Shown: positions 1-64,000, counted from the stretch's first letter. The stretch: DNA of 64,000 nucleotides from Myxococcota bacterium (GCA_965223415.1 OZ245002.1:2144001-2208000); one strand, 5' to 3'. Numbers and translations: made by a program. Notes: generated by a model from the sequence alone, not told the origin.

Positions 1-2
1 GC

Positions 3-392
3 GAGGCGGATGCGGCCCTCGAAGACCTCTCGGTCGTGATCATCGACCCGGACGGAGAAGAGCGGGACCGCATCGAGGAGGTCGGAGAGCAAAAGGGCCG
101 CGAGATCGCCGCCATCGATCCCGCAGAGTTCGACGACGACAGCCGCGAGTCGATCGAAGAGGCCGACGCGGTGATCGTTGCCTGGCAGCTCGGCGGGCGC
201 TCCGGCCTCGAGCTCGTCGAGCATCTCGTGCGCCACGAGCAGACCTCGGGTACGCCGGCGCTCCTCGCCCACGATCTGGCCCATCGCGGGATGGTCGAGA
301 GTGCGCTGCGCGCCGGCGCCCGCGGCTTCGTGCTCCGGCCCTACGACGTAGAAGAGATCGAGAAGGCCGTCACCGCGGCCCGCCGCTCCTAA
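3..392 (+). CDS. Response-regulator receiver-like domain protein, 5' end probably outside window; atypical receiver
   Basis: Frame open from base 3; CheY-like pattern VIIDPD..DAVIVAW.LGGRSGLEL..AGARGFVLRPYD; phospho-Asp position reads Ala, conserved Lys reads Arg. Confidence 0.75.
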   Translation, partial: EADAALEDLSVVIIDPDGEERDRIEEVGEQKGREIAAIDPAEFDDDSRESIEEADAVIVAWQLGGRSGLELVEHLVRHEQTSGTPALLAHDLAHRGMVESALRAGARGFVLRPYDVEEIEKAVTAARRS

Positions 393-401
393 CCCCAAGA
401 A

Positions 402-477
402 CGCAAGAGTGGGGACGTTCCTTGCATCTTGCGTTTGCCACGAAACGCAAGATGCAAGGAACGTCCCCACTCTTGCG
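402..477. repeat. Perfect inverted repeat, 35-bp arms, 6-nt loop (REPIN-like element copy 1)
   Basis: 402-436 cgcaagagtggggacgttccttgcatcttgcgttt is the exact reverse complement of 443-477; between convergent stops; second copy at 61893-61967. Confidence 0.95.
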
Positions 478-786
478 CTAGACCTTCATGTCGAGGAGCG
501 AGCCCTTCAGCTCGAGCTCCGCGTCGAGGGTGCGCAGGGCGGCCTGACCGCTCACCAGCGCCTTGGTCTGCTCGATCTTCTCCCGCCCCAGGTCCACTTC
601 GCGGGGATCCTTCGTCCGGTTCACCACAGCCTGGGGCCTCTGGCCGGCGTCGACGGCCTGCTGGACTTCCAGCGGATGGAAGTCCGGCGTGTTCAAGTTG
701 GCCACGTTGTGCGCCGAGGCTTCGAGCCTCTTGGTGGCGACGTCGAGGCCGGCGAGGCCCGCCGAGGCGGCATCGGAGATCATCAT
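478..786 (-). CDS. Small flagellar basal-body rod-like protein (FlgB/FlgC-type termini)
   Basis: AGLAGLDVATKRLEASAHNVANLNTPDF matches rod/hook N-terminal ANxxT motif; C-terminal GSLLDMKV; start moved to MMISD with GGAGG upstream. Confidence 0.8.
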   Translation of the reverse strand: MMISDAASAGLAGLDVATKRLEASAHNVANLNTPDFHPLEVQQAVDAGQRPQAVVNRTKDPREVDLGREKIEQTKALVSGQAALRTLDAELELKGSLLDMKV

Positions 787-812
787 CTTCCTCCCGCCCC
801 TCCCGTGGATCT

Positions 813-840
813 GCATCGTCGCTGGTTCCCCGCGGCTTGA
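813..840 (-). promoter_or_regulatory. Candidate sigma28 (FliA) promoter
   Basis: TCAA-N16-GACGATGC on minus strand upstream of rod-like gene; consensus TAAA-N15-GCCGATAA. Confidence 0.4.
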
Positions 841-936
841 GCCGATCCCCCCGGGCCTCCGGGGTTTCCCCGAGTGCACCTGCAGCCTTTCCCCGAGTCG
901 GTGTCACCTGCACGGACGAATCGTGCACTCACGACC

Positions 937-1134
937 ATGGAGCTCTTCCTTCTCGCCGGTTGTGCCTGCGTCGCGTGGACCGCCGCGGAGCTCGGACGCG
1001 CTGCGGCCAGGCCGTCCGCCTCCTTCGGCGCGATCGACGGGCGGGGTCGCCCCCTCGACGTGGTGCTCGATCGCCGGGCCGCCGCCCGCGGTCGCCGCAC
1101 GGACGACGCCGCCAGTCTCTCCCTTCGCGTCTGA
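937..1134 (+). CDS. Small hypothetical protein with hydrophobic N-terminus
   Basis: ATG 937 MELFLLAGCACVAW..., fills the gap between neighbouring genes; no recognisable family. Confidence 0.35.
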   Translation: MELFLLAGCACVAWTAAELGRAAARPSASFGAIDGRGRPLDVVLDRRAAARGRRTDDAASLSLRV

Positions 1135-1206
1135 CCAGGATCGGGGAAACGCCCGATCGACCGGAGCGCGCAGGCGACCGAAACGGGTCTCCGAAGGGAG
1201 TCGCCC

Positions 1207-2304
1207 GTGGGATCGAAGAACGCTCCGAACGAGGATCCGGCCCTCGACGCGCTCGCTGCGGCGCTTCGAGATTGGGGTGAGATGGCCATCGCCCTGGCCG
1301 AGCGCGATCCGGACGAGATCCGCGAGGACTTCGACGGTTGGGCCCGGCACGCCGTACTGGCTGCGCCGCGCCCCGGTCTCGACGACCCGGGCGCGCCGCC
1401 CGCCGCTCACAAGGATTGGAACGGCCTCGGCCGCTTCGTGCGGGAGCACCGGCGAGCCGAGCACGACTTCGTCACGCGCAGCCTGGCCGACCTGCGACAG
1501 GTGATCTGGCACTTCGTCCAGAGCCTGGGACGCGCGATCAGCGAGGACCGCAAGGCCGACGGCGAGGTGGCCACCAAGATGCTCGATCTGCGCCGCGCGG
1601 TGGAGTCGAACGACACTGAGGCTCTCAAGCGCGAAGCTCTCGCTTCGATCACGCTCATCCAGAGCCGCATCGAGGGCCGCAAGCGTCGCGAGCAGGGGCA
1701 GATCGAGGAGCTCTCCGGCAAGCTCGAAGACATGGCGACCGAGCTCGTGGAGGTGAAGGAGCAGCTCTCGGTCGACGCCCTCACGCAGGTGTGCAACCGC
1801 GCCGGCTTCGACGACCACGTCTCCCGCGTGGTGAGCCTGGGCTTCGTTCTCGGCCAGCCGGCCATCCTGTTCATGATCGACGTGGATCACTTCAAGTGGG
1901 TCAACGATCGCTACGGGCACGGGGCCGGCGACGAGGTGCTGCGAAAGGTGGCCGCCCGGCTCGAGCACACCTTCCGCCGCAAGGGCGACTTCCTGGCGCG
2001 CTTCGGTGGCGACGAGTTCGCCGCGGTGATCCTCGAGGACAGCCTGGAGATCGCCGATCGGATCGGCGAGCGCCTGCTCTTCGCGATTCGCGACCTGGAC
2101 GTCCCGTGGGAGGACGAGGAAGAGCCGATCCGTGTGTCGGTCTCGGTGGGCGCCGCTCGCCTGGAGCCCGGCGAGAACGCGACGAGCTGGTTCGAGCGCG
2201 CGGACCGCGCCCTCTACCAGGCCAAGGAGCTCGGCCGGGACCGGCTCGCCATCGCCACGCCGGACGGAAGCTCCCGGGAAGAGAGCGCCGCCGAGACCGA
2301 GTAA
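1207..2304 (+). CDS. Diguanylate cyclase (coiled-coil N-terminus + GGDEF)
   Basis: DALTQVCNR, MIDVDHFKWVNDRYGHGAGDEVL, RKGD I-site, ARFGGDEF, RADRALYQAK. Confidence 0.95.
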   Translation: MGSKNAPNEDPALDALAAALRDWGEMAIALAERDPDEIREDFDGWARHAVLAAPRPGLDDPGAPPAAHKDWNGLGRFVREHRRAEHDFVTRSLADLRQVIWHFVQSLGRAISEDRKADGEVATKMLDLRRAVESNDTEALKREALASITLIQSRIEGRKRREQGQIEELSGKLEDMATELVEVKEQLSVDALTQVCNRAGFDDHVSRVVSLGFVLGQPAILFMIDVDHFKWVNDRYGHGAGDEVLRKVAARLEHTFRRKGDFLARFGGDEFAAVILEDSLEIADRIGERLLFAIRDLDVPWEDEEEPIRVSVSVGAARLEPGENATSWFERADRALYQAKELGRDRLAIATPDGSSREESAAETE

Positions 2305-2341
2305 GGGCGGAGGGCGCGCCCGGCGGTCCCGGTCGGGACGG

Positions 2342-3736
2342 TCAGGAGCGTGCTGCGGCCTCGCCCAGGATCGCGAGGGCGGCGATCCGGTAGGCCTCGG
2401 TCAGGGTCGGGAAGTTGAAGGCGCTCTCGACGAAGTCGTCGACCTCCCAGCTCGCCTGGATGGCGACCTGGGCCACGTGGATCAGGTCCGTTGCGCCTTC
2501 GCCGAGGATCTGAACGCCGAGCACCCGACCGTTCTCAGCGCTCGCGACCATCTTCAGCCAGCCTTCGGTGCGCCGGTTGATCACCGATCGCGCCACCTCG
2601 TCGAGGCGCGCGCGGCCGACGACCGGCGTGAGGCCCTGCTCGGTGGCGTCGGCCTCGGTGAGGCCGACGGTAGCCAGATCGGGAATGGTGTAGATGCCCA
2701 CGGGCAGGGTGGAGGCGCCTTCGCCGGCAGGGAGCCCCAGAGCGCGGGCGACGGCGCGGCGGCCCTGCTCCATCGCCGTCGTGGCCAGGGCCGGGGGCCC
2801 GATCACGTCGCCGACCGCGAGGACGTGGGGAATGGCCGTGCGCAGGTCCGCATCCACGTCCAGCAAGCCGCGCTCGTTCACGGCGAGCCCGGCCCTCTCC
2901 AGCTGTAGCTCCGGCAGACAGCCCACGCGACCGAGCGCCACGAGGACCTTCGTGGCTTCGAGGAAACGGCCGTCCTCCAGGGTCACCATGCTGTGGGAGA
3001 AGCCGTCCCACTCGACGCCAGTGGCACGGGCCTCGGGGACGTAGCGCCCGCCGCGCCTCTCGAAGGCCTCGACGAAACCCGCCGAGAGCTCCGGGTCGAG
3101 GAAGGCCAGCGGGCGCGGCGCGCGGTCGACGATCGTCACCCGGCTGCCGAGGGTGGCGAACACCGAGGCGTACTCGCAGGCGATCACGCCGCCGCCCAGC
3201 ACCAGGAGGCTCTCGGGCACGTAGCGGAGGGAGAGGATCGAGTCGCTGTCGAGGACGCGCTCGTGATCGACGGTGATCTCGTCGGGCACGCGCGGCCGGG
3301 AGCCCGTGGCGATGACGATGCGCTCCGCTTCGATCTCGGTCACGGCGCCCCGCGGCGTCGTGACCGAGACGACGTGCTCGGACTCGAATCGACCGCGTCC
3401 GCGCTCGATCTCGATTCCGTTGCGCTCGAGCTGGGCGCGCATGAAGCGGCTGTGGCCGGCCAGGACCGCGTCCACGCGCGCCTTCAGCTCCGACAGGGGC
3501 AGGGACCGTTCGCCGCCCTCGGCCGGCTTCTCGTCGCCGTCGCCCATGGACTCGAGGGCGAGCTGGCGCAGGGTCTTGCTCGGGATCGTTCCCCAGTGCA
3601 CGCAGGCACCGCCCACGTCCCGTCCGGACTCCACCAGGGAGACCCGCCGGCCGGTTTTTGCCGCGGCGATCGCCGCCTTCTGGCCGCCGGGTCCGCCGCC
3701 GATCACGAGCAGGTCGACGCGCCTGCGGTCGGTCAC
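2342..3736 (-). CDS. sthA: Soluble pyridine nucleotide transhydrogenase
   Basis: GGGPGG FAD motif, GGACVHWGTIPSKTLR (CxxxxT variant typical of STH), GIYTIP, FNFPTLTEAYRIAAL. Confidence 0.9.
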   Translation of the reverse strand: MTDRRRVDLLVIGGGPGGQKAAIAAAKTGRRVSLVESGRDVGGACVHWGTIPSKTLRQLALESMGDGDEKPAEGGERSLPLSELKARVDAVLAGHSRFMRAQLERNGIEIERGRGRFESEHVVSVTTPRGAVTEIEAERIVIATGSRPRVPDEITVDHERVLDSDSILSLRYVPESLLVLGGGVIACEYASVFATLGSRVTIVDRAPRPLAFLDPELSAGFVEAFERRGGRYVPEARATGVEWDGFSHSMVTLEDGRFLEATKVLVALGRVGCLPELQLERAGLAVNERGLLDVDADLRTAIPHVLAVGDVIGPPALATTAMEQGRRAVARALGLPAGEGASTLPVGIYTIPDLATVGLTEADATEQGLTPVVGRARLDEVARSVINRRTEGWLKMVASAENGRVLGVQILGEGATDLIHVAQVAIQASWEVDDFVESAFNFPTLTEAYRIAALAILGEAAARS

Positions 3737-4575
3737 TCCCCATTCTCCAGCATCTCGCGGATGACGTCCCTTCGCGCGAGCAGGGCGTCGAGGTCGTCGG
3801 GGTAGATCCCCAGCTCGTCCAGGATCGGATCGGCGCGCAGGGCTTCCTCCTTGGCTTCGTCGTCCTCGTCCGCGTCGAGGAGATCGAAGAGGCGCTCGGC
3901 CAAGAGCACGAGAAGGGCGTCACGCGCCGCCGAGGCCCGCGGCGTCGATTCGTCGAAGGCGACCGTCTCGCGCACGTGCTCCGGAAGGCCCCAGCTCTCG
4001 GCCGCACGCAGCCCCAGGCGGAGCCGGAAGGCGGCCTCGAGCTCCCGGAACTCCTCTGGCGGCATGCGCGGATCGCTCGCCCGACGAATCCGTGAGAGCG
4101 CACGGATCAGGAGTGCCGTGCCCACGTGGCGAAGCAGGCCCGAGAGGAAGGCGGCCTCGACGTCCTCGCGAAGCGCGCGGGCCACCTCCTTGGCGAACAG
4201 GCCGGTGCCGAGAGATCGCCGCCAGAGCTGGCGCAGCTCCTCCTGGAAGCCGGGGGCGTTGAACACGCCGTCTCGAACGCTCGCGGCCACCGCCAGCTCG
4301 ACGACGCGCTGGACGCCGAGCCGCGCGATCGCCTGCTGCAGCGACACGATGGCGACACGGCCCGCCTGCATGGCGGAGTTCGCGTCCTTCAGGATCTCTG
4401 CCGCGAGGCCCTGATCGCGGTGGACCAGCTCGGCCAGATCGGCCGCTGCCGTCATCGGATCCGCCGCGGTCTCGAGCACGCGCTGCGCGACCTCCGGAAG
4501 GGGAGGCAGCTCGATGCGGCCCGCGTCGTATCGACGTTCGAGCTCGCGACGGAGTGATTCGAGACTGCGCGCCAT
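3733..4575 (-). CDS. HDOD domain protein
   Basis: LPPLPEVA, DQGLAAEILKDANS, SLQQAIARLG, AFLSGLLRHVG, WGLPE. Confidence 0.9.
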   Translation of the reverse strand: MARSLESLRRELERRYDAGRIELPPLPEVAQRVLETAADPMTAAADLAELVHRDQGLAAEILKDANSAMQAGRVAIVSLQQAIARLGVQRVVELAVAASVRDGVFNAPGFQEELRQLWRRSLGTGLFAKEVARALREDVEAAFLSGLLRHVGTALLIRALSRIRRASDPRMPPEEFRELEAAFRLRLGLRAAESWGLPEHVRETVAFDESTPRASAARDALLVLLAERLFDLLDADEDDEAKEEALRADPILDELGIYPDDLDALLARRDVIREMLENGE

Positions 4576-4585
4576 CGCACTTCAC

Positions 4586-4613
4586 CCGTCGGTGTTCCTC
4601 CCGGACACCTTTA
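4586..4613 (-). promoter_or_regulatory. Candidate sigma28 (FliA) promoter for HDOD-sthA
   Basis: TAAA-N16-ACCGACGG ending 10 nt before the HDOD ATG. Confidence 0.4.
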
Positions 4614-4735
4614 CAGGAACTCGCAGCTCCGGCGTGTCTTCGCTCGCAGGCCGGCGCCTTCGCTCGGCGATGAAACGGAGCCGCTTGCAGGATGAAACGC
4701 GCCGGTGCCGAACGTGCCTCACGCGCACCCGCGAC

Positions 4736-4751
4736 TGGCACGTCGCTTGCT
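4736..4751 (+). promoter_or_regulatory. sigma54 -24/-12 promoter
   Basis: TGGCACGTCGCTTGCT matches TGGCAC-N5-TTGCW exactly. Confidence 0.85.
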
Positions 4752-4777
4752 CTTCCGTCTGCGAGGAGGATCGTCCC

Positions 4778-5317
4778 GTGAGCGACTCCGAGGCCCGGTC
4801 CGGTGATCAGGACCAGCGTTCCTACTACCGCGTCCCCACTTTTCTCCCGGTGCGCTGCCGTCGCGTCGGCGCCAGCGAGCTCGCCGCGCTAGAGGCGGAG
4901 ATCCTGACCCACGAGTCCTTCGACGTCTCGAACGTCGATCCCGGGCTGTGCGAGTGGCTCGATCGCATCGAGGGAAAGCTCGACCGGATCCTCGCCCACT
5001 ACGAGTCCGAGGACGGGCGCTGGATCACCCCTGAAGGGCCGCTCGAGCTGACCCTCTCGGGCTCCGGTATCCGGCTGCCGGTGACGCAGGAGGTCGCAGT
5101 CGGGACCAACGTGCTGCTCGAGATCGTCCTGCCGGGAACGCCGAAGCAGGTGATCCGCTGCATCGGGGAGGTGGCGAAGAGCGACGACGACGAGAAGGGC
5201 CCCGCCATCGCGGCGGGCTTCCGCGTCATCGCCGAGAGCGACCGCGACGCGGTGGTCGGCCACGTCCTGCAGGTGCAGCGCTCCGAGTTGCGGCGGCGCG
5301 CGTCGGGCGACGAGTGA
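4778..5317 (+). CDS. PilZ domain protein
   Basis: QRSYYR (RxxxR), LTLSGSGI (xSxxG), beta-barrel pattern; GTG with GAGGAGG upstream. Confidence 0.8.
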   Translation: MSDSEARSGDQDQRSYYRVPTFLPVRCRRVGASELAALEAEILTHESFDVSNVDPGLCEWLDRIEGKLDRILAHYESEDGRWITPEGPLELTLSGSGIRLPVTQEVAVGTNVLLEIVLPGTPKQVIRCIGEVAKSDDDEKGPAIAAGFRVIAESDRDAVVGHVLQVQRSELRRRASGDE

Positions 5318-7401
5318 TCGGCCGCCTCGCGATCGTCCTGCTCGGCACGGCCTTCGCTCTCGCGGGGGGGCCGGCGACCGCCGAGGAAGAGGTGCCAGCG
5401 GCCGGTCCCGTCGCGGTGCCGCCGGATCCCTTCGCCATCTTCTCCGCGCGCCGCGCCTGGCTGCCGGTGCTCGACGCGGTGGAGCCCTGTCTCCCCGCGG
5501 AGCCCCCGGACGCCCTTCGCCCGGTGCTGCCGTTCGTGCTGGAGGACCGGGAGTCGGCGACCCGCCGAGTGCTGGAGCTGGCCGAGGAGACCCGGCGCAA
5601 GGAGGGCGAAGGGCTCTCGGCCGATCTCCGCCTGTGGCTCGCGATCGCCGGCGCGCGGGTCGCCGATACGGCGGAGCGTCGCCACGACGCGATCCGGACG
5701 ATCGACCGGGCGCTGACCCGGGGTGGCGGCGGTGAGGCCCGGGTGTGCGCTTACCTCGAGCGCGCGCGAGCGGAGCTGCGCATTCACCGGGCGCCGGAGG
5801 CGAGTGCCTCCGCGCTGCGGGCCCTCCGGGAGGGAGAGGCGGCGGAGCTGCCGCCGGCGCGTGTGGAGGCGGCTCGCTTCCTGCGGGCGGAGGCGCTCCT
5901 GCTCGCGGGCCGGGTCGACGACGCGCGCTCCCTCTACGAGTCCCTGGCCGCGGCGGACCGCCCTGGGGTCGCCGCCGCGTCGCGCCTCCGCCTGATCGAA
6001 AGCGTCGGAGGGGAGATCGATCCGGTGACGGCATGGAAGCGCCTGCAGGCGCGCATGGAGGAGGCGCGCGATGCCGACCTCGACCTGCGCGCCTTCGCGA
6101 GGGTCGCGACCGAGTTCGCGCTTCGCGCTGGCGATTCGAGGCGTGCGCTCCTCCATGCCTCCCGTGCGGCGGATCTGGAGGGCGACGACCTGGCGACCGG
6201 ACTCGCTGCCATCCGAAAGGCGGACGTGCTGGCAGCGCGGGATCGCGGCGCGGATGCCGCCCTCACGCTCCGGCGGCTCTCGGAGGTGCACCCGGACGTC
6301 GACGTACGGCGGCTGGCGACGATTCGGCTGGCCGTCCACGGGCTCGGAGGAGAGACCGCCGCGGAAGAGCGCGCGGTGCTGGAAGACGCGGCGGCCTCGA
6401 GCGAGCGGGGGCTCTCGGTGTACGCCCGCGCGGTGCTGCTCCACCGCCATGTCGGAGAGGGTGAGGTGGATCTCGCCCTCGCCGAGTACGCCCGACTGGC
6501 CTACGACGATCCCGACGACGTGCTCGCTCCGGACCATCGCGACGATCTCGACGCCGCCCTGCGCGCTGCGGTGGGCTCCCACTGCCCGACGACGGTGCGC
6601 CTGCTCGGCGGACGTCGCGAGCTCTTCCTGCGCCAGGCGCGGGTGAGCGAGCCCTTCGTTGCGCTGGCGGATTGCTACCTGGCGCTCGGCATGCCTGTGC
6701 CGGCCCTGGGTGCCTATCGCGCTGTCACCCGTGCCTTCGGCCCGTCGCTTGCCGCCCAGCTCACCCTGCGACTCGCCCGTGCGTCGCTCGGCGCGGGAGA
6801 CCTGCCCGCGGTGCGCGCTGCCCTGCGCGCGCATCGGGAGCACCCCGGCGAGCCTCGGGGGGGCCTGGCGGGGGACAGCTGGCCCCTGTTCGAGGCGGAG
6901 CTGGCGCTGCGCGAGGGACGGGAGGAGGCGGCGGCGGAGCGGCTGCTCTCCCTCGTGCGCGGCGGACGTGCGCCGCTGCGCGCGCTCCGCCGGCTGGCGG
7001 AGCTCGTCGCCCGGGACAAGACCGGAGGCGAGGCGCTCGCGGTCCTCGAGGACGAGACCTCCCGCTGGCAGCTCGCGCCGGATCCCCTGGCCGACGCCGA
7101 GGAGGCGCAGATCCGTGCGGGCATCGCGCTGGTGGTGGCCGACCGGCTGCTGGCGCGGGACGAGACCTCCCGCGCCCATTACTACTACGGGCTGGCCGCC
7201 GAGACCCTCGCCGACGGGCCCGAGCGCGCGCGTGCCCGCTTCGCACGCGCGCGCCTGAGTCGCGGTGAGCGGCGCCGGCGCGCCTTCGAGACCGCCGCCG
7301 AGCCGACCCAGGGCCCGGCCCTCTGGAACCGCCTCGCCGGCATCGAGCTGCGCGCCGCCGAGCTTCGAGCGGAAATCGGGCGCGCGGAGCCGACACCGTG
7401 A
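5314..7401 (+). CDS. Exported TPR/alpha-solenoid-like protein
   Basis: Signal-peptide-like N-terminus; repeated helical motifs (LADCYLALG..ALGAYR, LRLARASL); GTGA overlap with PilZ gene. Confidence 0.65.
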   Translation: MIGRLAIVLLGTAFALAGGPATAEEEVPAAGPVAVPPDPFAIFSARRAWLPVLDAVEPCLPAEPPDALRPVLPFVLEDRESATRRVLELAEETRRKEGEGLSADLRLWLAIAGARVADTAERRHDAIRTIDRALTRGGGGEARVCAYLERARAELRIHRAPEASASALRALREGEAAELPPARVEAARFLRAEALLLAGRVDDARSLYESLAAADRPGVAAASRLRLIESVGGEIDPVTAWKRLQARMEEARDADLDLRAFARVATEFALRAGDSRRALLHASRAADLEGDDLATGLAAIRKADVLAARDRGADAALTLRRLSEVHPDVDVRRLATIRLAVHGLGGETAAEERAVLEDAAASSERGLSVYARAVLLHRHVGEGEVDLALAEYARLAYDDPDDVLAPDHRDDLDAALRAAVGSHCPTTVRLLGGRRELFLRQARVSEPFVALADCYLALGMPVPALGAYRAVTRAFGPSLAAQLTLRLARASLGAGDLPAVRAALRAHREHPGEPRGGLAGDSWPLFEAELALREGREEAAAERLLSLVRGGRAPLRALRRLAELVARDKTGGEALAVLEDETSRWQLAPDPLADAEEAQIRAGIALVVADRLLARDETSRAHYYYGLAAETLADGPERARARFARARLSRGERRRRAFETAAEPTQGPALWNRLAGIELRAAELRAEIGRAEPTP

Positions 7402-7454
7402 CGACCACCCGCGACGCGGAGCCGACACCGTGACCGCCACCCGCGACGCGGAGC
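7383..7454 (+). repeat. 32-bp tandem duplication (about 2.25 units) across a gene junction
   Basis: cgcggagccgacaccgtgac(ga/cg)ccacccgcga at 7383 and 7415, partial third unit at 7447. Confidence 0.9.
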
Positions 7455-7993
7455 TCGCCTCGGCTCTCCTCGACCTGCGCGCTCCCTTGTCGCGCATCGA
7501 GCTGGCGGCGAGTCGGCTCGACCGCGAGGAGCGGACGCCCCGCACGGGCGAGCTCGCGCGAACGATTCGCGAGGCCGTGGCGGCCGCCGATCACAAGCTC
7601 GAGCTGGCGTTGCGGGTGCTGGCGCCGCCCGCAGCGGAGCCGGCCCTTCCCGCGGCAGGTGTGCTGGAGGAGCTCGCCCTGCGGCTGCGTCCCGTGCTGG
7701 CGGCGCGTGGTCTCGAGCTGCGGGTCCACGGCGAGCCTTCGCCGGCCCTCGATCCCGCCGTGCTCCGTCGCGCCGCCATCGCCCTGGCCGGCACCGCGGC
7801 GGAGCTGGCGGAGGCGGGGCCGGTCGAGCTCCGTCTCGTGTCGGGGGAGGGGCGCTGGGGAGTCGAGGCGTGCTGGAGCGCCGCCGCCGGCGAAGGCGCC
7901 GCACTGCGCCGCCTCCGACCGCTGGCCCTCCTATGCGGCGGGGAAGCCTGTCACACGGACCGGGGCGCCGTCTTCTGGATGTCGACTTCGTGA
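7430..7993 (+). CDS. Degenerate histidine-kinase-like protein (H-box His absent)
   Basis: LASALLDLRAPLSRIELAAS resembles HisKA LAHDLRxPL; LDPAVLRRAAIAL resembles the N-box helix; no clear G boxes. Confidence 0.55.
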   Translation: MTATRDAELASALLDLRAPLSRIELAASRLDREERTPRTGELARTIREAVAAADHKLELALRVLAPPAAEPALPAAGVLEELALRLRPVLAARGLELRVHGEPSPALDPAVLRRAAIALAGTAAELAEAGPVELRLVSGEGRWGVEACWSAAAGEGAALRRLRPLALLCGGEACHTDRGAVFWMSTS

Positions 7994-9282
7994 GGGTGCT
8001 GGCGCGCCTCCGGGACGCCGGCCTGCGCCGGGACGTCCTCGCCATCGCCCGCGCCGCCGGCTACGCGGCCGAAGAGGGCGCGAGCGATGCGGCGATGCTC
8101 GCCAGGGTGGAGCGGGGCGGCGTCGACGCCTCCCTGGTCGAGGTGAGCCGGCACGCCGACCTGCACCTGATCGAGGAGCTGCGCCGCCTCGCGCCGGACG
8201 TCGGCGTCGTCGCCGTGGGCGGACGGCCCGGCGTGGACCTGGTGGTCGACGCGTTTCGGGTCGGTGCCTCCGACTTCCTGCGCATGCCCTTCGACGTCTC
8301 TTCCCTGGAGCGGGCGCTGGCCCAGGTGCTGCGGCGGGAAGGCGCCGGGCCACGGGAGAGCGCCTTCCTCACCGAGGACGCGACCACCCGGGGCCTGCTC
8401 GACCAGCTGCGAAGGGTGGCGGCCAGCGAGGCGACGGTTCGTCTGGTCGGCGAGTCCGGCACCGGCAAGGACCTGCTGGCCCGCTGGCTCCACGAAACGA
8501 GCTCGCGTCGTCACGGGCCCTTCGTGGTGGTGAGCTGCGCAGGGCTCGCGCCGAGCCTCGCCGAGAGCGAGCTTTTCGGTCACGTTCGCGGCGCCTTCTC
8601 CGGCGCGGTGGAAGCGCACCCCGGGCAGCTCGCCACCGCCGACGGCGGAACGCTGGTGCTCGACGAGATTGCCGACCTCCGCCTGGAGCTCCAGCCGAAG
8701 CTCCTGCGCGCGCTCCAGGAGCGCGAGGTGATTCCTCTCGGCGGGCGGACGCCCCGGCCCCTCGACATCCGCGTCGTGGTCACCACCCAGCGGGACCTGG
8801 GGCAGGAGGTCGCCGCCGGTCGCTTCCGGGCCGATCTCTACTACCGGCTCGACGTCGTCACCCTGCGCATTCCGCCCCTGCGCGAGCGGCCCTCGGACGT
8901 TCCCCTGCTGGCGCGCGCGTTCCTCGACCGCTTCGCCGCCGCCTCGGGCAGCGAGCCGGCGCGTCTGGACGACGAGGTCATCGCGGCGCTCGCGTCCCGC
9001 CCGTTCCGGGGCAACGTGCGCGAGCTGGAGAACCTGATGCGGCGCGCGGCACTCCTCTTTCCGGGGCGTTCCATCGACCCGGCCCGGCTGTTCACCCCGA
9101 GCGCGAGGTCCGGGGGAGGGATGACGCCGGGTCTGCGCTCGCTGAACCTCCGCGAGCTGGAGCGCGCCGCCGTGATCCGCTCCCTCGAGATGACAGGCGG
9201 CAACCGCACCCTCGCCTCGCGCGCCCTGGGCATCAGCGTGCGCACCCTGCGCAACAAGATCCGGCAATACGAGCTAGCCTGA
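7990..9282 (+). CDS. sigma54-dependent Fis-family activator (FleR/FlrC-like) with atypical receiver
   Basis: GESGTGKD, ESELFGHVRGAFSGA, LVLDEI, FRADLYYRL, FRGNVRELEN, GNRTLASRALGISVRTLRNKI. Confidence 0.93.
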   Translation: MRVLARLRDAGLRRDVLAIARAAGYAAEEGASDAAMLARVERGGVDASLVEVSRHADLHLIEELRRLAPDVGVVAVGGRPGVDLVVDAFRVGASDFLRMPFDVSSLERALAQVLRREGAGPRESAFLTEDATTRGLLDQLRRVAASEATVRLVGESGTGKDLLARWLHETSSRRHGPFVVVSCAGLAPSLAESELFGHVRGAFSGAVEAHPGQLATADGGTLVLDEIADLRLELQPKLLRALQEREVIPLGGRTPRPLDIRVVVTTQRDLGQEVAAGRFRADLYYRLDVVTLRIPPLRERPSDVPLLARAFLDRFAAASGSEPARLDDEVIAALASRPFRGNVRELENLMRRAALLFPGRSIDPARLFTPSARSGGGMTPGLRSLNLRELERAAVIRSLEMTGGNRTLASRALGISVRTLRNKIRQYELA

Positions 9283-9287
9283 GCCGC

Positions 9288-9629
9288 GTGATCAGCGCGT
9301 CCCAGCTGCGCAAGCTCGCCCTTGCCCTGCCGGGCGTCGAAGAAGGCACCTCCTACGGCACCCCCGCCTTCCGCGTGCGGAAGAAGCTGCTGGCGCGCGT
9401 GTCCGATGACGGCGAGTCCCTGGTCCTGCGCATCGACATGACGGATCGGGAAGCCCTGATGCGGAGCGATCCCAAGACCTTCTTCGTGACCGACCACTAC
9501 CGCGACCACTCCTGGGTGCTGGTCCGGCTGGCGACGGTGAAGAAGGGCGAGCTGGCCGCGCTCTTCGAGCGGGCCTGGCGGGACGCGGCGCCGGCGAAGC
9601 TGATCGCGGAGCACGGCGCGCGGCGCTGA
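9288..9629 (+). CDS. MmcQ/YjbR family protein
   Basis: ALALPGVEEGTSYGTPAFRVRKK..FFVTDHY..WVLVRL..AW. Confidence 0.85.
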   Translation: MISASQLRKLALALPGVEEGTSYGTPAFRVRKKLLARVSDDGESLVLRIDMTDREALMRSDPKTFFVTDHYRDHSWVLVRLATVKKGELAALFERAWRDAAPAKLIAEHGARR

Positions 9630-9738
9630 CCCGGCACGAACGTCCCACCCGTCGTTCAAGCTGAAACGCGGTGCTGCAAGGCGGGAGGCTCGCGGCGTCC
9701 CTGGCGGGCCGAGAGCGCGCGAGACCGCCAGCCGGCGG

Positions 9739-9754
9739 TGGCACTCGCCTTGCA
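9739..9754 (+). promoter_or_regulatory. sigma54 -24/-12 promoter of flagellar operon
   Basis: TGGCACTCGCCTTGCA upstream of flgB. Confidence 0.88.
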
Positions 9755-9797
9755 CTGGTTCCTGCCGACGCTCCCCGTGCGGGGATGGGAGGAGACG

Positions 9798-10190
9798 ATG
9801 CCCGGGCCGATGAACGGAGCCATGCCGCTGCTGGAGGACGCGATGCGCTTCCGGCTGGCGCGCCAGGCCGCGCTCGCGGGCAACGTCGCGAACGCGGACA
9901 CGCCCGGCTATCGCCGCGTCGATCTCGAGTTCCAGCACGCGCTGGCGCACGCTGCGGCCCGGCTCGACCGGACGCACCCCGACCATCTCGGAACCGGAGG
10001 AGAAGGGGCGAGCGCGGACTACCGCGTCGTGCGCGGGCCCCGCGGCACGCGGCCCGACGGCAACGGCGTCGAGCTCGACAGCGAGCTGATCGCCCTCAAC
10101 CGCAACGCGGGGGCGTTCCAGGACCAGGCCGCGGTGCTCTCGCGCCTCCACGTGCTTCGCCGGATCGCCGTCACAGGGGAGGGCCGCTGA
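9798..10190 (+). CDS. flgB: Flagellar basal-body rod protein FlgB
   Basis: RQAALAGNVANADTPGYRRVDLEF, RPDGNGVELDSE; GGAGGAG RBS. Confidence 0.93.
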   Translation: MPGPMNGAMPLLEDAMRFRLARQAALAGNVANADTPGYRRVDLEFQHALAHAAARLDRTHPDHLGTGGEGASADYRVVRGPRGTRPDGNGVELDSELIALNRNAGAFQDQAAVLSRLHVLRRIAVTGEGR

Positions 10191-10615
10191 TGAAGATCAG
10201 TGAGATCGTGGACATCGGCGTCTCCGGCGTGCTGGCCCAGCGCGCGCGCATGGCCGCCACCGCGTCGAACCTCGCCAACGCCGAGACCACCCGCACACCC
10301 GAAGGCGGGCCCTACCGCCGCCGGGATCCGGTCTTCCGCACGAGCGGAGTCGGCGGTCCCTTCGCGGACCGGCTGGCCCGGGCGGTGCGCAAGGTCGAGG
10401 TCGCGCGGGTCGCCCTCGATCCGCGTCCGCCCACCACCCGATTCGATCCCGGGCATCCGGACGCGGACCCCCAGGGCTACGTAGCGATTCCCCGGGTGAA
10501 CGTCGTGGAGGAGCTCTCCAACATGATGTCGGCGAGCCGCTCCTACCAGGCCAACCTGCTGATCCTGCGAAAGGCCCGCGAAATGGCTCGCGCGGCGCTG
10601 CAGATCGGCGGCTAG
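10190..10615 (+). CDS. flgC: Flagellar basal-body rod protein FlgC
   Basis: SNLANAETTRTPEGGPYRRR, DPGHPDAD..GYV, ASRSYQAN. Confidence 0.95.
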   Translation: MKISEIVDIGVSGVLAQRARMAATASNLANAETTRTPEGGPYRRRDPVFRTSGVGGPFADRLARAVRKVEVARVALDPRPPTTRFDPGHPDADPQGYVAIPRVNVVEELSNMMSASRSYQANLLILRKAREMARAALQIGG

Positions 10616-10625
10616 GAGACGGTCC

Positions 10626-10922
10626 ATGGACTCCAGTCGCATCGCCGCCGCCCGGCTCTCCGCGCCGCCCCTCGCGGCCGACGCGACGCCCGGCCCCTCC
10701 TCCGGCGCTTCGTTCTCCGAGCACGTGAAGGCGGCGATCCAGAACGCGAACCGCGAGCTCACCCAGGCGGAGACGGAGGCGACCCGGATCGCCAAGGGAG
10801 AAGGGGACATCGTCGAAGCGATGATGGCGCTCTCGAAGGCCGAGCTGTCCCTGCGTCACGTCGTGACGCTGCGCAACCGCGTGCTCGAATCCTACCAGCA
10901 GATCATGAGGCTCCAGCTCTAG
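10626..10922 (+). CDS. fliE: Flagellar hook-basal body protein FliE
   Basis: SFSEHVK..AMMALSKAELSL..RNRVLESYQQIMRLQL. Confidence 0.93.
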   Translation: MDSSRIAAARLSAPPLAADATPGPSSGASFSEHVKAAIQNANRELTQAETEATRIAKGEGDIVEAMMALSKAELSLRHVVTLRNRVLESYQQIMRLQL

Positions 10923-10925
10923 GCC

Positions 10926-12488
10926 ATGGAATGGCTCACCCGACTCCTCCAGCAGATCGGCTCGCTTCCGGCCGGCCGTCAGGCCGTGCTGGGCGCGACC
11001 GCCTTCGGCTCTCTCGCCTTCCTGCTCTGGATCGCCTACGGCGCCGCCACGCCGGACTACCGGGCGGCTTACCGCGGCCTTCCCGAGGACGAGATCGCCC
11101 GGGTGGCGGAGATGCTCCGGGAGGAGCGAATCGAGTACAAGGTGAGCGAGGGCGGCACCGCCATCCTCGTTCCGGCGCCGATGGTCTACGAGGCGCGGAT
11201 CCGCGCGGCCGGCCGGGGCCTGCCTTCCGGTGGCGCCACGGGCTTCGAGCTCTTCGACCAGCCGGCCTTCGGCGTGACGGACTTCGTGCACCGGGTGAAC
11301 TACTCGCGCGCCATGCAGGGTGAGCTGGCCCGCAGCATCGAGCAGCTCGAACCGGTGGCGCGCGCGCGGGTGCAGGTGGTGATCCCCGAGCGCAAGAGCG
11401 TCCTGGCGGCGGCCAACCGCAAGCCCAGCGCCGCCGTCGTGGCCCGGCTCCAGCCCGGCCGCGAGCTGCAGCAGGAGCAGGTGCGGGCGATCGTCCACCT
11501 GGTGGCGTCGAGCATCGAATCCCTCGACCCGAGCGACGTCACGGTCGTCGACGGCAGCGGCCGGCTGCTCACCGCCCAGGGCGAGGACGTGGCCGGCGGG
11601 GCGCTGCCGGCGGGCGGCGCGCCTTCCTACCAGCAGCGGGTGGAGAAGGATCTCGGCCGGCGCATCGAGGCCATCCTGGAGAAGACGGTCGGACCCGGCG
11701 GCGTGATCGCCCGGGTGCGCGCCGACATGGATTTCACGGAGCGCGAGACCACCGAGGAGGTCTTCGATCCGGATTCGCAGATCGCCCGCAGCGAGCAGCG
11801 CACCACCGAGACGGCCAGCGAAGGCGGCGGCGAGGGCGGCGTACCGGGCGTCGCCTCGAACACGCCGGACCTGGCCGCGGCGACCGGCTCGGGCGGCGGC
11901 AACGCCTCCAGCTCGAACCGCACCGCCGAGACCTTCAACTACGAGATCAGCAAGACCGTGAGCCGCCAGATCAAGCCCATGGGCGAGACCCAGCGCCTCT
12001 CCATCGCGGTGCTGGTGGCGGACCGGCTGCCCGCCGAGGAAGGCGGCGAGCCGGTGCCGTGGGACGAGGATTCCCTCGCCCAGTTCACGACCCTTGCCAA
12101 GCAGGCGGTGGGCTTCGACGAGAAGCGCGGCGACCAGATCACCGTCAGCAGCGCCCCCTTCCGCACACCGGACGCGGAGATTCCCGAGGAAGGCCTGCTC
12201 ACCCCGGAGATCCTGTTCCTGATCGGCACCGTGGTACGGGTCGTCGCGGTGGTGCTGGCGCTCTTCCTCTTCGCGCGTCTCGTGGTGCGGCCCGTCCTCG
12301 ACACCCTCGAGAGCGCGGCGCCGATCCCGCTCCCGGCAACGGTGGCGGATCTGGAGGCGCAAGCGGCGCTGCCGGAGAGCGAGGCCGCCGCGGCCCTGCC
12401 CGAGGGCGAGGTCGATCAGAGTCCGATCGCGGCGGTCCGCACCGACGAAGGCGTGCAGACCCTGCGCAACTGGCTGAACCAGGGATAG
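10926..12488 (+). CDS. fliF: Flagellar M-ring protein FliF
   Basis: GFELFD, RAMQGELARSI, LVASSIESL, GGVPGVASN, NYEISK, two TM segments. Confidence 0.95.
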   Translation: MEWLTRLLQQIGSLPAGRQAVLGATAFGSLAFLLWIAYGAATPDYRAAYRGLPEDEIARVAEMLREERIEYKVSEGGTAILVPAPMVYEARIRAAGRGLPSGGATGFELFDQPAFGVTDFVHRVNYSRAMQGELARSIEQLEPVARARVQVVIPERKSVLAAANRKPSAAVVARLQPGRELQQEQVRAIVHLVASSIESLDPSDVTVVDGSGRLLTAQGEDVAGGALPAGGAPSYQQRVEKDLGRRIEAILEKTVGPGGVIARVRADMDFTERETTEEVFDPDSQIARSEQRTTETASEGGGEGGVPGVASNTPDLAAATGSGGGNASSSNRTAETFNYEISKTVSRQIKPMGETQRLSIAVLVADRLPAEEGGEPVPWDEDSLAQFTTLAKQAVGFDEKRGDQITVSSAPFRTPDAEIPEEGLLTPEILFLIGTVVRVVAVVLALFLFARLVVRPVLDTLESAAPIPLPATVADLEAQAALPESEAAAALPEGEVDQSPIAAVRTDEGVQTLRNWLNQG

Positions 12489-12491
12489 CGG

Positions 12492-13493
12492 TTGGAGTTC
12501 GAGACCCTCACAGGCGCCGAGAAGGTCGGCATCGTGATCCTCTCCCTCCCGAAGGATCGGGTGACGGAGTACCTCGCCCAGCTCTCGGACGAAGAGGTGG
12601 AGAAAGCGCTCTCCGCCGTCTCGCGGATGGAGAAGATCGAGCCCCGCATCCAGAGGCTGGTGATGAGCGAGTTCCAGGAGTCGATCGGTCAGCAGGACAC
12701 CGCGATCGCCGGCGGCCGGGAGACGGCGCTCGCGATCGTGGAGAACGGCCTCGACGACGAGCGGGCCGCCGGCATCCTCGAGAAGCTCGGGCGCGACGAG
12801 CAGCGCATCGATTGGACGCTGCGCTCCTACCACCCGAAGTTCATCTGCGATCGCATCGAGGACGAGCACCCGCAGACGATCGCGCTCATCCTCTCGCAGA
12901 TCCCCGCGGATCGGGGAGCGGTAGTGATCAACACGCTGCCCGAGGCGATGCAGCCGGAGGTGGTGCTGCGGCTGGCCAGCATGCAGCCCGTGGCCACCGA
13001 CGTGATGACGGATCTCGAGATCGGCGTGGCGGAGCTCTTCCGCCGGCAGAAGGTCTCGACCACACGCGCCGGCGGAACCAAGGCCGCGGCGAACATGCTG
13101 AACCGCGTCCCGAAGGAGGAGGGCTCGACCATCCTCGACGGTGTGGACGTGCGCGACGCCGCGGTGGCCGTCGACATCCGCAAGCGGATGCTCACCTTCG
13201 AGGACCTGCAGAACATCGACAAGCGTGGCTTCCAGACTTTCCTGCGCGAGGTGTCGACCGAGGACCTGGCGGTGGCGATGAAGACCGCCTCCGAGGAGAT
13301 GCAGGAGAAGATCTTCTCGAACCTCTCCTCCCGCGCGGTGGACCAGATCAAGGAGGAGGTGGATCTCCTCGGGCCCATGAAGCTCGCCGACGTGGAGGCG
13401 GTGCAGGAGCAGATCGTCGAGGTGGCGCGGCGGCTCGAGGCCGAGGGACGGCTCTCGATCGAGCTGGGAGGCGGCGATGACGTCCTCGTTTAG
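12492..13493 (+). CDS. fliG: Flagellar motor switch protein FliG
   Basis: EHPQTIALIL, GGTKAAANMLN, MLTFEDL, GPMKLADVEAVQ; TTG start. Confidence 0.95.
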   Translation: MEFETLTGAEKVGIVILSLPKDRVTEYLAQLSDEEVEKALSAVSRMEKIEPRIQRLVMSEFQESIGQQDTAIAGGRETALAIVENGLDDERAAGILEKLGRDEQRIDWTLRSYHPKFICDRIEDEHPQTIALILSQIPADRGAVVINTLPEAMQPEVVLRLASMQPVATDVMTDLEIGVAELFRRQKVSTTRAGGTKAAANMLNRVPKEEGSTILDGVDVRDAAVAVDIRKRMLTFEDLQNIDKRGFQTFLREVSTEDLAVAMKTASEEMQEKIFSNLSSRAVDQIKEEVDLLGPMKLADVEAVQEQIVEVARRLEAEGRLSIELGGGDDVLV

Positions 13494-14103
13494 GACCGAG
13501 ACGCCGGAGGAGGCGGCGGCGTTCGTGGTGGATCCGCTCTTCGGAGAGGACGGCTTCACCACCGAGCTCGCCGCACCCGATCCCACGCCGGAGGAGCAGC
13601 AGGCGGCTGCCTACGAAGAGGGTCGTCGGGCCGGACGGGCTGAGCTGCCGTGGGAGGACGCGGAGCGCCTGCGCACGGCGGCGGATGCCCTCGCCGGTGC
13701 GGCGGACGCCCTGGCCCTCGTGCAGCGCGACGGCCTGCGCAGTCAGCGCACGGCGATCGTCGACCTGGCGCTGGTCGTCGCCGGACACCTCCTCGGCCGC
13801 GAAATCGAAGCCGATACCGACGCCCTGGCGGCCCAGGTGGCCGACGCCCTCGAGCTGCTCCAGGGCCACGCGCCGCCGGCGGTGCACCTCTCGCCCCCCG
13901 ACCACGAGACGCTGCGGGGCGGCGGCGCGCCGGGCCTCGAGCGCCTGGCCGGCGAGTGGGGCGCGACGCTCGTGGCCGACGAGGAGCTCGCCCCGGGCCA
14001 GGTTCGCGTGCTCGGCGGTGAGAGTCTGGTGGAGATCGAGCTGGACCGGGCGCTCGCGCGCCTTCGCGAAGAGCTGCTCGCCGCGAACGGGGGAGGCTCG
14101 TGA
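13477..14103 (+). CDS. fliH: Flagellar assembly protein FliH
   Basis: AYEEGRRAG repeat, VHLSPPD, LVADEELAPG; position between fliG and fliI. Confidence 0.85.
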   Translation: MTSSFRTETPEEAAAFVVDPLFGEDGFTTELAAPDPTPEEQQAAAYEEGRRAGRAELPWEDAERLRTAADALAGAADALALVQRDGLRSQRTAIVDLALVVAGHLLGREIEADTDALAAQVADALELLQGHAPPAVHLSPPDHETLRGGGAPGLERLAGEWGATLVADEELAPGQVRVLGGESLVEIELDRALARLREELLAANGGGS

Positions 14104-15464
14104 GCGCGCCCGCGCCCGACGTCCACGAGGGATTCCTCCGCGGTTGCGAGGAGCGGCTCGCCGCGCTGCCCCGCGCGGAGCTCCAGGGCCGGGTGACCAG
14201 CGTGGTCGGTCCGTCCATCGAGGCCGTGGGTCTGCCCGCGCGGATCGGCTCGCTCTGCGAGCTCGAGCCCCGCGACGGACGCAAGCTCGACGCGGAGGTC
14301 GTGGGCTTCCGCGAAGGCCGCACCGTGCTGATGGCGCTCTCCGAGGCCGGCGGCGTCGGCCCGGGCACGCCGCTGCGCCTCCGCGGGAACCAGGTGAGCG
14401 CGCCCCCGGCGGCGCGCTGTCTCGGTCGTGTGATCGACGGGCTCGCGCGTCCCCTCGACGACGGCCCGCCGCTACCGCCCGGTGGCGGTGCGCGGCTGCA
14501 CCGCAAGCCCGAGCGGGTGCTCGAGCGCGATCGCATCGACACGCCCCTGGACCTCGGCGTGCGCACCCTGAACGCGCTCCTCACCGTGGGTCGCGGCGCG
14601 CGCATCGGGCTCTTCGCGGGCTCCGGTGTCGGCAAGTCGACCCTCCTCGGACAGATCGCCCGCTCCACCGGCGCCGACGCGATCGTGGTCGGGCTCGTCG
14701 GCGAACGCGGTCGCGAGGTGCGCGAGTTCGTCGAGCGGGATCTCGGCCCGGCCCTCGAGCGCTCCACCGTCGTCGTGGCGACCAGTGACGAGCCTCCGCT
14801 GCTGCGCAAGCGCGCGGCGCTCCTGGCCACCGCCCTGGCGGAAGAGCTGCGCGATCAGGGGCGCCACGTGCTCCTGCTCTTCGATTCCCTGACCCGCTTC
14901 TGCACGGCACTCAGGGAGATCGGTCTCGGTGCGGGCGAGCCGCCGGCGACCCGCGGCTATCCGCCCTCGGTCTGGGCCGAGCTCCCGAAGCTGGTCGAGC
15001 GCGCGGGGACCGGCGCCGGAGGCGGCTCGATCACCGCGATCTACACCGTGCTGGTGGAGGGCGACGACCTGATGGAGCCGGTGGCGGATTCCGCCCGTGC
15101 GCTGCTCGACGGCCACGTCGTGCTGTCCCGTGACCTCGCCGAACGCGGCCATCACCCCGCGATCGACCTGCTGGCCAGCGTGTCGCGGGTGATGCCCGAC
15201 GTCGTCGCACCGCAGGTGATGGCCCGGGCCGAGCGAGCCCGTGCGCTCCTCGCCACCTATCGGGACGCGGAGGACCTGATCTCGATCGGCGCCTACGCCG
15301 AGGGCAGCAACCCCGCCGTCGATGAGGCGCGCCGGCTGCGGGAGCCGCTGCTGCGCTTCCTTTGCCAGGCTCGGGACGAGGCGTCGGACCTGGATACCAG
15401 CTTCCGCGCGCTGGCGGAGGCCATGGGGTCGTCCGACGCGGCGGCGGAAAGAGGTGACGCGTGA
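14100..15464 (+). CDS. fliI: Flagellar export ATPase FliI
   Basis: FAGSGVGKSTLL, GERGREVREF, DSLTRF, GEPPATRGYPPS, LDGHVVLSR. Confidence 0.96.
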   Translation: MSAPAPDVHEGFLRGCEERLAALPRAELQGRVTSVVGPSIEAVGLPARIGSLCELEPRDGRKLDAEVVGFREGRTVLMALSEAGGVGPGTPLRLRGNQVSAPPAARCLGRVIDGLARPLDDGPPLPPGGGARLHRKPERVLERDRIDTPLDLGVRTLNALLTVGRGARIGLFAGSGVGKSTLLGQIARSTGADAIVVGLVGERGREVREFVERDLGPALERSTVVVATSDEPPLLRKRAALLATALAEELRDQGRHVLLLFDSLTRFCTALREIGLGAGEPPATRGYPPSVWAELPKLVERAGTGAGGGSITAIYTVLVEGDDLMEPVADSARALLDGHVVLSRDLAERGHHPAIDLLASVSRVMPDVVAPQVMARAERARALLATYRDAEDLISIGAYAEGSNPAVDEARRLREPLLRFLCQARDEASDLDTSFRALAEAMGSSDAAAERGDA

Positions 15465-16429
15465 AGCGCGGCTTCCGACTCGGCACCGTCCTGCGCGTGC
15501 GCAGGCACGAGCTCGACCAGGCCGCGTTCCAGCTGGCCCACGCGGAGCGCGCCCTGTCGCGCGCCGAGCGCGCGGCGACGGAGGCCGAACGCCGGGCCCG
15601 GGATGCGCGCAGCCTGCTGCGGGACCGGCTCCAGCTCGGTCTCGAGGGTGGTGAGCTGCGCGTCGCGGCCGACGGTGTGGCGCGCCTGGGCGAGGAGGCC
15701 CTCCACGCGGCAGCCGAGACCGCCGCCGCCCGCGAGCACCGGGCCGCCCGCCGCGAGGCGGTGATGGCGGCTCGCAAGCGCGTGAAGGCATTGGAGCAGC
15801 TCGAAGCACTCCACCGCGAGCGGGAGGCCCGGGAGCGCGCCCGCCGCGAGACCCGAACCCTCGACGAGGCCGGCCTGCGGCGCTTCCACGGGCGGCCCCT
15901 CGTGGGCTGGCTGCTCTGGCTGAGCCTGCTCGCGGCCCTCCCGGCGCCGGCGCCGGTGTTCGCCGAGGACGCGCCGGCCGCCGCGGCCGAATCCGACTAC
16001 GGCGTGACCACCCTGCTCACCGAGATCCGCACCCGCCAGGCCGAGCTCGACCGTCGGGAGCGCGCCCTGGACGAGCGAGAGAAGGCCATCGCGCGTCTCG
16101 AGGAGCAGATCGCCGTGGAGCTGGCCGAGCTCGAGGCGATCGCTTCCACCGTCGAAGAGCGCATCGCCGCCTGGGAGGCGGATAACGGGGACGCCGTGCG
16201 CAAGCTCGCGAAGATCTACGCCGCCCTGGCGCCCGCCCGCGCGGCGGAGCTGTTGGAAGAGCTCGAGGTCGGCCTTGCCACCCAGATCGTGGCGAAGATG
16301 AAGGACAAGCAATCGGCCGCCGTGCTGGCGCGCATCTCCGAGAGGCGCGCCCTCGACATGAGCCGCCGGGTCGCGCACCCCCTGGCGATGGAGCCCGCCC
16401 AACCTTCCCGGAAGGGAGAGAAGCGATGA
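15461..16429 (+). CDS. fliJ: FliJ N-terminal half fused in frame to a MotE/FlbB (MgtE-N-like) domain
   Basis: FRLGTVLRVR..VKALEQL..LDE (FliJ), hydrophobic LVGWLLWLSLLAAL, then coiled coil and KLAKIYAALAPARAAELLE..MKDKQSAAVLARI. Confidence 0.75.
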   Translation: MKRGFRLGTVLRVRRHELDQAAFQLAHAERALSRAERAATEAERRARDARSLLRDRLQLGLEGGELRVAADGVARLGEEALHAAAETAAAREHRAARREAVMAARKRVKALEQLEALHREREARERARRETRTLDEAGLRRFHGRPLVGWLLWLSLLAALPAPAPVFAEDAPAAAAESDYGVTTLLTEIRTRQAELDRRERALDEREKAIARLEEQIAVELAELEAIASTVEERIAAWEADNGDAVRKLAKIYAALAPARAAELLEELEVGLATQIVAKMKDKQSAAVLARISERRALDMSRRVAHPLAMEPAQPSRKGEKR

Positions 16430-17811
16430 ACGTACAGGCCGTTCCCAACGAGCTGGCCGAGTTGCCTGCCTCCGGCACGCACGGCGCCGAAGGCGAAGCG
16501 CCCGAAGGCGCCGAGTTCGACGCCATACTCTCGCACGCTCAGAGCCAGGGCGATGCCGAGGCGGAAGAGCAGGGCGGCGAGGCCGAGGAGGAGGCGCTCG
16601 CGGCCGCTGCGGCCGAGACCGCCCGTCCCGCCATGGCGCCGAACGGCCGCGCGCTGCCCCTGATCGAGAGCCTCGTCCTCGGCCTGCGGCAGACGCTGCG
16701 CGAAGCCGCGCGCGAGGTGAACACGGGTGCTAGGACGCCCGCGGCTGCCCAGGCTCCGATGGGCGAGCTTCCGCACGCGGCACCCGCCGCGCAGGGCCAG
16801 GCCCTCCCGCTCATCGAGAGCCTTGCGCTGGGCTTGCGCGCTTCCCTCGACGAAGGCGTTCGCAGCGGCCTCCAGGGCGTCGCTTCGCAAGCGCCGAGCA
16901 CTTCGGAGCCCCTCCCCACGCCGAACGCCGGTTCCGCGATTCCGGCGCCGGTCGCCCTCGGCGACGCCGTTCGCAGCGAGGCGCCGGCCTCCGACGCTGC
17001 GCCTCCGCCGCTGCCGACGCCCGCCGTGCCGGAGCGCGGACCGCAGACGACCCTTCCCGGCGAGGTGGCGGCCGCACAGCTCGGCGCGAGTGGCGGTGGC
17101 GACCGCGGCGCGTCCGATGCCGACACGCCGGACGCCTCCCTCGGCCAGCCCACGGGCCTCCCGCGGAGCGACGCCTCCGCCCCCGGGACGACGAGCGGGG
17201 ACTTTGCTGCCACGCTGGAGAGCACCCGGGAGGCGGGACCCGCCCCGGCGCTCGCCCCCGCGGCACCCACGCCTTCGCCCACCGCGGTGGAGGCCGCGCT
17301 GGCCCAGGTGGCTCCGCCCGGTCCGGCGAGCAGCGCGCCGGTGCACGCGGCCGGCGCCCCGGAAGAGGTGCTTCCGGTGCACGTGGAGTGGCTGGCGGCG
17401 CGCCAGGGTGGCAACGCCCGCATCTCGCTGCATCCGCCCGAGCTCGGTGAGCTCGAGCTGGCGGTGCGCGTGCGGGGCAGTGCCGTCGACATCACGATTC
17501 GTGCGCAGGATCCTGCGGCCCAGCTCGCCGCGGCCCAGAGCCGGGAGCTTCTGGAGGGAGCGCTGGCCGGCCGCGAGCTGCGCATCGATCAGTTCGAGGT
17601 GCGCGGTCTCCAGTCCGAGCTGGGCCGCGAGGACCATCCGGCCCAGACCGGGAGCCAGGCCCAGCAGGACGCCTCGGCGCGCCGGGGAGACCGGGAGCGC
17701 GAGGGCGGAGGCGAGCCGGCCACGCCGTTCGCCGCCTCCTCCGGCCGGGAAGCCGCGGACGGTCCGTCGTCCGAAGCGCCCCCCCACGCCGAAGTCGATC
17801 TGCGGATCTAG
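16426..17811 (+). CDS. fliK: Flagellar hook-length control protein FliK
   Basis: Pro/Ala-rich body, C-terminal ARISLHPPELGELELAV; upstream of flgD. Confidence 0.88.
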   Translation: MNVQAVPNELAELPASGTHGAEGEAPEGAEFDAILSHAQSQGDAEAEEQGGEAEEEALAAAAAETARPAMAPNGRALPLIESLVLGLRQTLREAAREVNTGARTPAAAQAPMGELPHAAPAAQGQALPLIESLALGLRASLDEGVRSGLQGVASQAPSTSEPLPTPNAGSAIPAPVALGDAVRSEAPASDAAPPPLPTPAVPERGPQTTLPGEVAAAQLGASGGGDRGASDADTPDASLGQPTGLPRSDASAPGTTSGDFAATLESTREAGPAPALAPAAPTPSPTAVEAALAQVAPPGPASSAPVHAAGAPEEVLPVHVEWLAARQGGNARISLHPPELGELELAVRVRGSAVDITIRAQDPAAQLAAAQSRELLEGALAGRELRIDQFEVRGLQSELGREDHPAQTGSQAQQDASARRGDREREGGGEPATPFAASSGREAADGPSSEAPPHAEVDLRI

Positions 17812-17823
17812 GGAAGGAACACG

Positions 17824-18465
17824 ATGATCTCCACCGACGTCATCGGCCGGAACTCCTCGGCCGACATCACCGGGAGCGCCGAGCGCCCGGAGCTGGGTCA
17901 GGAGGACTTCCTGGCCATGCTCATCGCGCAGCTCGAGAACCAGGATCCCCTCGAGCCCCAGGACGGGACCGAGTTCACCGCCCAGCTGGCCCAGTTCTCG
18001 AGCCTCGAGCAGCTGCTCGGGATGCGCGAGGCGATCGACGAGCTCGCCTCGGTGCAGGTCCAGGCCCAGACCCTGGGAGCCGTCGGGCTGATCGGCAAGA
18101 ACGTGCTCGTGCAGGGCAGCCAGTTCGAGATCGATCCGAGCGCGAGCGAGCTTCCGAAGCTGGCCTTCGCGCTGGCCGAGCCCGCCGAGGTGCGGAGCGT
18201 GGAGCTCTTCGACGAGAAGGGCCGGCTCGCGGCGCGCATCGACGACCTCGGCCTCCAGCCCGCCGGCACGACCCAGCTCGACTGGGCCGACTTCAGTCGC
18301 CAGCCCGGGCCCGGCCTGTACACGATCCGCATCAACCAGCTCGAGGGCGCCCTGGCGCGGCCGCTGGTCGAGAGCCGGGTGACCGGGACCGCGATCCAGG
18401 ACGGTGTGCTCTACCTCGGACGTGCCGAGGCGAACCTGTCCGACGTCCGGGAGGTGCGGGAGTGA
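17824..18465 (+). CDS. flgD: Flagellar hook capping protein FlgD
   Basis: LGQEDFLAMLIAQLENQDPLEP..FTAQLAQFSSLEQL. Confidence 0.95.
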   Translation: MISTDVIGRNSSADITGSAERPELGQEDFLAMLIAQLENQDPLEPQDGTEFTAQLAQFSSLEQLLGMREAIDELASVQVQAQTLGAVGLIGKNVLVQGSQFEIDPSASELPKLAFALAEPAEVRSVELFDEKGRLAARIDDLGLQPAGTTQLDWADFSRQPGPGLYTIRINQLEGALARPLVESRVTGTAIQDGVLYLGRAEANLSDVREVRE

Positions 18466-18644
18466 AGCGCACCACCACCTTCCTCGGCCGCCTGCGCGTG
18501 CGACTCGCGCGCTGGCTGCGCCGCGGCACGGCTCCCTCCTTCCAATCGATCCTTCGTGAAGCCGTCTCCGCCCAGCGGCGGGCGGCTTCCGCCGTTCACT
18601 CGGACGAGTTCGACGGCGTCCTTCCTACCCCCCACAACAGCTGA
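18462..18644 (+). CDS. 60-aa ORF inside the flagellar operon
   Basis: GTGA overlap with flgD stop, fills the gap to flgE; contains SFQSILREAV. Confidence 0.45.
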   Translation: MKRTTTFLGRLRVRLARWLRRGTAPSFQSILREAVSAQRRAASAVHSDEFDGVLPTPHNS

Positions 18645-18656
18645 GGTTCATCCCAC

Positions 18657-19955
18657 ATGTCGCTCTCCAACGCCCTCTTCTCCAGCGTCACCGGTCTCGA
18701 GACCAGCTCTACGGCGATCTCCGTGATCGGTGAGAACATCGCGAACGTCAACACGCCCGGCTTCAAGCAGAGGCGCGTCGAGTTCGCCGACATCCTGGGC
18801 CAGGCCCTCGGGACCGGCGGGAGCTTCTCGCAGACCGGCTCCGGCGCGCGGGTCGCGCGGATCATCCGCGTCGACAGCCAGGGCTCCTTCGAGTCCAGCG
18901 AGCGAGCCACCGACATGGCGATCGAGGGGCAGGGCTTCTTCCTGCTCGATGATCCGGTCGGCGGTCGCAGGTACACGCGGGCCGGCCTGTTCGGTTTCGA
19001 CAACCAGGGCTACCTGGTGGACAAGGAGGAGTTCCGGGTCCAGGGCTTCACGATCGATCCCCTGACCGGCGCCTCGACCGGGCAGCTCGCGGACATCCGG
19101 CTGATCCCCGGCATCGCGGCGCCCCAGGTATCGGCACTCGTCGACATTTCGCTCAACCTGGATGCCGGGATCACGACGCCGTCCGCGCCCTTCGCTCCCG
19201 CCAATCCCCAGGGTACCTCCGACTTCCAGCAGACGGTAACGCTCTTCGACTCGCTGGGTGCCGGGCACTCCGCCACGATCTTCTTCAGCAAGACCGCCGC
19301 GGCGAATACCTGGGACTGGACGGCGGCGGTCGATCCCGCCGACACCACCACGCCCCCGGCGGCGCCCGGTGACCCCTACGTAGTGATGGGCGGTGGCCAG
19401 CTCACCTTCGACCCCTCGGGCAACCTGATCGGCCTGACCGGCAACCCGGTGAACTTCGACTTCTCGGGCGGCGCCCTGGCGGGCCAGGCGGTGACCTTCA
19501 ACTTCGGTCCGGTGGCCGGCGTGGGCACCGGGGAGCCGACGACCCAGTTCGCCGAGCAGTCGGCGATCAACTCGGTGAGCCAGGACGGCTTCGCCCCCGG
19601 CGCGCTCCAGGCGATCACCATCGACACGGACGGGGTGATGGTGGGCAGCTTCTCGAACGGCGAGACCCGCAATCTCGCCCAGCTCGCCCTGGCCCAGTTC
19701 CCGAACGTCGAGGGCATGGCCTCGACCGGCAACAACAACCTGCTCGAGACCCGCGCCTCCGGTCAGCCGCTGATCGGCGAGCCCCGCAGCGGGCAGTTCG
19801 GAGCCATCCGGGCCAACAACTTCGAGCAGTCCAACGTGGACCTGGCCGACCAGTTCGTCCGACTGATCATCAACCAACGGGCCTTCCAGGCGAACACGAG
19901 AACCGTCTCCGTGACCAACGAGCTGCTCGCCAACGTGGTGCAGCTCGGCCAGTAA
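18657..19955 (+). CDS. flgE: Flagellar hook protein FlgE
   Basis: GENIANVNTPGFK, DMAIEGQGFF, YTRAGLF, EQSNVDLADQFVRLIINQRAFQAN. Confidence 0.96.
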   Translation: MSLSNALFSSVTGLETSSTAISVIGENIANVNTPGFKQRRVEFADILGQALGTGGSFSQTGSGARVARIIRVDSQGSFESSERATDMAIEGQGFFLLDDPVGGRRYTRAGLFGFDNQGYLVDKEEFRVQGFTIDPLTGASTGQLADIRLIPGIAAPQVSALVDISLNLDAGITTPSAPFAPANPQGTSDFQQTVTLFDSLGAGHSATIFFSKTAAANTWDWTAAVDPADTTTPPAAPGDPYVVMGGGQLTFDPSGNLIGLTGNPVNFDFSGGALAGQAVTFNFGPVAGVGTGEPTTQFAEQSAINSVSQDGFAPGALQAITIDTDGVMVGSFSNGETRNLAQLALAQFPNVEGMASTGNNNLLETRASGQPLIGEPRSGQFGAIRANNFEQSNVDLADQFVRLIINQRAFQANTRTVSVTNELLANVVQLGQ

Positions 19956-20022
19956 GTCACTGACCGCACGGGGATTCTGGCGGGTTCGGGAGGGATTTCG
20001 ATCTGAACGTAGCCATTCGGCC

Positions 20023-20050
20023 TCAAGTGGAATCGGGGGGAGGCCGAAAG
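20023..20050 (+). promoter_or_regulatory. Candidate sigma28 (FliA) promoter
   Basis: TCAA-N16-GCCGAAAG upstream of ORF 20109. Confidence 0.45.
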
Positions 20051-20108
20051 GGGATCAAGTCCCCACGGCCGGGGACACCCCCCGGACACTGGGGACGGAG
20101 CCGCACGG

Positions 20109-20747
20109 ATGCCGGATCTCCCCCCCGCCAGCCTTGCACGACCCGAACCCGTCGACGCCGCGACGCGCGTCGCCGGGGAAGCTGCGCCCCGCAGCGAGGT
20201 GCGCCCGCGCCACCCGTCGGCGGAGCGCGGCGCTCGCGTCGAGATCTCGATGGCCGCCCGCGAGTCCCTCGCGCGCTCGGAGGTGGCGACGCGCACCCTG
20301 GACCGGGTGGCCGAAGAGCTCGCCCTCGACGAGGAGCAGCTCGACGCCGCCGGACGTGAGTCCTTCCAGGAGTCGAGCTGGACCCCGCAGGACCTCTCGA
20401 CCGCCGCCACCGCGGACCGCATCTTCACGGGAATCATCAGCTACGTCTACGATGCCTTCCAGCTCGAGCGCCCGAACCCGAGCCGCGAGCAGATCGAGGA
20501 GTTCGTGGGCGCAGCCCACCGCGGCCTCGACCGCGGCCTACGCGACGCCGCGAGCCTGCTGCTCGCCTTCGGCGCCCGCCGGGACGCGGTCGCTGCCGAA
20601 CGCGCCGAGACCTTCGAGGCGGTGCGCGACGCCGTCGTGCGCTTCGCCGAGGAGCAGACCCGGCCCGATCGGCCCGCGCCTTCCGAGCCGCGGGAGCGGG
20701 AGATGCCCGATCTCTTCGGGAGTGGGAGCGGAGGCGACCCGGAGTAG
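20109..20747 (+). CDS. Hypothetical protein, DUF5610-like
   Basis: ATADRIF..YDAFQ..RGLDRGLRDAASLL pattern recalled for DUF5610. Confidence 0.55.
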   Translation: MPDLPPASLARPEPVDAATRVAGEAAPRSEVRPRHPSAERGARVEISMAARESLARSEVATRTLDRVAEELALDEEQLDAAGRESFQESSWTPQDLSTAATADRIFTGIISYVYDAFQLERPNPSREQIEEFVGAAHRGLDRGLRDAASLLLAFGARRDAVAAERAETFEAVRDAVVRFAEEQTRPDRPAPSEPREREMPDLFGSGSGGDPE

Positions 20748-20756
20748 GCTCCGAGC

Positions 20757-21341
20757 GTGAACACGCTGGGGCACGTCGTCTTCAACCTGCTCGCCGTTGG
20801 CCGCGGCCGGGGCCAGCCCTGGGCGCCCATCCTGGCCGGGGCGCTGCTCCCGGACCTCCCCATGCTCGTCATGTATGCCGTCGAGCGCGGGCTCCTCGGC
20901 ACCTCGGAGCTGCTGATCTGGCGGGAGCGCTACTTCGCGCCCGGCTGGCAGCTCTTCGTCGACGCCTTCAACTCGTTGCCGCTGATCGCCGCCGGCTGGT
21001 TCCTGGCGCGACGGCGTGGCTCGCCCTTCCTGCGGGTGATGTTCCTCAGCATGGGTGTGCACGCGGGTGTCGACCTGCTCGTCCACCACGACGACGCCCA
21101 CCGCCACTTCCTCCCGTTCAGCGACTGGCGTTTCGTGAGCCCGGTCTCCTACTGGGACCCCCGGCACTTCGGGCAGCTCTTCCTGGCTGCGGAGATGACG
21201 ATGGTGGTCGTCGGGAGCGGCTACCTGGCCGTACGTGGGCGGGAGAAGGCGGTGCGCCGGCTCGGCGCGGCCACCCTGGTGACGACGGCCCATTTCGTCG
21301 GCTTCGCGCTCTGGAGCTGGTCGGATCTCCCGGCGCCCTAG
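20757..21341 (+). CDS. Membrane-bound metal-dependent hydrolase-like protein
   Basis: MNTLGH, GALLPDLP, HAGVDLLVHHDDAHRHFLP, several TM helices. Confidence 0.7.
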   Translation: MNTLGHVVFNLLAVGRGRGQPWAPILAGALLPDLPMLVMYAVERGLLGTSELLIWRERYFAPGWQLFVDAFNSLPLIAAGWFLARRRGSPFLRVMFLSMGVHAGVDLLVHHDDAHRHFLPFSDWRFVSPVSYWDPRHFGQLFLAAEMTMVVVGSGYLAVRGREKAVRRLGAATLVTTAHFVGFALWSWSDLPAP

Positions 21342-21344
21342 CCT

Positions 21345-22100
21345 TCACGTGCGGCATCGCCGGTGCATCTCTTCCGCGGCGTGCTCGCGGATCTCACAGT
21401 CGAGGGTCGGGTCCTCGGCGATCTCCCCGAGCTCGGGCGTGGGGAGCGCACCGATCAGCTGGAGTGCGAGCTCGGACGGGCAGTAGGGGTTTCGGGCGAG
21501 GGCGGTGCGCACCCGCGGCCGCACGCCGAAGCGCGGGCTCTTGGCGATGGCGCGGAGCACCGAGCCCGCGATCGGGCGCCGTGCCGCGATGCCGATCACG
21601 TGCGGCTCGGTGATGCGGGCGTTGCGCAGCAGATGACCCAGGACCACCGGGTCCGGGTCGAGCAGGAGCTTCTCGAGGAGCCGCAGATCGACGCCCCGAG
21701 CCAGGGAGCGGCGCACGCCCAGGGGGAGCTCCGCCACGTCCCGGGGAAGCGCGGCGTCCGGAACGTCCATCACCTGGGCCGCTCCCGAGGCCCGGAGGAG
21801 CCGCGCGACGAAGGCGTCACCCTCCTGCTCGGCCCAACGCAGCCAGCTCTCCCGCAGGGCCGGCGGGACCTCGCGCACGGCGCCTCCCCCGCGCAGGACG
21901 TCCTGGAGCACTTCGCGGAGCATCCGCAGGTGGGGCGTCGGAGCGCCCGGCCGCGCGAGGACCGCGGACAGCAGGGCGTAGCCCTCTTCCGGATCGAGGC
22001 ATTCGAGGGCGCAGAGCAGCCGCTCCCTGCGCATGGCCGGCTCGACCAGCCCGCGCAGTCGGCGCTCCCACGAAAGCAGCTCCTCGTCCTCGAGAGCCAT
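21345..22100 (-). CDS. Hypothetical helical-repeat (LRV/HEAT-like) protein
   Basis: LPLGVRRSLAR, LLLDPDPVVL..LLRNARIT, VRTALARNPYCP; GAGGAGG RBS. Confidence 0.65.
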   Translation of the reverse strand: MALEDEELLSWERRLRGLVEPAMRRERLLCALECLDPEEGYALLSAVLARPGAPTPHLRMLREVLQDVLRGGGAVREVPPALRESWLRWAEQEGDAFVARLLRASGAAQVMDVPDAALPRDVAELPLGVRRSLARGVDLRLLEKLLLDPDPVVLGHLLRNARITEPHVIGIAARRPIAGSVLRAIAKSPRFGVRPRVRTALARNPYCPSELALQLIGALPTPELGEIAEDPTLDCEIREHAAEEMHRRCRT

Positions 22101-22150
22101 GGCCTCCTCTTCGGTCGGACGGCGGCCCGACGTGTGGCTACCCTCGGCCC

Positions 22151-22876
22151 GTGCCGGCAGCCGTTCCCTTCGCAGAGATCGACACGGTCTTCCTCGACGC
22201 GGGGAACACGCTCGTCTCGATCGACTTCGACCGCGTCTCCTCCGAGCTCACCCGGCGCGGCGTTTCCTGCGAGTCCCACGGCCTGCGACGGGCCGAGGCG
22301 GCGGCGCGTCCGCGGGTGTCGGCGCGCGCCCACGAGCAGCAGGGCACCGAGGGCGACGACGCCTTCACGGCCTACCTCGCCTTCGTCTTCGAAGGACTGC
22401 TCGGGGAGGGCGACCGCGCCGAGGCGATCGCGCGGGAGATCGGCCCCGTTCTGCGGGAGCCGGGCGCGTCGGACCGGCTCTGGTGCTGGGTGCTGCCGGG
22501 CACCCGGGATGCGCTCCTGCGCCTGCGGGCCCAGGGCCTCCGCCTCGTGGTCGTGAGCAACGCGGACGGGAGCGCCGAGCGGGGCCTCGAGGCGCGCGGT
22601 CTCCGCCCGCTCCTCGACCACGTGATCGATTCGCACGAGGTGGGCTTCGAGAAGCCGGACCCGCGCATCTTCGACGCCGCCCTCGCCCGCGCCGGCGCCC
22701 GGCCCGAGCGCACACTCCACGTAGGCGATCTCTACCACGCGGACGTGCTCGGTGCGCGAGCCCGCGGCATCCACGCCACCCTGCTCGACCCCTTCGACGA
22801 CTGGGGCGAGCTCGATTGCCTCCGGGTGGCCGATCTGCTGGAGCTCGCCGCGCACTTCGAGGAGGCGAGGCGATGA
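22151..22876 (+). CDS. HAD-superfamily hydrolase
   Basis: FLDAGNTL, VVSN, EKPDPRIF, HVGDLYHADVLGA. Confidence 0.92.
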   Translation: MPAAVPFAEIDTVFLDAGNTLVSIDFDRVSSELTRRGVSCESHGLRRAEAAARPRVSARAHEQQGTEGDDAFTAYLAFVFEGLLGEGDRAEAIAREIGPVLREPGASDRLWCWVLPGTRDALLRLRAQGLRLVVVSNADGSAERGLEARGLRPLLDHVIDSHEVGFEKPDPRIFDAALARAGARPERTLHVGDLYHADVLGARARGIHATLLDPFDDWGELDCLRVADLLELAAHFEEARR

Positions 22877-23307
22877 CCGCCGATCTCGTCGCGGTGATCG
22901 CGACGACCTTCGCCTTGGTGCTGCTGTCGATCGGCATGCACTTCGAGACCCTGCGCATGCTCTCGGCCTGGCTCCCCCGGAGCGGAGTGCCTCGGCGAAT
23001 GCGCGTGGCCTTCCTCATCGGCGTGGCGGTGTGCGCGCACCTGGGCGAGGCGATCGTCTTCGCCTTCGGAATCGGACTCATGATCGAGGCCGGCTACGGG
23101 ACGGTGGCCGGGGACGTGTCCGGCGCCGCCGACATCATCTACTTCTCGATCACCTCCTACACGTCGCTCGGCTACGGCGACATCGCGCCGCAAGGACCGC
23201 TGCGCATCCTCTGCGTCGTCGAGGCCCTGACGGGCCTGGTGCTGATCGCCTGGACCGCGTCGTTCACCTACGTCGAGATGCAGAAGTACTGGCACGTGGA
23301 GGACTGA
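22873..23307 (+). CDS. Potassium-channel family (Ion_trans_2) protein
   Basis: YFSITSYTSLGYGDIAP selectivity-filter motif with flanking TMs. Confidence 0.88.
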   Translation: MTADLVAVIATTFALVLLSIGMHFETLRMLSAWLPRSGVPRRMRVAFLIGVAVCAHLGEAIVFAFGIGLMIEAGYGTVAGDVSGAADIIYFSITSYTSLGYGDIAPQGPLRILCVVEALTGLVLIAWTASFTYVEMQKYWHVED

Positions 23308-23308
23308 C

Positions 23309-23614
23309 ATGGTCGTCGGCATCTTTCGCAACCGCCTGCGCGAGGACGGAACCGCCGACTACGGGCCGACGGCCGAGCGCATGGTCGAGCTCGTCCAGAA
23401 GGTCCCGGGCTTCCGCGGCATGAAGGCCTTCGCCGCCGAGGACGGCGAGCGGGTCACCCTCTTCGAATTCGAGAGCCTCGAGGCCATCGACGAGTGGAGC
23501 CGGGACCCGGAGCACCAGGAGGCCCAACGGCGCGGTCGCGAGGAGTTCTACGCCGAGTACGAGCTCTGGATCTGCGAGCCCGCCCGCCACTCCGTCTTCC
23601 GGCACGAGAGCTAG
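23309..23614 (+). CDS. Antibiotic biosynthesis monooxygenase (ABM) family protein
   Basis: PGFRG..FESLEAIDEWSRDPEHQEAQRRGREEFY. Confidence 0.88.
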   Translation: MVVGIFRNRLREDGTADYGPTAERMVELVQKVPGFRGMKAFAAEDGERVTLFEFESLEAIDEWSRDPEHQEAQRRGREEFYAEYELWICEPARHSVFRHES

Positions 23615-23662
23615 CCCCCGCCCCCTACCTCTCTTAACGTCCCTCTCTCGAAGGGAGCCCCC

Positions 23663-24535
23663 ATGCGCTTCAGCTACGCCGAGTCCATGTGCGATCCGCG
23701 GCAGCTGGCCACTCTCGCCGTTGAGGCGGAGCAGGCCGGCTTCCACAACTTCACGGTGCCTGAGAGCATCCTCTACCCGAAGGAGTCGGACGCCAAGTAC
23801 CCCTACACCCCGGACGGCAACCGGGAATTCCTGGACGGCAAGCCCTTCATCGAGCCCTTCGTGCTGATGGGCGCCCTCGGGGCGGTGACCGAGCGGATCC
23901 GCTTCACCACCTTCGTGGTCAAGCTGCCCCTGCGCCCGCCCGTGCTGTCGGCGAAGCAGGCGACGTCGGTGGCGTTCCTGACCGACAACCGGCTCGCGCT
24001 GGGAGTGGGTCTCTCGCCCTGGCCCGACGACTTCGAGGCCCTCGGCGTGCCGTGGAAGGGGCGCGGCAAGCGCCTCGACGAGGCCATCGACATCCTGCGC
24101 GGGCTCCAGACCGGCGAGTACTTCGAGTTCCACGGCGCGCACTACGACGTGCCCGCGCTCAAGCTGTGCCCGGCGCCGACGAAGCCGATCCCGATCCTGA
24201 TCGGTGGCCACTCGGAGGCGGCGTTCAAGCGCGCGGCGCTGCGCGGCGACGGGTGGATGCACGGGGGCGGCGGCCAGGCCAGCGATCTGGACGGAGCGAT
24301 CGCCCGCATCGGGGAGCTGCGCGCGGAGTACGGACGGGACAAGGAGCCCTTCGAGATCCACGCCATCTCGATGGATGCCTACACCCTGGACGGCATCAAG
24401 CGGCTCGAGGACCAGGGCGTCACCGATGCGATCGTCGGCTTCCGCAACGCCTACGAAGAGGATCGGACCCCGCTCCAGGAGAAGCTCGACGCGATCAAGA
24501 CCTTCGGAGACAATTTGATCTCGAAGGTCGGTTGA
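23663..24535 (+). CDS. LLM-class (probably F420-dependent, TIGR03619-like) oxidoreductase
   Basis: AEQAGF, EPFVLMGALGAVTERIRF, RGKRLDEAI, PILIGGHSEAAFKRAA..GDGW. Confidence 0.85.
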   Translation: MRFSYAESMCDPRQLATLAVEAEQAGFHNFTVPESILYPKESDAKYPYTPDGNREFLDGKPFIEPFVLMGALGAVTERIRFTTFVVKLPLRPPVLSAKQATSVAFLTDNRLALGVGLSPWPDDFEALGVPWKGRGKRLDEAIDILRGLQTGEYFEFHGAHYDVPALKLCPAPTKPIPILIGGHSEAAFKRAALRGDGWMHGGGGQASDLDGAIARIGELRAEYGRDKEPFEIHAISMDAYTLDGIKRLEDQGVTDAIVGFRNAYEEDRTPLQEKLDAIKTFGDNLISKVG

Positions 24536-24539
24536 GCGC

Positions 24540-25010
24540 TTGAGGGCGCTCTTCACCTACGGGACGCTGATGTTCCCGGAGGTGATCGAGATCGTCGCGG
24601 GACGGGTTCCGCCGTCCGAGTCCGCGCGCCTGGTGGGATTCCGGCGCAGGGTCCTGCGCGGCGTGGTGTACCCGGGCCTGACACCGCGGGCTGGCGAGGT
24701 CACGAGGGGCGTCCTGTTCCGCGGCCTCGACGAGGCCGAGCTCTCCCGGGTCGACGCGTTCGAAGGTGAGCTCTACGAACGGGTCCCCTGCCGAGTGCAC
24801 GTGAGCGAGCACTCCGCTCCGGCCTCGACCTACGTCATCAAGGCGGCCCATCGCGATCGATTGTCACCGTCTGCCTGGGATCCGGAGGCCTTCCGCCGCG
24901 ACGAGCTGCGGCGCTACCTGGCGGGATGCCGGCGGTTCGCAGGGGCGCTCGCGAGCGGCCGGGCCGTCCTCGACACGGGCCGGATCGGCTCACGCGATCC
25001 GGATCGCTAG
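24540..25010 (+). CDS. Gamma-glutamylcyclotransferase (AIG2-like)
   Basis: LFTYGTLM, YPGL, DAFEGELYER. Confidence 0.85.
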   Translation: MRALFTYGTLMFPEVIEIVAGRVPPSESARLVGFRRRVLRGVVYPGLTPRAGEVTRGVLFRGLDEAELSRVDAFEGELYERVPCRVHVSEHSAPASTYVIKAAHRDRLSPSAWDPEAFRRDELRRYLAGCRRFAGALASGRAVLDTGRIGSRDPDR

Positions 25011-25565
25011 GCGAAGGACGAACCCGAGCGCGACCAGCCACACGAGACCCAGGCCGATCCAGTGGAACCGCTCGCTCTTCGACCATGCCAGGGACAGGTA
25101 GATGGCGGTGGCCAAGAGCCGGACCGTCGAAACCGCTACGAAGTTCGGCGGGTCCCGAACGGCGTCCCGCACATCGGTGAACGACATCAGTAGCGCGAAG
25201 ACGGGAAAGAGGGCGAGGACGAGATACGCCGGCCCGCTGTTCTGGAAGTACTGGTCGCGGGGAGCAGGAGCGTCCTTCGACGTGTCGATCTTGAGGATGT
25301 GGGCCGCAAGCGCGATCGACAGGGCCGGCACGGCGATCCCGAGGTACATGAAGAAGTTCCAATCCTCGAGGTCGCGTCCGATCCACAGGATCCAGAGGTA
25401 CTGCAGGCATAACCAGAGAAGGTACGCCGAGGCAGCGAGCTGCAGGGCGTAGGGCCGCATCCGCCTTCGGGCGCGGACCTGGTCGCTCCAGCCCTCGAGG
25501 ATCGCCGAGATCCCGAAGCCAATGACGATCGCGAACGCGATCAGGACGAATTCGAAGGCCGACAT
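24990..25565 (-). CDS. Hypothetical multi-pass membrane protein
   Basis: MSAFEFVLIAFAIVIGFGISAIL..., about six hydrophobic segments; GGAG RBS. Confidence 0.75.
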   Translation of the reverse strand: MSAFEFVLIAFAIVIGFGISAILEGWSDQVRARRRMRPYALQLAASAYLLWLCLQYLWILWIGRDLEDWNFFMYLGIAVPALSIALAAHILKIDTSKDAPAPRDQYFQNSGPAYLVLALFPVFALLMSFTDVRDAVRDPPNFVAVSTVRLLATAIYLSLAWSKSERFHWIGLGLVWLVALGFVLRLAIRIA

Positions 25566-25590
25566 GGAGCTCCGTGCTGGAGCCCGGATG

Positions 25591-26091
25591 CTACCAGGCT
25601 CGGGTGGCGGGGGTGCCGGGAGCCCGAGAGCGAGCTTCGGGCTGAGGCGGATCCACCCGGAACCACCAGACCTCCACGCGCGCAGCCCAGGAATCGGCTT
25701 CGACGCCATACTTCGCGGCGATGGCGACGCGGAGAGCTTCCACCCGTTCGGGCTCCTCGATGCGCGCGAGCCGGCAGCGGTACACGCGGCCCGCGACGCG
25801 GATGCGCGCCCGCGGGTCGTCCATCGCCAGGTGGGGCCAGCGCTTGCCCGGGTTGAAGAAGTCGGCCGGGACGTGGAGGGCGCCGTCCAGGACGACGGCC
25901 CAGGTGTGCACCGAGCGCGGCTGCTCGCCGCCCACTTCCACCGCGACCCGCTCTTCGGCCGCGGCGAAGTGCCAGCCGCCGCTCGGGTACGGGTGCTCCT
26001 CGCCGTCGAGGCGGCCGCCCGGGAACGGGCCCACTGGCCCACCGCAGGCGAGGGCCGTGGCAACGAGCAAGGCGCCGAAGGTCCGTCCCAT
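25591..26091 (-). CDS. Hypothetical exported/lipoprotein, split-barrel-like
   Basis: LLVATALAC lipobox-like, GPFPGGRL.G, PRSVHTW, DPRARIRVAGRVY, AKY. Confidence 0.65.
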   Translation of the reverse strand: MGRTFGALLVATALACGGPVGPFPGGRLDGEEHPYPSGGWHFAAAEERVAVEVGGEQPRSVHTWAVVLDGALHVPADFFNPGKRWPHLAMDDPRARIRVAGRVYRCRLARIEEPERVEALRVAIAAKYGVEADSWAARVEVWWFRVDPPQPEARSRAPGTPATRAW

Positions 26092-26116
26092 GGATTCGAT
26101 GGTAGACTCGCGCGCG

Positions 26117-27367
26117 ATGGTCGCCCCCCAGGCCCTGGATCAGCTGAATCCCTTCGACCCGGAGCTGCTCCGGGACCCCTGGGACTACTACCGGCGGCTG
26201 CGGGAGGAGGCGCCGGTCCATCGCGATCCGAACACCGGTATCTTCCTCGTATCGAGCTACGCGGCGGTGACCGAGGCCATCGCGGATTGGGAGACCTTCT
26301 CGAACCGCTTCGGTCGCGTGATGGGCGGAGCGGCGATTCCCGACGAGGTCGCCGAGGTCGTCAAGGACGGCTACGCGCCAGTGGACACGATGCTCACGGC
26401 CGACCCGCCGGAGCAGCGGCGCTTTCGCAAGCTCGTGCAGAAGCCCTTCAGCGCGAACCGGGTGGCGCGGCTCGAGCCGCGCATCCAGGCCATCGCCGAC
26501 GAGCTGATCGAACCCTTTTCCGGTGGCGGCCGTATCGATCTCCTCGCCCAATTCGCCCAGCCGCTCTCGCTCACCGTGATCGCCGAGCAGCTCGGCGTGC
26601 CGCGGGAGGACCTGCCGACCTTCCGCAAGTGGAGCGACGGCTTCGTCGCCCAGCTCGGACAGATGGCCGACGTCGCCGGACAGGTCGAGGCGGCGAAGCT
26701 GATCCTCGAGTTCCAGCGCTACTTCGCCGAGCGTCTGGAGGAGCGCCGCCGCGAGCCCCAGGACGACATCATCTCGGGCATCGTGCACGCGCGCGTCGAG
26801 GACGAGCGGCCCCTCGACCTGCCCGAGTGCCTCTCCATCCTCCAGCAGCTCCTCGTCGCCGGCAACGAGACGACGGCGAACGCCGTGACCGAGGGCATCT
26901 GGCTCCTGATTCGGAACCCGGACCAGCTCGCGCTGGTCGAGAGTGATCCTTCGCTGGTTCCCAATCTGGTCGAGGAGGTCCTGCGCCTCACGACGCCCAC
27001 CGCGAACATGTGGCGGGTGACCAACCGTGACGTGACGCTGGGCGGTGTCGACATCCCCAAGGACTCGATGTGCCTGCTCCGCTATGCGGCTGCGAACCGG
27101 GATCCGGCGGTCTTCCCGGACCCCGATCGCATGGACGTCCAGCGCGACAACCTCGACCAGCACATCGCCTTCGGCGCCGGCGTCCACTTCTGCCTGGGCG
27201 CCGCCTTGGCGCGCAAGGAGATGGAGGTGGCCTTCCGCAATCTCCTCGGCCGCTTCCAGGGCTTCCGCCTGGCAACGGGCGCGCCCGAGCCGGTGCACGT
27301 GCCCAATATCCTGCTATGGGGCTTCGAGTCGCTTCCCATCGAGCTCGATCCCCGCGTCGACCCCTGA
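26117..27367 (+). CDS. Cytochrome P450
   Basis: DPPEQRRFR, AGNETT, EEVLR, HIAFGAGVHFCLGAALAR; start chosen after TAGACT -10. Confidence 0.95.
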   Translation: MVAPQALDQLNPFDPELLRDPWDYYRRLREEAPVHRDPNTGIFLVSSYAAVTEAIADWETFSNRFGRVMGGAAIPDEVAEVVKDGYAPVDTMLTADPPEQRRFRKLVQKPFSANRVARLEPRIQAIADELIEPFSGGGRIDLLAQFAQPLSLTVIAEQLGVPREDLPTFRKWSDGFVAQLGQMADVAGQVEAAKLILEFQRYFAERLEERRREPQDDIISGIVHARVEDERPLDLPECLSILQQLLVAGNETTANAVTEGIWLLIRNPDQLALVESDPSLVPNLVEEVLRLTTPTANMWRVTNRDVTLGGVDIPKDSMCLLRYAAANRDPAVFPDPDRMDVQRDNLDQHIAFGAGVHFCLGAALARKEMEVAFRNLLGRFQGFRLATGAPEPVHVPNILLWGFESLPIELDPRVDP

Positions 27368-27391
27368 ACCCCCAACGGAGATTCCCCCGCG

Positions 27392-28006
27392 ATGAAGTTC
27401 TACGACTCGATCGGTCCCAACCCCAAGATGGTCCGCATGTTCGCCGCCGAGAAGGGCTTCGAGCTGCCGAACGTGCAGACGATCGACATCATGGCCGGCG
27501 AGAACCGCAAGCCGCCCTACACGGACAAGAACCCCGGCGGCCAGATGCCGGCCCTCGAGCTCGACGACGGCACGTTGATCGCCGAGACCATCGCCATCTG
27601 CGAGCTGATCGAGGAGCTGAAGCCCGAGCCCGTGCTGATCGGCGCCAGCGCCGAGGAGCGCGCCGAAACCCGCATGTGGGTGCGCCGCGTCGAGTGGAAG
27701 ATCATCGAGCCCCTGACCGGCGGCTTCCGCAACGCCGAGGGCTCGGCGCTCTTCAAGGACCGCATGCGCATCAACCCGGACGCCGCCGATTGGCAGAAGG
27801 CCGTCGCCCAGGACGGCCTCGCCTGGCTCGACGAGCAGCTCGCCGGCCGCACCACGATCGTGCCCGGGCGTTTCAGCCTCGCGGACGTGGCGCTCTTCGC
27901 GATCGCCGAATTTGGCACCCAGGTCGGCCAGGCGATCGATCCGGAGCTGAAGAACGTCTCGGCCTGGTTCGAGGCGACGAAGGAGCGAGCGAGCGCCGGG
28001 GCGTAA
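27392..28006 (+). CDS. Glutathione S-transferase family protein
   Basis: GPNP..VRMF, NPGGQMPALELDDG..AETIAICE, FSLADV. Confidence 0.92.
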   Translation: MKFYDSIGPNPKMVRMFAAEKGFELPNVQTIDIMAGENRKPPYTDKNPGGQMPALELDDGTLIAETIAICELIEELKPEPVLIGASAEERAETRMWVRRVEWKIIEPLTGGFRNAEGSALFKDRMRINPDAADWQKAVAQDGLAWLDEQLAGRTTIVPGRFSLADVALFAIAEFGTQVGQAIDPELKNVSAWFEATKERASAGA

Positions 28007-28039
28007 GGTAGGAGGACCTCACGCCGGGCGGGGTACCTA

Positions 28040-28190
28040 CGCCCGGGTGCGCCTCCACGCCAGCAGCGCCCAGCCGCAGAAGCCAGGCGAGGCCCGCCTC
28101 GGGCACCGTCACGTTGACGAAGCTGTTCGCGATCGCACCGACTTTGTCCGTGGTGCGGGCCTCGACCAGGGAGTCACCGCGTTCCCGGGT
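28040..28190 (-). pseudogene. Possible remnant of a PEP-CTERM-type surface protein 3' end
   Basis: Minus frame reads GDSLVEARTTDKVGAIANSFVNVTVPEAGLAWLLRLGAAG with no upstream start. Confidence 0.35.
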
Positions 28191-28241
28191 TGTGGGCGCT
28201 CCGGCGGAGGCGCATTCGAGCCTAGGGAGGCGCCTCGTGGG

Positions 28242-28270
28242 TTGACAGAATAAATTTATTGCGTCAATTT
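28242..28270 (+). promoter_or_regulatory. Palindromic operator overlapping a sigma70-type promoter of the TetR operon
   Basis: TTGACagAATAAATTTATTgcGTCAA (22/26 palindromic); TTGACA-N17-CAATTT, ATG 7 nt later. Confidence 0.75.
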
Positions 28271-28277
28271 ACCCCCC

Positions 28278-28877
28278 ATGCCCCGCAACCTGTCCAGCGA
28301 AGAGGTCGAGGCCTTCCGCGAGCGGCTCCGCGTCGTGGCGGAGCGCCAGTTCGCCCAGCGGGGCTTCGAAGGCGTCAGCCTGCGGACGATCACCGAGGAG
28401 CTCGGCTGCAGCCGGATGACGCCCTACCGCTACTTCGCGGACAAGGCGGCCATCTTCGCCGCCGTCCGCGCCTTGGCCTACGAGCGCTTCGCCGCCGCCC
28501 AGGAGAAGGCGGCCGCCGACGCCAGCGAGCCCGCTGGCCGGCTCGGCGCCCTCGGCCGCGCCTACGTGGCCTTCGCCGTCGCCGAGCCCCACGCTTACCG
28601 GTTGATGTTCGAGCTGGCCCAGCCCGATCCGGACGAGCATCCCGAGCTGCGTGAGGCGGAGGCCCGGGCCTGGGCACCGATTCGCGACGGCATGCAGGCC
28701 GCCGTCGACGCCGGCCTGCTCGACGGCGATCCGAACGTCCTTGCCCATGCGTTCTGGGGAGGCGTGCACGGGATCGTGTCGCTCCACCTGGCCGGCAAGC
28801 TCGCCCACGGAGCGAGCATCGACGACGTCGCCGAGCCGATGCTCATGCTCCTCTTCCGCGGAGCGCTCCCCGCCTGA
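28278..28877 (+). CDS. TetR family regulator (WHG-type C-terminus)
   Basis: GFEGVSLRTI..LGCSRMTPYRYFADK; AYRLMF; WGGVHGIVSL. Confidence 0.93.
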   Translation: MPRNLSSEEVEAFRERLRVVAERQFAQRGFEGVSLRTITEELGCSRMTPYRYFADKAAIFAAVRALAYERFAAAQEKAAADASEPAGRLGALGRAYVAFAVAEPHAYRLMFELAQPDPDEHPELREAEARAWAPIRDGMQAAVDAGLLDGDPNVLAHAFWGGVHGIVSLHLAGKLAHGASIDDVAEPMLMLLFRGALPA

Positions 28878-28907
28878 ACCTCTCCGCGCGCCCGCCCGGA
28901 GAACACC

Positions 28908-30446
28908 ATGACCCCGAAGACCCCGCTCGACTCGGACTGGGACGCGATCGTGATCGGCGCCGGCCTGGGCGGCCTCAGCGCCGCCACGCGGCTGGCGCGT
29001 ACCGGCCTGCGGGTGCTCGTGCTCGAGCAGCACGTGTTCGCCGGCGGCTACGCCCACCACTTCCTGCGCCGGGTGCGGGGCACGAAGATCGTCTACGACT
29101 TCGACGTCGCGCTCCACCAGACCGGCGACCTGCTGCCCGGCCGGTCGGTGCACCAGATGCTGACCGAGCTGGACGTGCTGCCGCGCATTCGCCTGAACCG
29201 CTTCGACGTCGCCTACCGGAGCCGGGGCCCCCGGCACGACCTCCAGATCCCCGCCGCCGCCGACGACTACGAGGCGCTGCTGGTGGAGCTCTACCCGGAA
29301 CAGGCGAAGGGCGTGCGCGATCTCTTCCAGCACCTGCGCGAGATCGACGAGCTCGGCGAGGGCGGCGCGCCCAGCGAGGCCGCCCTCGGCGTGTTCGACC
29401 TCTCCCTGAAGCAGCTCCTCGACCAGCACACGGACGACGAGCGGATCCAGGGGATCTTCTCGACGCTGTGGGGCTACCTCGGGCTGGTCCCGTCCCAGGT
29501 CTCGGCCTTCCTCTACGCGCGCATGTGGTCGAGCTTCCACTTCGGCGGCTGCTTCTACGTGAAGGGCGGCGGCCAGGCCCTCTCGGACGCCTTCGTCTCG
29601 GTGATCGAGGAGAACCGGGGGAAGGTCGTCCTGCGCGCCGAGGTGGCCGGCATCGAGACCACCGATGGGCGCGTGACCGGTGTGGAGACCAGGAAGGGCC
29701 AGCGCTTCCGCGCGCCCGTGGTCGTCAGCAACGCCGCGGCACCGCTCACCTACCATCAGCTCCTCGACCCGCCCGAGCTCGCCCACGCCGAGCTCGAGAG
29801 GGTGGACGGCCTGCCCATCGCCTGCTCGATCCATCAGGCCTACGTGGGCATCCGCGGCGACGCCACCAAGCTCGGGCTGCGGGACCGCGGTGCCTTCTTC
29901 AACACGACCTACGACTTCGAGGAAGAGCGCGAGGCCATGGAGAAGGGCGACTACCGCCGCCAGGGCTGGCTGCTCGGCAACCACGACATCGCCGACCCGG
30001 GCCACGCGCCGGAGGGCCGCTCGATCCTCCACGCTGCGCTGATGGCCGACGGTCGCCTCTGGCAAACGGACGGCGAGCAGGCCTACCGCGAGCGCAAGCG
30101 CGAGCTCGAGGCCTACCTGGTGGAGCGCCTCGCCGAGGCCATCCCGGACGTGCGCGAGCGCATCGAGGTGATCGAGACCGGCACGCCCCACACCATGGAG
30201 CGCTACTCCTCCAACCCGGAGGGCTCGATCTACGGCTACGCCTCGACGCCGGCCGCCCACAGCGTGCACCGGCCCGAGGCGCGGAGCTCCGTTCCCGGCC
30301 TCTACCTGGCCGGCGCCTGGACGTTCCCCGGGCCCGGCTTCTCGGGCACGATGCACTCGGGCCACCGCACCGCGGGCCTGGTGATCGAGGACTTCGAGGG
30401 CCGCAGCGCCGACGCGGCGGCCGGCCGCCGCGGGGACGAGGAATGA
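28908..30446 (+). CDS. Phytoene desaturase/retinol saturase family FAD oxidoreductase
   Basis: IGAGLGGL, VKGGGQALSDA, VVSNA, GTPHTMERY..GSIYG, GLYLAGAWTFPGPG. Confidence 0.9.
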   Translation: MTPKTPLDSDWDAIVIGAGLGGLSAATRLARTGLRVLVLEQHVFAGGYAHHFLRRVRGTKIVYDFDVALHQTGDLLPGRSVHQMLTELDVLPRIRLNRFDVAYRSRGPRHDLQIPAAADDYEALLVELYPEQAKGVRDLFQHLREIDELGEGGAPSEAALGVFDLSLKQLLDQHTDDERIQGIFSTLWGYLGLVPSQVSAFLYARMWSSFHFGGCFYVKGGGQALSDAFVSVIEENRGKVVLRAEVAGIETTDGRVTGVETRKGQRFRAPVVVSNAAAPLTYHQLLDPPELAHAELERVDGLPIACSIHQAYVGIRGDATKLGLRDRGAFFNTTYDFEEEREAMEKGDYRRQGWLLGNHDIADPGHAPEGRSILHAALMADGRLWQTDGEQAYRERKRELEAYLVERLAEAIPDVRERIEVIETGTPHTMERYSSNPEGSIYGYASTPAAHSVHRPEARSSVPGLYLAGAWTFPGPGFSGTMHSGHRTAGLVIEDFEGRSADAAAGRRGDEE

Positions 30447-31732
30447 GCGGGCGCCCGGGCTGGTACCGTCTCACCTGGTTCCTGGGTCGTCCGCCGGAGC
30501 TCACCGATCGCCAGTGGAAGGTGCTCGGGCTGGTTGCGATCGTCTCCCTCTTCGAGCAGTACGATCTCTATCTCTTCCAGTTGAACCTGAAGCAGATCCA
30601 GGCGGACCTGGCGATCGCCGAGGGAAGCCTGGGCCTGCTCGGCTCGGCGGTCCGCGCCGGCGCACTGCTGGCCATTCCGATCACCCTCGCGGCGGATCGT
30701 CTCGGGCGACGTCGGCTGCTGCTCGCGACGGTCGTCGCCTACACACTGCTGACGGGCGCCACCGCCCTGGCGCCAAACATGGCCACCTTCGTCGTGCTCC
30801 AGTTCCTGGCACGGGCCTTCGCCATCGCCGAGACGCTGATCGCAGTGGTGGTGATCGCCGAGGAGTTCCCGCCGGCCCACCGCGGCTGGGGGATCGGCGC
30901 GTTGGGCGCGATCCAGGCCTGTGGCGCTGGCCTCGCTGGCGCCGCCTTCGGCTTCGTCGATCTCCTGCCCCACGGCTGGCGGGATCTCTACCTCGTCGGC
31001 CTGGTTCCGCTGGGCTTCGTCGCCTACTGGCGCCGCACGCTGCCGGAGACCGAACGCTTCCAGGAGGTTCAGCGCCGCCGATCGGAAACGGAGGAGCAGG
31101 CGACGCTTTCCATCGCACCGATGCTGCAGCTGCTGCGCGACCATCCGGTGCGTCTCTGGACCCTGATGATCGCCGTGCTCGCCCTGGGCATCGCGATGAG
31201 CCCCGCCGGCTTCTTCGCACCCAAGTACCTCCAGGACGTGCACGGCTGGACCCCCGCCGCTGTGGCCACGCTGACGGTGCTCGGCGGGATGTTCGGCATC
31301 ATCGGCAACCCCCTCGCGGGATGGCTCAGCGACCGGCACGGCCGCCGCCCCGTGGCCAGCCTGTTCGCCACCGGGTTCGCCGTCGTCACTCTCGCCTTCT
31401 ACGGCCTCATGGGTCTGCTGGTCCCTGCGCTCTGGATCCCGCTCATCTTCTGCATGATGGGCACCCAGGTCACGCTGGCCGCCTTCGGCGCCGAGCTCTT
31501 TCCCACGGCCCAGCGCTCCACCGCCTCCGGCCTGCGGGCGGGGGCCGTGGAGGTCGGCGGAATGGCCGGACTGGCGGCGGTGTCGGTGCTGTTCGTGAGC
31601 CTGGGATCGAACTGGGCTGCGGTCATGGTGCTGGCCGGAGCGGTCCTGGTCGTGCCGGTCGTCGTCTGGATCGCCTTCCCGGAGACAGCGCGTCGCACCC
31701 TCGAGGAGATCACGCCGGACGCGCCGAGCTGA
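30443..31732 (+). CDS. MFS transporter
   Basis: ADRLGRRR, EEFPPAHRG, SDRHGRRP, ELFPTAQRS, PETARRTLEEI; 12 TM pattern. Confidence 0.93.
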   Translation: MSGRPGWYRLTWFLGRPPELTDRQWKVLGLVAIVSLFEQYDLYLFQLNLKQIQADLAIAEGSLGLLGSAVRAGALLAIPITLAADRLGRRRLLLATVVAYTLLTGATALAPNMATFVVLQFLARAFAIAETLIAVVVIAEEFPPAHRGWGIGALGAIQACGAGLAGAAFGFVDLLPHGWRDLYLVGLVPLGFVAYWRRTLPETERFQEVQRRRSETEEQATLSIAPMLQLLRDHPVRLWTLMIAVLALGIAMSPAGFFAPKYLQDVHGWTPAAVATLTVLGGMFGIIGNPLAGWLSDRHGRRPVASLFATGFAVVTLAFYGLMGLLVPALWIPLIFCMMGTQVTLAAFGAELFPTAQRSTASGLRAGAVEVGGMAGLAAVSVLFVSLGSNWAAVMVLAGAVLVVPVVVWIAFPETARRTLEEITPDAPS

Positions 31733-31752
31733 GCCGTGATAGGTTCCGGGCC

Positions 31753-32247
31753 GTGGTTCCCCGGCGCGTCGACGCGATCGACTGGTCCACCTGGACGGCC
31801 CAGGACACGGCCACCCTCGTCTTCGTGGTCGACGGCGAGCGCGTGCTCCTGATCCGCAAGAAGCGCGGCCTCGGCGCCGGCAAGATCAACGGGCCCGGCG
31901 GGAAGCTCGAGCCCGGCGAGACCCCCGAGCAGTGCGCCGTCCGCGAGGTGCGCGAGGAGGTGGGCGTCACGCCGAAGGAGCTCGTCCACATGGGCGAGCA
32001 GCGCTTCCAGTTCATCGACGGCTATGCGATCCACGTCCACGTCTACCGGGCCGACGCCCACGAGGGCGAGCCGCGGGAGACCGACGAGGCCGTGCCGTTC
32101 TGGTTCGACGTGGACCGCATCCCCTACCAGGAGATGTGGGAGGACGACGAGCTGTGGCTGCCTCTCGTCTTCGCCGGGACGCGCTTCGACGGATGCTACG
32201 TCTTCGACGACGACCGCATGCTGGACCACGAGCTGGTGATCGGCTGA
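31753..32247 (+). CDS. Nudix hydrolase (8-oxo-dGTP diphosphatase, MTH1-like)
   Basis: KKRGLGAGKINGPGGKLEPGETPEQCAVREVREEVG, IPYQEMWEDDELWLP. Confidence 0.9.
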   Translation: MVPRRVDAIDWSTWTAQDTATLVFVVDGERVLLIRKKRGLGAGKINGPGGKLEPGETPEQCAVREVREEVGVTPKELVHMGEQRFQFIDGYAIHVHVYRADAHEGEPRETDEAVPFWFDVDRIPYQEMWEDDELWLPLVFAGTRFDGCYVFDDDRMLDHELVIG

Positions 32248-32250
32248 CGC

Positions 32251-32661
32251 TCACGCCTCGGGCTGGCGGAACTCCATGTCGTCCATGGTCCAGTAGCCGC
32301 GCAGGTTCGTGAGGAGCCCCTCGTCGTTGACGCGGTAGGTGAAGAGGCCCTTCACCACCGAGGTCATGCCGTTCTCGAAGCTCGTCGTCAATGTCATGAC
32401 GTGGGCCGACTCGCTGCCGGCGGTCCGGGACATCTCCGTGTCGATGCGGATCGTCGCCGGGGCCATCGTGTTGTCGTAGAAGTCCGACACCTCCTGCTTG
32501 CCGCGCAGGCCCTTGCCGGTGGGGTTGGTCGGAGCCACGCCGATCGGATCCTCGATGCAGACGTCGTCGGCCATCAGGGCGAGCCAGCCCTCCTTGTCCT
32601 TGGCCTGGACGCAGCGCCAGGAGCTGCGGGCGGCGATCATCGCGGGGTGGTCTTCGCTCAT
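32251..32661 (-). CDS. NTF2/ketosteroid-isomerase-like protein (Rv0760c-like)
   Basis: SSWRCVQAKDKEGWLALMADDVCIEDPIG..FTYRVN..LRGYW. Confidence 0.88.
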   Translation of the reverse strand: MSEDHPAMIAARSSWRCVQAKDKEGWLALMADDVCIEDPIGVAPTNPTGKGLRGKQEVSDFYDNTMAPATIRIDTEMSRTAGSESAHVMTLTTSFENGMTSVVKGLFTYRVNDEGLLTNLRGYWTMDDMEFRQPEA

Positions 32662-32684
32662 CGTCGTCTCCTCGATCTCGGTCG

Positions 32685-34730
32685 TCACAGGGCGCAGGCG
32701 GCGCGGGCCGCGTCGCTCGTGGCCTTCTGCACGAGGCCCAGGCCCGTGCAGTCTCCCACCGCCTGGGCCGGGACGCCGCGTTCCACCAGGGCATCGTAGA
32801 ACGTCGTGTCCGCCTGCACCGCACCTGCGAGGATCACGGTGTCGGCGAGGATCGGCACCTCGCCGCCGTCGGGGCGGGCGGCGATCAGGGCGCTGGGCGT
32901 GATGCGCGCCACGGCGAGCCCCGTGTTCACCGGCACGCCGGCGCGGTCGAGCCGCTCCAGGTGCTCCATCCTCCGCTTCGGCCCGACCTCCGGTGCCAGC
33001 TCGTCCCCGGGCTCGAGCACGGAGACCCGATGCCGGCGCGCGGCGAGGAACTCGGCCAGCTCGAGAGCGGCCAGATCGCCGCCGACGATCACGACGCGGC
33101 GGCCGAGGGGCGTGCCCAACCGGGTGGCGTGGCGCAGGACCGAGGGCCCGAGCAGGGGCTCGGCAAGGCCGGCGAGGCGGGAGCCCAGGCGCAGCCAGGG
33201 AGAGGCGGTGCCCTCGCCGGAGCCCGCCAGCAGGGCCCGCAGCCGCGCGCCGCTCCAGACGTGGGGCAGGTCGTCGCCGGGCACGGGCGGTGTCACGAGC
33301 CGTCCGCCGGTCGCGACGATCACGGCGTCCGCGCCGCGGCCGGCTACGGCGTCCGCGGTGGCCGGGGTGCCCAGCTCGATCCGCACGCCGAGTCGCTTCA
33401 CCTCGCGTTGCAGGAAGTCGAGGAAAGGCTGGTTCTCCGGGTGCACCGTGCAGGCCAGGCCGAAGGCGCCGCCCAGTCGGCGCGAGCGCTCGAGCAGGGT
33501 GACGTCGTGGCCGCGAGCCGCCGCGACCCGCGCCGCCTCCAGGCCACCGGGGCCGCCGCCGATCACGAGGACGCGCTTGGGCTCCGCGGCGGGTGTGAGG
33601 GAGAGCTCGCGCTCGCGACCGGTCAGCGGATTGACGGCGCAATCCATCGAGAGCCGGGTCTCCATCGCGTCGATGCAGTTCTGGCAGGAGATGCAGCGGC
33701 GGATCTCGGCGAGGCGTCCGGACCGGGCCTTGGCGGGGAGCTCCGGGTCGGCGAGCAGCGGGCGCCCCATCACGATGAAGTCCGCGCTTCCCTCGGAGAG
33801 GATGCGCTCTGCCCGGACCGGGTCGTGGATGCGGCCCACGACCAGGACCGGCACGTCCACCGCGCGCTTCACCGCGGCGGCCGCGGCGACGTTCAGGCCG
33901 TCCGGATCGTGGGCGCCGTTCACCATGCGCGTCACCAGGCGGTCGATCACGCCGCCGCTCACGTGGAAGGCGTCGACGCCGGCCTCCGCCAGCGCGGGGG
34001 CCAGCCGCGCCGTGTCGTCGCTCGGGCGGCCTCCGGCCACGCGCTCGAAGCCGGAGATGCGCAGGGTCAGCGGAAACTCGCGACCGGTCTCCCGCTTGAT
34101 GACGTCGACGGCCTCGACCACGGCGCGAATGCGCGTCTCCCGCGCCCGGGCCGAGTAGCCGTCCCGCCGCGCGTTGCGCCACGGCGTGACGTACGAGCCC
34201 AGCAGCATGTAGCCGTGGGCTGCGTGGAGCTCGATGCCGTCGTAGCCGGCCTCGCGCACGCGCACGGCGGCGGCGCGGTAGGCGTCGAGGATGGCCCGCC
34301 AGTCCGCTTCGCCGATCTCGCGGGAGGTGGTGCCGGTCAGGTACGACTGGATGGCCGAGGGCCCGAGCGCGTCGATGCCGTGGATCTCCGGGGCCAGGCC
34401 GTCCGGGCCCGCGTGGCAGAGCTGGGGCTGCACCGCGGCGCCCGCCGCGTGGATGCGATCGACCAGCTCCCGGTGGGGTGCCACCACCGCGTCGTCGCCG
34501 AAGTGGAGGGAGTTCGGCACCTCCTTGTGACGGCCGTCCACCGACGAGGCGCCCAGGGTGATCAGTCCGACACCGCCCCGCGCGCGGGCTTCCAAGTAGG
34601 CGATCGTGCGGGCCGAGGGCAGGCCGTCCGGCGTTCCGTACTGGTTCTCCATCGGCGACATGACGAGCCGGTTCCGGAGGGCCAGGCGGCCGATCCGACC
34701 CGGCCGGAAGAGCTCGGTCAGCGCCGCCAA
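32685..34730 (-). CDS. NADH:flavin oxidoreductase (OYE/FadH/BaiCD-H family, 4Fe-4S)
   Basis: NRLVMSPM, ARGGVGLI, ELHAAHGY, CISCQNC..C, IGGGPGGLEAA. Confidence 0.92.
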   Translation of the reverse strand: MAALTELFRPGRIGRLALRNRLVMSPMENQYGTPDGLPSARTIAYLEARARGGVGLITLGASSVDGRHKEVPNSLHFGDDAVVAPHRELVDRIHAAGAAVQPQLCHAGPDGLAPEIHGIDALGPSAIQSYLTGTTSREIGEADWRAILDAYRAAAVRVREAGYDGIELHAAHGYMLLGSYVTPWRNARRDGYSARARETRIRAVVEAVDVIKRETGREFPLTLRISGFERVAGGRPSDDTARLAPALAEAGVDAFHVSGGVIDRLVTRMVNGAHDPDGLNVAAAAAVKRAVDVPVLVVGRIHDPVRAERILSEGSADFIVMGRPLLADPELPAKARSGRLAEIRRCISCQNCIDAMETRLSMDCAVNPLTGRERELSLTPAAEPKRVLVIGGGPGGLEAARVAAARGHDVTLLERSRRLGGAFGLACTVHPENQPFLDFLQREVKRLGVRIELGTPATADAVAGRGADAVIVATGGRLVTPPVPGDDLPHVWSGARLRALLAGSGEGTASPWLRLGSRLAGLAEPLLGPSVLRHATRLGTPLGRRVVIVGGDLAALELAEFLAARRHRVSVLEPGDELAPEVGPKRRMEHLERLDRAGVPVNTGLAVARITPSALIAARPDGGEVPILADTVILAGAVQADTTFYDALVERGVPAQAVGDCTGLGLVQKATSDAARAACAL

Positions 34731-34733
34731 GGC

Positions 34734-36191
34734 TCAGCCCCAGGGCGGCGTCGCGGCGGCCGCGCGCCCGGCCAGCCGGCCGAAGAAGCTCGCGTCGCCG
34801 ATCGACAGACCGCTCGCATAGGTGCGCCCCTCCCGCGGCAGGCCCGCGGTGCAGCGGCCCGCCGCATAGAGGCCGGCGATCGCCGTGCCATCCGCGTCGA
34901 GCACCTCACCGGTGGGCGTCACGCGCAGGCCGCCGAGGGTGAAGACGCCGAAGATCGAGTTGTCCGTGCTGCAATCGAGGGCGCCGAAGGGCGGCCGGGC
35001 GAGCGGGCGCAGGTACTTGGGCCGCTTGTGGTAGAAGGGATCGCGACCGTCCGCCGCCGCCGCGTTGTAGGCGGCCATGGTGGCGACGAGGCTCCCGGGC
35101 GGCAGCCCGAGGGCCTTCTCCAGGGCTTCGAAGCTCTCCTCCACTGCCGCGATCTTGTGAAAGGACTGGGTCTGGCCGTGGATCTCGTCGTCCACGATCA
35201 GGAAGGCCCGGCCCTCGGCCTTGAAGATGATCGCGTCGCTGGTACGGCCCAGGTAGGCGTCCTCGTTGACGAAGCGCTGCCCCCGGCCGTCGACCAGCAC
35301 GCCCATGAGGTGCGACTCCGGCGGATAGTAGGCATTCAGCACGAGACCTTCGCTCATGTTGATCGCCTCGCCCCCTGCGGCCTGGCCCATCAGGATGCCC
35401 GAGCCGTCGTCTCCGTCGGTGGCGACCGGGTAGTTGCACTGGAGCAGGTAGGGCGCGTGGCGCGCCACCATCTCCCGGTTCTTGACGAAGCCGCCGGTGG
35501 CGAGCACGACGCCCCGGCTCGCGCGGACGAAGATGCGCTGGCGCTCGCGCAGGGCGACGATGCCGCCGACGCGGCCGGCCCCGTCCACCACCAGTCGCTC
35601 GCCGCGGCACTCGTTCACGACCGTCGCGCCGGCGGAGAGCGTCGCTGCCAACACCGCCTCCATCAGCACGCCGCCCGCCTCACCCTCCCGGGCGGGCTTG
35701 TGGCCGCGGGGAACCGGTCGCGCCTCGTCGCAGAACGGCCAGGCCTCCTCGTTGCCGCTGAACGAGAGGCACTCGTCGGTGAAGGGGTGGGTCGTCTTCG
35801 CCGCGTGGAAGCTCTCGTTGAAGGGGACGCCCAGGTCGACGAACCACTGGAAGTGCTCGAGGCTGTGCTCGCAGTAGAGGCGCACCCGCTCGGCGTCGGC
35901 CTGCTCGCCCGCTGCCAGGCGCACGTAGGCCTCCATGTCCTCGACGTTGTCCTCGAAGCCGCAGGCCTTCTGGATCGGGGTGCCGCCGCCGAAGTAGGTG
36001 ATTCCGGTCGAGAGCGCGGTGGCGCCTCCGCCGCGGGTCATTCGCTCGAGCACGAGCACCGAGGCGCCGGCTCGCGCCGCCTCGATCGCTGCCGCGCCGC
36101 CGGCCACGCCCTGCCCCAGCACGACAACCTCCGCCTCGAGGTCCCAGGCGGGCACCTCACCCAGGCGGAAGGGGCGCGTGGTGGCGTCCAC
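34734..36191 (-). CDS. FAD-dependent oxidoreductase, 3-ketosteroid dehydrogenase-like
   Basis: WDLEAEVVVLGQGVAG, GGATALSTG..YFGGGT, VVLATGGF, RFVNED, FTLGGL, GLYAAG, YASGLSIGD. Confidence 0.85.
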   Translation of the reverse strand: MDATTRPFRLGEVPAWDLEAEVVVLGQGVAGGAAAIEAARAGASVLVLERMTRGGGATALSTGITYFGGGTPIQKACGFEDNVEDMEAYVRLAAGEQADAERVRLYCEHSLEHFQWFVDLGVPFNESFHAAKTTHPFTDECLSFSGNEEAWPFCDEARPVPRGHKPAREGEAGGVLMEAVLAATLSAGATVVNECRGERLVVDGAGRVGGIVALRERQRIFVRASRGVVLATGGFVKNREMVARHAPYLLQCNYPVATDGDDGSGILMGQAAGGEAINMSEGLVLNAYYPPESHLMGVLVDGRGQRFVNEDAYLGRTSDAIIFKAEGRAFLIVDDEIHGQTQSFHKIAAVEESFEALEKALGLPPGSLVATMAAYNAAAADGRDPFYHKRPKYLRPLARPPFGALDCSTDNSIFGVFTLGGLRVTPTGEVLDADGTAIAGLYAAGRCTAGLPREGRTYASGLSIGDASFFGRLAGRAAAATPPWG

Positions 36192-36195
36192 GGCC

Positions 36196-36921
36196 TCAGC
36201 GCACCTTCTTGCTGTACTTGCCCGCCTCGTGGTTGACGATCTCGGCATCCGTGTCCCGTTCGAGGCCGTGCTCGTGCACGTAGTCTCCTGGGGCAGCGGC
36301 GTAGTCCACGCGCTCTTTGCCCATGCGGATCTTCCAGCGGCAGTGAGGCTCGTCCGGGCTCGCTCGCGGCGGCAGCTTCACCGGGTCGATGCGGATCTTC
36401 TCGTTCCAGCGCGCCGCGCCGTGGCGGAAGCCGAACAGCTCGAGGTGGCCGCAGATCTTGTCGCACATGTACGCCATGACCTCGGGGCCTTCCCGCTCGC
36501 CGGTCTCGGGCACGTCGCACTGGGGTGTGCGCATCTCCCACCCGCCTTCGCCGGCCGGCTCGAAGCGCAGCGTCATGCGCGTCGACATGGCGGGGAGGCA
36601 CTGCCACACCTTCATCGCGGTCGTCTCGGCATCCTCCTCGGCGAAGCCCATCAGGCTCGAGATCAGTTCGTTCTCGTGGTCGCCGGCGCCGCCCTCGCCG
36701 AACCACACCTGATGATGGATCTCGTCCGCCACCTCCGCGCCCAGGCGCTTGGCGACTTCGCGGTACCAGAGCCGATTCACGGTTCCGTAGATCGAGCCGC
36801 CCACCTCGACGAGCTTCATCAGCCCTTCCCTTGAGAAGTCCGAGAGGTGGAGATCGGGCTGGAAGGGCCCGCTGTAGTCGTCGAGCTCGAGGGAGGGCCG
36901 GTCAGGCTTCTGGCTCTTCAT
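36196..36921 (-). CDS. Hypothetical protein (DUF6125/V4R-like, conserved Cys)
   Basis: DDYSGPFQPDLHLSDFSREGL, PQC, MCDKIC, PHCRW; coupled to the CoA ligase stop. Confidence 0.7.
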   Translation of the reverse strand: MKSQKPDRPSLELDDYSGPFQPDLHLSDFSREGLMKLVEVGGSIYGTVNRLWYREVAKRLGAEVADEIHHQVWFGEGGAGDHENELISSLMGFAEEDAETTAMKVWQCLPAMSTRMTLRFEPAGEGGWEMRTPQCDVPETGEREGPEVMAYMCDKICGHLELFGFRHGAARWNEKIRIDPVKLPPRASPDEPHCRWKIRMGKERVDYAAAPGDYVHEHGLERDTDAEIVNHEAGKYSKKVR

Positions 36922-38528
36922 CAGCGCTCGACCCGGAAGCCCGCGGCCTGGCCGTCCCAGGTCGCGTCGGTCACGCCGCGCTCGCGCAGCTTGAACTTCT
37001 GGACGCGGCCCGTCGGTGTCTGGGGCAGCTCGTCGACCAGCTCGATGTAGCGCGGCACGAAGAAGTAGGGCGCCGTGTCGTTGACGAAGCGGGCCAGCTC
37101 CTCCTCGGTCGCCTGCTCGCTCGGCTTCAGGATCACGCAGGCCTTGATCTCGGCCTCGGCGGCGAGCTGCTCTGACGTGACGCCGTGGACCGCGCACTGG
37201 GCCACCGCCGGGTGGGCCGACAGCGCCGCCTCCACCGCGAACGAGGAGATGTTCCGTCCCTTGAAGCGGATGAAGTCCGCCTTGCGGTCGACGAAGAAGT
37301 AGTACCCGTCCTCGTCCTGCCGGCCGAGATCGCCGGTGTGGTACCAGAGATTGCTCCAGGACCTGACCGTCGCCTCCGGGTTGCGCCAGTAGCCGTTGAA
37401 GATGGCGTAGGGCTCGTTCGGCCGGATGCAGAACTCGCCGGGCTCACCGACCGGCACCGGGCGATCATCATCGTCGAGCAGCGTCACCTCGATGCCCTCG
37501 ATCGGTTCGCCCACCGAGTTCGGCGGGTAGTCCACGTCGAGCTTGCGGTTCATGAGCGCCATCACCTCGCTCTGTCCGTAGCCCTGGGGGATGTCCTCGA
37601 GGCCGAAGCGCTCCTTGAAGACCGGCACCAGGTGTTCCGGGGTCGGCACGAAGCCGGCCACCCGCACCGGGTTGTCCGCGTCGTCGTCGCGCTCCTCTGC
37701 GTTCAGCAGGAACATGTGCATGGCGCCGAGGGTGAAGACCATGGTGGCGCCGTAGTGCCGCGTGCGATTCCAGAAGTCGCGGGCGGAGAAGGCCGGGTCC
37801 ATGGCGCAGGGCAGCCCCGCCACCAGCGCTCGGTAGACATTCGCCACCCAGGCAGCGGACTGGTACATGGGCAGGCAGTTGTAGATGACGTCGCCCTCGC
37901 GGGCGCCGGCGTTCTCGGCGCCGTGGACCGCGGCGCGGATCCAGACGTTGTGGCTCTGCATCACGCCCTTGGACCGGCCGGTGGTGCCGGAGGTCCAGAG
38001 CACGGCGGCGGTCTCGCCGTAGCTGCGGTCCGCGTCGTCGGGCTCACCGTCCGGCTTCGCCCAGAGCTCCTCAAGGGGAAGCTGGGGCACGCCCAGGTCC
38101 ACGCCGCCCGCGTCGCCCCGCACGTACACGCGCTCGAAGGGGTGCTCGCTCAGCTCGGCGACCCGCTCGAGCAGCGCGCCGTCGGCCACCAGCACCTTGG
38201 CGGCGCCGTCTTCGAAGGACTCGGCCAGCCAGCGCCCCTTGTAGTCGACGTTGGTGGGTACCCAGATGCCGCCGAGCTTGTTCAGGCCGAGGGTCGACCA
38301 GACCCAGTCCGGGCAGGTGTTCATCAGGAAGGAGACCGTGTCGCCCGGCCCCACGCCGGCCTCCCGGAAGCCCCGGGCGCTGGCGTTGGCCAGCTCGTTC
38401 ACGCGGCCGTAGGAGAAGTGCTCCTCGTCCCAGACGATGAAGTCGGCGTCGGGCCGATCCTCGGCCTGGCGGCGCAGGCAGCGGCCGAGCAGGCGATCCC
38501 GGGGGTCGGTGAGGTCGAGCAGGTTCAT
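36921..38528 (-). CDS. Acyl-CoA ligase (CaiC-like AMP-binding enzyme)
   Basis: WTSGTTGRSKGV, GYGQSE, YHTGDLG, FVDRKAD, PQTPTGRVQK. Confidence 0.93.
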   Translation of the reverse strand: MNLLDLTDPRDRLLGRCLRRQAEDRPDADFIVWDEEHFSYGRVNELANASARGFREAGVGPGDTVSFLMNTCPDWVWSTLGLNKLGGIWVPTNVDYKGRWLAESFEDGAAKVLVADGALLERVAELSEHPFERVYVRGDAGGVDLGVPQLPLEELWAKPDGEPDDADRSYGETAAVLWTSGTTGRSKGVMQSHNVWIRAAVHGAENAGAREGDVIYNCLPMYQSAAWVANVYRALVAGLPCAMDPAFSARDFWNRTRHYGATMVFTLGAMHMFLLNAEERDDDADNPVRVAGFVPTPEHLVPVFKERFGLEDIPQGYGQSEVMALMNRKLDVDYPPNSVGEPIEGIEVTLLDDDDRPVPVGEPGEFCIRPNEPYAIFNGYWRNPEATVRSWSNLWYHTGDLGRQDEDGYYFFVDRKADFIRFKGRNISSFAVEAALSAHPAVAQCAVHGVTSEQLAAEAEIKACVILKPSEQATEEELARFVNDTAPYFFVPRYIELVDELPQTPTGRVQKFKLRERGVTDATWDGQAAGFRVER

Positions 38529-38537
38529 GGCGGTCTC

Positions 38538-39728
38538 CTAGAGCCGGATGGGTACCTTGGCATAGCCCCGAACCGTGCTCGTGTGAACCCGCTCGGTCTC
38601 CTCCCAGGCGACGTCCCACTCCGGGAAGCGTTTCAGGGTCTCCTCGATGGCCACCCGGCTCTCCATCCGGGCCAGGGAGGCGCCCAGACAGAAGTGGACG
38701 CCGAGGCCCAGGGAGAGGTGCCGATCGATACGCCGCTCCACGTCGAAGCGGTCCGGGTCCGGGTACTCGCGGTCGTCGCGCCCCGCCGAGCCGGTGAGGA
38801 GCAGTACCTTGCTGCCCTCCCGGAGCTTCTCGCCGTGGAGCTCGACGTCGCGGGTGAGCCGGCGCGCCTGCACCGGCGAGGGCGCCTCGTAGCGCAGCAG
38901 CTCCTCCACCGCGTTCGGGATTTTCGACGGGTCACGCACGAGCTTCTGCCGCTGCTCCGGGTTGCGCGCGAAGGTCGTCGCAACCCAGCCGAGGAGCCGG
39001 GCCACGGTCTCGTTGCCGGCGCCGGAGAGCAGCCCGATGAAGGCCAGGAGCTCGACGTCGGTGAGCTTACGGGTCGTTCCGTCCGCGAGCGGGATCTCGG
39101 ACTGGAGCAGCACCGTCATGATGTCGTCCCGGGGCGACTTGCGGCGCTCCTCGACGTACTGGGCGAAGTAGCCCCACAGCTTCTGGCTCACCTCCTCGTG
39201 CTTCTCCGCCATGTCGGTCTGGCCCTCATCGCGGTGCAGCAGCGCGTCGGTCCAGTGGCGGATGTCGTCCCGGTCCTCTTCGGGAACGCCGAGGAGTGTG
39301 CTGATCACCATCACCGGCAGCTTCGCCCCGAAGTCCTCCAGGTAGTCGAAGCCGCTCTTGCCCACCTGCTCGTCCAGGTAGCGGCAGGCGATGGCCCGGA
39401 TCTGCGGCTCGAGGGCGCGGATGCGCCGGGGCGAGAAGCCGCGGCTCACGAGCTTGCGCAGCTCGGTGTGTTCCGGGCGATCCTTGAAGATCATCATCGG
39501 CGAGGCGTTCGGCTCGTCGCCGATCAGCTCGAGCACCGTTCCGTAGGCCGAGCTGAAGGTGCGGTCCTCGAGGGAGGCGTGCATCACGTCCTGGAAGCGG
39601 GAGAGCGCCCAGAAATCGTACTCGTCGTTCCGGTAGAGCGGCGCCTCGTCGCGCATTCGCTTCCAGACCGGATGCGGGTTCTCGTCGATCTCGTAGTCGT
39701 AGGGGTCGTAGTACAGGTCGCCGGTCAT
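38538..39728 (-). CDS. Cytochrome P450 (CYP123-like)
   Basis: YDPYDYEIDENP..RDEAPLYRN..FWALSR, GAGNETV, EELLR, LGLGVHFCLGASLAR, HTSTVRG. Confidence 0.93.
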   Translation of the reverse strand: MTGDLYYDPYDYEIDENPHPVWKRMRDEAPLYRNDEYDFWALSRFQDVMHASLEDRTFSSAYGTVLELIGDEPNASPMMIFKDRPEHTELRKLVSRGFSPRRIRALEPQIRAIACRYLDEQVGKSGFDYLEDFGAKLPVMVISTLLGVPEEDRDDIRHWTDALLHRDEGQTDMAEKHEEVSQKLWGYFAQYVEERRKSPRDDIMTVLLQSEIPLADGTTRKLTDVELLAFIGLLSGAGNETVARLLGWVATTFARNPEQRQKLVRDPSKIPNAVEELLRYEAPSPVQARRLTRDVELHGEKLREGSKVLLLTGSAGRDDREYPDPDRFDVERRIDRHLSLGLGVHFCLGASLARMESRVAIEETLKRFPEWDVAWEETERVHTSTVRGYAKVPIRL

Positions 39729-40339
39729 GCTTCGCCTCCGAGGTTGCGGACCAGGGTGTCCTTGAGGAAATCGAGCTGGGCCGCGGTGCCGCTGCGATCC
39801 GGCGCACCCAGCATGCCGATGGCCGCGATGCCGGCGAGCACCGAGATCGTGTAGCGCTGGAGCGCGAGGCTCCGGCCCGGTGAGAGCCGCGCGTCGGCGA
39901 AGACGCCGTTCCAGATGCCGGTCCACGCCTCGGTCATGCCGCTCTGCCAGTTCGGCAGGTCCTCCGCTTCGCGGCTGCGCTCCACCTGGAGCAGGATCTC
40001 GAAGGTGGATTGGTAGTCGGTGCTTCCGAAGTGGCTCCAGGCGCCGTCGACGAAGGCCGACACCCGCGCGTCCAGCGGCGCGTCCGGCCCGGGCAGCTCG
40101 CCCACCCGCTCCCGGAAGCGCGCGAAGGAATCCTCGAGCACCGCGCGCAGGATGCCGTCCTTGTCGCCGAAGTGGTGCTGCACCGCCCCCCAGGTGACCC
40201 CGGCGCGCCGGGTGATCTCTGCCGCCGTGGTGCGCCCGAAGCCGACCTCGGCGATGCACGCCACCACCGCGTCCATGATCCGGGCGCGGGTCTCCGCGGT
40301 GCGCTCGGCCTGGGTGCGACGGACGGCCTGCGAGGCCAT
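39725..40339 (-). CDS. TetR family regulator
   Basis: RRTQAERTAETRARI, EITRRAGVTWGAVQHHFGDK. Confidence 0.93.
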   Translation of the reverse strand: MASQAVRRTQAERTAETRARIMDAVVACIAEVGFGRTTAAEITRRAGVTWGAVQHHFGDKDGILRAVLEDSFARFRERVGELPGPDAPLDARVSAFVDGAWSHFGSTDYQSTFEILLQVERSREAEDLPNWQSGMTEAWTGIWNGVFADARLSPGRSLALQRYTISVLAGIAAIGMLGAPDRSGTAAQLDFLKDTLVRNLGGEA

Positions 40340-40370
40340 GGCATCCTCCTACCCGGGGAGCCTACCGCAT

Positions 40371-40391
40371 TTACATTGCAAGCGTTATGGA
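40371..40391. promoter_or_regulatory. Candidate operator in the divergent TetR/SDR control region
   Basis: AT-rich TTACAT-N10-ATGGA imperfect dyad. Confidence 0.35.
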
Positions 40392-40426
40392 GATGACGTA
40401 GGGTGCCCGCACAACGAGGAGACCCC

Positions 40427-41185
40427 ATGAGCTTCCCGGGCATCGAAGGCAAGGTGGCGATCGTGACCGGCGCCGGCGGCGGCATCGGCGAGGGCTACGC
40501 CAAGGCCCTGGCCGCCGAGGGCGCGAAGGTGGCCGTGGCCGAGATCAAGAAGGAGAACGGCGAGCGCGTGGCCGGGGAGATCCGCGCCTCCGGCGGCGAC
40601 GCGCTCTTCGTCGAGGTGGACGTCGGCAGCGAGGCCTCCACCCTGGCCATGGCCGACGCGGTGACGGGGCAGTATGGCGGGATCGACTTCCTGGTGAACA
40701 ACGCCGCGATCTTCGGCGACATGCAGCTCGCCTCGCTCCTCACCGTCGACCTCGACTACTACAAGAAGTTCATGAACGTGAACATGGACGGGGCGCTGCT
40801 CTGCACCCGCGCCTGTCACCGCAGCATGAAGGAGAGGGGCGGCGGCTCGATCGTGATGCAGTCCTCCACGGCCTCGTGGATGGGTGTCGGCTACTACGGC
40901 CTGGCCAAGCTGGCCATGAACGGACTCACCCACTGCCTCGCCAAGGAGCTCGGCTTTGCCAACATTCGCGTGAACGCCATCGCCCCGGGGCCGACGGATA
41001 CCGAGGCCCTGGGCAAGACGGTGCCGGAGGAGTACAAGAGCCAGCTCGTCTCCTCCCTCGCGCTGCCCCGGCTGGGCCAGCCGGCCGACATGGCGTCCGC
41101 GTGCCTCTTCCTGCTCTCGGACGCCGCCTCCTGGGTGACGGGGCAGATCCTGGCCGTCGACGGCGGCCAGATCGTGCGGGCCTAG
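40427..41185 (+). CDS. SDR oxidoreductase (Rv0769-like)
   Basis: TGAGGGIG, LVNNAAIFG..LLTVDLDYYKKFM, YGLAK, GQILAVDGGQIVRA. Confidence 0.93.
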   Translation: MSFPGIEGKVAIVTGAGGGIGEGYAKALAAEGAKVAVAEIKKENGERVAGEIRASGGDALFVEVDVGSEASTLAMADAVTGQYGGIDFLVNNAAIFGDMQLASLLTVDLDYYKKFMNVNMDGALLCTRACHRSMKERGGGSIVMQSSTASWMGVGYYGLAKLAMNGLTHCLAKELGFANIRVNAIAPGPTDTEALGKTVPEEYKSQLVSSLALPRLGQPADMASACLFLLSDAASWVTGQILAVDGGQIVRA

Positions 41186-41186
41186 C

Positions 41187-42656
41187 ATGGCGCTCGAGGC
41201 TCTGGCGCCGGAGACGCGCAACCTGATCGACGGTGAGCTGGTCGAGTCCTCCAACGGGAACCGCTTCGACAACGTCAACCCAGCGACCGGGGAGGTGCTC
41301 GGCAGCGCCGCCGACGGCACCAAGGACGACATGGAGGCGGCACTCGTCGCCGCGCGCCGCGCCTTCGACGAGACCGGCTGGAGCCGGGACCCTGCCTTCC
41401 GGGCGAAGTGCCTGCGCCAGCTCCACGCAGGCATGCAGGAGGAGAAGGAGCAGCTGCGCTCGATCGTCGTGAACGAGGCCGGTGCCTGCGTCTCGCTCAC
41501 CGGCTTCATGCACGTCGACGATCCGATCGGGATGATGGCCTACTGGGCCGACCTCGCGGAGTCGTACGAGTACGAGACCGAGATGGCGACGATTCCGTTC
41601 GGGGGGCGTGAGAACCGCCGGCTCCTTCGCCGCGAGCCGATCGGCGTGGTGGGCGCCATCACGCCCTGGAACGTCCCTCTCTACCTGAACATCGCGAAGA
41701 TCGGGCCGTCGCTGGCCTCCGGCTGCAGCGTCGTGCTCAAGCCGGCGCCGGACACGCCCTGGAGCGCGACCCACCTCGGGAAGATCATCCGCGAGAAGAC
41801 CGAGATCCCGGCGGGCGTGGTGAACATCGTTGCGTCCTCCGATCACCTGACCGGCGAGGTGCTGTCCGGCGACCCGCGGGTCGACCTCGTGACCTTCACC
41901 GGCTCCACCGCCACGGGTCGCCGCGTGATGGAGAACGCGTCCGCCACGGTGAAGAAGGCCTTCCTCGAGCTCGGCGGCAAGAGCGCTTCCATCGTGCTCG
42001 ACGACGCGAACCTGGAGGCCGTGCTGCCGGGCGCCGCGATGACCTGCGTCCACGGCGGTCAGGGCTGCGCCATTACCACCCGCTGGCTCGTGCCGCGCTC
42101 GCGCTACGACGAGGCGGTCGGGATCCTGAAGGCGGCCTTCGAGGGTTGGAGCTGGGGCGACCCCACCGATCCGGCCAACCTGCAGGGCCCGCAGATCTCC
42201 CGGCGCCAGCAGGAGCGCGTGCTCGGCTACATCGAGAAGGGCAAGCAGGAGGGTGCGCGCTGCCTGGTCGGCGGCGGCAAGCCCGATCGCAAGGGCTTCT
42301 TCGTCGAGCCCACCCTTTTCGTCGACGTGGAGCCGGGCATGACCATCGCCCAGGAGGAGATCTTCGGGCCGGTCTGCTGCGTGATCCCCTTCGACGACGA
42401 CGACGACGCGGTGCGCATCGCCAACGAGTCGATCTACGGGCTCTCCGGCGCCGTATCGAGTGCCAGCGACGAGCGTGCGCTGGCGGTGGCGCGCCGGATC
42501 CGCACCGGCACGATCGCCGTGAACGGCGGGATGTGGTTCCACGTCGACACGCCCTTCGGCGGCTACGGCCAGAGCGGCATCGGACGCGAGAACGGCGTCA
42601 TGGGCTTCGAGGAGCACCTCGAGACGAAGATCATGGCGCTGCCCGTGCGTTCGTGA
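41187..42656 (+). CDS. Aldehyde dehydrogenase (mycobacterial AldA-like)
   Basis: ITPWNVP, FTGSTATG, LELGGKS, GQGC, EEIFGPV. Confidence 0.95.
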   Translation: MALEALAPETRNLIDGELVESSNGNRFDNVNPATGEVLGSAADGTKDDMEAALVAARRAFDETGWSRDPAFRAKCLRQLHAGMQEEKEQLRSIVVNEAGACVSLTGFMHVDDPIGMMAYWADLAESYEYETEMATIPFGGRENRRLLRREPIGVVGAITPWNVPLYLNIAKIGPSLASGCSVVLKPAPDTPWSATHLGKIIREKTEIPAGVVNIVASSDHLTGEVLSGDPRVDLVTFTGSTATGRRVMENASATVKKAFLELGGKSASIVLDDANLEAVLPGAAMTCVHGGQGCAITTRWLVPRSRYDEAVGILKAAFEGWSWGDPTDPANLQGPQISRRQQERVLGYIEKGKQEGARCLVGGGKPDRKGFFVEPTLFVDVEPGMTIAQEEIFGPVCCVIPFDDDDDAVRIANESIYGLSGAVSSASDERALAVARRIRTGTIAVNGGMWFHVDTPFGGYGQSGIGRENGVMGFEEHLETKIMALPVRS

Positions 42657-43417
42657 CCGCCTCCGAGCCCCGCGTCGCGCTGGTCACCGGGGCCTCGTCG
42701 GGGCTGGGCGCGGCGATCGCGGTGGCGCTCGGGAGGCTGGGCTGGCCGGTGGCCTTCGGTGCGCGGCGGGTCGCCCGCCTGGAGGAGGTCGGCGCCGGCG
42801 TCGAGGCCGCGGGAGGTCGGCCCTTCGCTCACGAGCTCGACGTCCGCGACGACGGGAGCGTCGACGCCTTCGTCTCCGCCGCCGAGCGGGCTCTCGGTCC
42901 GATCGACGTGGTCGTGAGCAACGCCGGGATCGGCCGTGCCGGAAAGCTGCCGGACCTGCCGATCGCGGACGTCCAGGCCGAGCTCGAGACGAATCTGCTC
43001 GGGCCGCTGCGGGTCGTCCGGCGCGTGTTGCCCGCAATGCTGGAGCGCCGCTCGGGGGATCTCTGCTTCGTCACCTCCCTGAACGCCGTCCTCCCGCGCC
43101 CTTTCCAGGTCGGGTACACCGCCAGCAAGGCCGGCCTGGAGGGCGCCGTGCGGACGCTCCAGATGGAGCTCGAGGGCAGCGGGGTGCGCGCCAGCATGAT
43201 CCGGCCGGGCCCCTCCCGGACCGAGATGGGATACGACTGGGACCCGGAGCTCCAGAAGGCACTCCTGGCGGAGTGGGGGCGCTGGGGGGTGCTGCGGCAC
43301 ATGGAGTTCATGGAGCCCGAGCAGGTGGCGGGCGCCGTGGTGGCCACCGTCACCGCCGATCCCGGCGTCCACTTCGACGTGGTCCAGGTCAGCCCGACCC
43401 GGTCGCCAGAGGATTGA
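42653..43417 (+). CDS. SDR oxidoreductase (Rv0765c-like)
   Basis: TGASSGLG, GARRVARL, VSNAG, YTASK, QMELEGSGVRAS..PGP..TEMG. Confidence 0.9.
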   Translation: MTASEPRVALVTGASSGLGAAIAVALGRLGWPVAFGARRVARLEEVGAGVEAAGGRPFAHELDVRDDGSVDAFVSAAERALGPIDVVVSNAGIGRAGKLPDLPIADVQAELETNLLGPLRVVRRVLPAMLERRSGDLCFVTSLNAVLPRPFQVGYTASKAGLEGAVRTLQMELEGSGVRASMIRPGPSRTEMGYDWDPELQKALLAEWGRWGVLRHMEFMEPEQVAGAVVATVTADPGVHFDVVQVSPTRSPED

Positions 43418-43448
43418 AACCGCATTCTAAATTTCGTAGGATCGTTTC
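43414..43448 (+). promoter_or_regulatory. sigma70-type leaderless promoter of TetR-cyp51 operon, framed by TGAAAC/GTTTCA dyad
   Basis: TTGAAA-N17-TAGGAT-N6-ATG. Confidence 0.7.
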
Positions 43449-44093
43449 ATGGCGACCGAGAGCGTCCAGGATGCGCGGCAGGCCCTCTATCGGGGTCGGG
43501 TCGTCGACGCCGCCGAGGGCCTCTTCGCCGAGAAGGGCGTCGACGCCTCCAAGATGGAGGAGATCGCCGAGGCCGCCGGCCTCGCGCTCGGCACCGTGTA
43601 CTCGGTCTTCCGCGGCAAGTCGGCGATCCTCGACGGCCTCCACGAGGCCCGGCTGCGGGAGCTCGTCGACGGCGCCAACGCTGCGGCCCGCGATCTGGAC
43701 GGCCCCCTGCCCATGCTCCTCGCCGGCCTGCGCGCCTACGTCGAGTACTTCCTCTCCCACCCCGACTATCTGCGCATCCACCTCGCCCTCGGCACGAGCT
43801 GGGGCATGCCGATCCGCGGAGGCTCGCCCCGGGCGGCGGCCTGGGAGGAGGGCCACGCCCTGCAGGTGCGGCTCTTCGCGCGCGGCATCGCCGACGGCAC
43901 GTTCTATCCGGACGATCCCGGCCGTATGGCCCACACCCTCGCCGCGATGCAGCAAGTCCGCCTCGCGGAGTGGCTCGGGGGCGGGATGGCCGAGGACCCG
44001 GAGGAGATCATCGCGGGCATGGAGCTGCAGCTCCGCCGCGCGTTCTGCATGCGCTACGAAGATCGGGGCGATCATTCCATGGGAGGACGCTAG
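43449..44093 (+). CDS. TetR family regulator
   Basis: AAEGLFAEKG..MEEIAEAAGLALGTVYSVFRGK. Confidence 0.93.
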   Translation: MATESVQDARQALYRGRVVDAAEGLFAEKGVDASKMEEIAEAAGLALGTVYSVFRGKSAILDGLHEARLRELVDGANAAARDLDGPLPMLLAGLRAYVEYFLSHPDYLRIHLALGTSWGMPIRGGSPRAAAWEEGHALQVRLFARGIADGTFYPDDPGRMAHTLAAMQQVRLAEWLGGGMAEDPEEIIAGMELQLRRAFCMRYEDRGDHSMGGR

Positions 44094-44095
44094 TC

Positions 44096-45694
44096 ATGGA
44101 CCTTCCGAAGCTCCCCGGCAGCTGGCCGCTGCTCGGCCACCTGCTCGAGCTGCGGCGAGACCCGATCGGGTTGATGGAGCGGGTGCGCGCCGAGTGCGGC
44201 GAGATCGGCGAGTTCAACCTCGCGGGTCACAAGATCGCGCTGCTCACCGGCGAGGAGGCCCAGGAGGCCTTCTTCCGCGCACCGGACGAGCAGCTCGACC
44301 AGGCGGCGGCCTATCCGTTCATGAAGCCGATCTTCGGCGAGGGGGTCGTTTTCGACGCCACGCCGGAGCAGCGCAAGCAGGCCATGCGCAACCAGTCGCT
44401 TCGCGACTCGTTCATGCGGGGCCACGCCGAGACGATCGCTGCCGAGGTCGAGCGCATGACGGAGGGCTGGGGCGAGCAAGGCGAGGTGGACGCGCTCTCC
44501 TTCTTTGCCGAGCTCACCCTCTACACGTCGTCGACCTGCCTGATCGGCCCCCAGTTCCGCGAGGAGCTCGACGCCTCCTACTCTCCGATCTTCATGGACC
44601 TGGAGCGGGGAACGGACGCCCTGGCCTACGTGAACCCCTACCTGCCCATCCCCGCGCTCCGGGCACGCGACCGTGCGCGCAAGGAGCTCGTCGCGAAGAT
44701 CGAGGCGATCTTCGTGCGCCGCGAGCAGGACGACGAGACCTACACGGACCTCTTCCAGGTGCTCCACGGCCTGCACGACGAGAACGGCATGCGCCGCTAC
44801 AGCGACGACCAGATCACCGGCATGTTCATCTCGATGATGTTCGCCGGGCACCACACCACGTCGGTGACATCGTCCCGGGGGATGCTGGAGCTGCTGATGC
44901 ATCCGGAGTGGATGCAGAAGGTCGTGGCGGAGCTCGACGAGATCTACGCCGACGGCCGCGACGTCTCCTACCAGGCTCTGCGGGAGATCCCGCTGCTCGA
45001 GTGCGCCCTCAAGGAGGCGCTGCGCCTGCACCCGCCGCTCATCATCCTGATGCGCAAGGTGATGCACGACTTCGAGTACAAGGGCTGGACGGTCCCGGCG
45101 GGCCACCTGGCCGCGGCATCTCCCGCGGTCTCGAACCGCATGCCCGAGCACTTCCCGGACCCGGAGCGCTACGAGCCCGAACGCTACCTGCCCGGCCGGG
45201 AAGAGGACAAGAAGAGCTTCGCCTGGCTCCCCTTCGGGGCCGGTCGCCACCGCTGCGTCGGGGCGGCCTTCGCGATGATGCAGCTGAAGGCGATCTTCTC
45301 GATCCTGCTGCGCCGCTTCGAGTTCGAGCTGGCCCAGCCGCCGGAGACCTACGCCAACGACCTCTCGAAGATGGTCGTCGCCGTGAAGCAGCCCTGTCGG
45401 GTGCGCTACCGGCGACGGCACGCTGCCACGTCCGTCGCGACGACGGCCCCGAAAGCGGCCGAGCCGCGCGCCGGCGAAGGAGCCTTCCGCGTCTGCGTGG
45501 ACCTCGACCTCTGTCAGGGCCACGCGGTGTGCATCAACGAGGCTCCCGAGGTCTTCGACATCGAGCGCAACGAAGACGGCGAGGACAAGGTCGTCCTGCG
45601 CATGCAGGAGCCTTCGCCGGAGCTTCGCGAGAAGGCCGATGCGGCCGTCCGCCACTGCCCGACCCGGGCCCTTTCCATCGAGGAGACGAACTGA
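44096..45694 (+). CDS. cyp51: Sterol 14-alpha-demethylase CYP51 fused to a C-terminal 3Fe-4S ferredoxin
   Basis: LDQAAAYPFMKPIFGEGVVFDA, MMFAGHHTTS, LKEALRLHPPLIILMR, PFGAGRHRCVG; Ala/Thr-rich linker; DLDLCQGHAVC..CPTRALSI. Confidence 0.93.
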   Translation: MDLPKLPGSWPLLGHLLELRRDPIGLMERVRAECGEIGEFNLAGHKIALLTGEEAQEAFFRAPDEQLDQAAAYPFMKPIFGEGVVFDATPEQRKQAMRNQSLRDSFMRGHAETIAAEVERMTEGWGEQGEVDALSFFAELTLYTSSTCLIGPQFREELDASYSPIFMDLERGTDALAYVNPYLPIPALRARDRARKELVAKIEAIFVRREQDDETYTDLFQVLHGLHDENGMRRYSDDQITGMFISMMFAGHHTTSVTSSRGMLELLMHPEWMQKVVAELDEIYADGRDVSYQALREIPLLECALKEALRLHPPLIILMRKVMHDFEYKGWTVPAGHLAAASPAVSNRMPEHFPDPERYEPERYLPGREEDKKSFAWLPFGAGRHRCVGAAFAMMQLKAIFSILLRRFEFELAQPPETYANDLSKMVVAVKQPCRVRYRRRHAATSVATTAPKAAEPRAGEGAFRVCVDLDLCQGHAVCINEAPEVFDIERNEDGEDKVVLRMQEPSPELREKADAAVRHCPTRALSIEETN

Positions 45695-46254
45695 TGCCTG
45701 CCTTCCCCCGAGACGAAATGGAAGAGATGGTGCGCCGCTGGGTGGCCGCCAACGACGAGGCCGGCCGCACTGGCGACTGGTCGAAGATGTCCGAGTTCTT
45801 CACCGACGACGCGGTCTACAGCTGGACCACCGGCCCGAACTGGGACTTCGTGGCCAAGGGCAAGCAGCAGATCCACGAGTGGGCCTTCGGCAGCGAGATG
45901 GCCGGCCTCGAGCACTGGACCTACCCCTACGTGCGCACGCTCATCGACGACCAGAAGGGCGAGTTCATCGGCATTTGGCGGCAGATCGCTCCGGTGAAGG
46001 ATCCGGAAGGGGTGAACTACGAGATCCGCGGCACCGGCGGCTCCTGGTTCCGCTACGCGGGCGACTTCAAGTGGGGCTGGCAGCGTGACTTCTTCGACCA
46101 CGCCTGCGCCGGCGCGGTATTCGGTGCCATGGCCAAGAACGGCCAGCTCACCGAGAAGATGCTCGAGCGCATGAAGAAGGGCTCGGACATGCCCGGCTGG
46201 ACCCACAAGAGCGAGTTCGACTGGTTCGCGACCATCGCCGACATCGAGGCGTAA
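45694..46254 (+). CDS. NTF2-family protein (Rv0762c-like)
   Basis: FPRDEMEEMVRRW..EMAGLEHWTYPY..GGSWFRYAGDFKWGWQRDFFD. Confidence 0.88.
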   Translation: MPAFPRDEMEEMVRRWVAANDEAGRTGDWSKMSEFFTDDAVYSWTTGPNWDFVAKGKQQIHEWAFGSEMAGLEHWTYPYVRTLIDDQKGEFIGIWRQIAPVKDPEGVNYEIRGTGGSWFRYAGDFKWGWQRDFFDHACAGAVFGAMAKNGQLTEKMLERMKKGSDMPGWTHKSEFDWFATIADIEA

Positions 46255-46258
46255 CCGG

Positions 46259-47506
46259 GTGCCGCCGCGCCGGCTCACCGACCTCTCGCGCCAGGAGCTC
46301 TGCCACCTCGGCCGGGAGTATCTGCTGATCGGGCACCTCCAGGACCGCGTCGGGCTTCCTCTCGCGACCCAGCTCGTGGGCGAGGAGGCCCAGGCCCAGC
46401 TCTCCATCGACGAGTGGATGGGCGCCAGCCCGATCTACTCGGTGCGGGTGCAGCGGGCGCTGGGCTTCGAGGGCAACGACGTCGGCACGGTCTTCAAGAA
46501 CCTGCAGCTCGACATCGGCGCGCCCCATCAGTTCATGGACTTCCAGTTCCGGCTCGACCGTCCCGAGTACGGCGAGTTCTGGTTGCCCCACTGCGGGGCG
46601 CTGATGGACGTTGAGCCCTTCGGCGAGAAGCGGGTGCAGCGGATGTGCCACGACATCGAGGACCCGACCTTCGATGCCACGGCCGCCGCGACCCATCCGC
46701 ACATGAAGATGCGCCCGATCCACCGGCCGCCCCGCGTGCCCGCCGGGCGCTACCCGCACTGCCGCTGGTCGGTCTTCATCGACGAGAGCGCGGAGGCCGT
46801 GCCCTACGAGCAGCACCCGAACCTGCCGCGCATGCAGGCCTCGAGGATCGCGAACGTCGCGATCGTCGTGCCGGGGGGCGACCTCGAGCCCGGCGGATGG
46901 GACGACTACAGCGGGCCCTTCGATCCGGGCTTCCAGCTCGAGGACCTGGGGCACCGGGCGCTGCTGACCGCCTGCCAGGAGACCGCGACCCAGATCCACC
47001 TGCTGGCGCGCTCGTTCCTGCTGAACGTGGACCAACGCCACGGCGAGGAGGCCGCGCGAGAGCTCGGCCGGCGGCAGTGGACCGGCGCCGCCGCGATCGG
47101 TGCGCTGCGGCTGAAGCGCGCGCTCGGGATCGGGGAGGACACGGCGGCGATCGCCCAGGTGTTCGAGCTGCATCCCCACTTCCACCCGCGCAGCTACGTG
47201 GACCTGCGGGTCGAGGTGACCGATGAGGCGACCCTCCGCCTCGAGATCGGCGACGGCCCGGCCCTTGAAGAGGCCGACGCGCACTCCTGGTTCGGCGGCC
47301 TCGGCGACGAGCCGCATCCCGCTCTCGCCGCGATTGCCGCTGCGGTGAACCCGAAGGCGCGCTGCCGCGCGGCCGGCGAGCTGGCCTGGGAGGTCGTGGT
47401 CGACCCGGACGCCGAGCCCCTGGGCGAGCCGCCCGAGCTCAAGATCGCGCGGATCAGCGCGGGCGTGGACTTCGCCCTGGAGCAGCGCCGGGTGCTGCGC
47501 GCCTAG
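46259..47506 (+). CDS. Hypothetical two-domain protein related to 36196-36921
   Basis: IDEWMGASPIYS, PHCGAL, MCHDIEDPTFDATA, PHCRW, DDYSGPFDPGFQLEDL. Confidence 0.75.
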   Translation: MPPRRLTDLSRQELCHLGREYLLIGHLQDRVGLPLATQLVGEEAQAQLSIDEWMGASPIYSVRVQRALGFEGNDVGTVFKNLQLDIGAPHQFMDFQFRLDRPEYGEFWLPHCGALMDVEPFGEKRVQRMCHDIEDPTFDATAAATHPHMKMRPIHRPPRVPAGRYPHCRWSVFIDESAEAVPYEQHPNLPRMQASRIANVAIVVPGGDLEPGGWDDYSGPFDPGFQLEDLGHRALLTACQETATQIHLLARSFLLNVDQRHGEEAARELGRRQWTGAAAIGALRLKRALGIGEDTAAIAQVFELHPHFHPRSYVDLRVEVTDEATLRLEIGDGPALEEADAHSWFGGLGDEPHPALAAIAAAVNPKARCRAAGELAWEVVVDPDAEPLGEPPELKIARISAGVDFALEQRRVLRA

Positions 47507-47508
47507 CC

Positions 47509-48384
47509 GTGGCAGGGCTCCTCGCCGGCAAGGCCGCGATCGTCGCCGGCGGGAGCCGTGGGATCGGCCGTGCGGTGTCCCTGGCGCTCGCGGCGGAGGG
47601 CGCCGCCGTCGTCGTGAACGGCCGGAGCCCGGAGCCGCCGGAGGAGGTAGCGGCTGCCATCCGCGACGCCGGCGGGCGCGCGCGGGCGCACCCCGGCTCC
47701 GTCGCGGACTTCGAGCTGGCCGGCGAGCTGGTCGCGGCCTGCGCGGCCGACTTCGGCGCCGTCGACGTGCTCGTGAACTGCGCGGGGATCCCCGAGCCCG
47801 ACGACACCTCGATCCTCGACCTCGCCCCGGAGGCCTGGCGCGACGTGATCGACGTGCACCTCACGGGCACCTTCCATACCTGCCGCCACGCCGCGCCGCC
47901 CATGGCCGCCCAGGGCGGAGGCGTGATCGTGAACACGAGCTCCCATGCCTACCTGGGCCGCTACGGCGGCAGCGCCTATGCCGCGGGCAAGGGCGGTACG
48001 AACAGCCTCACCTTTGCCATCGCGGCCGAGCTGCGGGACCGCGGTGTGCGCGCCAACGCCGTGTGCCCGGGCGCCCGCACGCGGCTCAACGAAGGCCCCG
48101 GTTACGAGCGGAAGATCGCCGATCTCCACGCGCGCGGGATCCTCGACGACATCACCCGTGACGCCTCACTCTCGCCGGCCGCTCCCGAGTACGTGGGCCC
48201 GATCTACGTCTTCCTCGCGAGCGTGCTCTCCGAAGGCATCACCGGCCGGGTCTTCTCCGCGGCCGGCGGCTACGTCGGTGTGCACACGGAGGGCAGCGAA
48301 GCGCTGCTGGCCTACCGCGACGCCTCCGCCGGCCCCTGGCCCGTCGCCGAGCTGGCGGGGAAGATCCGCGAAGGCCTGCCCTGA
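47509..48384 (+). CDS. SDR oxidoreductase
   Basis: AGGSRGIG, LVNCAG, YAAGK, NAVCPGARTRL. Confidence 0.92.
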   Translation: MAGLLAGKAAIVAGGSRGIGRAVSLALAAEGAAVVVNGRSPEPPEEVAAAIRDAGGRARAHPGSVADFELAGELVAACAADFGAVDVLVNCAGIPEPDDTSILDLAPEAWRDVIDVHLTGTFHTCRHAAPPMAAQGGGVIVNTSSHAYLGRYGGSAYAAGKGGTNSLTFAIAAELRDRGVRANAVCPGARTRLNEGPGYERKIADLHARGILDDITRDASLSPAAPEYVGPIYVFLASVLSEGITGRVFSAAGGYVGVHTEGSEALLAYRDASAGPWPVAELAGKIREGLP

Positions 48385-48386
48385 GC

Positions 48387-49238
48387 TCAGATCCCCGGAT
48401 CCCGCCCGCACCGCTCGGCCACTGCATAGCGTTCGACCCCGTGCGCGGCTTCCGCATCGACGTCGGAGATCACCGTCCATCCAGTCCCCTCGACGTATCG
48501 GGGCAGGTCCTCGCTTCGGACGGTGGACCTCCATGGCTCCCCGATGAGCCGAACCATCGTCGAGAGGATCCTGCGTTCACCCGGAATCGCGTGCGTGAAC
48601 ACGAGACGACTTCCGGGTGACGTGCAGGCGGCCGCTTCCTGCAGCAGCCCTCGTACCTCGTCGTCCGTCAGGTACTGGAGGAGGCCCTCCGCCAATGTCA
48701 CCGAGGGCCTGGACGCATCCCAGCGGCCGTCTTCCGAGAGCACCTTCGAAAGGGCCTGCTCGCCGAGATCCGCTGCGATCTGCACCATGTTCTCCGGTCG
48801 GCCGATCTCGGCCACTCCCTTCGCCTTGGCCGCAGACGTGGTGGGATGATCGACCTCGAAGAAGCGCACGTCGCCGTGCTTCGGCGCGAGCCTCAGGCAG
48901 AGCGTGTCGAAGCCGGCGCCCAACACCAGCACCTGTCGCGCGCCCTCGCCGATGGCGCGCTCCACCTGCTGCTGCATGAAGATCTTCCGGTGGCCGAAGC
49001 CCTCCCACTGCCCCGGCATCATGCGGTCCTGGATCTCGTAAACCCGCACCATCCACGGCTTCCTGGACGCGCGCATCAGGCGTGGGCCGTAGCCCGGCGA
49101 CCCCGAGGCCAGGAGCAGACGCTCGGTGAGCTCCACGAGGCCGGGAGGGAGCCGTTTCGCCCAGTCGTCCTTGACGCTCAGCGTGATCATGCCGAGCGCG
49201 ACCTTGAGAGCCGTCTGGCTGATCCGCCCCTGCTTCAC
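48387..49238 (-). CDS. SAM-dependent methyltransferase (LCM/Ppm1-like)
   Basis: QVLVLGAGFDT, FFEVDHP, AEGLLQYL; GTGA overlap with the Rieske gene stop. Confidence 0.88.
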   Translation of the reverse strand: MKQGRISQTALKVALGMITLSVKDDWAKRLPPGLVELTERLLLASGSPGYGPRLMRASRKPWMVRVYEIQDRMMPGQWEGFGHRKIFMQQQVERAIGEGARQVLVLGAGFDTLCLRLAPKHGDVRFFEVDHPTTSAAKAKGVAEIGRPENMVQIAADLGEQALSKVLSEDGRWDASRPSVTLAEGLLQYLTDDEVRGLLQEAAACTSPGSRLVFTHAIPGERRILSTMVRLIGEPWRSTVRSEDLPRYVEGTGWTVISDVDAEAAHGVERYAVAERCGRDPGI

Positions 49239-50317
49239 GACGTCATCCGATCCAGCCACCACTGATTGAACTGCCAGATCGGCTTCTCCAGCGGGCAGAG
49301 CGGGCCGCTCTCGAAGGAGCGCGCACCGAGGCCGGACCAGGTCGTCTCGCAGGCTTCGATGTCCTGGAGGTGGACCGTCCGTGTGAAGGCCTGCAGGCCC
49401 TCCACGCCTTCCCGCTCGGCGGGATCGTCGAGCACCTCACGCGGGAAACAGGTGAAGACGCGAAGGGTGAAGCGGTCGTACGTCTCGGGCAGGAGCTGGT
49501 ACCAGGCCATCGAGTGCTCGCTCGGCGCGAACAGGTGGAACGGGAACACCGTCGCTGCGACGAGCCCCCCGGCGGTTGTCTCCGCCGGGTCGTTGCCTTC
49601 GACGTCGGGCATGAACAGGACGGAGTAGAGGCCTTCGCTGTCCGGCGTGTGGGAGTGGGCGCCCGGGAGCATCGGCTCGAGGGTGTCGCGGTGGGTCCCG
49701 ATGTGGTGGTAGGCCTCCATGAAGTTGTCGGTGAGGACCTTCCAGTTGAACGGAGAATCGAAGGTGGCGGTCTCCACCGCGACGAGATCGGCCATCCGGT
49801 AGGGAGCGAGCAAGGCCGAGAGCGGTGCGAGGCGCGGACCCAGGGGCTCGGCGTTGTCGTCGAAGTTGACGAAGATCCAGCCCTCCCAGATCTCGCTTCG
49901 AATCTCGGGCAGTCGGCACCCGGTCCGGTCGAAATCGGCGCCGTCCATGTGGGGTGCGCCGATGAGCTGGCCGTCGAGCTGGAAGGTCCAGCGGTGATAG
50001 GGGCACTGGAAGGAGCGCGCGTTGCCCGCGCCCTGGACGAGCTCGGCCGCGCGGTGGCGGCACACTCGGGAGAGCACGCGCACCACGCCGTCCTTGCCGC
50101 GCACGACGACGAGCAGGTCGCCGAGCAGGTCGAGTGCCATGTAGTCGCCGGGCTCGGGAACCTGGTCCACGCGTCCAGCGCATAGCCACTCGCGAGAGAA
50201 GAGCTGCTCGGTCTCACGCTGGTAGAGCTCCGGCGAGGTGAAGGCTTCGGCGGGAAGGGTGGAGGCCTCGGACAGGGGGCGCCGCGCGCGGGCTACACCT
50301 TCAGCGTCCAGGCCCAC
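49235..50317 (-). CDS. Rieske non-heme iron oxygenase alpha subunit (choline-monooxygenase-like)
   Basis: CRHR..CPYHRW Rieske motif, NWKVLTDNFMEAYHHIGTH, QDIEACE. Confidence 0.93.
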   Translation of the reverse strand: MGLDAEGVARARRPLSEASTLPAEAFTSPELYQRETEQLFSREWLCAGRVDQVPEPGDYMALDLLGDLLVVVRGKDGVVRVLSRVCRHRAAELVQGAGNARSFQCPYHRWTFQLDGQLIGAPHMDGADFDRTGCRLPEIRSEIWEGWIFVNFDDNAEPLGPRLAPLSALLAPYRMADLVAVETATFDSPFNWKVLTDNFMEAYHHIGTHRDTLEPMLPGAHSHTPDSEGLYSVLFMPDVEGNDPAETTAGGLVAATVFPFHLFAPSEHSMAWYQLLPETYDRFTLRVFTCFPREVLDDPAEREGVEGLQAFTRTVHLQDIEACETTWSGLGARSFESGPLCPLEKPIWQFNQWWLDRMTS

Positions 50318-51181
50318 CTAGCGCCGCCCCTCGTCCTTCACGCGGTAGATGCGCGCCATGTCCTGGGAGACCAGGCCGGTCACCGGCAAGGCGAGATCGC
50401 ACTCGCGCGCCAGCTCGAGGGCGTGCGCCAGGTCCTTTTCCGCGGTGTGCATCTGCAGGCGGTTGAAGCTCTGGAACCCCTCGCTATCGACGGCCTCCGG
50501 CGGCGCCCGGTGGAGCACCAGGAAGCGCTCCTGCATGTCGGTGAGCTGGCCGTTCGAGCGGACGGAGGCGAGAAAGACCTCCGGGTCGAGCCCGGAAGCC
50601 ACCGCCAGCTTGTACGACTCGCTGGCCGCGGCCCACTGGATGTAGGTCATGGTGTTCACCGCCAGCTTCAGCTTGGCGCCGCTTCCAAGAGGGCCGGCGT
50701 GCACGATGGCCTTGGAGCTGGCGTCGAGGACGGGGCGCGCCTTCTCCATCGACGCGTCGTCGCCGCCCACCAGGAAGGTCAGCTCGCCGGCCGCCGCGCC
50801 GTGGGCGCCGCCGGTCACGCAGGCATCGATCAGCGTGCAGCCCCCCGCCTCCGCTGCAGCGGCCATCTCCTCGATCGTCGCCGGCAGCACCGTGCTGTGG
50901 ACGGCGATCACGGCGCCGGGGGCGAGCCCCTCGAGGGCGCCGTTCTCGCCCGCGAGCACTGTGCGGACGTGGTCGTCCGTCGGCACGCAGACGCAGAGCA
51001 CGTCGGCACGCGCGCCCACCTCCTTCGGAGTCGCCGCCTCCTTGGCGCCTCCCGCGACGAGCTCCTGCACCTTTGCCTCGTCGAGATCGCAGACCGTGGT
51101 CTCGAATCCAGCCGGGGCCAGATGCGAGGCCATCGGCTTGCCCATGTCGCCCAGTCCGATGTAGCCCACGCGTATCGCCAT
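50318..51181 (-). CDS. NAD(P)-dependent 3-hydroxyisobutyrate dehydrogenase family protein (Rv0770-like)
   Basis: GYIGLGDMGKPMA, HSTV, DACVTGG, KLKLAVN, KDLAHALELA. Confidence 0.92.
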   Translation of the reverse strand: MAIRVGYIGLGDMGKPMASHLAPAGFETTVCDLDEAKVQELVAGGAKEAATPKEVGARADVLCVCVPTDDHVRTVLAGENGALEGLAPGAVIAVHSTVLPATIEEMAAAAEAGGCTLIDACVTGGAHGAAAGELTFLVGGDDASMEKARPVLDASSKAIVHAGPLGSGAKLKLAVNTMTYIQWAAASESYKLAVASGLDPEVFLASVRSNGQLTDMQERFLVLHRAPPEAVDSEGFQSFNRLQMHTAEKDLAHALELARECDLALPVTGLVSQDMARIYRVKDEGRR

Positions 51182-51220
51182 GGGCCGACGATACCGCGTC
51201 TCTGGTAGGATCGGCCGGGG

Positions 51221-52149
51221 ATGAGCGCGGACGCGGCGGAGCTTCGGGCGTGGATCGAGGGAGCAGCGAGCCTGCTCTTCCTCGGCCTCTTCCTCTACCT
51301 GCTGATCGAGCTGCTGTTCGTGCACTTCCGGCGCCACACCCTGCGCCTGCGCGAGACGCGCATGGCCGCCCTCGGCGTGCTGAGCCAGGGCCTGGCGACC
51401 GGGGCGGTGCTGTGGCTCTGGGGACCGCTCTCGGTGTTCGTCGCGGCGAGCGCCGGCGCGGCGCTGAGCCCCTTCGAGGCGCGCCTCGGATGGCCCTGGT
51501 GGATCTTCGGCTTCGTCGTCTACGAGTTCTTCTACTGGCTCCAGCACTGGGCGGGGCACAAGGTGCGGCTGCTCTGGTGCATCCACTCGCCCCACCACGC
51601 GCCGGGCGGCATTCACATGCTGATCGGCGCCAATCACTCGCTCTTCGAGACGACTTCTACTTTCCGCTCTTCTTCGGGTTCCTGCCGGCGCTCTTCGGCG
51701 TGCACCCGATCGTCGCGGTGGCGGTGAACGTCGTCGACGGCATCTATGGGAGCTTCCTGCACATCAGTCCGGAGGTGGTGGCGAAGGGGCGCTACGGGGT
51801 GCTCGAGAAGTTCATGCAGACGCCCTCGTATCACCGCGTGCACCACGCGAAGAACGTCCGCTACATGGACACGAACTACAACTCGATTACGCTGCTCTGG
51901 GACTGGCTGATGGGCACGCTGCAGCCGCTGCGGGACGAGGAGCCGGTGGACTACGGAATCACCCGCCAGGTCGACACCGGCAGCTTCTGGGACGTGCACT
52001 TCGGCGAGTTCCGGCTCCTGTGGCGTGACGTTCGCAAGGCGCGGCGCTGGGGGGATCGTCTGGGCTACCTGGTGCGCCCGCCGGGCTGGGCGCCGGGGGA
52101 CGACAGCAGGACCGCGGCGGCCATGAAGGCGCGGCTTCTCTCCGTGTGA
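51221..52149 (+). pseudogene. Sterol desaturase/fatty-acid hydroxylase family gene split by a 1-bp frameshift near 51654
   Basis: His boxes QHWAGH..IHSPHH in the frame of 51221; LHI and TPSYHRVHH..NY..LWD in the frame of 51073. Confidence 0.8.
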
Positions 52150-52967
52150 GCGACACCCTCCCCGATCTCTCCGACCCCTTCGCCCTCGATTCGGAGACGG
52201 CCGCGGCCTATCGCCGGGACGGGCACGCGATCGTGCGCGGTCTCGCCACGCCGCAAGAGGTCGCCGCCTACCGGCCGGCGCTGCTCGAGGCCGGCGAGGC
52301 CTCGCGCTTCGATCGCCGCCCCCTGGAGGAGCGCGATACCTACGGCAAGGCCTTCATCCAGATGTTCAACCTCTGGCGACGAAACGAAGTGAGCCGCGCG
52401 TTCGTCTTCTCGCGCCGCTTCGCCCGCGTCGCAGCCGAGCTGCTGGGCGTGCCGGCGGTGCGCCTCTACCACGACCAGGCACTCTTCAAGGAGCCCGGCG
52501 GTGGAGCCACGCCGTGGCACCAGGACCAGTTCTATTGGCCCCTCGCGACGAACCGAACGATCACCTTGTGGATGCCGCTGGTGCCGGTCACCCCGGACAT
52601 GGGCCTGATGGAGTTCGCGTCCGGCTCCCAGCGCCAGGGCTCCCTCGGGGACTTCGCGATCGGCGACGAGTCCCAGCGGGCGTTCGAGCAGCGGGTCACG
52701 GAGGAGCAGCTGCCGCGGGTGCCGAGCCCGGCGCTGGCGCCGGGCGACGCGAGCTTCCACGCCGGCTGGACGCTCCACCGTGCGGCGCCCAACACGACCG
52801 ACACGCTTCGGGAGGCGATGACGATCATCTACTACCCGGACGGGACGCAGGTCGGGCCACTCGACCATCCGAATCGGCGCTTCGACCGCGACGCCTGGCT
52901 GCGGGGCTGCGAGCCAGGGGATCTCGCGGCCGGACCGTGGAACCCGGTGCTCTACGCGGAGACCTGA
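52146..52967 (+). CDS. Phytanoyl-CoA dioxygenase (PhyH) family protein
   Basis: YHDQALFKEPGG..TPWHQDQFYWP, SFHAGWTLH, R. Confidence 0.92.
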   Translation: MSDTLPDLSDPFALDSETAAAYRRDGHAIVRGLATPQEVAAYRPALLEAGEASRFDRRPLEERDTYGKAFIQMFNLWRRNEVSRAFVFSRRFARVAAELLGVPAVRLYHDQALFKEPGGGATPWHQDQFYWPLATNRTITLWMPLVPVTPDMGLMEFASGSQRQGSLGDFAIGDESQRAFEQRVTEEQLPRVPSPALAPGDASFHAGWTLHRAAPNTTDTLREAMTIIYYPDGTQVGPLDHPNRRFDRDAWLRGCEPGDLAAGPWNPVLYAET

Positions 52968-55900
52968 TCGGCGCCGGTGCTCGCCGGGGCCGGGCCGCCC
53001 CGTCGCTCGGCCAGCCACGCGCGGAGGGAGAAGGCGCGCAGGTCGCTGGCCACCGTGTAGAGACACGGCACGAGGAAGAGGGTCACGAGCGTCGAGATCG
53101 CGAGCCCCCAGCCGATGGCGAGGGACATGGGCGCGACGATCGAGTCGTAGCCCCCCAGGCCGTAGGCCATGGGCATGACGCCGCCCAGCGTGGTCAGCGC
53201 GGTCACGACGATCGGCCGCAGGCGGCCGACCACCGCGTCGATGATCGCCTCCAGCCGCTCCTCCTTGTCGCCGCCCGTCGCCTTCACGTTGCGATGCACC
53301 GAGTCGACCATCACGATCGCCGCGTTCACGACCACGCCCGCCAGGCCGATCGTGCCCATCATCGCGAAGAGCGAGAGGGGCTGGCCGTGGAGGAAGAAGG
53401 CCAGGATCACGGCGGTGACGGCGAAGGGGATCACCGCCACGACGAAGGCCGCCTCCAGGAAGGAGCCCAGCATCAGCGCGATCACCAGGCCGATGCCGGC
53501 GAACGCCAGGAGTGCGATGCCGCCGAGATCGCCGGTCGTCTTGCGGGTCTCGACGGCCTCGCCGCCGAGCGAGAGCTCGAGCCCCGTGACGTCCGCGTAG
53601 CTCGGGAAGAGCTCGCGCTCGAGCTTGGTCGCGAAGGAGAGCGGCGTGTGGGCGGCGTCGGGGGCGAAGCCGGCGCGGATCGTCGCGGCGCGCATGCCGT
53701 CCCGATGGTGGATGTTCGCGACCGAAGGCACCTCGATGGGCGTCACGACGTCGCGCAGCTGGACGAGCTCGCCCGCGCGGTTGCGGATGGGAAGGTCGAG
53801 CAGGGCGGCGAGGTCGGTGCGCGCCGCCGGATCGAGCAGGACCCGCAGGTCTGTGGTGTCCTCGAGCTCCCGGTGCTCCGAGGCGATGGCGCCGTGGAAG
53901 GCCACCTGCACGGTCTGCGCCACGGCGTCCGGGTCGAGGCCGCGGAGGGCCAGGCGGTCGTAGTCCAGTGCCAGCTCGACCTGCGGCGTGCCGGGGCGCT
54001 CGTCCACGTCGACGTCTACCAGGCCCTCCTGCGCGCGAACCCAGTCGGCCACCGCGAAGGCGGCGCTGCGCCGCTGCTCGTCGTCATTGGAGGCAACGTG
54101 GACGGTGGCCGCCGAGCCGGCCGGGGGCCCCATGTACTCGGCCTCGAAGGTGAGCTCCACCTGCTCGGGAGCGACGAGCTCGTGGCGGAGCACCTCGAGC
54201 CACTCCGCCGAGGTCTTCTGCTTGTTGAGGCTCGGGAGCACTGCGGTCACCACAGCCTCGTTCTCCGCCGAGCCCCGAGTGGCATCGAAGGCCATGGGGT
54301 CCTTCATGCCGATGCGCGCCGTCGAAGCGACCAGGTCCGTGCCCATCAGCCGTTCGAGCTGGGTCTCGATGGAGGTGACGACGGCCTCGGTCTGCTCGAT
54401 CGGCGTGCCGAGGGGCATGTTCACCAGGACGTGGGCGGCTTCGGAGTCGTCCTGGGAGAAGAGGATGAAGGGCATGCGCGGGGCGATCAGCCCGAGGACG
54501 AGCAGCAGGACCGCGGCGAAGCTCCCCGTGAGGAGCACCCGGTGGTGGAGCGAGACGCGCAGCATCTTGCGGTAGCGCTCCTCCATGCGTCGCACGAAGC
54601 CGCGCTTGCCGGTGCCGGCCGTGCCCATGCCCATCGAGAGGTGGGCCGGGAGGATCAGGAAGGACTCCAGCACCGACATCACCAGCGCCAGGATCACCAC
54701 CGCTGGCATGAGCGCCGTGAACTTCCCGTTCATGCCGCCGAGCCCCCAGAGCGGCAGGAAGGCGAGCATCGTCGTGATGGCGGAGGCCATCACCGGGCGC
54801 GCCATCTCAAGGGCGCCGCCGATGGCCGCCTCCCGGCGGTCCTCGCCCGCCTGACGGCGCGCCACGATTCGTTCGGACACGACGATGGCGTCGTCGACGA
54901 CCATCCCGAGCACGATCACGAGCCCGGTCAGGGTGACCATGTTGATCGCGAAGCCGAACACCGGGAAGAGCGCGAGGGTCGCCAGGAAGACGACGGGGAG
55001 TCCGGCCAGGGTCCAGGCCGCCGACACCGGCGTGAGGAAGACGAAGAGCACGAGCGCCACCAGCGCGATGCCGAGCAGCCCGTTGTTCCACATGAGCTGG
55101 AGGCGATTGCGCGCCATGAACGATTCGTCGCGCACGAACGCGTAGGTGACGCCCTCGGGCAGGGCCACGGACTCGACCACCCCCCGCACCCGGTCGACGG
55201 TCTCGACGATGTCCGCCGTCTCCTGCTTGACCACGACGGCGGTGATGCCGGGCTGGCCATTCGTATGGGCGATCAGGCCGGTGTCCTCCCGGCCGAGCTC
55301 GAGGCGCGCTACGTCGCCGACCGTGAGGGCGCCCCCGCCCGGGAGGAAGCGCACGACGGTGGAGGCGACCTCCCGGGGATCCTCGAAGCGGCTCCAGAGG
55401 ACCACCTGACGCCGGTCGCTCACGCTCTCGAGGATGCCGCCGGTAGCCGACACGTTGCGGCGCCGCACGGCGTCGACCACGTCGAGCACGGTCACGCCGT
55501 TCTCGCGGGCGCGCACCGGATCGACGTAGATGCGCAGCTCCGGATCCTGCAGGCCCACGAGCTCGACCTTCGAGACCTGCTCCACCTTGCGCAGGCGCCG
55601 CTCCAGCAGCTTGGCGCCCTCGACCAGCCGATCGGTGGGGCCTGCCAGGGCGATCTGCACCACCGGGAAGAGCTGCGGGTTCAGCCGCTGGATGTGCGGC
55701 TCGTCTTCCATCTCGGGCGGGAAGTCGTTGATGCCGTCGATCAGCACGCGCAGGTCGCGCTCGGCTTCGCGGACCCGCGCGTCACCCCAATCGTCGTCCA
55801 GCTCGACGACCGTCCGCGCCTGGGCGTCGGAGACGGTGGTTTCGTACTCCTGGAGGCCGTTCAGCTCCTCGACCGCCTCCTGGATCGGGATCGCGACCTT

Positions 55901-56086
55901 GGTCTCGACGTCGCGCGCCGAGGCGCCGGGCAGCACGCTCGTGACGAAGAGGGTGGGGATGGAGATGTTCGGGAAGGTCTCCACCGGCGAGCGGGAGGAG
56001 GCCACGAAGCCCATGGTCACGACCACGGCTACGATCACGTGGACGAGCAGGTGGCGGTCGATGAAGAAGGAGACCAGTGCCTTCAA
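52952..56086 (-). CDS. RND efflux transporter permease (AcrB-like)
   Basis: 1044 aa; GMVVDDAIVVSE, TTMLAFLPL, RLRPIVVTALTT. Confidence 0.95.
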   Translation of the reverse strand: MKALVSFFIDRHLLVHVIVAVVVTMGFVASSRSPVETFPNISIPTLFVTSVLPGASARDVETKVAIPIQEAVEELNGLQEYETTVSDAQARTVVELDDDWGDARVREAERDLRVLIDGINDFPPEMEDEPHIQRLNPQLFPVVQIALAGPTDRLVEGAKLLERRLRKVEQVSKVELVGLQDPELRIYVDPVRARENGVTVLDVVDAVRRRNVSATGGILESVSDRRQVVLWSRFEDPREVASTVVRFLPGGGALTVGDVARLELGREDTGLIAHTNGQPGITAVVVKQETADIVETVDRVRGVVESVALPEGVTYAFVRDESFMARNRLQLMWNNGLLGIALVALVLFVFLTPVSAAWTLAGLPVVFLATLALFPVFGFAINMVTLTGLVIVLGMVVDDAIVVSERIVARRQAGEDRREAAIGGALEMARPVMASAITTMLAFLPLWGLGGMNGKFTALMPAVVILALVMSVLESFLILPAHLSMGMGTAGTGKRGFVRRMEERYRKMLRVSLHHRVLLTGSFAAVLLLVLGLIAPRMPFILFSQDDSEAAHVLVNMPLGTPIEQTEAVVTSIETQLERLMGTDLVASTARIGMKDPMAFDATRGSAENEAVVTAVLPSLNKQKTSAEWLEVLRHELVAPEQVELTFEAEYMGPPAGSAATVHVASNDDEQRRSAAFAVADWVRAQEGLVDVDVDERPGTPQVELALDYDRLALRGLDPDAVAQTVQVAFHGAIASEHRELEDTTDLRVLLDPAARTDLAALLDLPIRNRAGELVQLRDVVTPIEVPSVANIHHRDGMRAATIRAGFAPDAAHTPLSFATKLERELFPSYADVTGLELSLGGEAVETRKTTGDLGGIALLAFAGIGLVIALMLGSFLEAAFVVAVIPFAVTAVILAFFLHGQPLSLFAMMGTIGLAGVVVNAAIVMVDSVHRNVKATGGDKEERLEAIIDAVVGRLRPIVVTALTTLGGVMPMAYGLGGYDSIVAPMSLAIGWGLAISTLVTLFLVPCLYTVASDLRAFSLRAWLAERRGGPAPASTGADQVSA

Positions 56087-57210
56087 GCGGCTTCCCCGTC
56101 GATCACTACCGCGGCGCCGTCGCGGAGGGCGAAGAGACCGTCGACGACGACGCGCTCGCCGGCGCGGACGCCGGAGAGTACCTCCACTCGGTCTCCCACC
56201 TGGCGGCCGAGCTTCACGGCGCGGCTCACTGCCCGCGAGCCCTCACCGCCGCCTTCGACCACGAACACGACCAGCTTCCCGCCGCGGCGCACGAGGGCGC
56301 CGCGGGGAACCTGGGGCCCGGTGGTCGCGCCTTCCGGCGCCGGGAAGTTCAGCTGCGCCACCAGGCCGGCGCGAAGCCGCCCGTCCGGGTTGTCGAGCCA
56401 CAGCTCGACCGGGTAGGTGCCGGTCTGGGGATCGGCCAGCTTGCCGACGCTCTGCACCGTGACGTCGTGCTGGCGGCCGCCGAGGGCGGGGATCGAGAGG
56501 CGGGCCTGCATGCCCGGCGCCAGGGAGTCGGCCTCGGCAGCGGTCACGCCGGCGCGCACCCGCACCTTCGAGAAGTCGGCCAGGGTGGTGACCGGTGTGC
56601 CCGGGGCGAGGAAGTCGCCGACCTGCACCGCGACGTCCTCGACGGTGCCGTCGAAGGGCGCGCGGACGGTAGCGTCGGCGAGGGAGCGACGGGCGCGGCG
56701 GAGCCGGGCCTCGGCCAGGGCAACGGCGGCCTCGGCGCGCTGCTCACCGAAGCCCAGCGTGTCGTGCTGGCGCTCGCTCATCGCATCCTTCGCGCGCAGC
56801 GCGTCGCCGCGCTCGCGCTGGCTGCGGGCGTCGGCGAGATCGGCGCGGCGTGCGGCCAGGTCGGCCCGCGCCTCGTCGACCGCGATGCGGAGCTGGGTGC
56901 CGTCGAGCTCGACCAGCGGGTCGCTCTCCGACACGGTCTGGCCCGGCTCGACGAGGCGGGCGGTGACGCGGCCAGACACCTCGGCGGCCACGGTGGCGGT
57001 GCGGAAGGCGGAAGTGACCCCGGTGGCCTCGGCGAGGCCCACGGCGGAGCCGCTCGCGGCCGTTGCCACGCGGACGCGCAGGGCGGTGCGCGGCGCCGTG
57101 GCCGGCCGGGTCGTCTCCCCGGGCTGGGCGTGGGCGGGCGGGGTCCCGTCGCATCCGAGCGTGGGGAGCCAGGAGAGCAGGGCGACGAGGAGAAGGGCGA
57201 GCCTCGTCAT
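56083..57210 (-). CDS. RND periplasmic adaptor (membrane fusion protein)
   Basis: Lipobox-like LGC, AEVSGRV, VRAPFDG, G..L.AG, GERVVVDG. Confidence 0.93.
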   Translation of the reverse strand: MTRLALLLVALLSWLPTLGCDGTPPAHAQPGETTRPATAPRTALRVRVATAASGSAVGLAEATGVTSAFRTATVAAEVSGRVTARLVEPGQTVSESDPLVELDGTQLRIAVDEARADLAARRADLADARSQRERGDALRAKDAMSERQHDTLGFGEQRAEAAVALAEARLRRARRSLADATVRAPFDGTVEDVAVQVGDFLAPGTPVTTLADFSKVRVRAGVTAAEADSLAPGMQARLSIPALGGRQHDVTVQSVGKLADPQTGTYPVELWLDNPDGRLRAGLVAQLNFPAPEGATTGPQVPRGALVRRGGKLVVFVVEGGGEGSRAVSRAVKLGRQVGDRVEVLSGVRAGERVVVDGLFALRDGAAVVIDGEAA

Positions 57211-57875
57211 GACGTCTCCTGGGCTCCGCGGTGCTCGGCGATGGCGCGCATCGCGGTGTTCAGGTCGTCGGCCAGGCGAGCCGGGTCGATCCCGTTCGGG
57301 TCGAACAGCCGCGAGACGAACGCACCCTCGGAGAAGGCCATCGTGAGGCGCGCCACCTCTTCGGCGACCCGCCCTTCCACGGGCTCGCCTTCCAGGGCGC
57401 GCACGCGCTCGATGCTACCGCGCACCAGGCTCCGCGCGCGCTCGCGGCCGCGGCGCAGGCGCTCCATCAGGGCGGGCTCCCGATGGCCGAGCTCGAGAGC
57501 GAGGAGCAGCGAGAGCCGCATGAAGAAGGGGAGGCGGCGGCTCGCCTCTTCGATGCTCCGCGAGACCCAGGCGACGAGCGCCTCCGCGTCCGCGCCGGGC
57601 CCCGGCTCCGAGGCCTCGAGGTCCGCCACCCAGCGCTCGGTGGCCCGCTCCACCACCGCCGCCGCCAGGTCGTCCTTGCTCTCGAAGTGCCAGTAGATCG
57701 AGCTGGCGGGCAGGCCGGAGGCCTCCCGGATCGCGGCGATGCCTGTGCCTGCGTAGCCGCGCTCGGCGAAGAGCCGCTCGGCGGCATCCAGGATGCGCCC
57801 ACGGGAGCGCACGCCGTCGGCACGAGCGGCGCCGCGCCGCGGGCGCGAGGAGGATCGGGGCAGGGTCTGCGGCAT
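57207..57875 (-). CDS. TetR family regulator of RND operon
   Basis: RILDAAERLFAERGY..SSIYWHFESKDDL. Confidence 0.92.
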   Translation of the reverse strand: MPQTLPRSSSRPRRGAARADGVRSRGRILDAAERLFAERGYAGTGIAAIREASGLPASSIYWHFESKDDLAAAVVERATERWVADLEASEPGPGADAEALVAWVSRSIEEASRRLPFFMRLSLLLALELGHREPALMERLRRGRERARSLVRGSIERVRALEGEPVEGRVAEEVARLTMAFSEGAFVSRLFDPNGIDPARLADDLNTAMRAIAEHRGAQETS

Positions 57876-57902
57876 CGGGGTCCGAAGGGGGCGCGGCGAA
57901 CC

Positions 57903-57918
57903 TGGAACGATCGCTACA
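57903..57918. promoter_or_regulatory. Candidate TetR operator
   Basis: Imperfect palindrome TGGAACGATCGCTACA just upstream of the TetR gene; TTGACG further upstream on minus strand. Confidence 0.5.
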
Positions 57919-57972
57919 GGATCGCGAACTCCGTCGCGCCGTCAAGTGAAGCTGCGGGGCTGGCCCCGTCTC

Positions 57973-58713
57973 TCAACGGGGTTGGTTGTCGACGGTCAGG
58001 ATGCGGCCGGCGCTCTCCGGGTCCCGGACCAGCTCCAGGACGGCGGCTGCGATGTCCTCGGGCTGCAGCATCTCCACCGTGTCGATCACGGCCTGGAGCC
58101 AAGCCGCCGGTCCGTTCGTCCCCGTCTCCTCGGGCATGGGCGTCGCGACCAGGCCCGGGCAGACGCAGCTCACCCGGACGTCGTGGCTCTCGGCGAGGGG
58201 CACGCAGGACTTGGTGAAGTGCACGACGCCGGCCTTGGTGGCGACGTACACGGCCTGGGGCGGCAACGGGACGAACGCTCCGCCGGACGCGGTGTTGACG
58301 ACGGCGCCGCCCCCGCTGCGCCGTATCGGCTCGAGGGCGAGCTGGGTGCCGAGGACGACGCCGCGCAGGTTCACGTCGATGATGGCGGCGGCGCGTTCGC
58401 TCGGCACCTCCGGCCAGTCGGTCGTGCCCTCGCCGATGCCCGCGTTGTTGTGCACGACGTGGAGCGCGCCGAAGCGCGCCTCGGTCTCGGCGAACAGGTG
58501 GCGCAGGGAGGCGAGGTCCGAGACGTCCGTCTCCAGGGCAAGCGCGTCGGCGCCCGCCTTCCGCACCTGCTCGGCCGTCTCTTCCGAGAGCGACTGCTTC
58601 ACATCCGCGACCACGACGGCCCGCGCGCCTTCCTTCGCGAGAGCGACGGCGGTGGCCCGCCCGATTCCCCGCGCGGCCCCCGTGACGATCGCTACCTTCC
58701 CCGTGATCTCCAT
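57973..58713 (-). CDS. SDR oxidoreductase
   Basis: TGAARGIG, HNNAGI, YVATK. Confidence 0.92.
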   Translation of the reverse strand: MEITGKVAIVTGAARGIGRATAVALAKEGARAVVVADVKQSLSEETAEQVRKAGADALALETDVSDLASLRHLFAETEARFGALHVVHNNAGIGEGTTDWPEVPSERAAAIIDVNLRGVVLGTQLALEPIRRSGGGAVVNTASGGAFVPLPPQAVYVATKAGVVHFTKSCVPLAESHDVRVSCVCPGLVATPMPEETGTNGPAAWLQAVIDTVEMLQPEDIAAAVLELVRDPESAGRILTVDNQPR

Positions 58714-58749
58714 GACCGGCCAGGGTCGCCCAGGCCCCGAGGTGTCGCC

Positions 58750-59550
58750 ATCGCACGCTCCCGCGAGACTGCCCTCGTCACCGGCGCCTCCGCGGGCATC
58801 GGCCTCGAGCTGGCCCGGCAGTTCGCCGAGCACGGCCACGACCTCATCGTCGTCGCCCGGCGCGAAGACGAGCTGGAGGCGCTGGCGGAGCGCTGCCGCA
58901 AGGAGCACCAGGCCTACGTCCACGTGCTGCCGATGGATCTGCTCGCGCCGGACGCGCCCGCCAAGCTCGCCCGGCAGCTCGAGGACGACGCCCTCGACGT
59001 CGACGTGCTGGTGAACAACGCCGGCCTGATGGACATGGGCGCCTTCGCGGAGATCGGCGTCGGCCAGCACGAGCGGCTCGTCCAGCTCAACGTGATGGTC
59101 CTGGCGTCGCTCACCCGGAGGCTCCTGTCTCCGATGATCGAGCGCGGACACGGCAGGATCCTGAACGTCGCCTCCACCTCCTCCTTCCAGCCCGTCCCCT
59201 CGATGGCGCTCTACGCGGCGAGCAAGGCCTTCGTGCTCTCCCTCTCCGAGTCGCTCTCGGAGGAGCTGAAGGGAACCGGTGTGACGGTGACCGCGCTGTG
59301 CCCCGGCGTGACGAAGACCGAGATGTACGAGCACGCCCAGGAAGAGCATGAGGTCGCGCGCTCGCTCCCCGGGTTCTTCCTCTCCGAGGTCGAAGACGTC
59401 GCCCGCGAGGGCTACGAGGCGTGCATGGCCGGTACGGCGGTCGTGGTTCCGGGTCTCGCCAACCGTGCGGTGGCGAGCGCGGTCCAGCTCTATCCGCGCT
59501 GGCTCGTGCGCACCGTCGGCGGGCTGATGGGACGGCGGACTACCCGGTGA
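58750..59550 (+). CDS. SDR oxidoreductase, start codon apparently ATC
   Basis: ALVTGASAGIG, LVNNAG, YAASK, CPG; no nearby in-frame ATG/GTG/TTG. Confidence 0.8.
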   Translation: MARSRETALVTGASAGIGLELARQFAEHGHDLIVVARREDELEALAERCRKEHQAYVHVLPMDLLAPDAPAKLARQLEDDALDVDVLVNNAGLMDMGAFAEIGVGQHERLVQLNVMVLASLTRRLLSPMIERGHGRILNVASTSSFQPVPSMALYAASKAFVLSLSESLSEELKGTGVTVTALCPGVTKTEMYEHAQEEHEVARSLPGFFLSEVEDVAREGYEACMAGTAVVVPGLANRAVASAVQLYPRWLVRTVGGLMGRRTTR

Positions 59551-59890
59551 AGAAGTCGGCGCGTGGCGTGAACGTCTCGTCGTACACCGGCTCCGAGAGG
59601 TCGACGCGGTACTTCAGCGTCTCCGCTCCGGTGAGGCCGAAGGACGCGATCGTCTCCCGCATCGCCAGGTAGTGGGGGCCCTTGAAATGGGCCTCGAGGG
59701 CGGCCTGGTTCTCCCAGCGCTCGAAGACATAGATGCGCCCCGGGGTGAGCCGGTCTGCGCTCCACTGGTAGTCCATGCAGCCGGCCTGGGCGCGGGTGGC
59801 CGCCATGTGCGGCTTGCCCGCCTCCAGGGCTTGCTCGACGCGCTCCGGGTCCACGTCGATCGTGCCGGCGATCAGGATGGGTTCACTCAT
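59540..59890 (-). CDS. Putative quinol monooxygenase (ABM family)
   Basis: ATRAQAGCMDY..VFERWENQAALEAHF..PH. Confidence 0.88.
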   Translation of the reverse strand: MSEPILIAGTIDVDPERVEQALEAGKPHMAATRAQAGCMDYQWSADRLTPGRIYVFERWENQAALEAHFKGPHYLAMRETIASFGLTGAETLKYRVDLSEPVYDETFTPRADFFTG

Positions 59891-60630
59891 GACGTCAGGT
59901 TGCCTCCGTTGATGCCGATGGTCTGGCCTGTCACCCAGGCGGCCTCGTCCGAGGCCAGCCAGACGACCGCGGCACCGACGTCCTCCGGGGTGCCCACCCG
60001 GCCGACCGGAACCGTCTTCGCGATCGCCGCCGTCTGCTCCGCACTGCCGCTCGCCATCAGCCCGAGGGCCAGGGTGTTCGCCGTGACGCCGGAGCGTGCG
60101 ACCTCCATGGCCAGGTGGCGCATGAAGGCGATGCCCCCGCCCTTGCCGGCGCCGTAGGCCGTGACGCCGAGCGGAATGCCGGTCTGGCCGGCGCCGGAGG
60201 AGATCGTGATCACCCTCCCGAAGCCGCGCTCGCACATGCCGTCGATCACCGCCTTCGTTCCGTTGAGGACGCCGTAGAGGTTGAGGTCAACGAACCGGGC
60301 CCATTCGGCCGGGTCCATCTCGCGGAACGAGGCGAGCCCCATGCCCGGCGGCACGCCGGCGTTGTTCACGAGGACGTCCACGGGGCCCAGGGCGGCTTCC
60401 ACCCTGGCGACGCCCGTCCGGAACGCCTCGAGATCGGTCACGTCGAAGACGGCGGGCATGGCCTTGCCGCCGTCGGCGGCGATCGCGTCTGCCGTCGTCC
60501 GCGCCCGATCCTCGGCCAAATCGTTCACGGCCACCGCCGCACCCCGGCCCGCCAGCATCCGGGCGATACCAGCACCGACGTTCTGCCCGGCGCCGGTCAC
60601 CAACACCACTCGCCCCGTGAGCTCGAACAC
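59887..60630 (-). CDS. SDR oxidoreductase
   Basis: TGAGQNVG, LVNNAG, YGAGK, WVTGQTIGINGG. Confidence 0.92.
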   Translation of the reverse strand: MFELTGRVVLVTGAGQNVGAGIARMLAGRGAAVAVNDLAEDRARTTADAIAADGGKAMPAVFDVTDLEAFRTGVARVEAALGPVDVLVNNAGVPPGMGLASFREMDPAEWARFVDLNLYGVLNGTKAVIDGMCERGFGRVITISSGAGQTGIPLGVTAYGAGKGGGIAFMRHLAMEVARSGVTANTLALGLMASGSAEQTAAIAKTVPVGRVGTPEDVGAAVVWLASDEAAWVTGQTIGINGGNLTS

Positions 60631-60632
60631 GC

Positions 60633-61406
60633 CTAGCGTCCCTTGAAGGTCGGTGTGCGCTTCTCGAAGAACGCGGCCATCGCCTCGCGCGTATCCTGGG
60701 AGGAGCCCGTCACGCTCTGGGCCATCGCCTCGACGTGTAGGGCCTCGGAGAGGCTCGAGCCGAAGGCCTGGGTGAGCATCCGCTTGGTCAGCTGCAGGGC
60801 GAGGGGCGGGCCCTCGGCGAGGCGCCCGGCCCAGTCGTCGACGAACGCGTCCAGCTTCTCGTCCGGAACGACCCGGTTGACGATCCCGATGCGCTCCGCT
60901 TCCTCGGCGGACACGATGTCGGCCAGAAGGGCGAGCTCCTTCGCCTTGTGCAGGCCCACGAGGCGGGGGAGGATCCACGAGCCGCCGAGATCGAGGGCGA
61001 GCCCGCGGCGCGCGAAGATTTCGGAGAAGCGCGCGCTCTCGCCGGCCACGATCAGGTCGCAGCCGAGGGCGAGGTTGAGGCCCGCGCCCACCGCGACCCC
61101 GTTCACCTTCGCGATGACCGGCTTCGGGATCTCGTGCAAAGCGAGACCGACCCAGCCGTAGTACTGCATGCGATCGAGCTGGTGCCACTTGGCGTTGCCG
61201 TCGGGGGTGAGATCGGCGCCCCCGCAGAAGGCACCGTCGGCGCCGGTCAGCACCATCACGCGGTCGCTGGCGCTCTCGCCGACCTCGCGAAAGACCTCCG
61301 CCAGCTCTGCCCACATGGGCCCGTTGATTGCGTTCTTCTTCTCGGGCCGGTTGAGGGTGACGGTGACCACCCCGTTGTCCGTTCGCTCGACGAGCAGTGT
61401 CTCCAC
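60633..61406 (-). CDS. Enoyl-CoA hydratase/isomerase family protein
   Basis: LNRPEKKNA, AFCGGADL, PKPVIAKVNGVAVGAG, FFEKRTPTFKGR; AGGAGG RBS. Confidence 0.93.
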   Translation of the reverse strand: METLLVERTDNGVVTVTLNRPEKKNAINGPMWAELAEVFREVGESASDRVMVLTGADGAFCGGADLTPDGNAKWHQLDRMQYYGWVGLALHEIPKPVIAKVNGVAVGAGLNLALGCDLIVAGESARFSEIFARRGLALDLGGSWILPRLVGLHKAKELALLADIVSAEEAERIGIVNRVVPDEKLDAFVDDWAGRLAEGPPLALQLTKRMLTQAFGSSLSEALHVEAMAQSVTGSSQDTREAMAAFFEKRTPTFKGR

Positions 61407-61456
61407 GGCGTCCTCCTGGGTCCGCCATAATGGCACGGGCGCGGTAGCATCGCCCC

Positions 61457-61888
61457 ATGAACGAATACCCCCGCAACGAGGTCGAGGAGGCCTACCGGCA
61501 CTTCGTGGCCGTCGGTGACAGCCAGGACTGGGACGCCTGGGCCGATCTCCACACCGAGGACGGCGTCTGGGTGGAGCATCACCTGGGCACGATCCGCGGC
61601 CGCGAGGCGATCCGGAAGACGATCGTCGCCGCCATGGCGGCGGCCCCGCCGATGGAGTTCCCCGTGGCCTGGTCGGTGATCGAGGGCAACCGGGTCGTCT
61701 TCTATCCGTGGCAGGTCTTCCCCGATCCCACCGGTGGCGGCGAGCTCTACCGTTTCGGCTGCGTGACGATCCTCGAGTACGCCGGCGACGGCCTCTGGTC
61801 CTTCCAGGAGGACCTCTACAACCCGCGCGAGGCCGAGGAGGTCATGAAGCGCTGGATCGCCGCGGGCGGAAAGCTGCCAGGACGCTAG
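61457..61888 (+). CDS. NTF2/SnoaL-like protein
   Basis: YPRNEVEEAY..DWDAWADL..GREAIR..YAGDGLWSFQEDLYN. Confidence 0.85.
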   Translation: MNEYPRNEVEEAYRHFVAVGDSQDWDAWADLHTEDGVWVEHHLGTIRGREAIRKTIVAAMAAAPPMEFPVAWSVIEGNRVVFYPWQVFPDPTGGGELYRFGCVTILEYAGDGLWSFQEDLYNPREAEEVMKRWIAAGGKLPGR

Positions 61889-61892
61889 GCGT

Positions 61893-61967
61893 GCAAGAGT
61901 GGGGACGTTCCTTGCATCTTGCGTTCTCGTTGAGAACGCAAGATGCAAGGAACGTCCCCACTCTTGC
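61893..61967. repeat. Perfect inverted repeat, 36-bp arms, 3-nt loop (REPIN-like element copy 2)
   Basis: gcaagagtggggacgttccttgcatcttgcgttctc-gtt-reverse complement; same arm as 402-477. Confidence 0.95.
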
Positions 61968-61973
61968 GTATTT

Positions 61974-62177
61974 CTACTCGCTGTTGTCGGGCTTGCGGAG
62001 GGCGCCGAGGAATACCGTGCCGAGGGCCAGCAGGATCTCGTCGGCGAAGGGGATGGCGTCCGGGATGAAGAGGTCGAGGGCGAACACGGCGGCCATCAGC
62101 CAGAAGAGATGCGGATGGCGCAGGCGGCGGGCGAAGCGGGCGATCAGGGCGCCGAGGGTGGCTCGTCCGGCGGACAC
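61974..62177 (-). CDS. Small membrane protein (DUF6116-like)
   Basis: RLRHPHLF..FALDLFIPDAIPFADEILL. Confidence 0.7.
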   Translation of the reverse strand: MSAGRATLGALIARFARRLRHPHLFWLMAAVFALDLFIPDAIPFADEILLALGTVFLGALRKPDNSE

Positions 62178-62199
62178 GGCCCGAGCATAGCCCTTGTCC

Positions 62200-62676
62200 T
62201 CAGTCGTAGCGGCGGCCCTCGTGACGCAGCCATCCGCCCGGGTGGCGGCCGTCCGGATCGTGATGGGTCCAGTGGATCACGCCGCCTCGCTCGTTCCACT
62301 CGTATTCGCCCTTGAACTGCACGAGGTCGCCGCGGTGGAGCTCCGGGATGCGTGGCGCCAGGTCGATGTTGTGGGCGATGAGCACCGTGTGGCCGGAGTC
62401 GAGGGCGAGGATGAACCGCTGGTGGCGGGAGCCCTTCTCGTCGTCCCGCAGCACCTTCTCGACCCGGCCCTCCCCGGTGACCAGGATGTCGCTGCTGCCG
62501 GCACGGAAGGCCTCGCCGATCATGTCGTAGCCGTCGGCGGGGCGCGCGGTGGCGGCCGGCGCCGCCGCGGGATCGGGCAGTCCTGCGTCCTCTTGTCGGG
62601 GAGGCAGGTCTCTCAGGAAATAGACGCCGACCAGCAGTGCCAGCAGGAACACGCCGCGGAAGTTGCGCAGCTTCAT
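62200..62676 (-). CDS. DUF3465-like exported protein
   Basis: DDEKGSRHQRFIL..LIAHNIDLAPRI..GEYEWNERGGVIHWTHHDP. Confidence 0.85.
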   Translation of the reverse strand: MKLRNFRGVFLLALLVGVYFLRDLPPRQEDAGLPDPAAAPAATARPADGYDMIGEAFRAGSSDILVTGEGRVEKVLRDDEKGSRHQRFILALDSGHTVLIAHNIDLAPRIPELHRGDLVQFKGEYEWNERGGVIHWTHHDPDGRHPGGWLRHEGRRYD

Positions 62677-62708
62677 CGGCCGCAGGGTAGCAGCGGTAAG
62701 CTCGGGCC

Positions 62709-63377
62709 ATGGAGCAACGCGAGCTCACGATCCACGTCGGCGACCGCTCCGGCGACGTGAGTGCGGTCTTACAGCGGCCCGACGGGGCCCGCGCCCTGTT
62801 CGTCTTCGCCCACGGCGCCGGCGCCGGGATGCGCCATGCCTTCATGGAGGCGATGAGCGGAGCGCTGGTCGAGCGCGGTATCGCGACGCTCCGTTACGCG
62901 TTTCCCTACACCGAAGCCGGGAAGCGCCGCCCGGACCCGCGCCCGGTCCTGCTGGCGACGGTGCGCGCCGCCGTGCGGGAGGCGCGGGAGCTCGCGGGCG
63001 GGCTGCCGCTCCTGGCCGGTGGCAAGTCGATGGGCGGTCGCATGACGTCCCTGGCCGCTTCCGAAGCCCCGCTCGAGGGCGTACGCGGCCTCGCCTTCGT
63101 CGGCTTCCCCTTGCACTCGGCCGGCAAGCCCGGCGACGAGCGTGCGGCCCACCTGGAGCAGGTCGACCTGCCCATGCTCTTCCTCCAGGGCACCCGCGAC
63201 AAGCTCGCCGACCTCACGCTCCTCGAGCCCGTCGTCGCGAAGCTCGGCGCCCGCGCGACCCTCCACCGCGTCGAAGGTGCCGACCACGGCTTCCACGTCC
63301 TGAAGCGCTCCGGCCGCACCGACGAGGAGGTCCTGGCCGAGCTCGCCGAGCAGATGAAGAAGTGGGGCCAGAGTTAA
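62709..63377 (+). CDS. Alpha/beta hydrolase family protein
   Basis: [29 protein letters not shown]. Confidence 0.92.
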
Positions 63378-63438
63378 GAATTCAGTTACCCCCCGGAGGG
63401 GGGTAACTGAATTCTTAACTCTGGCCCCACTTCTTCAT
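63354..63438. repeat. Perfect inverted repeat, 41-bp arms, 3-nt loop, overlapping the 3' ends of both convergent genes
   Basis: atgaagaagtggggccagagttaagaattcagttacccccc-gga-reverse complement. Confidence 0.95.
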
Positions 63439-63999
63439 TTCGGCGGCGACCTGCTCGAGGACGGCGGGGTCGGTGCCGAAGGGCTCGCTCTCGCGGGGCC
63501 AGTGGACGACGAGGTCGGTGAAGCCGGCTTCTTCGTGGCGGCCGGCGGCGTCGCGGAAGGCATCGATGGAATCGAGAGGGCGCTCGCTCAGGCCGAGGAG
63601 CGCGATGCGTTCGAGGCTCGCGAAGTCGCGGCCGACTTCGCGACACACCTCGCGCAGCCGCTCCACCCGGGCGGCGGGGCTGCCCCGGCTGTCGACGGTT
63701 ACCCAGGCCTGGCCGAGGGTCGCGGCCAGGTGCATGGCGCGGGGGCCGTCGGCGGCGACGGCGAAGGGCAGGCGGGGCCGCTGCACGCAGCCCGGGATCG
63801 CCCGGGCCTCGTCGGCAGAGTAGAAGCGCCCCTCGAAGCTCATGGCGGGCTCGCAGAGCAGGCGGTCGAGGAGCGTCACGAACTCCTCGAAGCGGTCGGC
63901 GCGCTCGCGGGGGCTCCAGGCTTCCTGCCCCAACGCCGTGGCGTCGAAGCTCAGGGCGCCTGCGCCGATACCCAGCGTGAAGCGCCCGCCGGACAGGTC
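63415..63999 (-). CDS. LLM-class flavin-dependent oxidoreductase (5' end outside window)
   Basis: Frame open to window end: DLSGGRFTLGIGAG..RADRFEEFV..PGCVQRPRLPFAVAA.GPRAM. Confidence 0.88.
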   Translation of the reverse strand, partial: DLSGGRFTLGIGAGALSFDATALGQEAWSPRERADRFEEFVTLLDRLLCEPAMSFEGRFYSADEARAIPGCVQRPRLPFAVAADGPRAMHLAATLGQAWVTVDSRGSPAARVERLREVCREVGRDFASLERIALLGLSERPLDSIDAFRDAAGRHEEAGFTDLVVHWPRESEPFGTDPAVLEQVAAEMKKWGQS

Positions 64000-64000
64000 G

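Follow-up and report, generated by a model that had tools for sequence, protein, structure and literature searches.

Gene content and organization of the cyp51 locus

This locus raises the question of why a flagellated bacterium of high GC content holds a gene cluster of the mycobacterial cyp51 type, and on which substrate such a cluster would act. The window, that is the whole stretch of 64,000 nucleotides analysed here, belongs to a genome assembled as a single contig of 5.83 Mb (rated 97.3% complete), and its closest relatives are labelled uncultured Myxococcota. The flagellated nature of the host is borne out by the genes fliF, fliG, fliH, fliI, fliJ, fliK, flgD and flgE at positions 10926-19955.

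The gene cluster noticed in the first-pass annotation is confirmed. Its eight named genes were all found with Pfam, NCBIfam and a scan of start codons, at the starts and with the domain families claimed for them (Table 1), and the two divergent arms with their TetR genes are real. The left arm is composed of seven genes on the minus strand (TetR1, P450b, CoA ligase, unk207, FAD flavoprotein, OYE/FadH-type reductase and NTF2a) separated by gaps or overlaps of at most 23 nt, except for a single gap of 101 nt before unk207. The right arm is an operon of eight genes on the plus strand (SDR1, ALDH, SDR2, TetR2, CYP51fx, NTF2b, unk415 and SDR3) where no gap or overlap exceeds 31 nt. The genes described as additional to the mycobacterial set (CoA ligase, FAD flavoprotein, OYE/FadH-type reductase and two unknown proteins) are present as well. 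SDR3, an LCM-type methyltransferase and a Rieske oxygenase were missing from that first list; the last two form with the HIBADH-like gene a tight minus-strand operon, in which the methyltransferase and Rieske genes share 28 nt. A gene of the FA_hydroxylase family (ERG25/ERG3 superfamily) adjoining the cluster is frameshifted, an RND/MFP efflux pair (52952-57210) and an MFS transporter flank the cluster, and GGDEF and HDOD genes are localized at 1207-4575, about 36 kb away.

Table 1. Features of the cyp51 locus (positions in the window).
Feature	Description	Position	Strand	Basis
NTF2a	Ketosteroid-isomerase-like NTF2 protein, Rv0760c homolog, last gene of left arm	32251..32661	-	Pfam SnoaL_2/NTF2
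OYE/FadH-type reductase	Fe-S flavoenzyme, old-yellow-enzyme and pyridine-nucleotide oxidoreductase domains	32685..34730	-	Pfam Oxidored_FMN + Pyr_redox_2
FAD flavoprotein	3-ketosteroid delta4-(5alpha)-dehydrogenase homolog	34734..36191	-	PDB 4at0, NCBIfam NF005510
unk207	Small protein of uncharacterised family, distantly akin to N-terminal half of unk415	36196..36819	-	Sequence
CoA ligase	Acyl-CoA ligase	36921..38528	-	Pfam AMP-binding + AMP-binding_C
P450b	Class-I P450, CYP125/130/124/142 neighbourhood	38538..39728	-	Pfam p450
TetR1	TetR-family regulator, heads left arm	39725..40339	-	Pfam TetR_N
Operator-like repeat	Imperfect inverted repeat ATTTACAT-N10-ATGGAGAT in divergent promoter	40369..40394		Sequence
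SDR1	Short-chain dehydrogenase, first gene of right arm	40427..41185	+	Pfam adh_short_C2
ALDH	Aldehyde dehydrogenase, Rv0768 (aldA) type	41187..42656	+	Pfam Aldedh, 480 bits
SDR2	Short-chain dehydrogenase	42653..43417	+	Pfam adh_short
TetR2	Second TetR-family regulator, just upstream of CYP51fx	43449..44093	+	Pfam TetR_N
CYP51fx	Sterol 14alpha-demethylase P450 with fused C-terminal ferredoxin	44096..45694	+	Pfam, PDB
NTF2b	NTF2-family protein, 8,14-Bsr type, 186 aa	45694..46254	+	Translation, Pfam SnoaL_4
unk415	Conserved protein of uncharacterised family, internally duplicated, two domains, 415 aa	46259..47506	+	Sequence
SDR3	Third short-chain dehydrogenase, last gene of right arm	47509..48384	+	Pfam adh_short
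LCM-type methyltransferase	LCM/TIGR00027-type SAM-dependent methyltransferase	48387..49262	-	Pfam LCM, 96.5 bits
Rieske oxygenase	Non-heme-iron oxygenase alpha subunit, carnitine/glycine-betaine monooxygenase type	49235..50317	-	Pfam Rieske + Ring_hydroxyl_A
HIBADH-like	Beta-hydroxyacid dehydrogenase	50318..51181	-	Pfam NAD_binding_2 + NAD_binding_11

Conservation among CYP51 loci

A survey of 80 CYP51 loci was realized, 42 of which have full flanks and were used to count the genes beside CYP51. NTF2b is found there in 37 loci, immediately downstream of CYP51; the other counts are 35 for a P450, 34 for SDR2 (directly adjoining CYP51 in other phyla), 29 for unk415, 26 for the HIBADH-like gene, 22 for ALDH and 19 for SDR1. 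The gene order is kept in Acidimicrobiia, Rhodococcus, Nocardia and metagenome-assembled genomes labelled Myxococcota. The cluster is a counterpart, in another phylum, of the actinobacterial cyp51 cluster, as had been proposed: for seven core genes (CYP51fx, NTF2b, unk415, SDR1, SDR2, HIBADH-like and NTF2a), every homolog that turned up in Rhodococcus and/or Acidimicrobiia loci is a reciprocal best hit. This relation was observed for SDR1 with Rhodococcus and Acidimicrobiia loci (57-64% identity), for SDR2 in all five Mycobacteriales/Acidimicrobiia loci examined, for the HIBADH-like protein in 7 of the 7 loci having a homolog (35-61%), and for NTF2a with locus L016 (68%) and the Rhodococcus loci L062 and L064 (35-36%). 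The proposed mappings of NTF2b, SDR2, SDR1 and the HIBADH-like gene to Rv0762c, Rv0765c, Rv0769 and Rv0770 were examined through syntenic Mycobacteriales loci and stand as putative. The comparison with M. tuberculosis and M. smegmatis drew on published work, on PDB chains and on the name of one NCBIfam model; the mappings to Rv0764c (cyp51) and Rv0760c are given by direct matches to PDB entries labelled M. tuberculosis.

The identification of the ALDH as aldA stands only as to type. The protein matches the model TIGR04284 (aldehy_Rv0768) with 677.4 bits (E 1e-203), below the cut-off of 775, and falls in a clade of 7 rows (support 100) with cluster-linked ALDHs from Myxococcota-type loci; against actinobacterial loci, a paralog at 2,352,943 nearly ties with it. 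SDR1, whose better start is the ATG at 40427 preceded by a GAGGAG ribosome-binding site, exceeds the cut-off of NF005853 (363.8 bits for 303), whereas SDR2, whose solved relatives are generic, reaches 258.1 bits for a cut-off of 260 with NF005854. The HIBADH-like protein matches the tartronate-semialdehyde reductase and HIBADH models of NCBIfam below cut-off. Orthologs of SDR3 (57-60%) were detected in only 4 of the 80 loci (L012, L013, L064 and L065), those of TetR2 (45-74%) in six, and those of TetR1 (47-60%) in 15, none with an Actinomycetota label.

No Pfam match was obtained for unk415, which matches 702 cluster representatives (E<=1e-3) and has the invariant residues Cys112, Cys130, Cys168 and Trp170. 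Its AlphaFold model (pLDDT 93.1) weakly resembles the H-NOX, MopR/PoxR sensor, V4R and Bet3 folds (Foldseek E>=0.058, VIA Z<=6.6). The two unknown proteins are related, though weakly (27% identity over 107 residues, pairwise E 4e-6). unk207 gave no Pfam or NCBIfam match at 1e-5; its faint matches are ATC_hydrolase (E 0.021) and DUF6125 (E 0.16), the clusters to which the Atlas leads also point, at 0.89.

The CoA ligase (438.3 bits with PRK06155, below the cut-off of 722), unk207, the methyltransferase (117.9 bits with TIGR00027, cut-off 93.55) and the Rieske gene have no ortholog in any of the 80 other loci, so part of the expansion may consist of unrelated neighbours. The Rieske protein scores 137.3 bits with GbcA and 24.8 bits with SdmA, and CntA is its PDB match (E 1e-39). 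The methyltransferase and the Rieske oxygenase are lineage-specific and their membership of the pathway is uncertain. Around the closest homolog of CYP51fx (80%, locus L011), most of the cluster is absent within 10 kb.

The CYP51 and 8,14-Bsr core

CYP51fx, present in single copy in the genome, displays the p450 domain (231 bits) followed by Fer4_13/Fer4_15. Its best solved relatives are the mycobacterial CYP51B1/Rv0764c (E about 1e-168), with 7tef (E 2.5e-168) and 1e9x (Rv0764c, E 3.7e-168) as matches, and its residues 4-528 align to residues 10-532 of 6mcw. The B'-helix/B'C-loop and the I-helix AGHHT segments align near-identically with those of Rv0764c, a sterol demethylase. These segments are taken as a CYP51 signature, in part after PMC7947880.

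NTF2b matches SnoaL_4 (30 bits, cut-off 24) and has no relative in the PDB at E<=1. Its residues F36, Y42, Y77, Y79, D132 and D135 correspond, with a constant offset of -1, to the published Y37, Y43, Y78, Y80, D133 and D136, and all of them except F36 are invariant in 68 of 68 homologs. According to PMC13277303, the 8,14-Bsr reaction was demonstrated for homologs from M. capsulatus, M. tuberculosis and an uncultured Sandaracinus, the main text giving no name to the M. tuberculosis gene assayed. The same text reports the CYP51/8,14-Bsr pair in Mycobacteriales and uncultured Myxococcota, and indicates that both enzymes co-evolve and act sequentially on the sterol.

Origin of the substrate

As stated in the first-pass annotation, the window contains neither squalene epoxidase nor oxidosqualene cyclase. 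In the whole genome, the squalene epoxidase family gave no match, ERG24 stayed under its cut-off (23 bits for 27), the best match to SdmA reached 78.7 bits for a cut-off of 600, and no canonical oxidosqualene cyclase was found. Canonical cyclases carry the motif DxDD (SHC) or xxDCTA (OSC). The only class-II cyclase-family gene of the genome is atypical: DCDTTA replaces the canonical motif, and the gene lies beside a SAM methyltransferase gene, 2.7 Mb from the cluster, with no squalene-synthase, epoxidase or hopanoid neighbours and without the operator described below. Sterol producers are known in related orders, and CYP51 is common: at E<=1e-50 it occurs in 28 of the 40 relatives searched, in two or three copies in some of them. 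However, even with one cyclase-family gene at hand, a role of CYP51fx in de novo sterol biosynthesis is very improbable in a single-contig genome of such completeness that yields no squalene epoxidase match, no ERG24 or SdmA over cut-off and a cyclase with neither canonical motif. Since squalene epoxidase, canonical oxidosqualene cyclase and ERG24 are all lacking from the genome, scavenged 14-methyl sterols are the likely substrate, in agreement with the initial proposal.

The genome carries large lipid-catabolic islands and, at E<1e-40, no fewer than 37 other P450 paralogs (36 with rows of their own and P450c of the window). Both features, together with the cyclase-family gene and its neighbouring methyltransferase, would suit a cluster in which CYP51fx was recruited to other compounds: triterpenoids of hopanoid or plant type, the product of the host's own cyclase, other polycyclic or methyl-branched lipids, or hydrocarbons. 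Some bacterial CYP51s may indeed have shifted to non-sterol lipid pathways, as is proposed in a passage of Lamb et al. 2021 (PMC7947880). We nevertheless regard such a recruitment as improbable, given the near-identity of the CYP51fx segments to Rv0764c, the intact 8,14-Bsr residues of NTF2b, and a cyclase gene so distant and devoid of the operator.

Regulation and the second locus

The P450 at 38538 had been equated with cyp123. This candidate orthology was rejected: the reciprocal best hit fails in 6 of the 6 loci with a P450 at the cyp123 position (L062, L064, L046, L052, L075 and L038), and the cluster P450s of other phyla, searched against this genome, pick out a paralog at position 2,356,5xx (55-57% identity, versus 41-43% with P450b). 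P450b represents a sister subfamily of the cyp123-position P450. Its top PDB matches are CYP125MRCA (E 1.6e-72) then CYP130, its only reciprocal best hit is the second P450 of locus L030, and in the tree it belongs to a clade of 5 rows (support 98) separate from the clade of 52 cluster-linked rows (support 100). The true cyp123 ortholog is found 172 kb away, at a second locus that also encodes another ALDH of the Rv0768 type, a CoA ligase and a CMD-family protein.

The operator-like repeat of the divergent promoter overlaps -35/-10-like hexamers (TTGCAA and TAGGGT, 17 nt apart) and aligns with the promoters of loci L019, L020, L021 and L030. The 10-mer of its left half is found once in the window (0.01 expected), in 11 related loci and at only two sites in the 5.83 Mb genome, both of which are divergent promoters of paralogous P450/ALDH sets. 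The exact motif is present in 10 of the 15 loci with TetR1 and in one of the 65 without it. TetR1 probably binds the predicted operator ATTTACAT-N10-ATGkAAAT in the divergent promoter, and probably also the same repeat at the second locus; in that case, the pathway would be a two-locus regulon.

The homologous cluster of M. smegmatis has been linked to another function. As described in Li et al. (NAR 2018, PMC5909442), the hpoR operon corresponds to Ms5855-5865 in M. smegmatis (an oxidoreductase, two SDRs, an ALDH and three P450s) and to the surroundings of Rv0763c-Rv0767c in M. tuberculosis; in M. smegmatis it is repressed by HpoR (Rv0767c in M. tuberculosis), induced by c-di-GMP and H2O2, and needed for resistance to H2O2. 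A comparable redox defence, where lipid aldehydes arising from peroxide, or similar compounds, would be detoxified by the P450s and dehydrogenases and the sterol activity would be a side effect seen in vitro, accords with this experimental link to H2O2 and c-di-GMP rather than to sterols, and with the GGDEF and HDOD genes of the window, distant as they are. In the present bacterium it appears rather unlikely. The HpoR operator (G/A)GACANNTGTCC does not occur in the promoters of the cluster (with one mismatch allowed, four matches elsewhere in the window versus 5.47 expected by chance), and the cluster has another TetR regulator, with an operator of its own. Moreover, steroid-specific homologs (4at0, KSI) are attached to the cluster, and the co-evolution and sequential action of CYP51 and 8,14-Bsr reported in PMC13277303 concern a sterol.

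The steroid-type arm and the fate of the rings

The flavoprotein announced as ketosteroid-dehydrogenase-like is a steroid dehydrogenase homolog of the delta4-(5alpha) type rather than of the KstD type. It matches PDB 4at0 over its full length (residues 2-479 to 23-507, E 8.8e-115, 387.5 bits) versus E 7.8e-19 at best for delta1-KstD chains, and scores 620.6 bits with NF005510 (cut-off 481). The OYE/FadH-type reductase is closest to 6qkg ('NCR', E 1.6e-73) and to the 2,4-dienoyl-CoA reductase 1ps9 (E 3.3e-66), and matches mycofact_OYE_2 (392.9 bits) and BaiCD (361.9 bits) below their cut-offs. The top PDB matches of NTF2a are 5z3r ('Steroid delta-isomerase', E 1.6e-44) and 2a15 ('Rv0760c', E 2e-44). 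These three genes are also found beside CYP51 in locus L016, where the flavoprotein (75%) and the reductase (60%) have their reciprocal best hits.

The idea that the cluster feeds ring degradation was not supported. The canonical genes of A/B-ring cleavage are not over cut-off in the genome, whether delta1-KstD (93.5 for 788 bits), HsaC-type (81.5 for 366) or HsaD-type (60.3 for 462), the last two models being biphenyl-pathway equivalogs that may under-score steroid enzymes. The genome nonetheless encodes two KshA-type proteins and a ligase that exceeds the cut-off of the FadD3 family. The cluster could instead serve to salvage imported 14-methyl sterols into 8(14)-unsaturated, partly demethylated products, with rings intact, for membranes or signalling. 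The missing ring-opening genes, the transporters flanking the cluster and the biosynthetic character of 14-demethylation and 8(14)-ene formation, which alone have been demonstrated with homologs, all favour such a salvage. We hold it to be unlikely, although deserving some weight, because the delta4-(5alpha)-dehydrogenase homolog, the KSI-like protein, the CoA ligase and the FadH-type reductase typify catabolism, and because the genome holds the FadD3-family and KshA-type proteins.

Proposed pathway

The interpretation given at first is thus supported in part. We lean, with slightly better than even confidence, towards a TetR-repressed set for the uptake and reworking of exogenous 14alpha-methyl sterols in a bacterium without sterol synthesis of its own. 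Its substrates would be of the lanosterol, cycloartenol or obtusifoliol type. CYP51fx would remove the 14alpha-methyl group to give the 8,14-diene, which NTF2b would reduce and rearrange to the 8(14)-ene, two reactions shown for close homologs elsewhere. From this point, family membership and gene linkage suggest that a P450 would hydroxylate a C-4 methyl, that SDR1 would oxidize the alcohol to the aldehyde and that the Rv0768-type ALDH would convert the latter to the 4-carboxylate. As this product is a beta-hydroxy acid, oxidation at C-3 by the HIBADH-like enzyme or SDR2 would lead to the loss of CO2. The delta4-(5alpha)-dehydrogenase homolog may then desaturate the resulting 5alpha-3-ketosteroid, while NTF2a, the FadH/OYE-type reductase and the CoA ligase may handle the double-bond positions and a CoA-activated acid.

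A Mycobacterium turns lanosterol into a C19 8(14)-steroid (preprint of PMC13277303; Wang 1995 as cited in PMC5962712), which implies C-4 demethylation enzymes in CYP51-bearing degraders; the CYP123 of M. abscessus hydroxylates steroids in vitro, as indicated in PMC12799577. Two observations count against the proposed pathway: broad families contain the SDRs, the ALDH and the HIBADH-like protein, and P450b is not the conserved P450 of the cluster.

Comparison with known systems

To call the system undescribed, as had been suggested, overstates the case: publications exist on the Cyp51/ferredoxin/8,14-Bsr trio (PMC13277303) as well as on the hpoR operon (PMC5909442). As in the module of Lee, Giner & Welander (J Bacteriol 2026, PMC13277303; preprint 10.64898/2026.02.26.708318), a ferredoxin-linked CYP51 directly precedes the NTF2 protein, in which the six residues mutagenised in that study are matched. 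The main text of that paper covers these three components only ('aldehyde', 'dehydrogenase' and 'cyp123' have no occurrence there), whereas the pair is included here in an operon of eight genes facing a steroid-type arm of seven.

The mycobacterial cyp51 cluster (PMC5909442, PMC7947880) likewise contains a CYP51-linked P450, two SDRs, an ALDH and an 'oxidoreductase'. In contrast, the HpoR palindrome is replaced here by the TetR1 repeat ATTTACAT-N10-ATGTAAAT, ferredoxin and CYP51 form one protein, the second locus houses the cyp123-type P450 with a further ALDH and a CMD protein, and a delta4-(5alpha)-dehydrogenase homolog, a FadH-type reductase and a CoA ligase are added. The extra steroid-ring enzymes provide testable hints to the role of the mycobacterial cluster, long a puzzle.

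The solved 3-ketosteroid delta4-(5alpha)-dehydrogenase (PDB 4at0/4at2), presumably from Rhodococcus jostii RHA1, is the full-length match of the flavoprotein, whose gene sits here in a predicted CYP51-linked operon. The left arm also recalls the bai set that remodels the bile-acid nucleus, with the CoA ligase BaiB, the flavoenzymes BaiCD/BaiH and the NTF2-fold dehydratase BaiE, in that it joins a CoA ligase, an OYE/FadH-type Fe-S flavoenzyme and an NTF2-fold protein. However, the BaiCD score is far below its cut-off of 825 bits, 'NCR' and FadH being the nearest solved relatives, and the PDB matches of NTF2a are of the KSI/Rv0760c kind.

In eukaryotic C-4 demethylation (ERG25/ERG26/ERG27), the methyl group is converted to alcohol, aldehyde and acid before oxidation of the 3-hydroxyl and decarboxylation. 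The pathway proposed here would follow the same reaction logic as these enzymes and as the methanotroph SdmA/SdmB, with no shared family, the Rieske protein of the cluster scoring 24.8 bits with SdmA; SdmAB appears in the legend of Fig. 1 of the preprint 10.64898/2026.02.26.708318. If the proposal is true, the combination of P450, SDR, ALDH and beta-hydroxyacid dehydrogenase would represent a third, non-homologous solution to C-4 demethylation.

Organization of the cluster

The genome is represented by a single contig of 5.83 Mb, rated 97.34% complete, on which the window occupies positions 2144001-2208000. Because the G+C content of the window is 71%, genes were called from the third-position GC together with domain matches. 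The region 32251-51181 contains 18 genes organized in three tight operons (see table below); within the arms, the gaps or overlaps do not exceed 31 nt, the sole exception being a gap of 101 nt before unk207. The first-pass annotation had recognized here an expanded cyp51 cluster of mycobacterial type, and all the genes that it named were found, by domain matches and a start-codon scan, to start where it had placed them. The frame of NTF2b encodes 186 aa and its start codon overlaps the stop codon of CYP51fx, the CYP51-ferredoxin fusion.

Features of the CYP51 cluster, of its surroundings and of other loci of the genome (window numbering unless a genome position is indicated)
Feature	Position	Strand	Content
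Flagellar set	10926-19955	+	fliF, fliG, fliH, fliI, fliJ, fliK, flgD, flgE
P450c region	25721-28006	+	P450c (long N-terminal extension in ORF), then glutathione S-transferase
TetR0 set	28242-32247	+	TetR0, CrtI/phytoene-desaturase-family flavoprotein, MFS transporter, NUDIX hydrolase
Left arm	40339 to 32251	-	TetR1, P450b, acyl-CoA ligase, unk207, FAD flavoprotein, OYE/FadH-type flavoenzyme, NTF2a
unk207	36196-36819		Protein of the left arm
TetR1	39725-40339	-	Regulator gene
Divergent promoter	40369-40394		Candidate operator
Right arm	40427 to 48384	+	SDR1, ALDH, SDR2, TetR2, CYP51-ferredoxin, NTF2b, unk415, SDR3
Gap before TetR2	43410-43455		Possible internal promoter
TetR2	43449-44093	+	Regulator gene
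NTF2b	45694-46254		NTF2 protein
unk415	46259-47506		Protein of the right arm
Third operon	51181 to 48387	-	HIBADH-like, Rieske oxygenase, LCM-type methyltransferase
HIBADH/FA_hydroxylase divergent region	51183-51216		Imperfect inverted repeat
FA_hydroxylase	51221-52149	+	Sterol desaturase / ERG3-ERG25 superfamily
Frame slip	near 51645-51655		One base, inside the His-box domain of FA_hydroxylase
Downstream region	52146-61888		PhyH dioxygenase, RND pump, MFP, TetR, several SDRs, ABM monooxygenase, enoyl-CoA hydratase, another SnoaL protein
Overlapping ORFs	around 57793-59550	both	SDR matches in both
Operator site 1	2,184,369 (genome)		In the window
Operator site 2	2,356,519 (genome)		Second locus
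Catabolic island	2,318,001-2,358,521 (genome)		L097, L098, L099
DCDTTA cyclase	4,881,027-4,882,943 (genome; L100:9048-10943)		Squalene-cyclase family

The CYP51-ferredoxin fusion and the adjacent NTF2-family protein

CYP51fx is present in one copy in the genome. A PDB search identified as its best solved relatives (residues 3-442) the mycobacterial CYP51B1 (7tef, E 2.5e-168) and Rv0764c (1e9x, E 3.7e-168), and in the PDB alignment CYP51fx has the segments AYPFMxPIFGEGVVFDA, FAGHHT and PFGAGRHRCVGAAFA in common with both. The protein combines full-length likeness to characterized CYP51s, the heme-binding motif FGAGRHRCxG and the signature segments of the B'-helix and I-helix that mark CYP51. 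The C-terminal ferredoxin corresponds to Pfam Fer4_13/Fer4_15, and residues 4-528, ferredoxin included, align end to end with residues 10-532 of the PDB chain 6mcw (551 aa), presumably the CYP51-ferredoxin fusion of Methylococcus capsulatus. The signature segments are in part those of PMC7947880, a source that reports more than 50 natural CYP51-ferredoxin fusions. By analogy with its homologs, for which this activity has been demonstrated, CYP51fx would remove the 14alpha-methyl group.

The 8,14-sterol reductase of bacteria (8,14-Bsr) is an NTF2-family enzyme that turns the 8,14-diene product of CYP51 into the 8(14)-ene (Lee, Giner & Welander, PMC13277303). In this source, the activity is reported in E. 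coli for three homologs, those of M. capsulatus, of M. tuberculosis and of an uncultured Sandaracinus; the enzyme occurs chiefly in Methylococcaceae, Mycobacteriales and uncultured Myxococcota, where it co-localizes and co-evolves with ferredoxin-linked CYP51. In the M. capsulatus enzyme, the pocket residues Y37, Y43, Y78, Y80, D133 and D136 were mutagenized: Y43 and D133 are needed, Y37 and Y78 are aromatic positions, and Y37F is tolerated (PMC13277303).

NTF2b is a SnoaL-like protein (Pfam SnoaL_4, 30 bits for a cut-off of 24), for which no PDB chain was found at E<=1. Its residues F36, Y42, Y77, Y79, D132 and D135 correspond to the published ones at a constant offset of -1, a correspondence of position and spacing only, not of alignment. 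Among 68 sequences (the window NTF2b and 67 CYP51-adjacent homologs), Y42, Y77, Y79, D132 and D135 are invariant (68/68), and position 36 is occupied by Y (61 sequences) or F (7 sequences). NTF2b and 8,14-Bsr have in common the NTF2 superfamily, the pocket residues and the adjacency to a ferredoxin-linked CYP51. Conversion of the diene to the 8(14)-ene, demonstrated in E. coli for the three homologs only, would by analogy be the function of NTF2b.

Conservation of the cluster across loci

The search for related loci gave 600 matching stretches, 588 of them encoding relatives. The best 80 were retained; by label, 44 are Actinomycetota and 21 Myxococcota, and 15 carry another label or none. Neighbours were counted as homologs within 10 kb of CYP51 in the 42 loci of at least 20 kb among these best 80. 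NTF2b is present in 37 of the 42 loci, the P450 in 35, SDR2 in 34, unk415 in 29, the HIBADH-like enzyme in 26, the ALDH in 22 and SDR1 in 19. TetR1 was detected in nine loci, none of them Actinomycetota, NTF2a in five, the flavoprotein in two and the OYE-type enzyme in one. The CoA ligase, unk207, the methyltransferase and the Rieske protein were found near CYP51 in none of the 42 loci, and the same result was obtained for FA_hydroxylase and for the PhyH, CrtI-like, MFS and NUDIX genes.

The gene order in Acidimicrobiia is P450-SDR2-CYP51fx-NTF2b-ALDH-SDR1-HIBADH-unk415. The same gene sets are split over two divergent arms in Rhodococcus, and nine cluster genes form a single run in the loci L038 and L055. 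In L016, CYP51fx and unk415 are followed by the flavoprotein (75%), the OYE-type enzyme (60%) and NTF2a (68%). A CYP51fx match at E<=1e-50 was found in 28 of 40 relatives of the window's genome, and the closest copies (79-81%) come from other genera within the same family. One of these copies is carried by the L011 contig, and most of the cluster is absent from its vicinity. The idea that the expanded arrangement is common to the closest CYP51fx relatives was rejected.

By CYP51 and neighbouring genes, the closest relatives are MAGs labelled Myxococcota. Some labels deserve caution: L084 and L088 are assigned to a Bordetella parapertussis MAG, L053 to a Nitrosopumilus MAG and L017, L024, L025, L029 and L054 to Spirochaetales MAGs, and their CYP51-cluster contigs group with sequences of Actinomycetota or Myxococcota. 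The P450 of L088 is identical in the P450 tree to that of L080, labelled Actinomycetota. These contigs have probably been mis-binned.

Orthology with the actinobacterial cluster

The genes had first been equated with Rv0760c-Rv0771 of M. tuberculosis. Reciprocal best hits were sought in loci of Mycobacteriales (L062, L064, L046), of Acidimicrobiia (L052, L075) and in three Myxococcota-type loci; M. tuberculosis is not among them. The correspondence with the actinobacterial cluster held for seven core genes (CYP51fx, NTF2b, unk415, SDR1, SDR2, HIBADH-like and NTF2a), which form reciprocal best-hit pairs in all cases in which the five actinobacterial loci yielded a homolog. It failed for P450b and for the CoA ligase, the latter having no ortholog among the loci tested. 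The window ALDH is in near tie with a paralog of its own genome at 2,352,943, and groups with ALDHs from the clusters of Myxococcota-type loci in a clade of 7 rows (support 100).

The identification of P450b as cyp123 was abandoned. The actinobacterial P450 located upstream of SDR2-CYP51 gives a paralog at 2,356,5xx as its best back-hit (55-57%), and P450b comes only second or third in the back-hits of the cluster P450s (41-43%). In a FastTree phylogeny of 118 sequences (2 from the window, 36 own paralogs and 80 from the loci), whose supports are SH-like only, the own-genome paralog 2,356,570 falls in a clade of 52 rows (support 100) composed of cluster-linked P450s. P450b is outside this clade, in a sister clade of 5 rows (support 98) with the second P450 located downstream of NTF2b in L020, L021 and L030. 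The tree and the reciprocal hits thus rule out P450b as the cyp123 ortholog. P450c groups with own-genome paralogs and not with the cluster P450s. The genome contains at least 36 further paralogs of P450b (E<1e-40, alignments of at least 330 aa) and 41 matches to the acyl-CoA-ligase model, and is unusually rich in P450s and ligases for a Gram-negative bacterium.

Matches bearing M. tuberculosis names are Rv0764c and Rv0760c (PDB) and the NCBIfam model aldehy_Rv0768; Rv0762c, Rv0765c, Rv0769 and Rv0770, named at first pass, are putative counterparts of other window genes. In M. tuberculosis, CYP123A1, CYP51B1 and Fdx are Rv0766c, Rv0764c and Rv0763c, respectively (PMC6469627), HpoR is Rv0767c (PMC5909442) and Rv0767c-Rv0763c is a putative operon (PMC7947880).

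Accessory enzymes and proteins unk415 and unk207

The flavoprotein, annotated at first pass as ketosteroid-dehydrogenase-like, matches over its full length the 3-ketosteroid delta4-(5alpha)-dehydrogenase 4at0 (PDB search, E 8.8e-115), and its nearest relative is thus of the delta4-(5alpha) type and not KstD. Weaker relatives are flavocytochrome c (1.2e-34) and the delta1-KstD 4c3x (7.8e-19); an assignment as delta1-KstD was ruled out, these chains reaching only about 1e-18. The enzyme would act as a delta4-(5alpha)-dehydrogenase on a 5alpha-3-ketone. NTF2a matches in the PDB the "steroid delta-isomerase" 5z3r and Rv0760c. The nearest PDB relatives of the OYE-type enzyme are 6qkg ("NCR"), presumably 2-naphthoyl-CoA reductase, and 2,4-dienoyl-CoA reductase. 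With this identity of 6qkg, both would reduce a C=C bond conjugated to a CoA thioester, in keeping with the adjoining ligase. The Rieske protein is similar to carnitine/glycine-betaine monooxygenases (CntA-like) and not to KshA or SdmA; its candidacy as SdmA was dismissed (24.8 bits, CntA-like).

For protein unk415, 702 representative relatives were retrieved at E<=1e-3, and the residues Cys112, Cys130 and Cys168 are invariant. Its full-length structure, predicted with confidence (pLDDT 93.1), gives weak fold matches to the ligand-binding domains of H-NOX, MopR/PoxR, V4R and Bet3. No Foldseek match was obtained at E<=0.001 (best 0.058), and the best VIA-align Z score (6.6) is in the range that the tool calls non-specific. 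A role as ligand binder of H-NOX, V4R or MopR type is a lead suggested by the model. In Atlas, unk415 and unk207 retrieve only "hypothetical protein" clusters, plus leads below 0.9 to DUF6125/ATC_hydrolase.

A candidate operator and a second locus

The divergent promoter between the left and right arms contains ATTTACATTGCAAGCGTTATGGAGAT. An inverted-repeat search of 40320-40420 with default-type settings found none, and the operator was recognized only through comparison with the promoters of other loci. Those of L019, L020, L021 and L030 align with it, and L020 and L021 display the perfect repeat ATTTACAT-N10-ATGTAAAT over -35/-10-like hexamers. The operator 10-mer occurs once in the window (0.01 expected) and in 13 of 112 loci, comprising 11 related non-actinobacterial CYP51 loci and two loci of the same genome. 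The exact 10-mer is present in 10 of the 15 loci with a TetR1 ortholog versus one of the 65 without; this last locus is a contig of 7.2 kb where the motif lies 327 bases from one end.

Throughout the genome, the 10-mer has two sites (0.29 expected from base composition) and the 8-mer ATTTACAT also two (5.6 expected). To one side of the site outside the window is a minus-strand operon encoding a CMD-family protein, a CoA ligase and a second Rv0768-type ALDH, and to the other side a plus-strand operon encoding a cyp123-type P450 and an SDR. TetR1 probably binds both operator-like repeats, and the cluster and this second locus would form one regulon tied by the predicted operator, which offers a handle for identifying the inducer.

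The operator-linked CMD/CoA ligase/ALDH and cyp123-type P450/SDR operons are included in a large catabolic island of lipid/steroid type. This island also encodes three P450s, a second flavoprotein of delta4-(5alpha) type, acyl-CoA dehydrogenases, enoyl-CoA and MaoC hydratases, two family-III CoA transferases, a KshA-type Rieske gene adjoining a PhyH gene, and a sulfatase; a Mu-transposase-like gene comes after it.

Control of the HpoR type was considered through its known palindrome. The operator (G/A)GACANNTGTCC has no match in the promoter regions of the cluster, and its one-mismatch matches elsewhere in the window number 4 versus 5.47 expected by chance; control of the cluster by this operator was rejected. 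Other repeats were observed. The 31-nt gap before TetR2 has ACCGCATT in common with the main promoter, plus a -10-like hexamer TAGGAT, and is possibly an internal promoter. An imperfect inverted repeat of 13 nt (GGCCGACGATACC / GGTAGGATCGGCC) is located between the HIBADH-like gene and FA_hydroxylase, and a palindrome of 13+13 nt (TTGACAGAATAAA/TTTATTGCGTCAA) just upstream of TetR0.

Surroundings of the cluster

The TetR0 set ends 4 nt from NTF2a, and no linkage of this set to CYP51 was found among the best 80 loci. On the other side, FA_hydroxylase is divergent from the HIBADH-like gene and is split by a frame slip; the contigs from four runs (on two samples of a single study, possibly the source) show the identical sequence, with no gaps. 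The theme of lipid metabolism extends downstream of the cluster, where two of the ORFs with SDR matches overlap on opposite strands. The flagellar genes of the window, from fliF to flgE, were confirmed. Myxococcota are usually non-flagellated.

Sterol synthesis and steroid catabolism markers in the genome

The genome has no PF08491 (SE-family) match for squalene epoxidase, no C-14 reductase above threshold (ERG4_ERG24, best 23 bits for a cut-off of 27) and no SdmA over the cut-off. Its sole gene of the squalene-cyclase family carries the motif DCDTTA at the position of the canonical motifs, DxDDTA in SHC and xxDCTA in OSC. This gene is directly downstream of a SAM methyltransferase, its other neighbours are unrelated, and no squalene-synthase, epoxidase or hopanoid genes were found in its vicinity; it possibly encodes a methylated-terpenoid cyclase. 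De novo sterol synthesis was set aside, since squalene epoxidase, a canonical cyclase and C-14 reductase were not found in the genome. The markers of steroid catabolism are mixed. Two proteins exceed the KshA_C cut-off and a FadD3-family ligase reaches 719.9 bits (cut-off 657). The best scores are 93.5 for delta1-KstD (cut-off 788), 81.5 for BphC/HsaC (cut-off 366) and 60.3 for BphD/HsaD (cut-off 462), the last two models being biphenyl equivalogs.

A possible route of sterol C-4 demethylation

Ever since the discovery of the M. tuberculosis enzyme, it has been a puzzle why most of the bacteria that carry CYP51 do so while making no sterols, and its neighbours have so far been interpreted as an antioxidant "hpoR operon" or left without a role. 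That the accessory set is conserved together with CYP51 and 8,14-Bsr in two phyla far apart from each other argues for one common pathway. The delta4-(5alpha)-dehydrogenase homolog and the KSI-like protein added in this lineage, both with clear relatives among steroid-nucleus enzymes, point to a 5alpha-3-ketosteroid intermediate, hence to C-4 demethylation, and the conserved set of P450, SDR, ALDH, beta-hydroxyacid dehydrogenase and SDR would provide exactly the chemistry for removal of the C-4 methyl groups. As a speculative and rather unlikely proposal, the genes travelling with CYP51 and 8,14-Bsr in Actinomycetota and Myxococcota-type loci might constitute a third, undescribed route of sterol C-4 demethylation, perhaps with unk415.

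The route would involve the P450, SDR1, the Rv0768-type ALDH, the HIBADH-like beta-hydroxyacid dehydrogenase and SDR2, and the two-domain, Cys-rich unk415 would perhaps be a sterol-binding helper. The P450, alcohol-dehydrogenase and aldehyde-dehydrogenase steps would successively yield a 4-carboxylate. A beta-hydroxyacid dehydrogenase would suit the following step, 3-oxidation with decarboxylation, because a sterol with 4-carboxy and 3-hydroxy groups is a beta-hydroxy acid. The product would be a 5alpha-3-ketosteroid, then desaturated by the delta4-(5alpha)-dehydrogenase homolog. Demonstrations, for homologs only, cover 14-demethylation followed by formation of the 8(14)-ene; all steps beyond are those that we infer.

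A Mycobacterium is reported to transform lanosterol, with a C19 8(14)-steroid as the product (cited in the preprint of PMC13277303; Wang 1995, cited in PMC5962712), a conversion that requires C-4-demethylating enzymes. Against C-4 demethylation stand the homologous cluster of M. smegmatis, which is linked to H2O2 resistance (PMC5909442), the breadth of the enzyme families, the fluid gene content between loci and the missing downstream ring-opening genes. In the literature searched, no paper was found that assigns functions to the SDR, ALDH or HIBADH-like neighbours, although such papers may exist. If true, C-4 demethylation by these genes would account for the conversion of lanosterol by a Mycobacterium into a C19 steroid of 4-ene-3-one type with an 8(14) double bond, would assign a physiological role to the mycobacterial cyp51 locus and would name enzymes of lanosterol catabolism across bacteria generally.

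The first-pass annotation had presented the system as a candidate undescribed one. Its core pair (PMC13277303) and the mycobacterial cluster (PMC5909442) are already in print; new are the evidence that reciprocal best hits and synteny give for the accessory set across phyla, the steroid-nucleus enzymes that are attached, the candidate TetR1 operator and the two-locus arrangement. The proposed C-4 route would be homologous neither to the eukaryotic ERG25/26/27 nor to SdmAB of methanotrophs. According to PMC5909442, the mycobacterial cyp51/hpoR cluster links CYP51 to a further P450, a pair of SDRs, an ALDH and an oxidoreductase; the window has the same content, and its cluster is syntenic with the Mycobacteriales loci.
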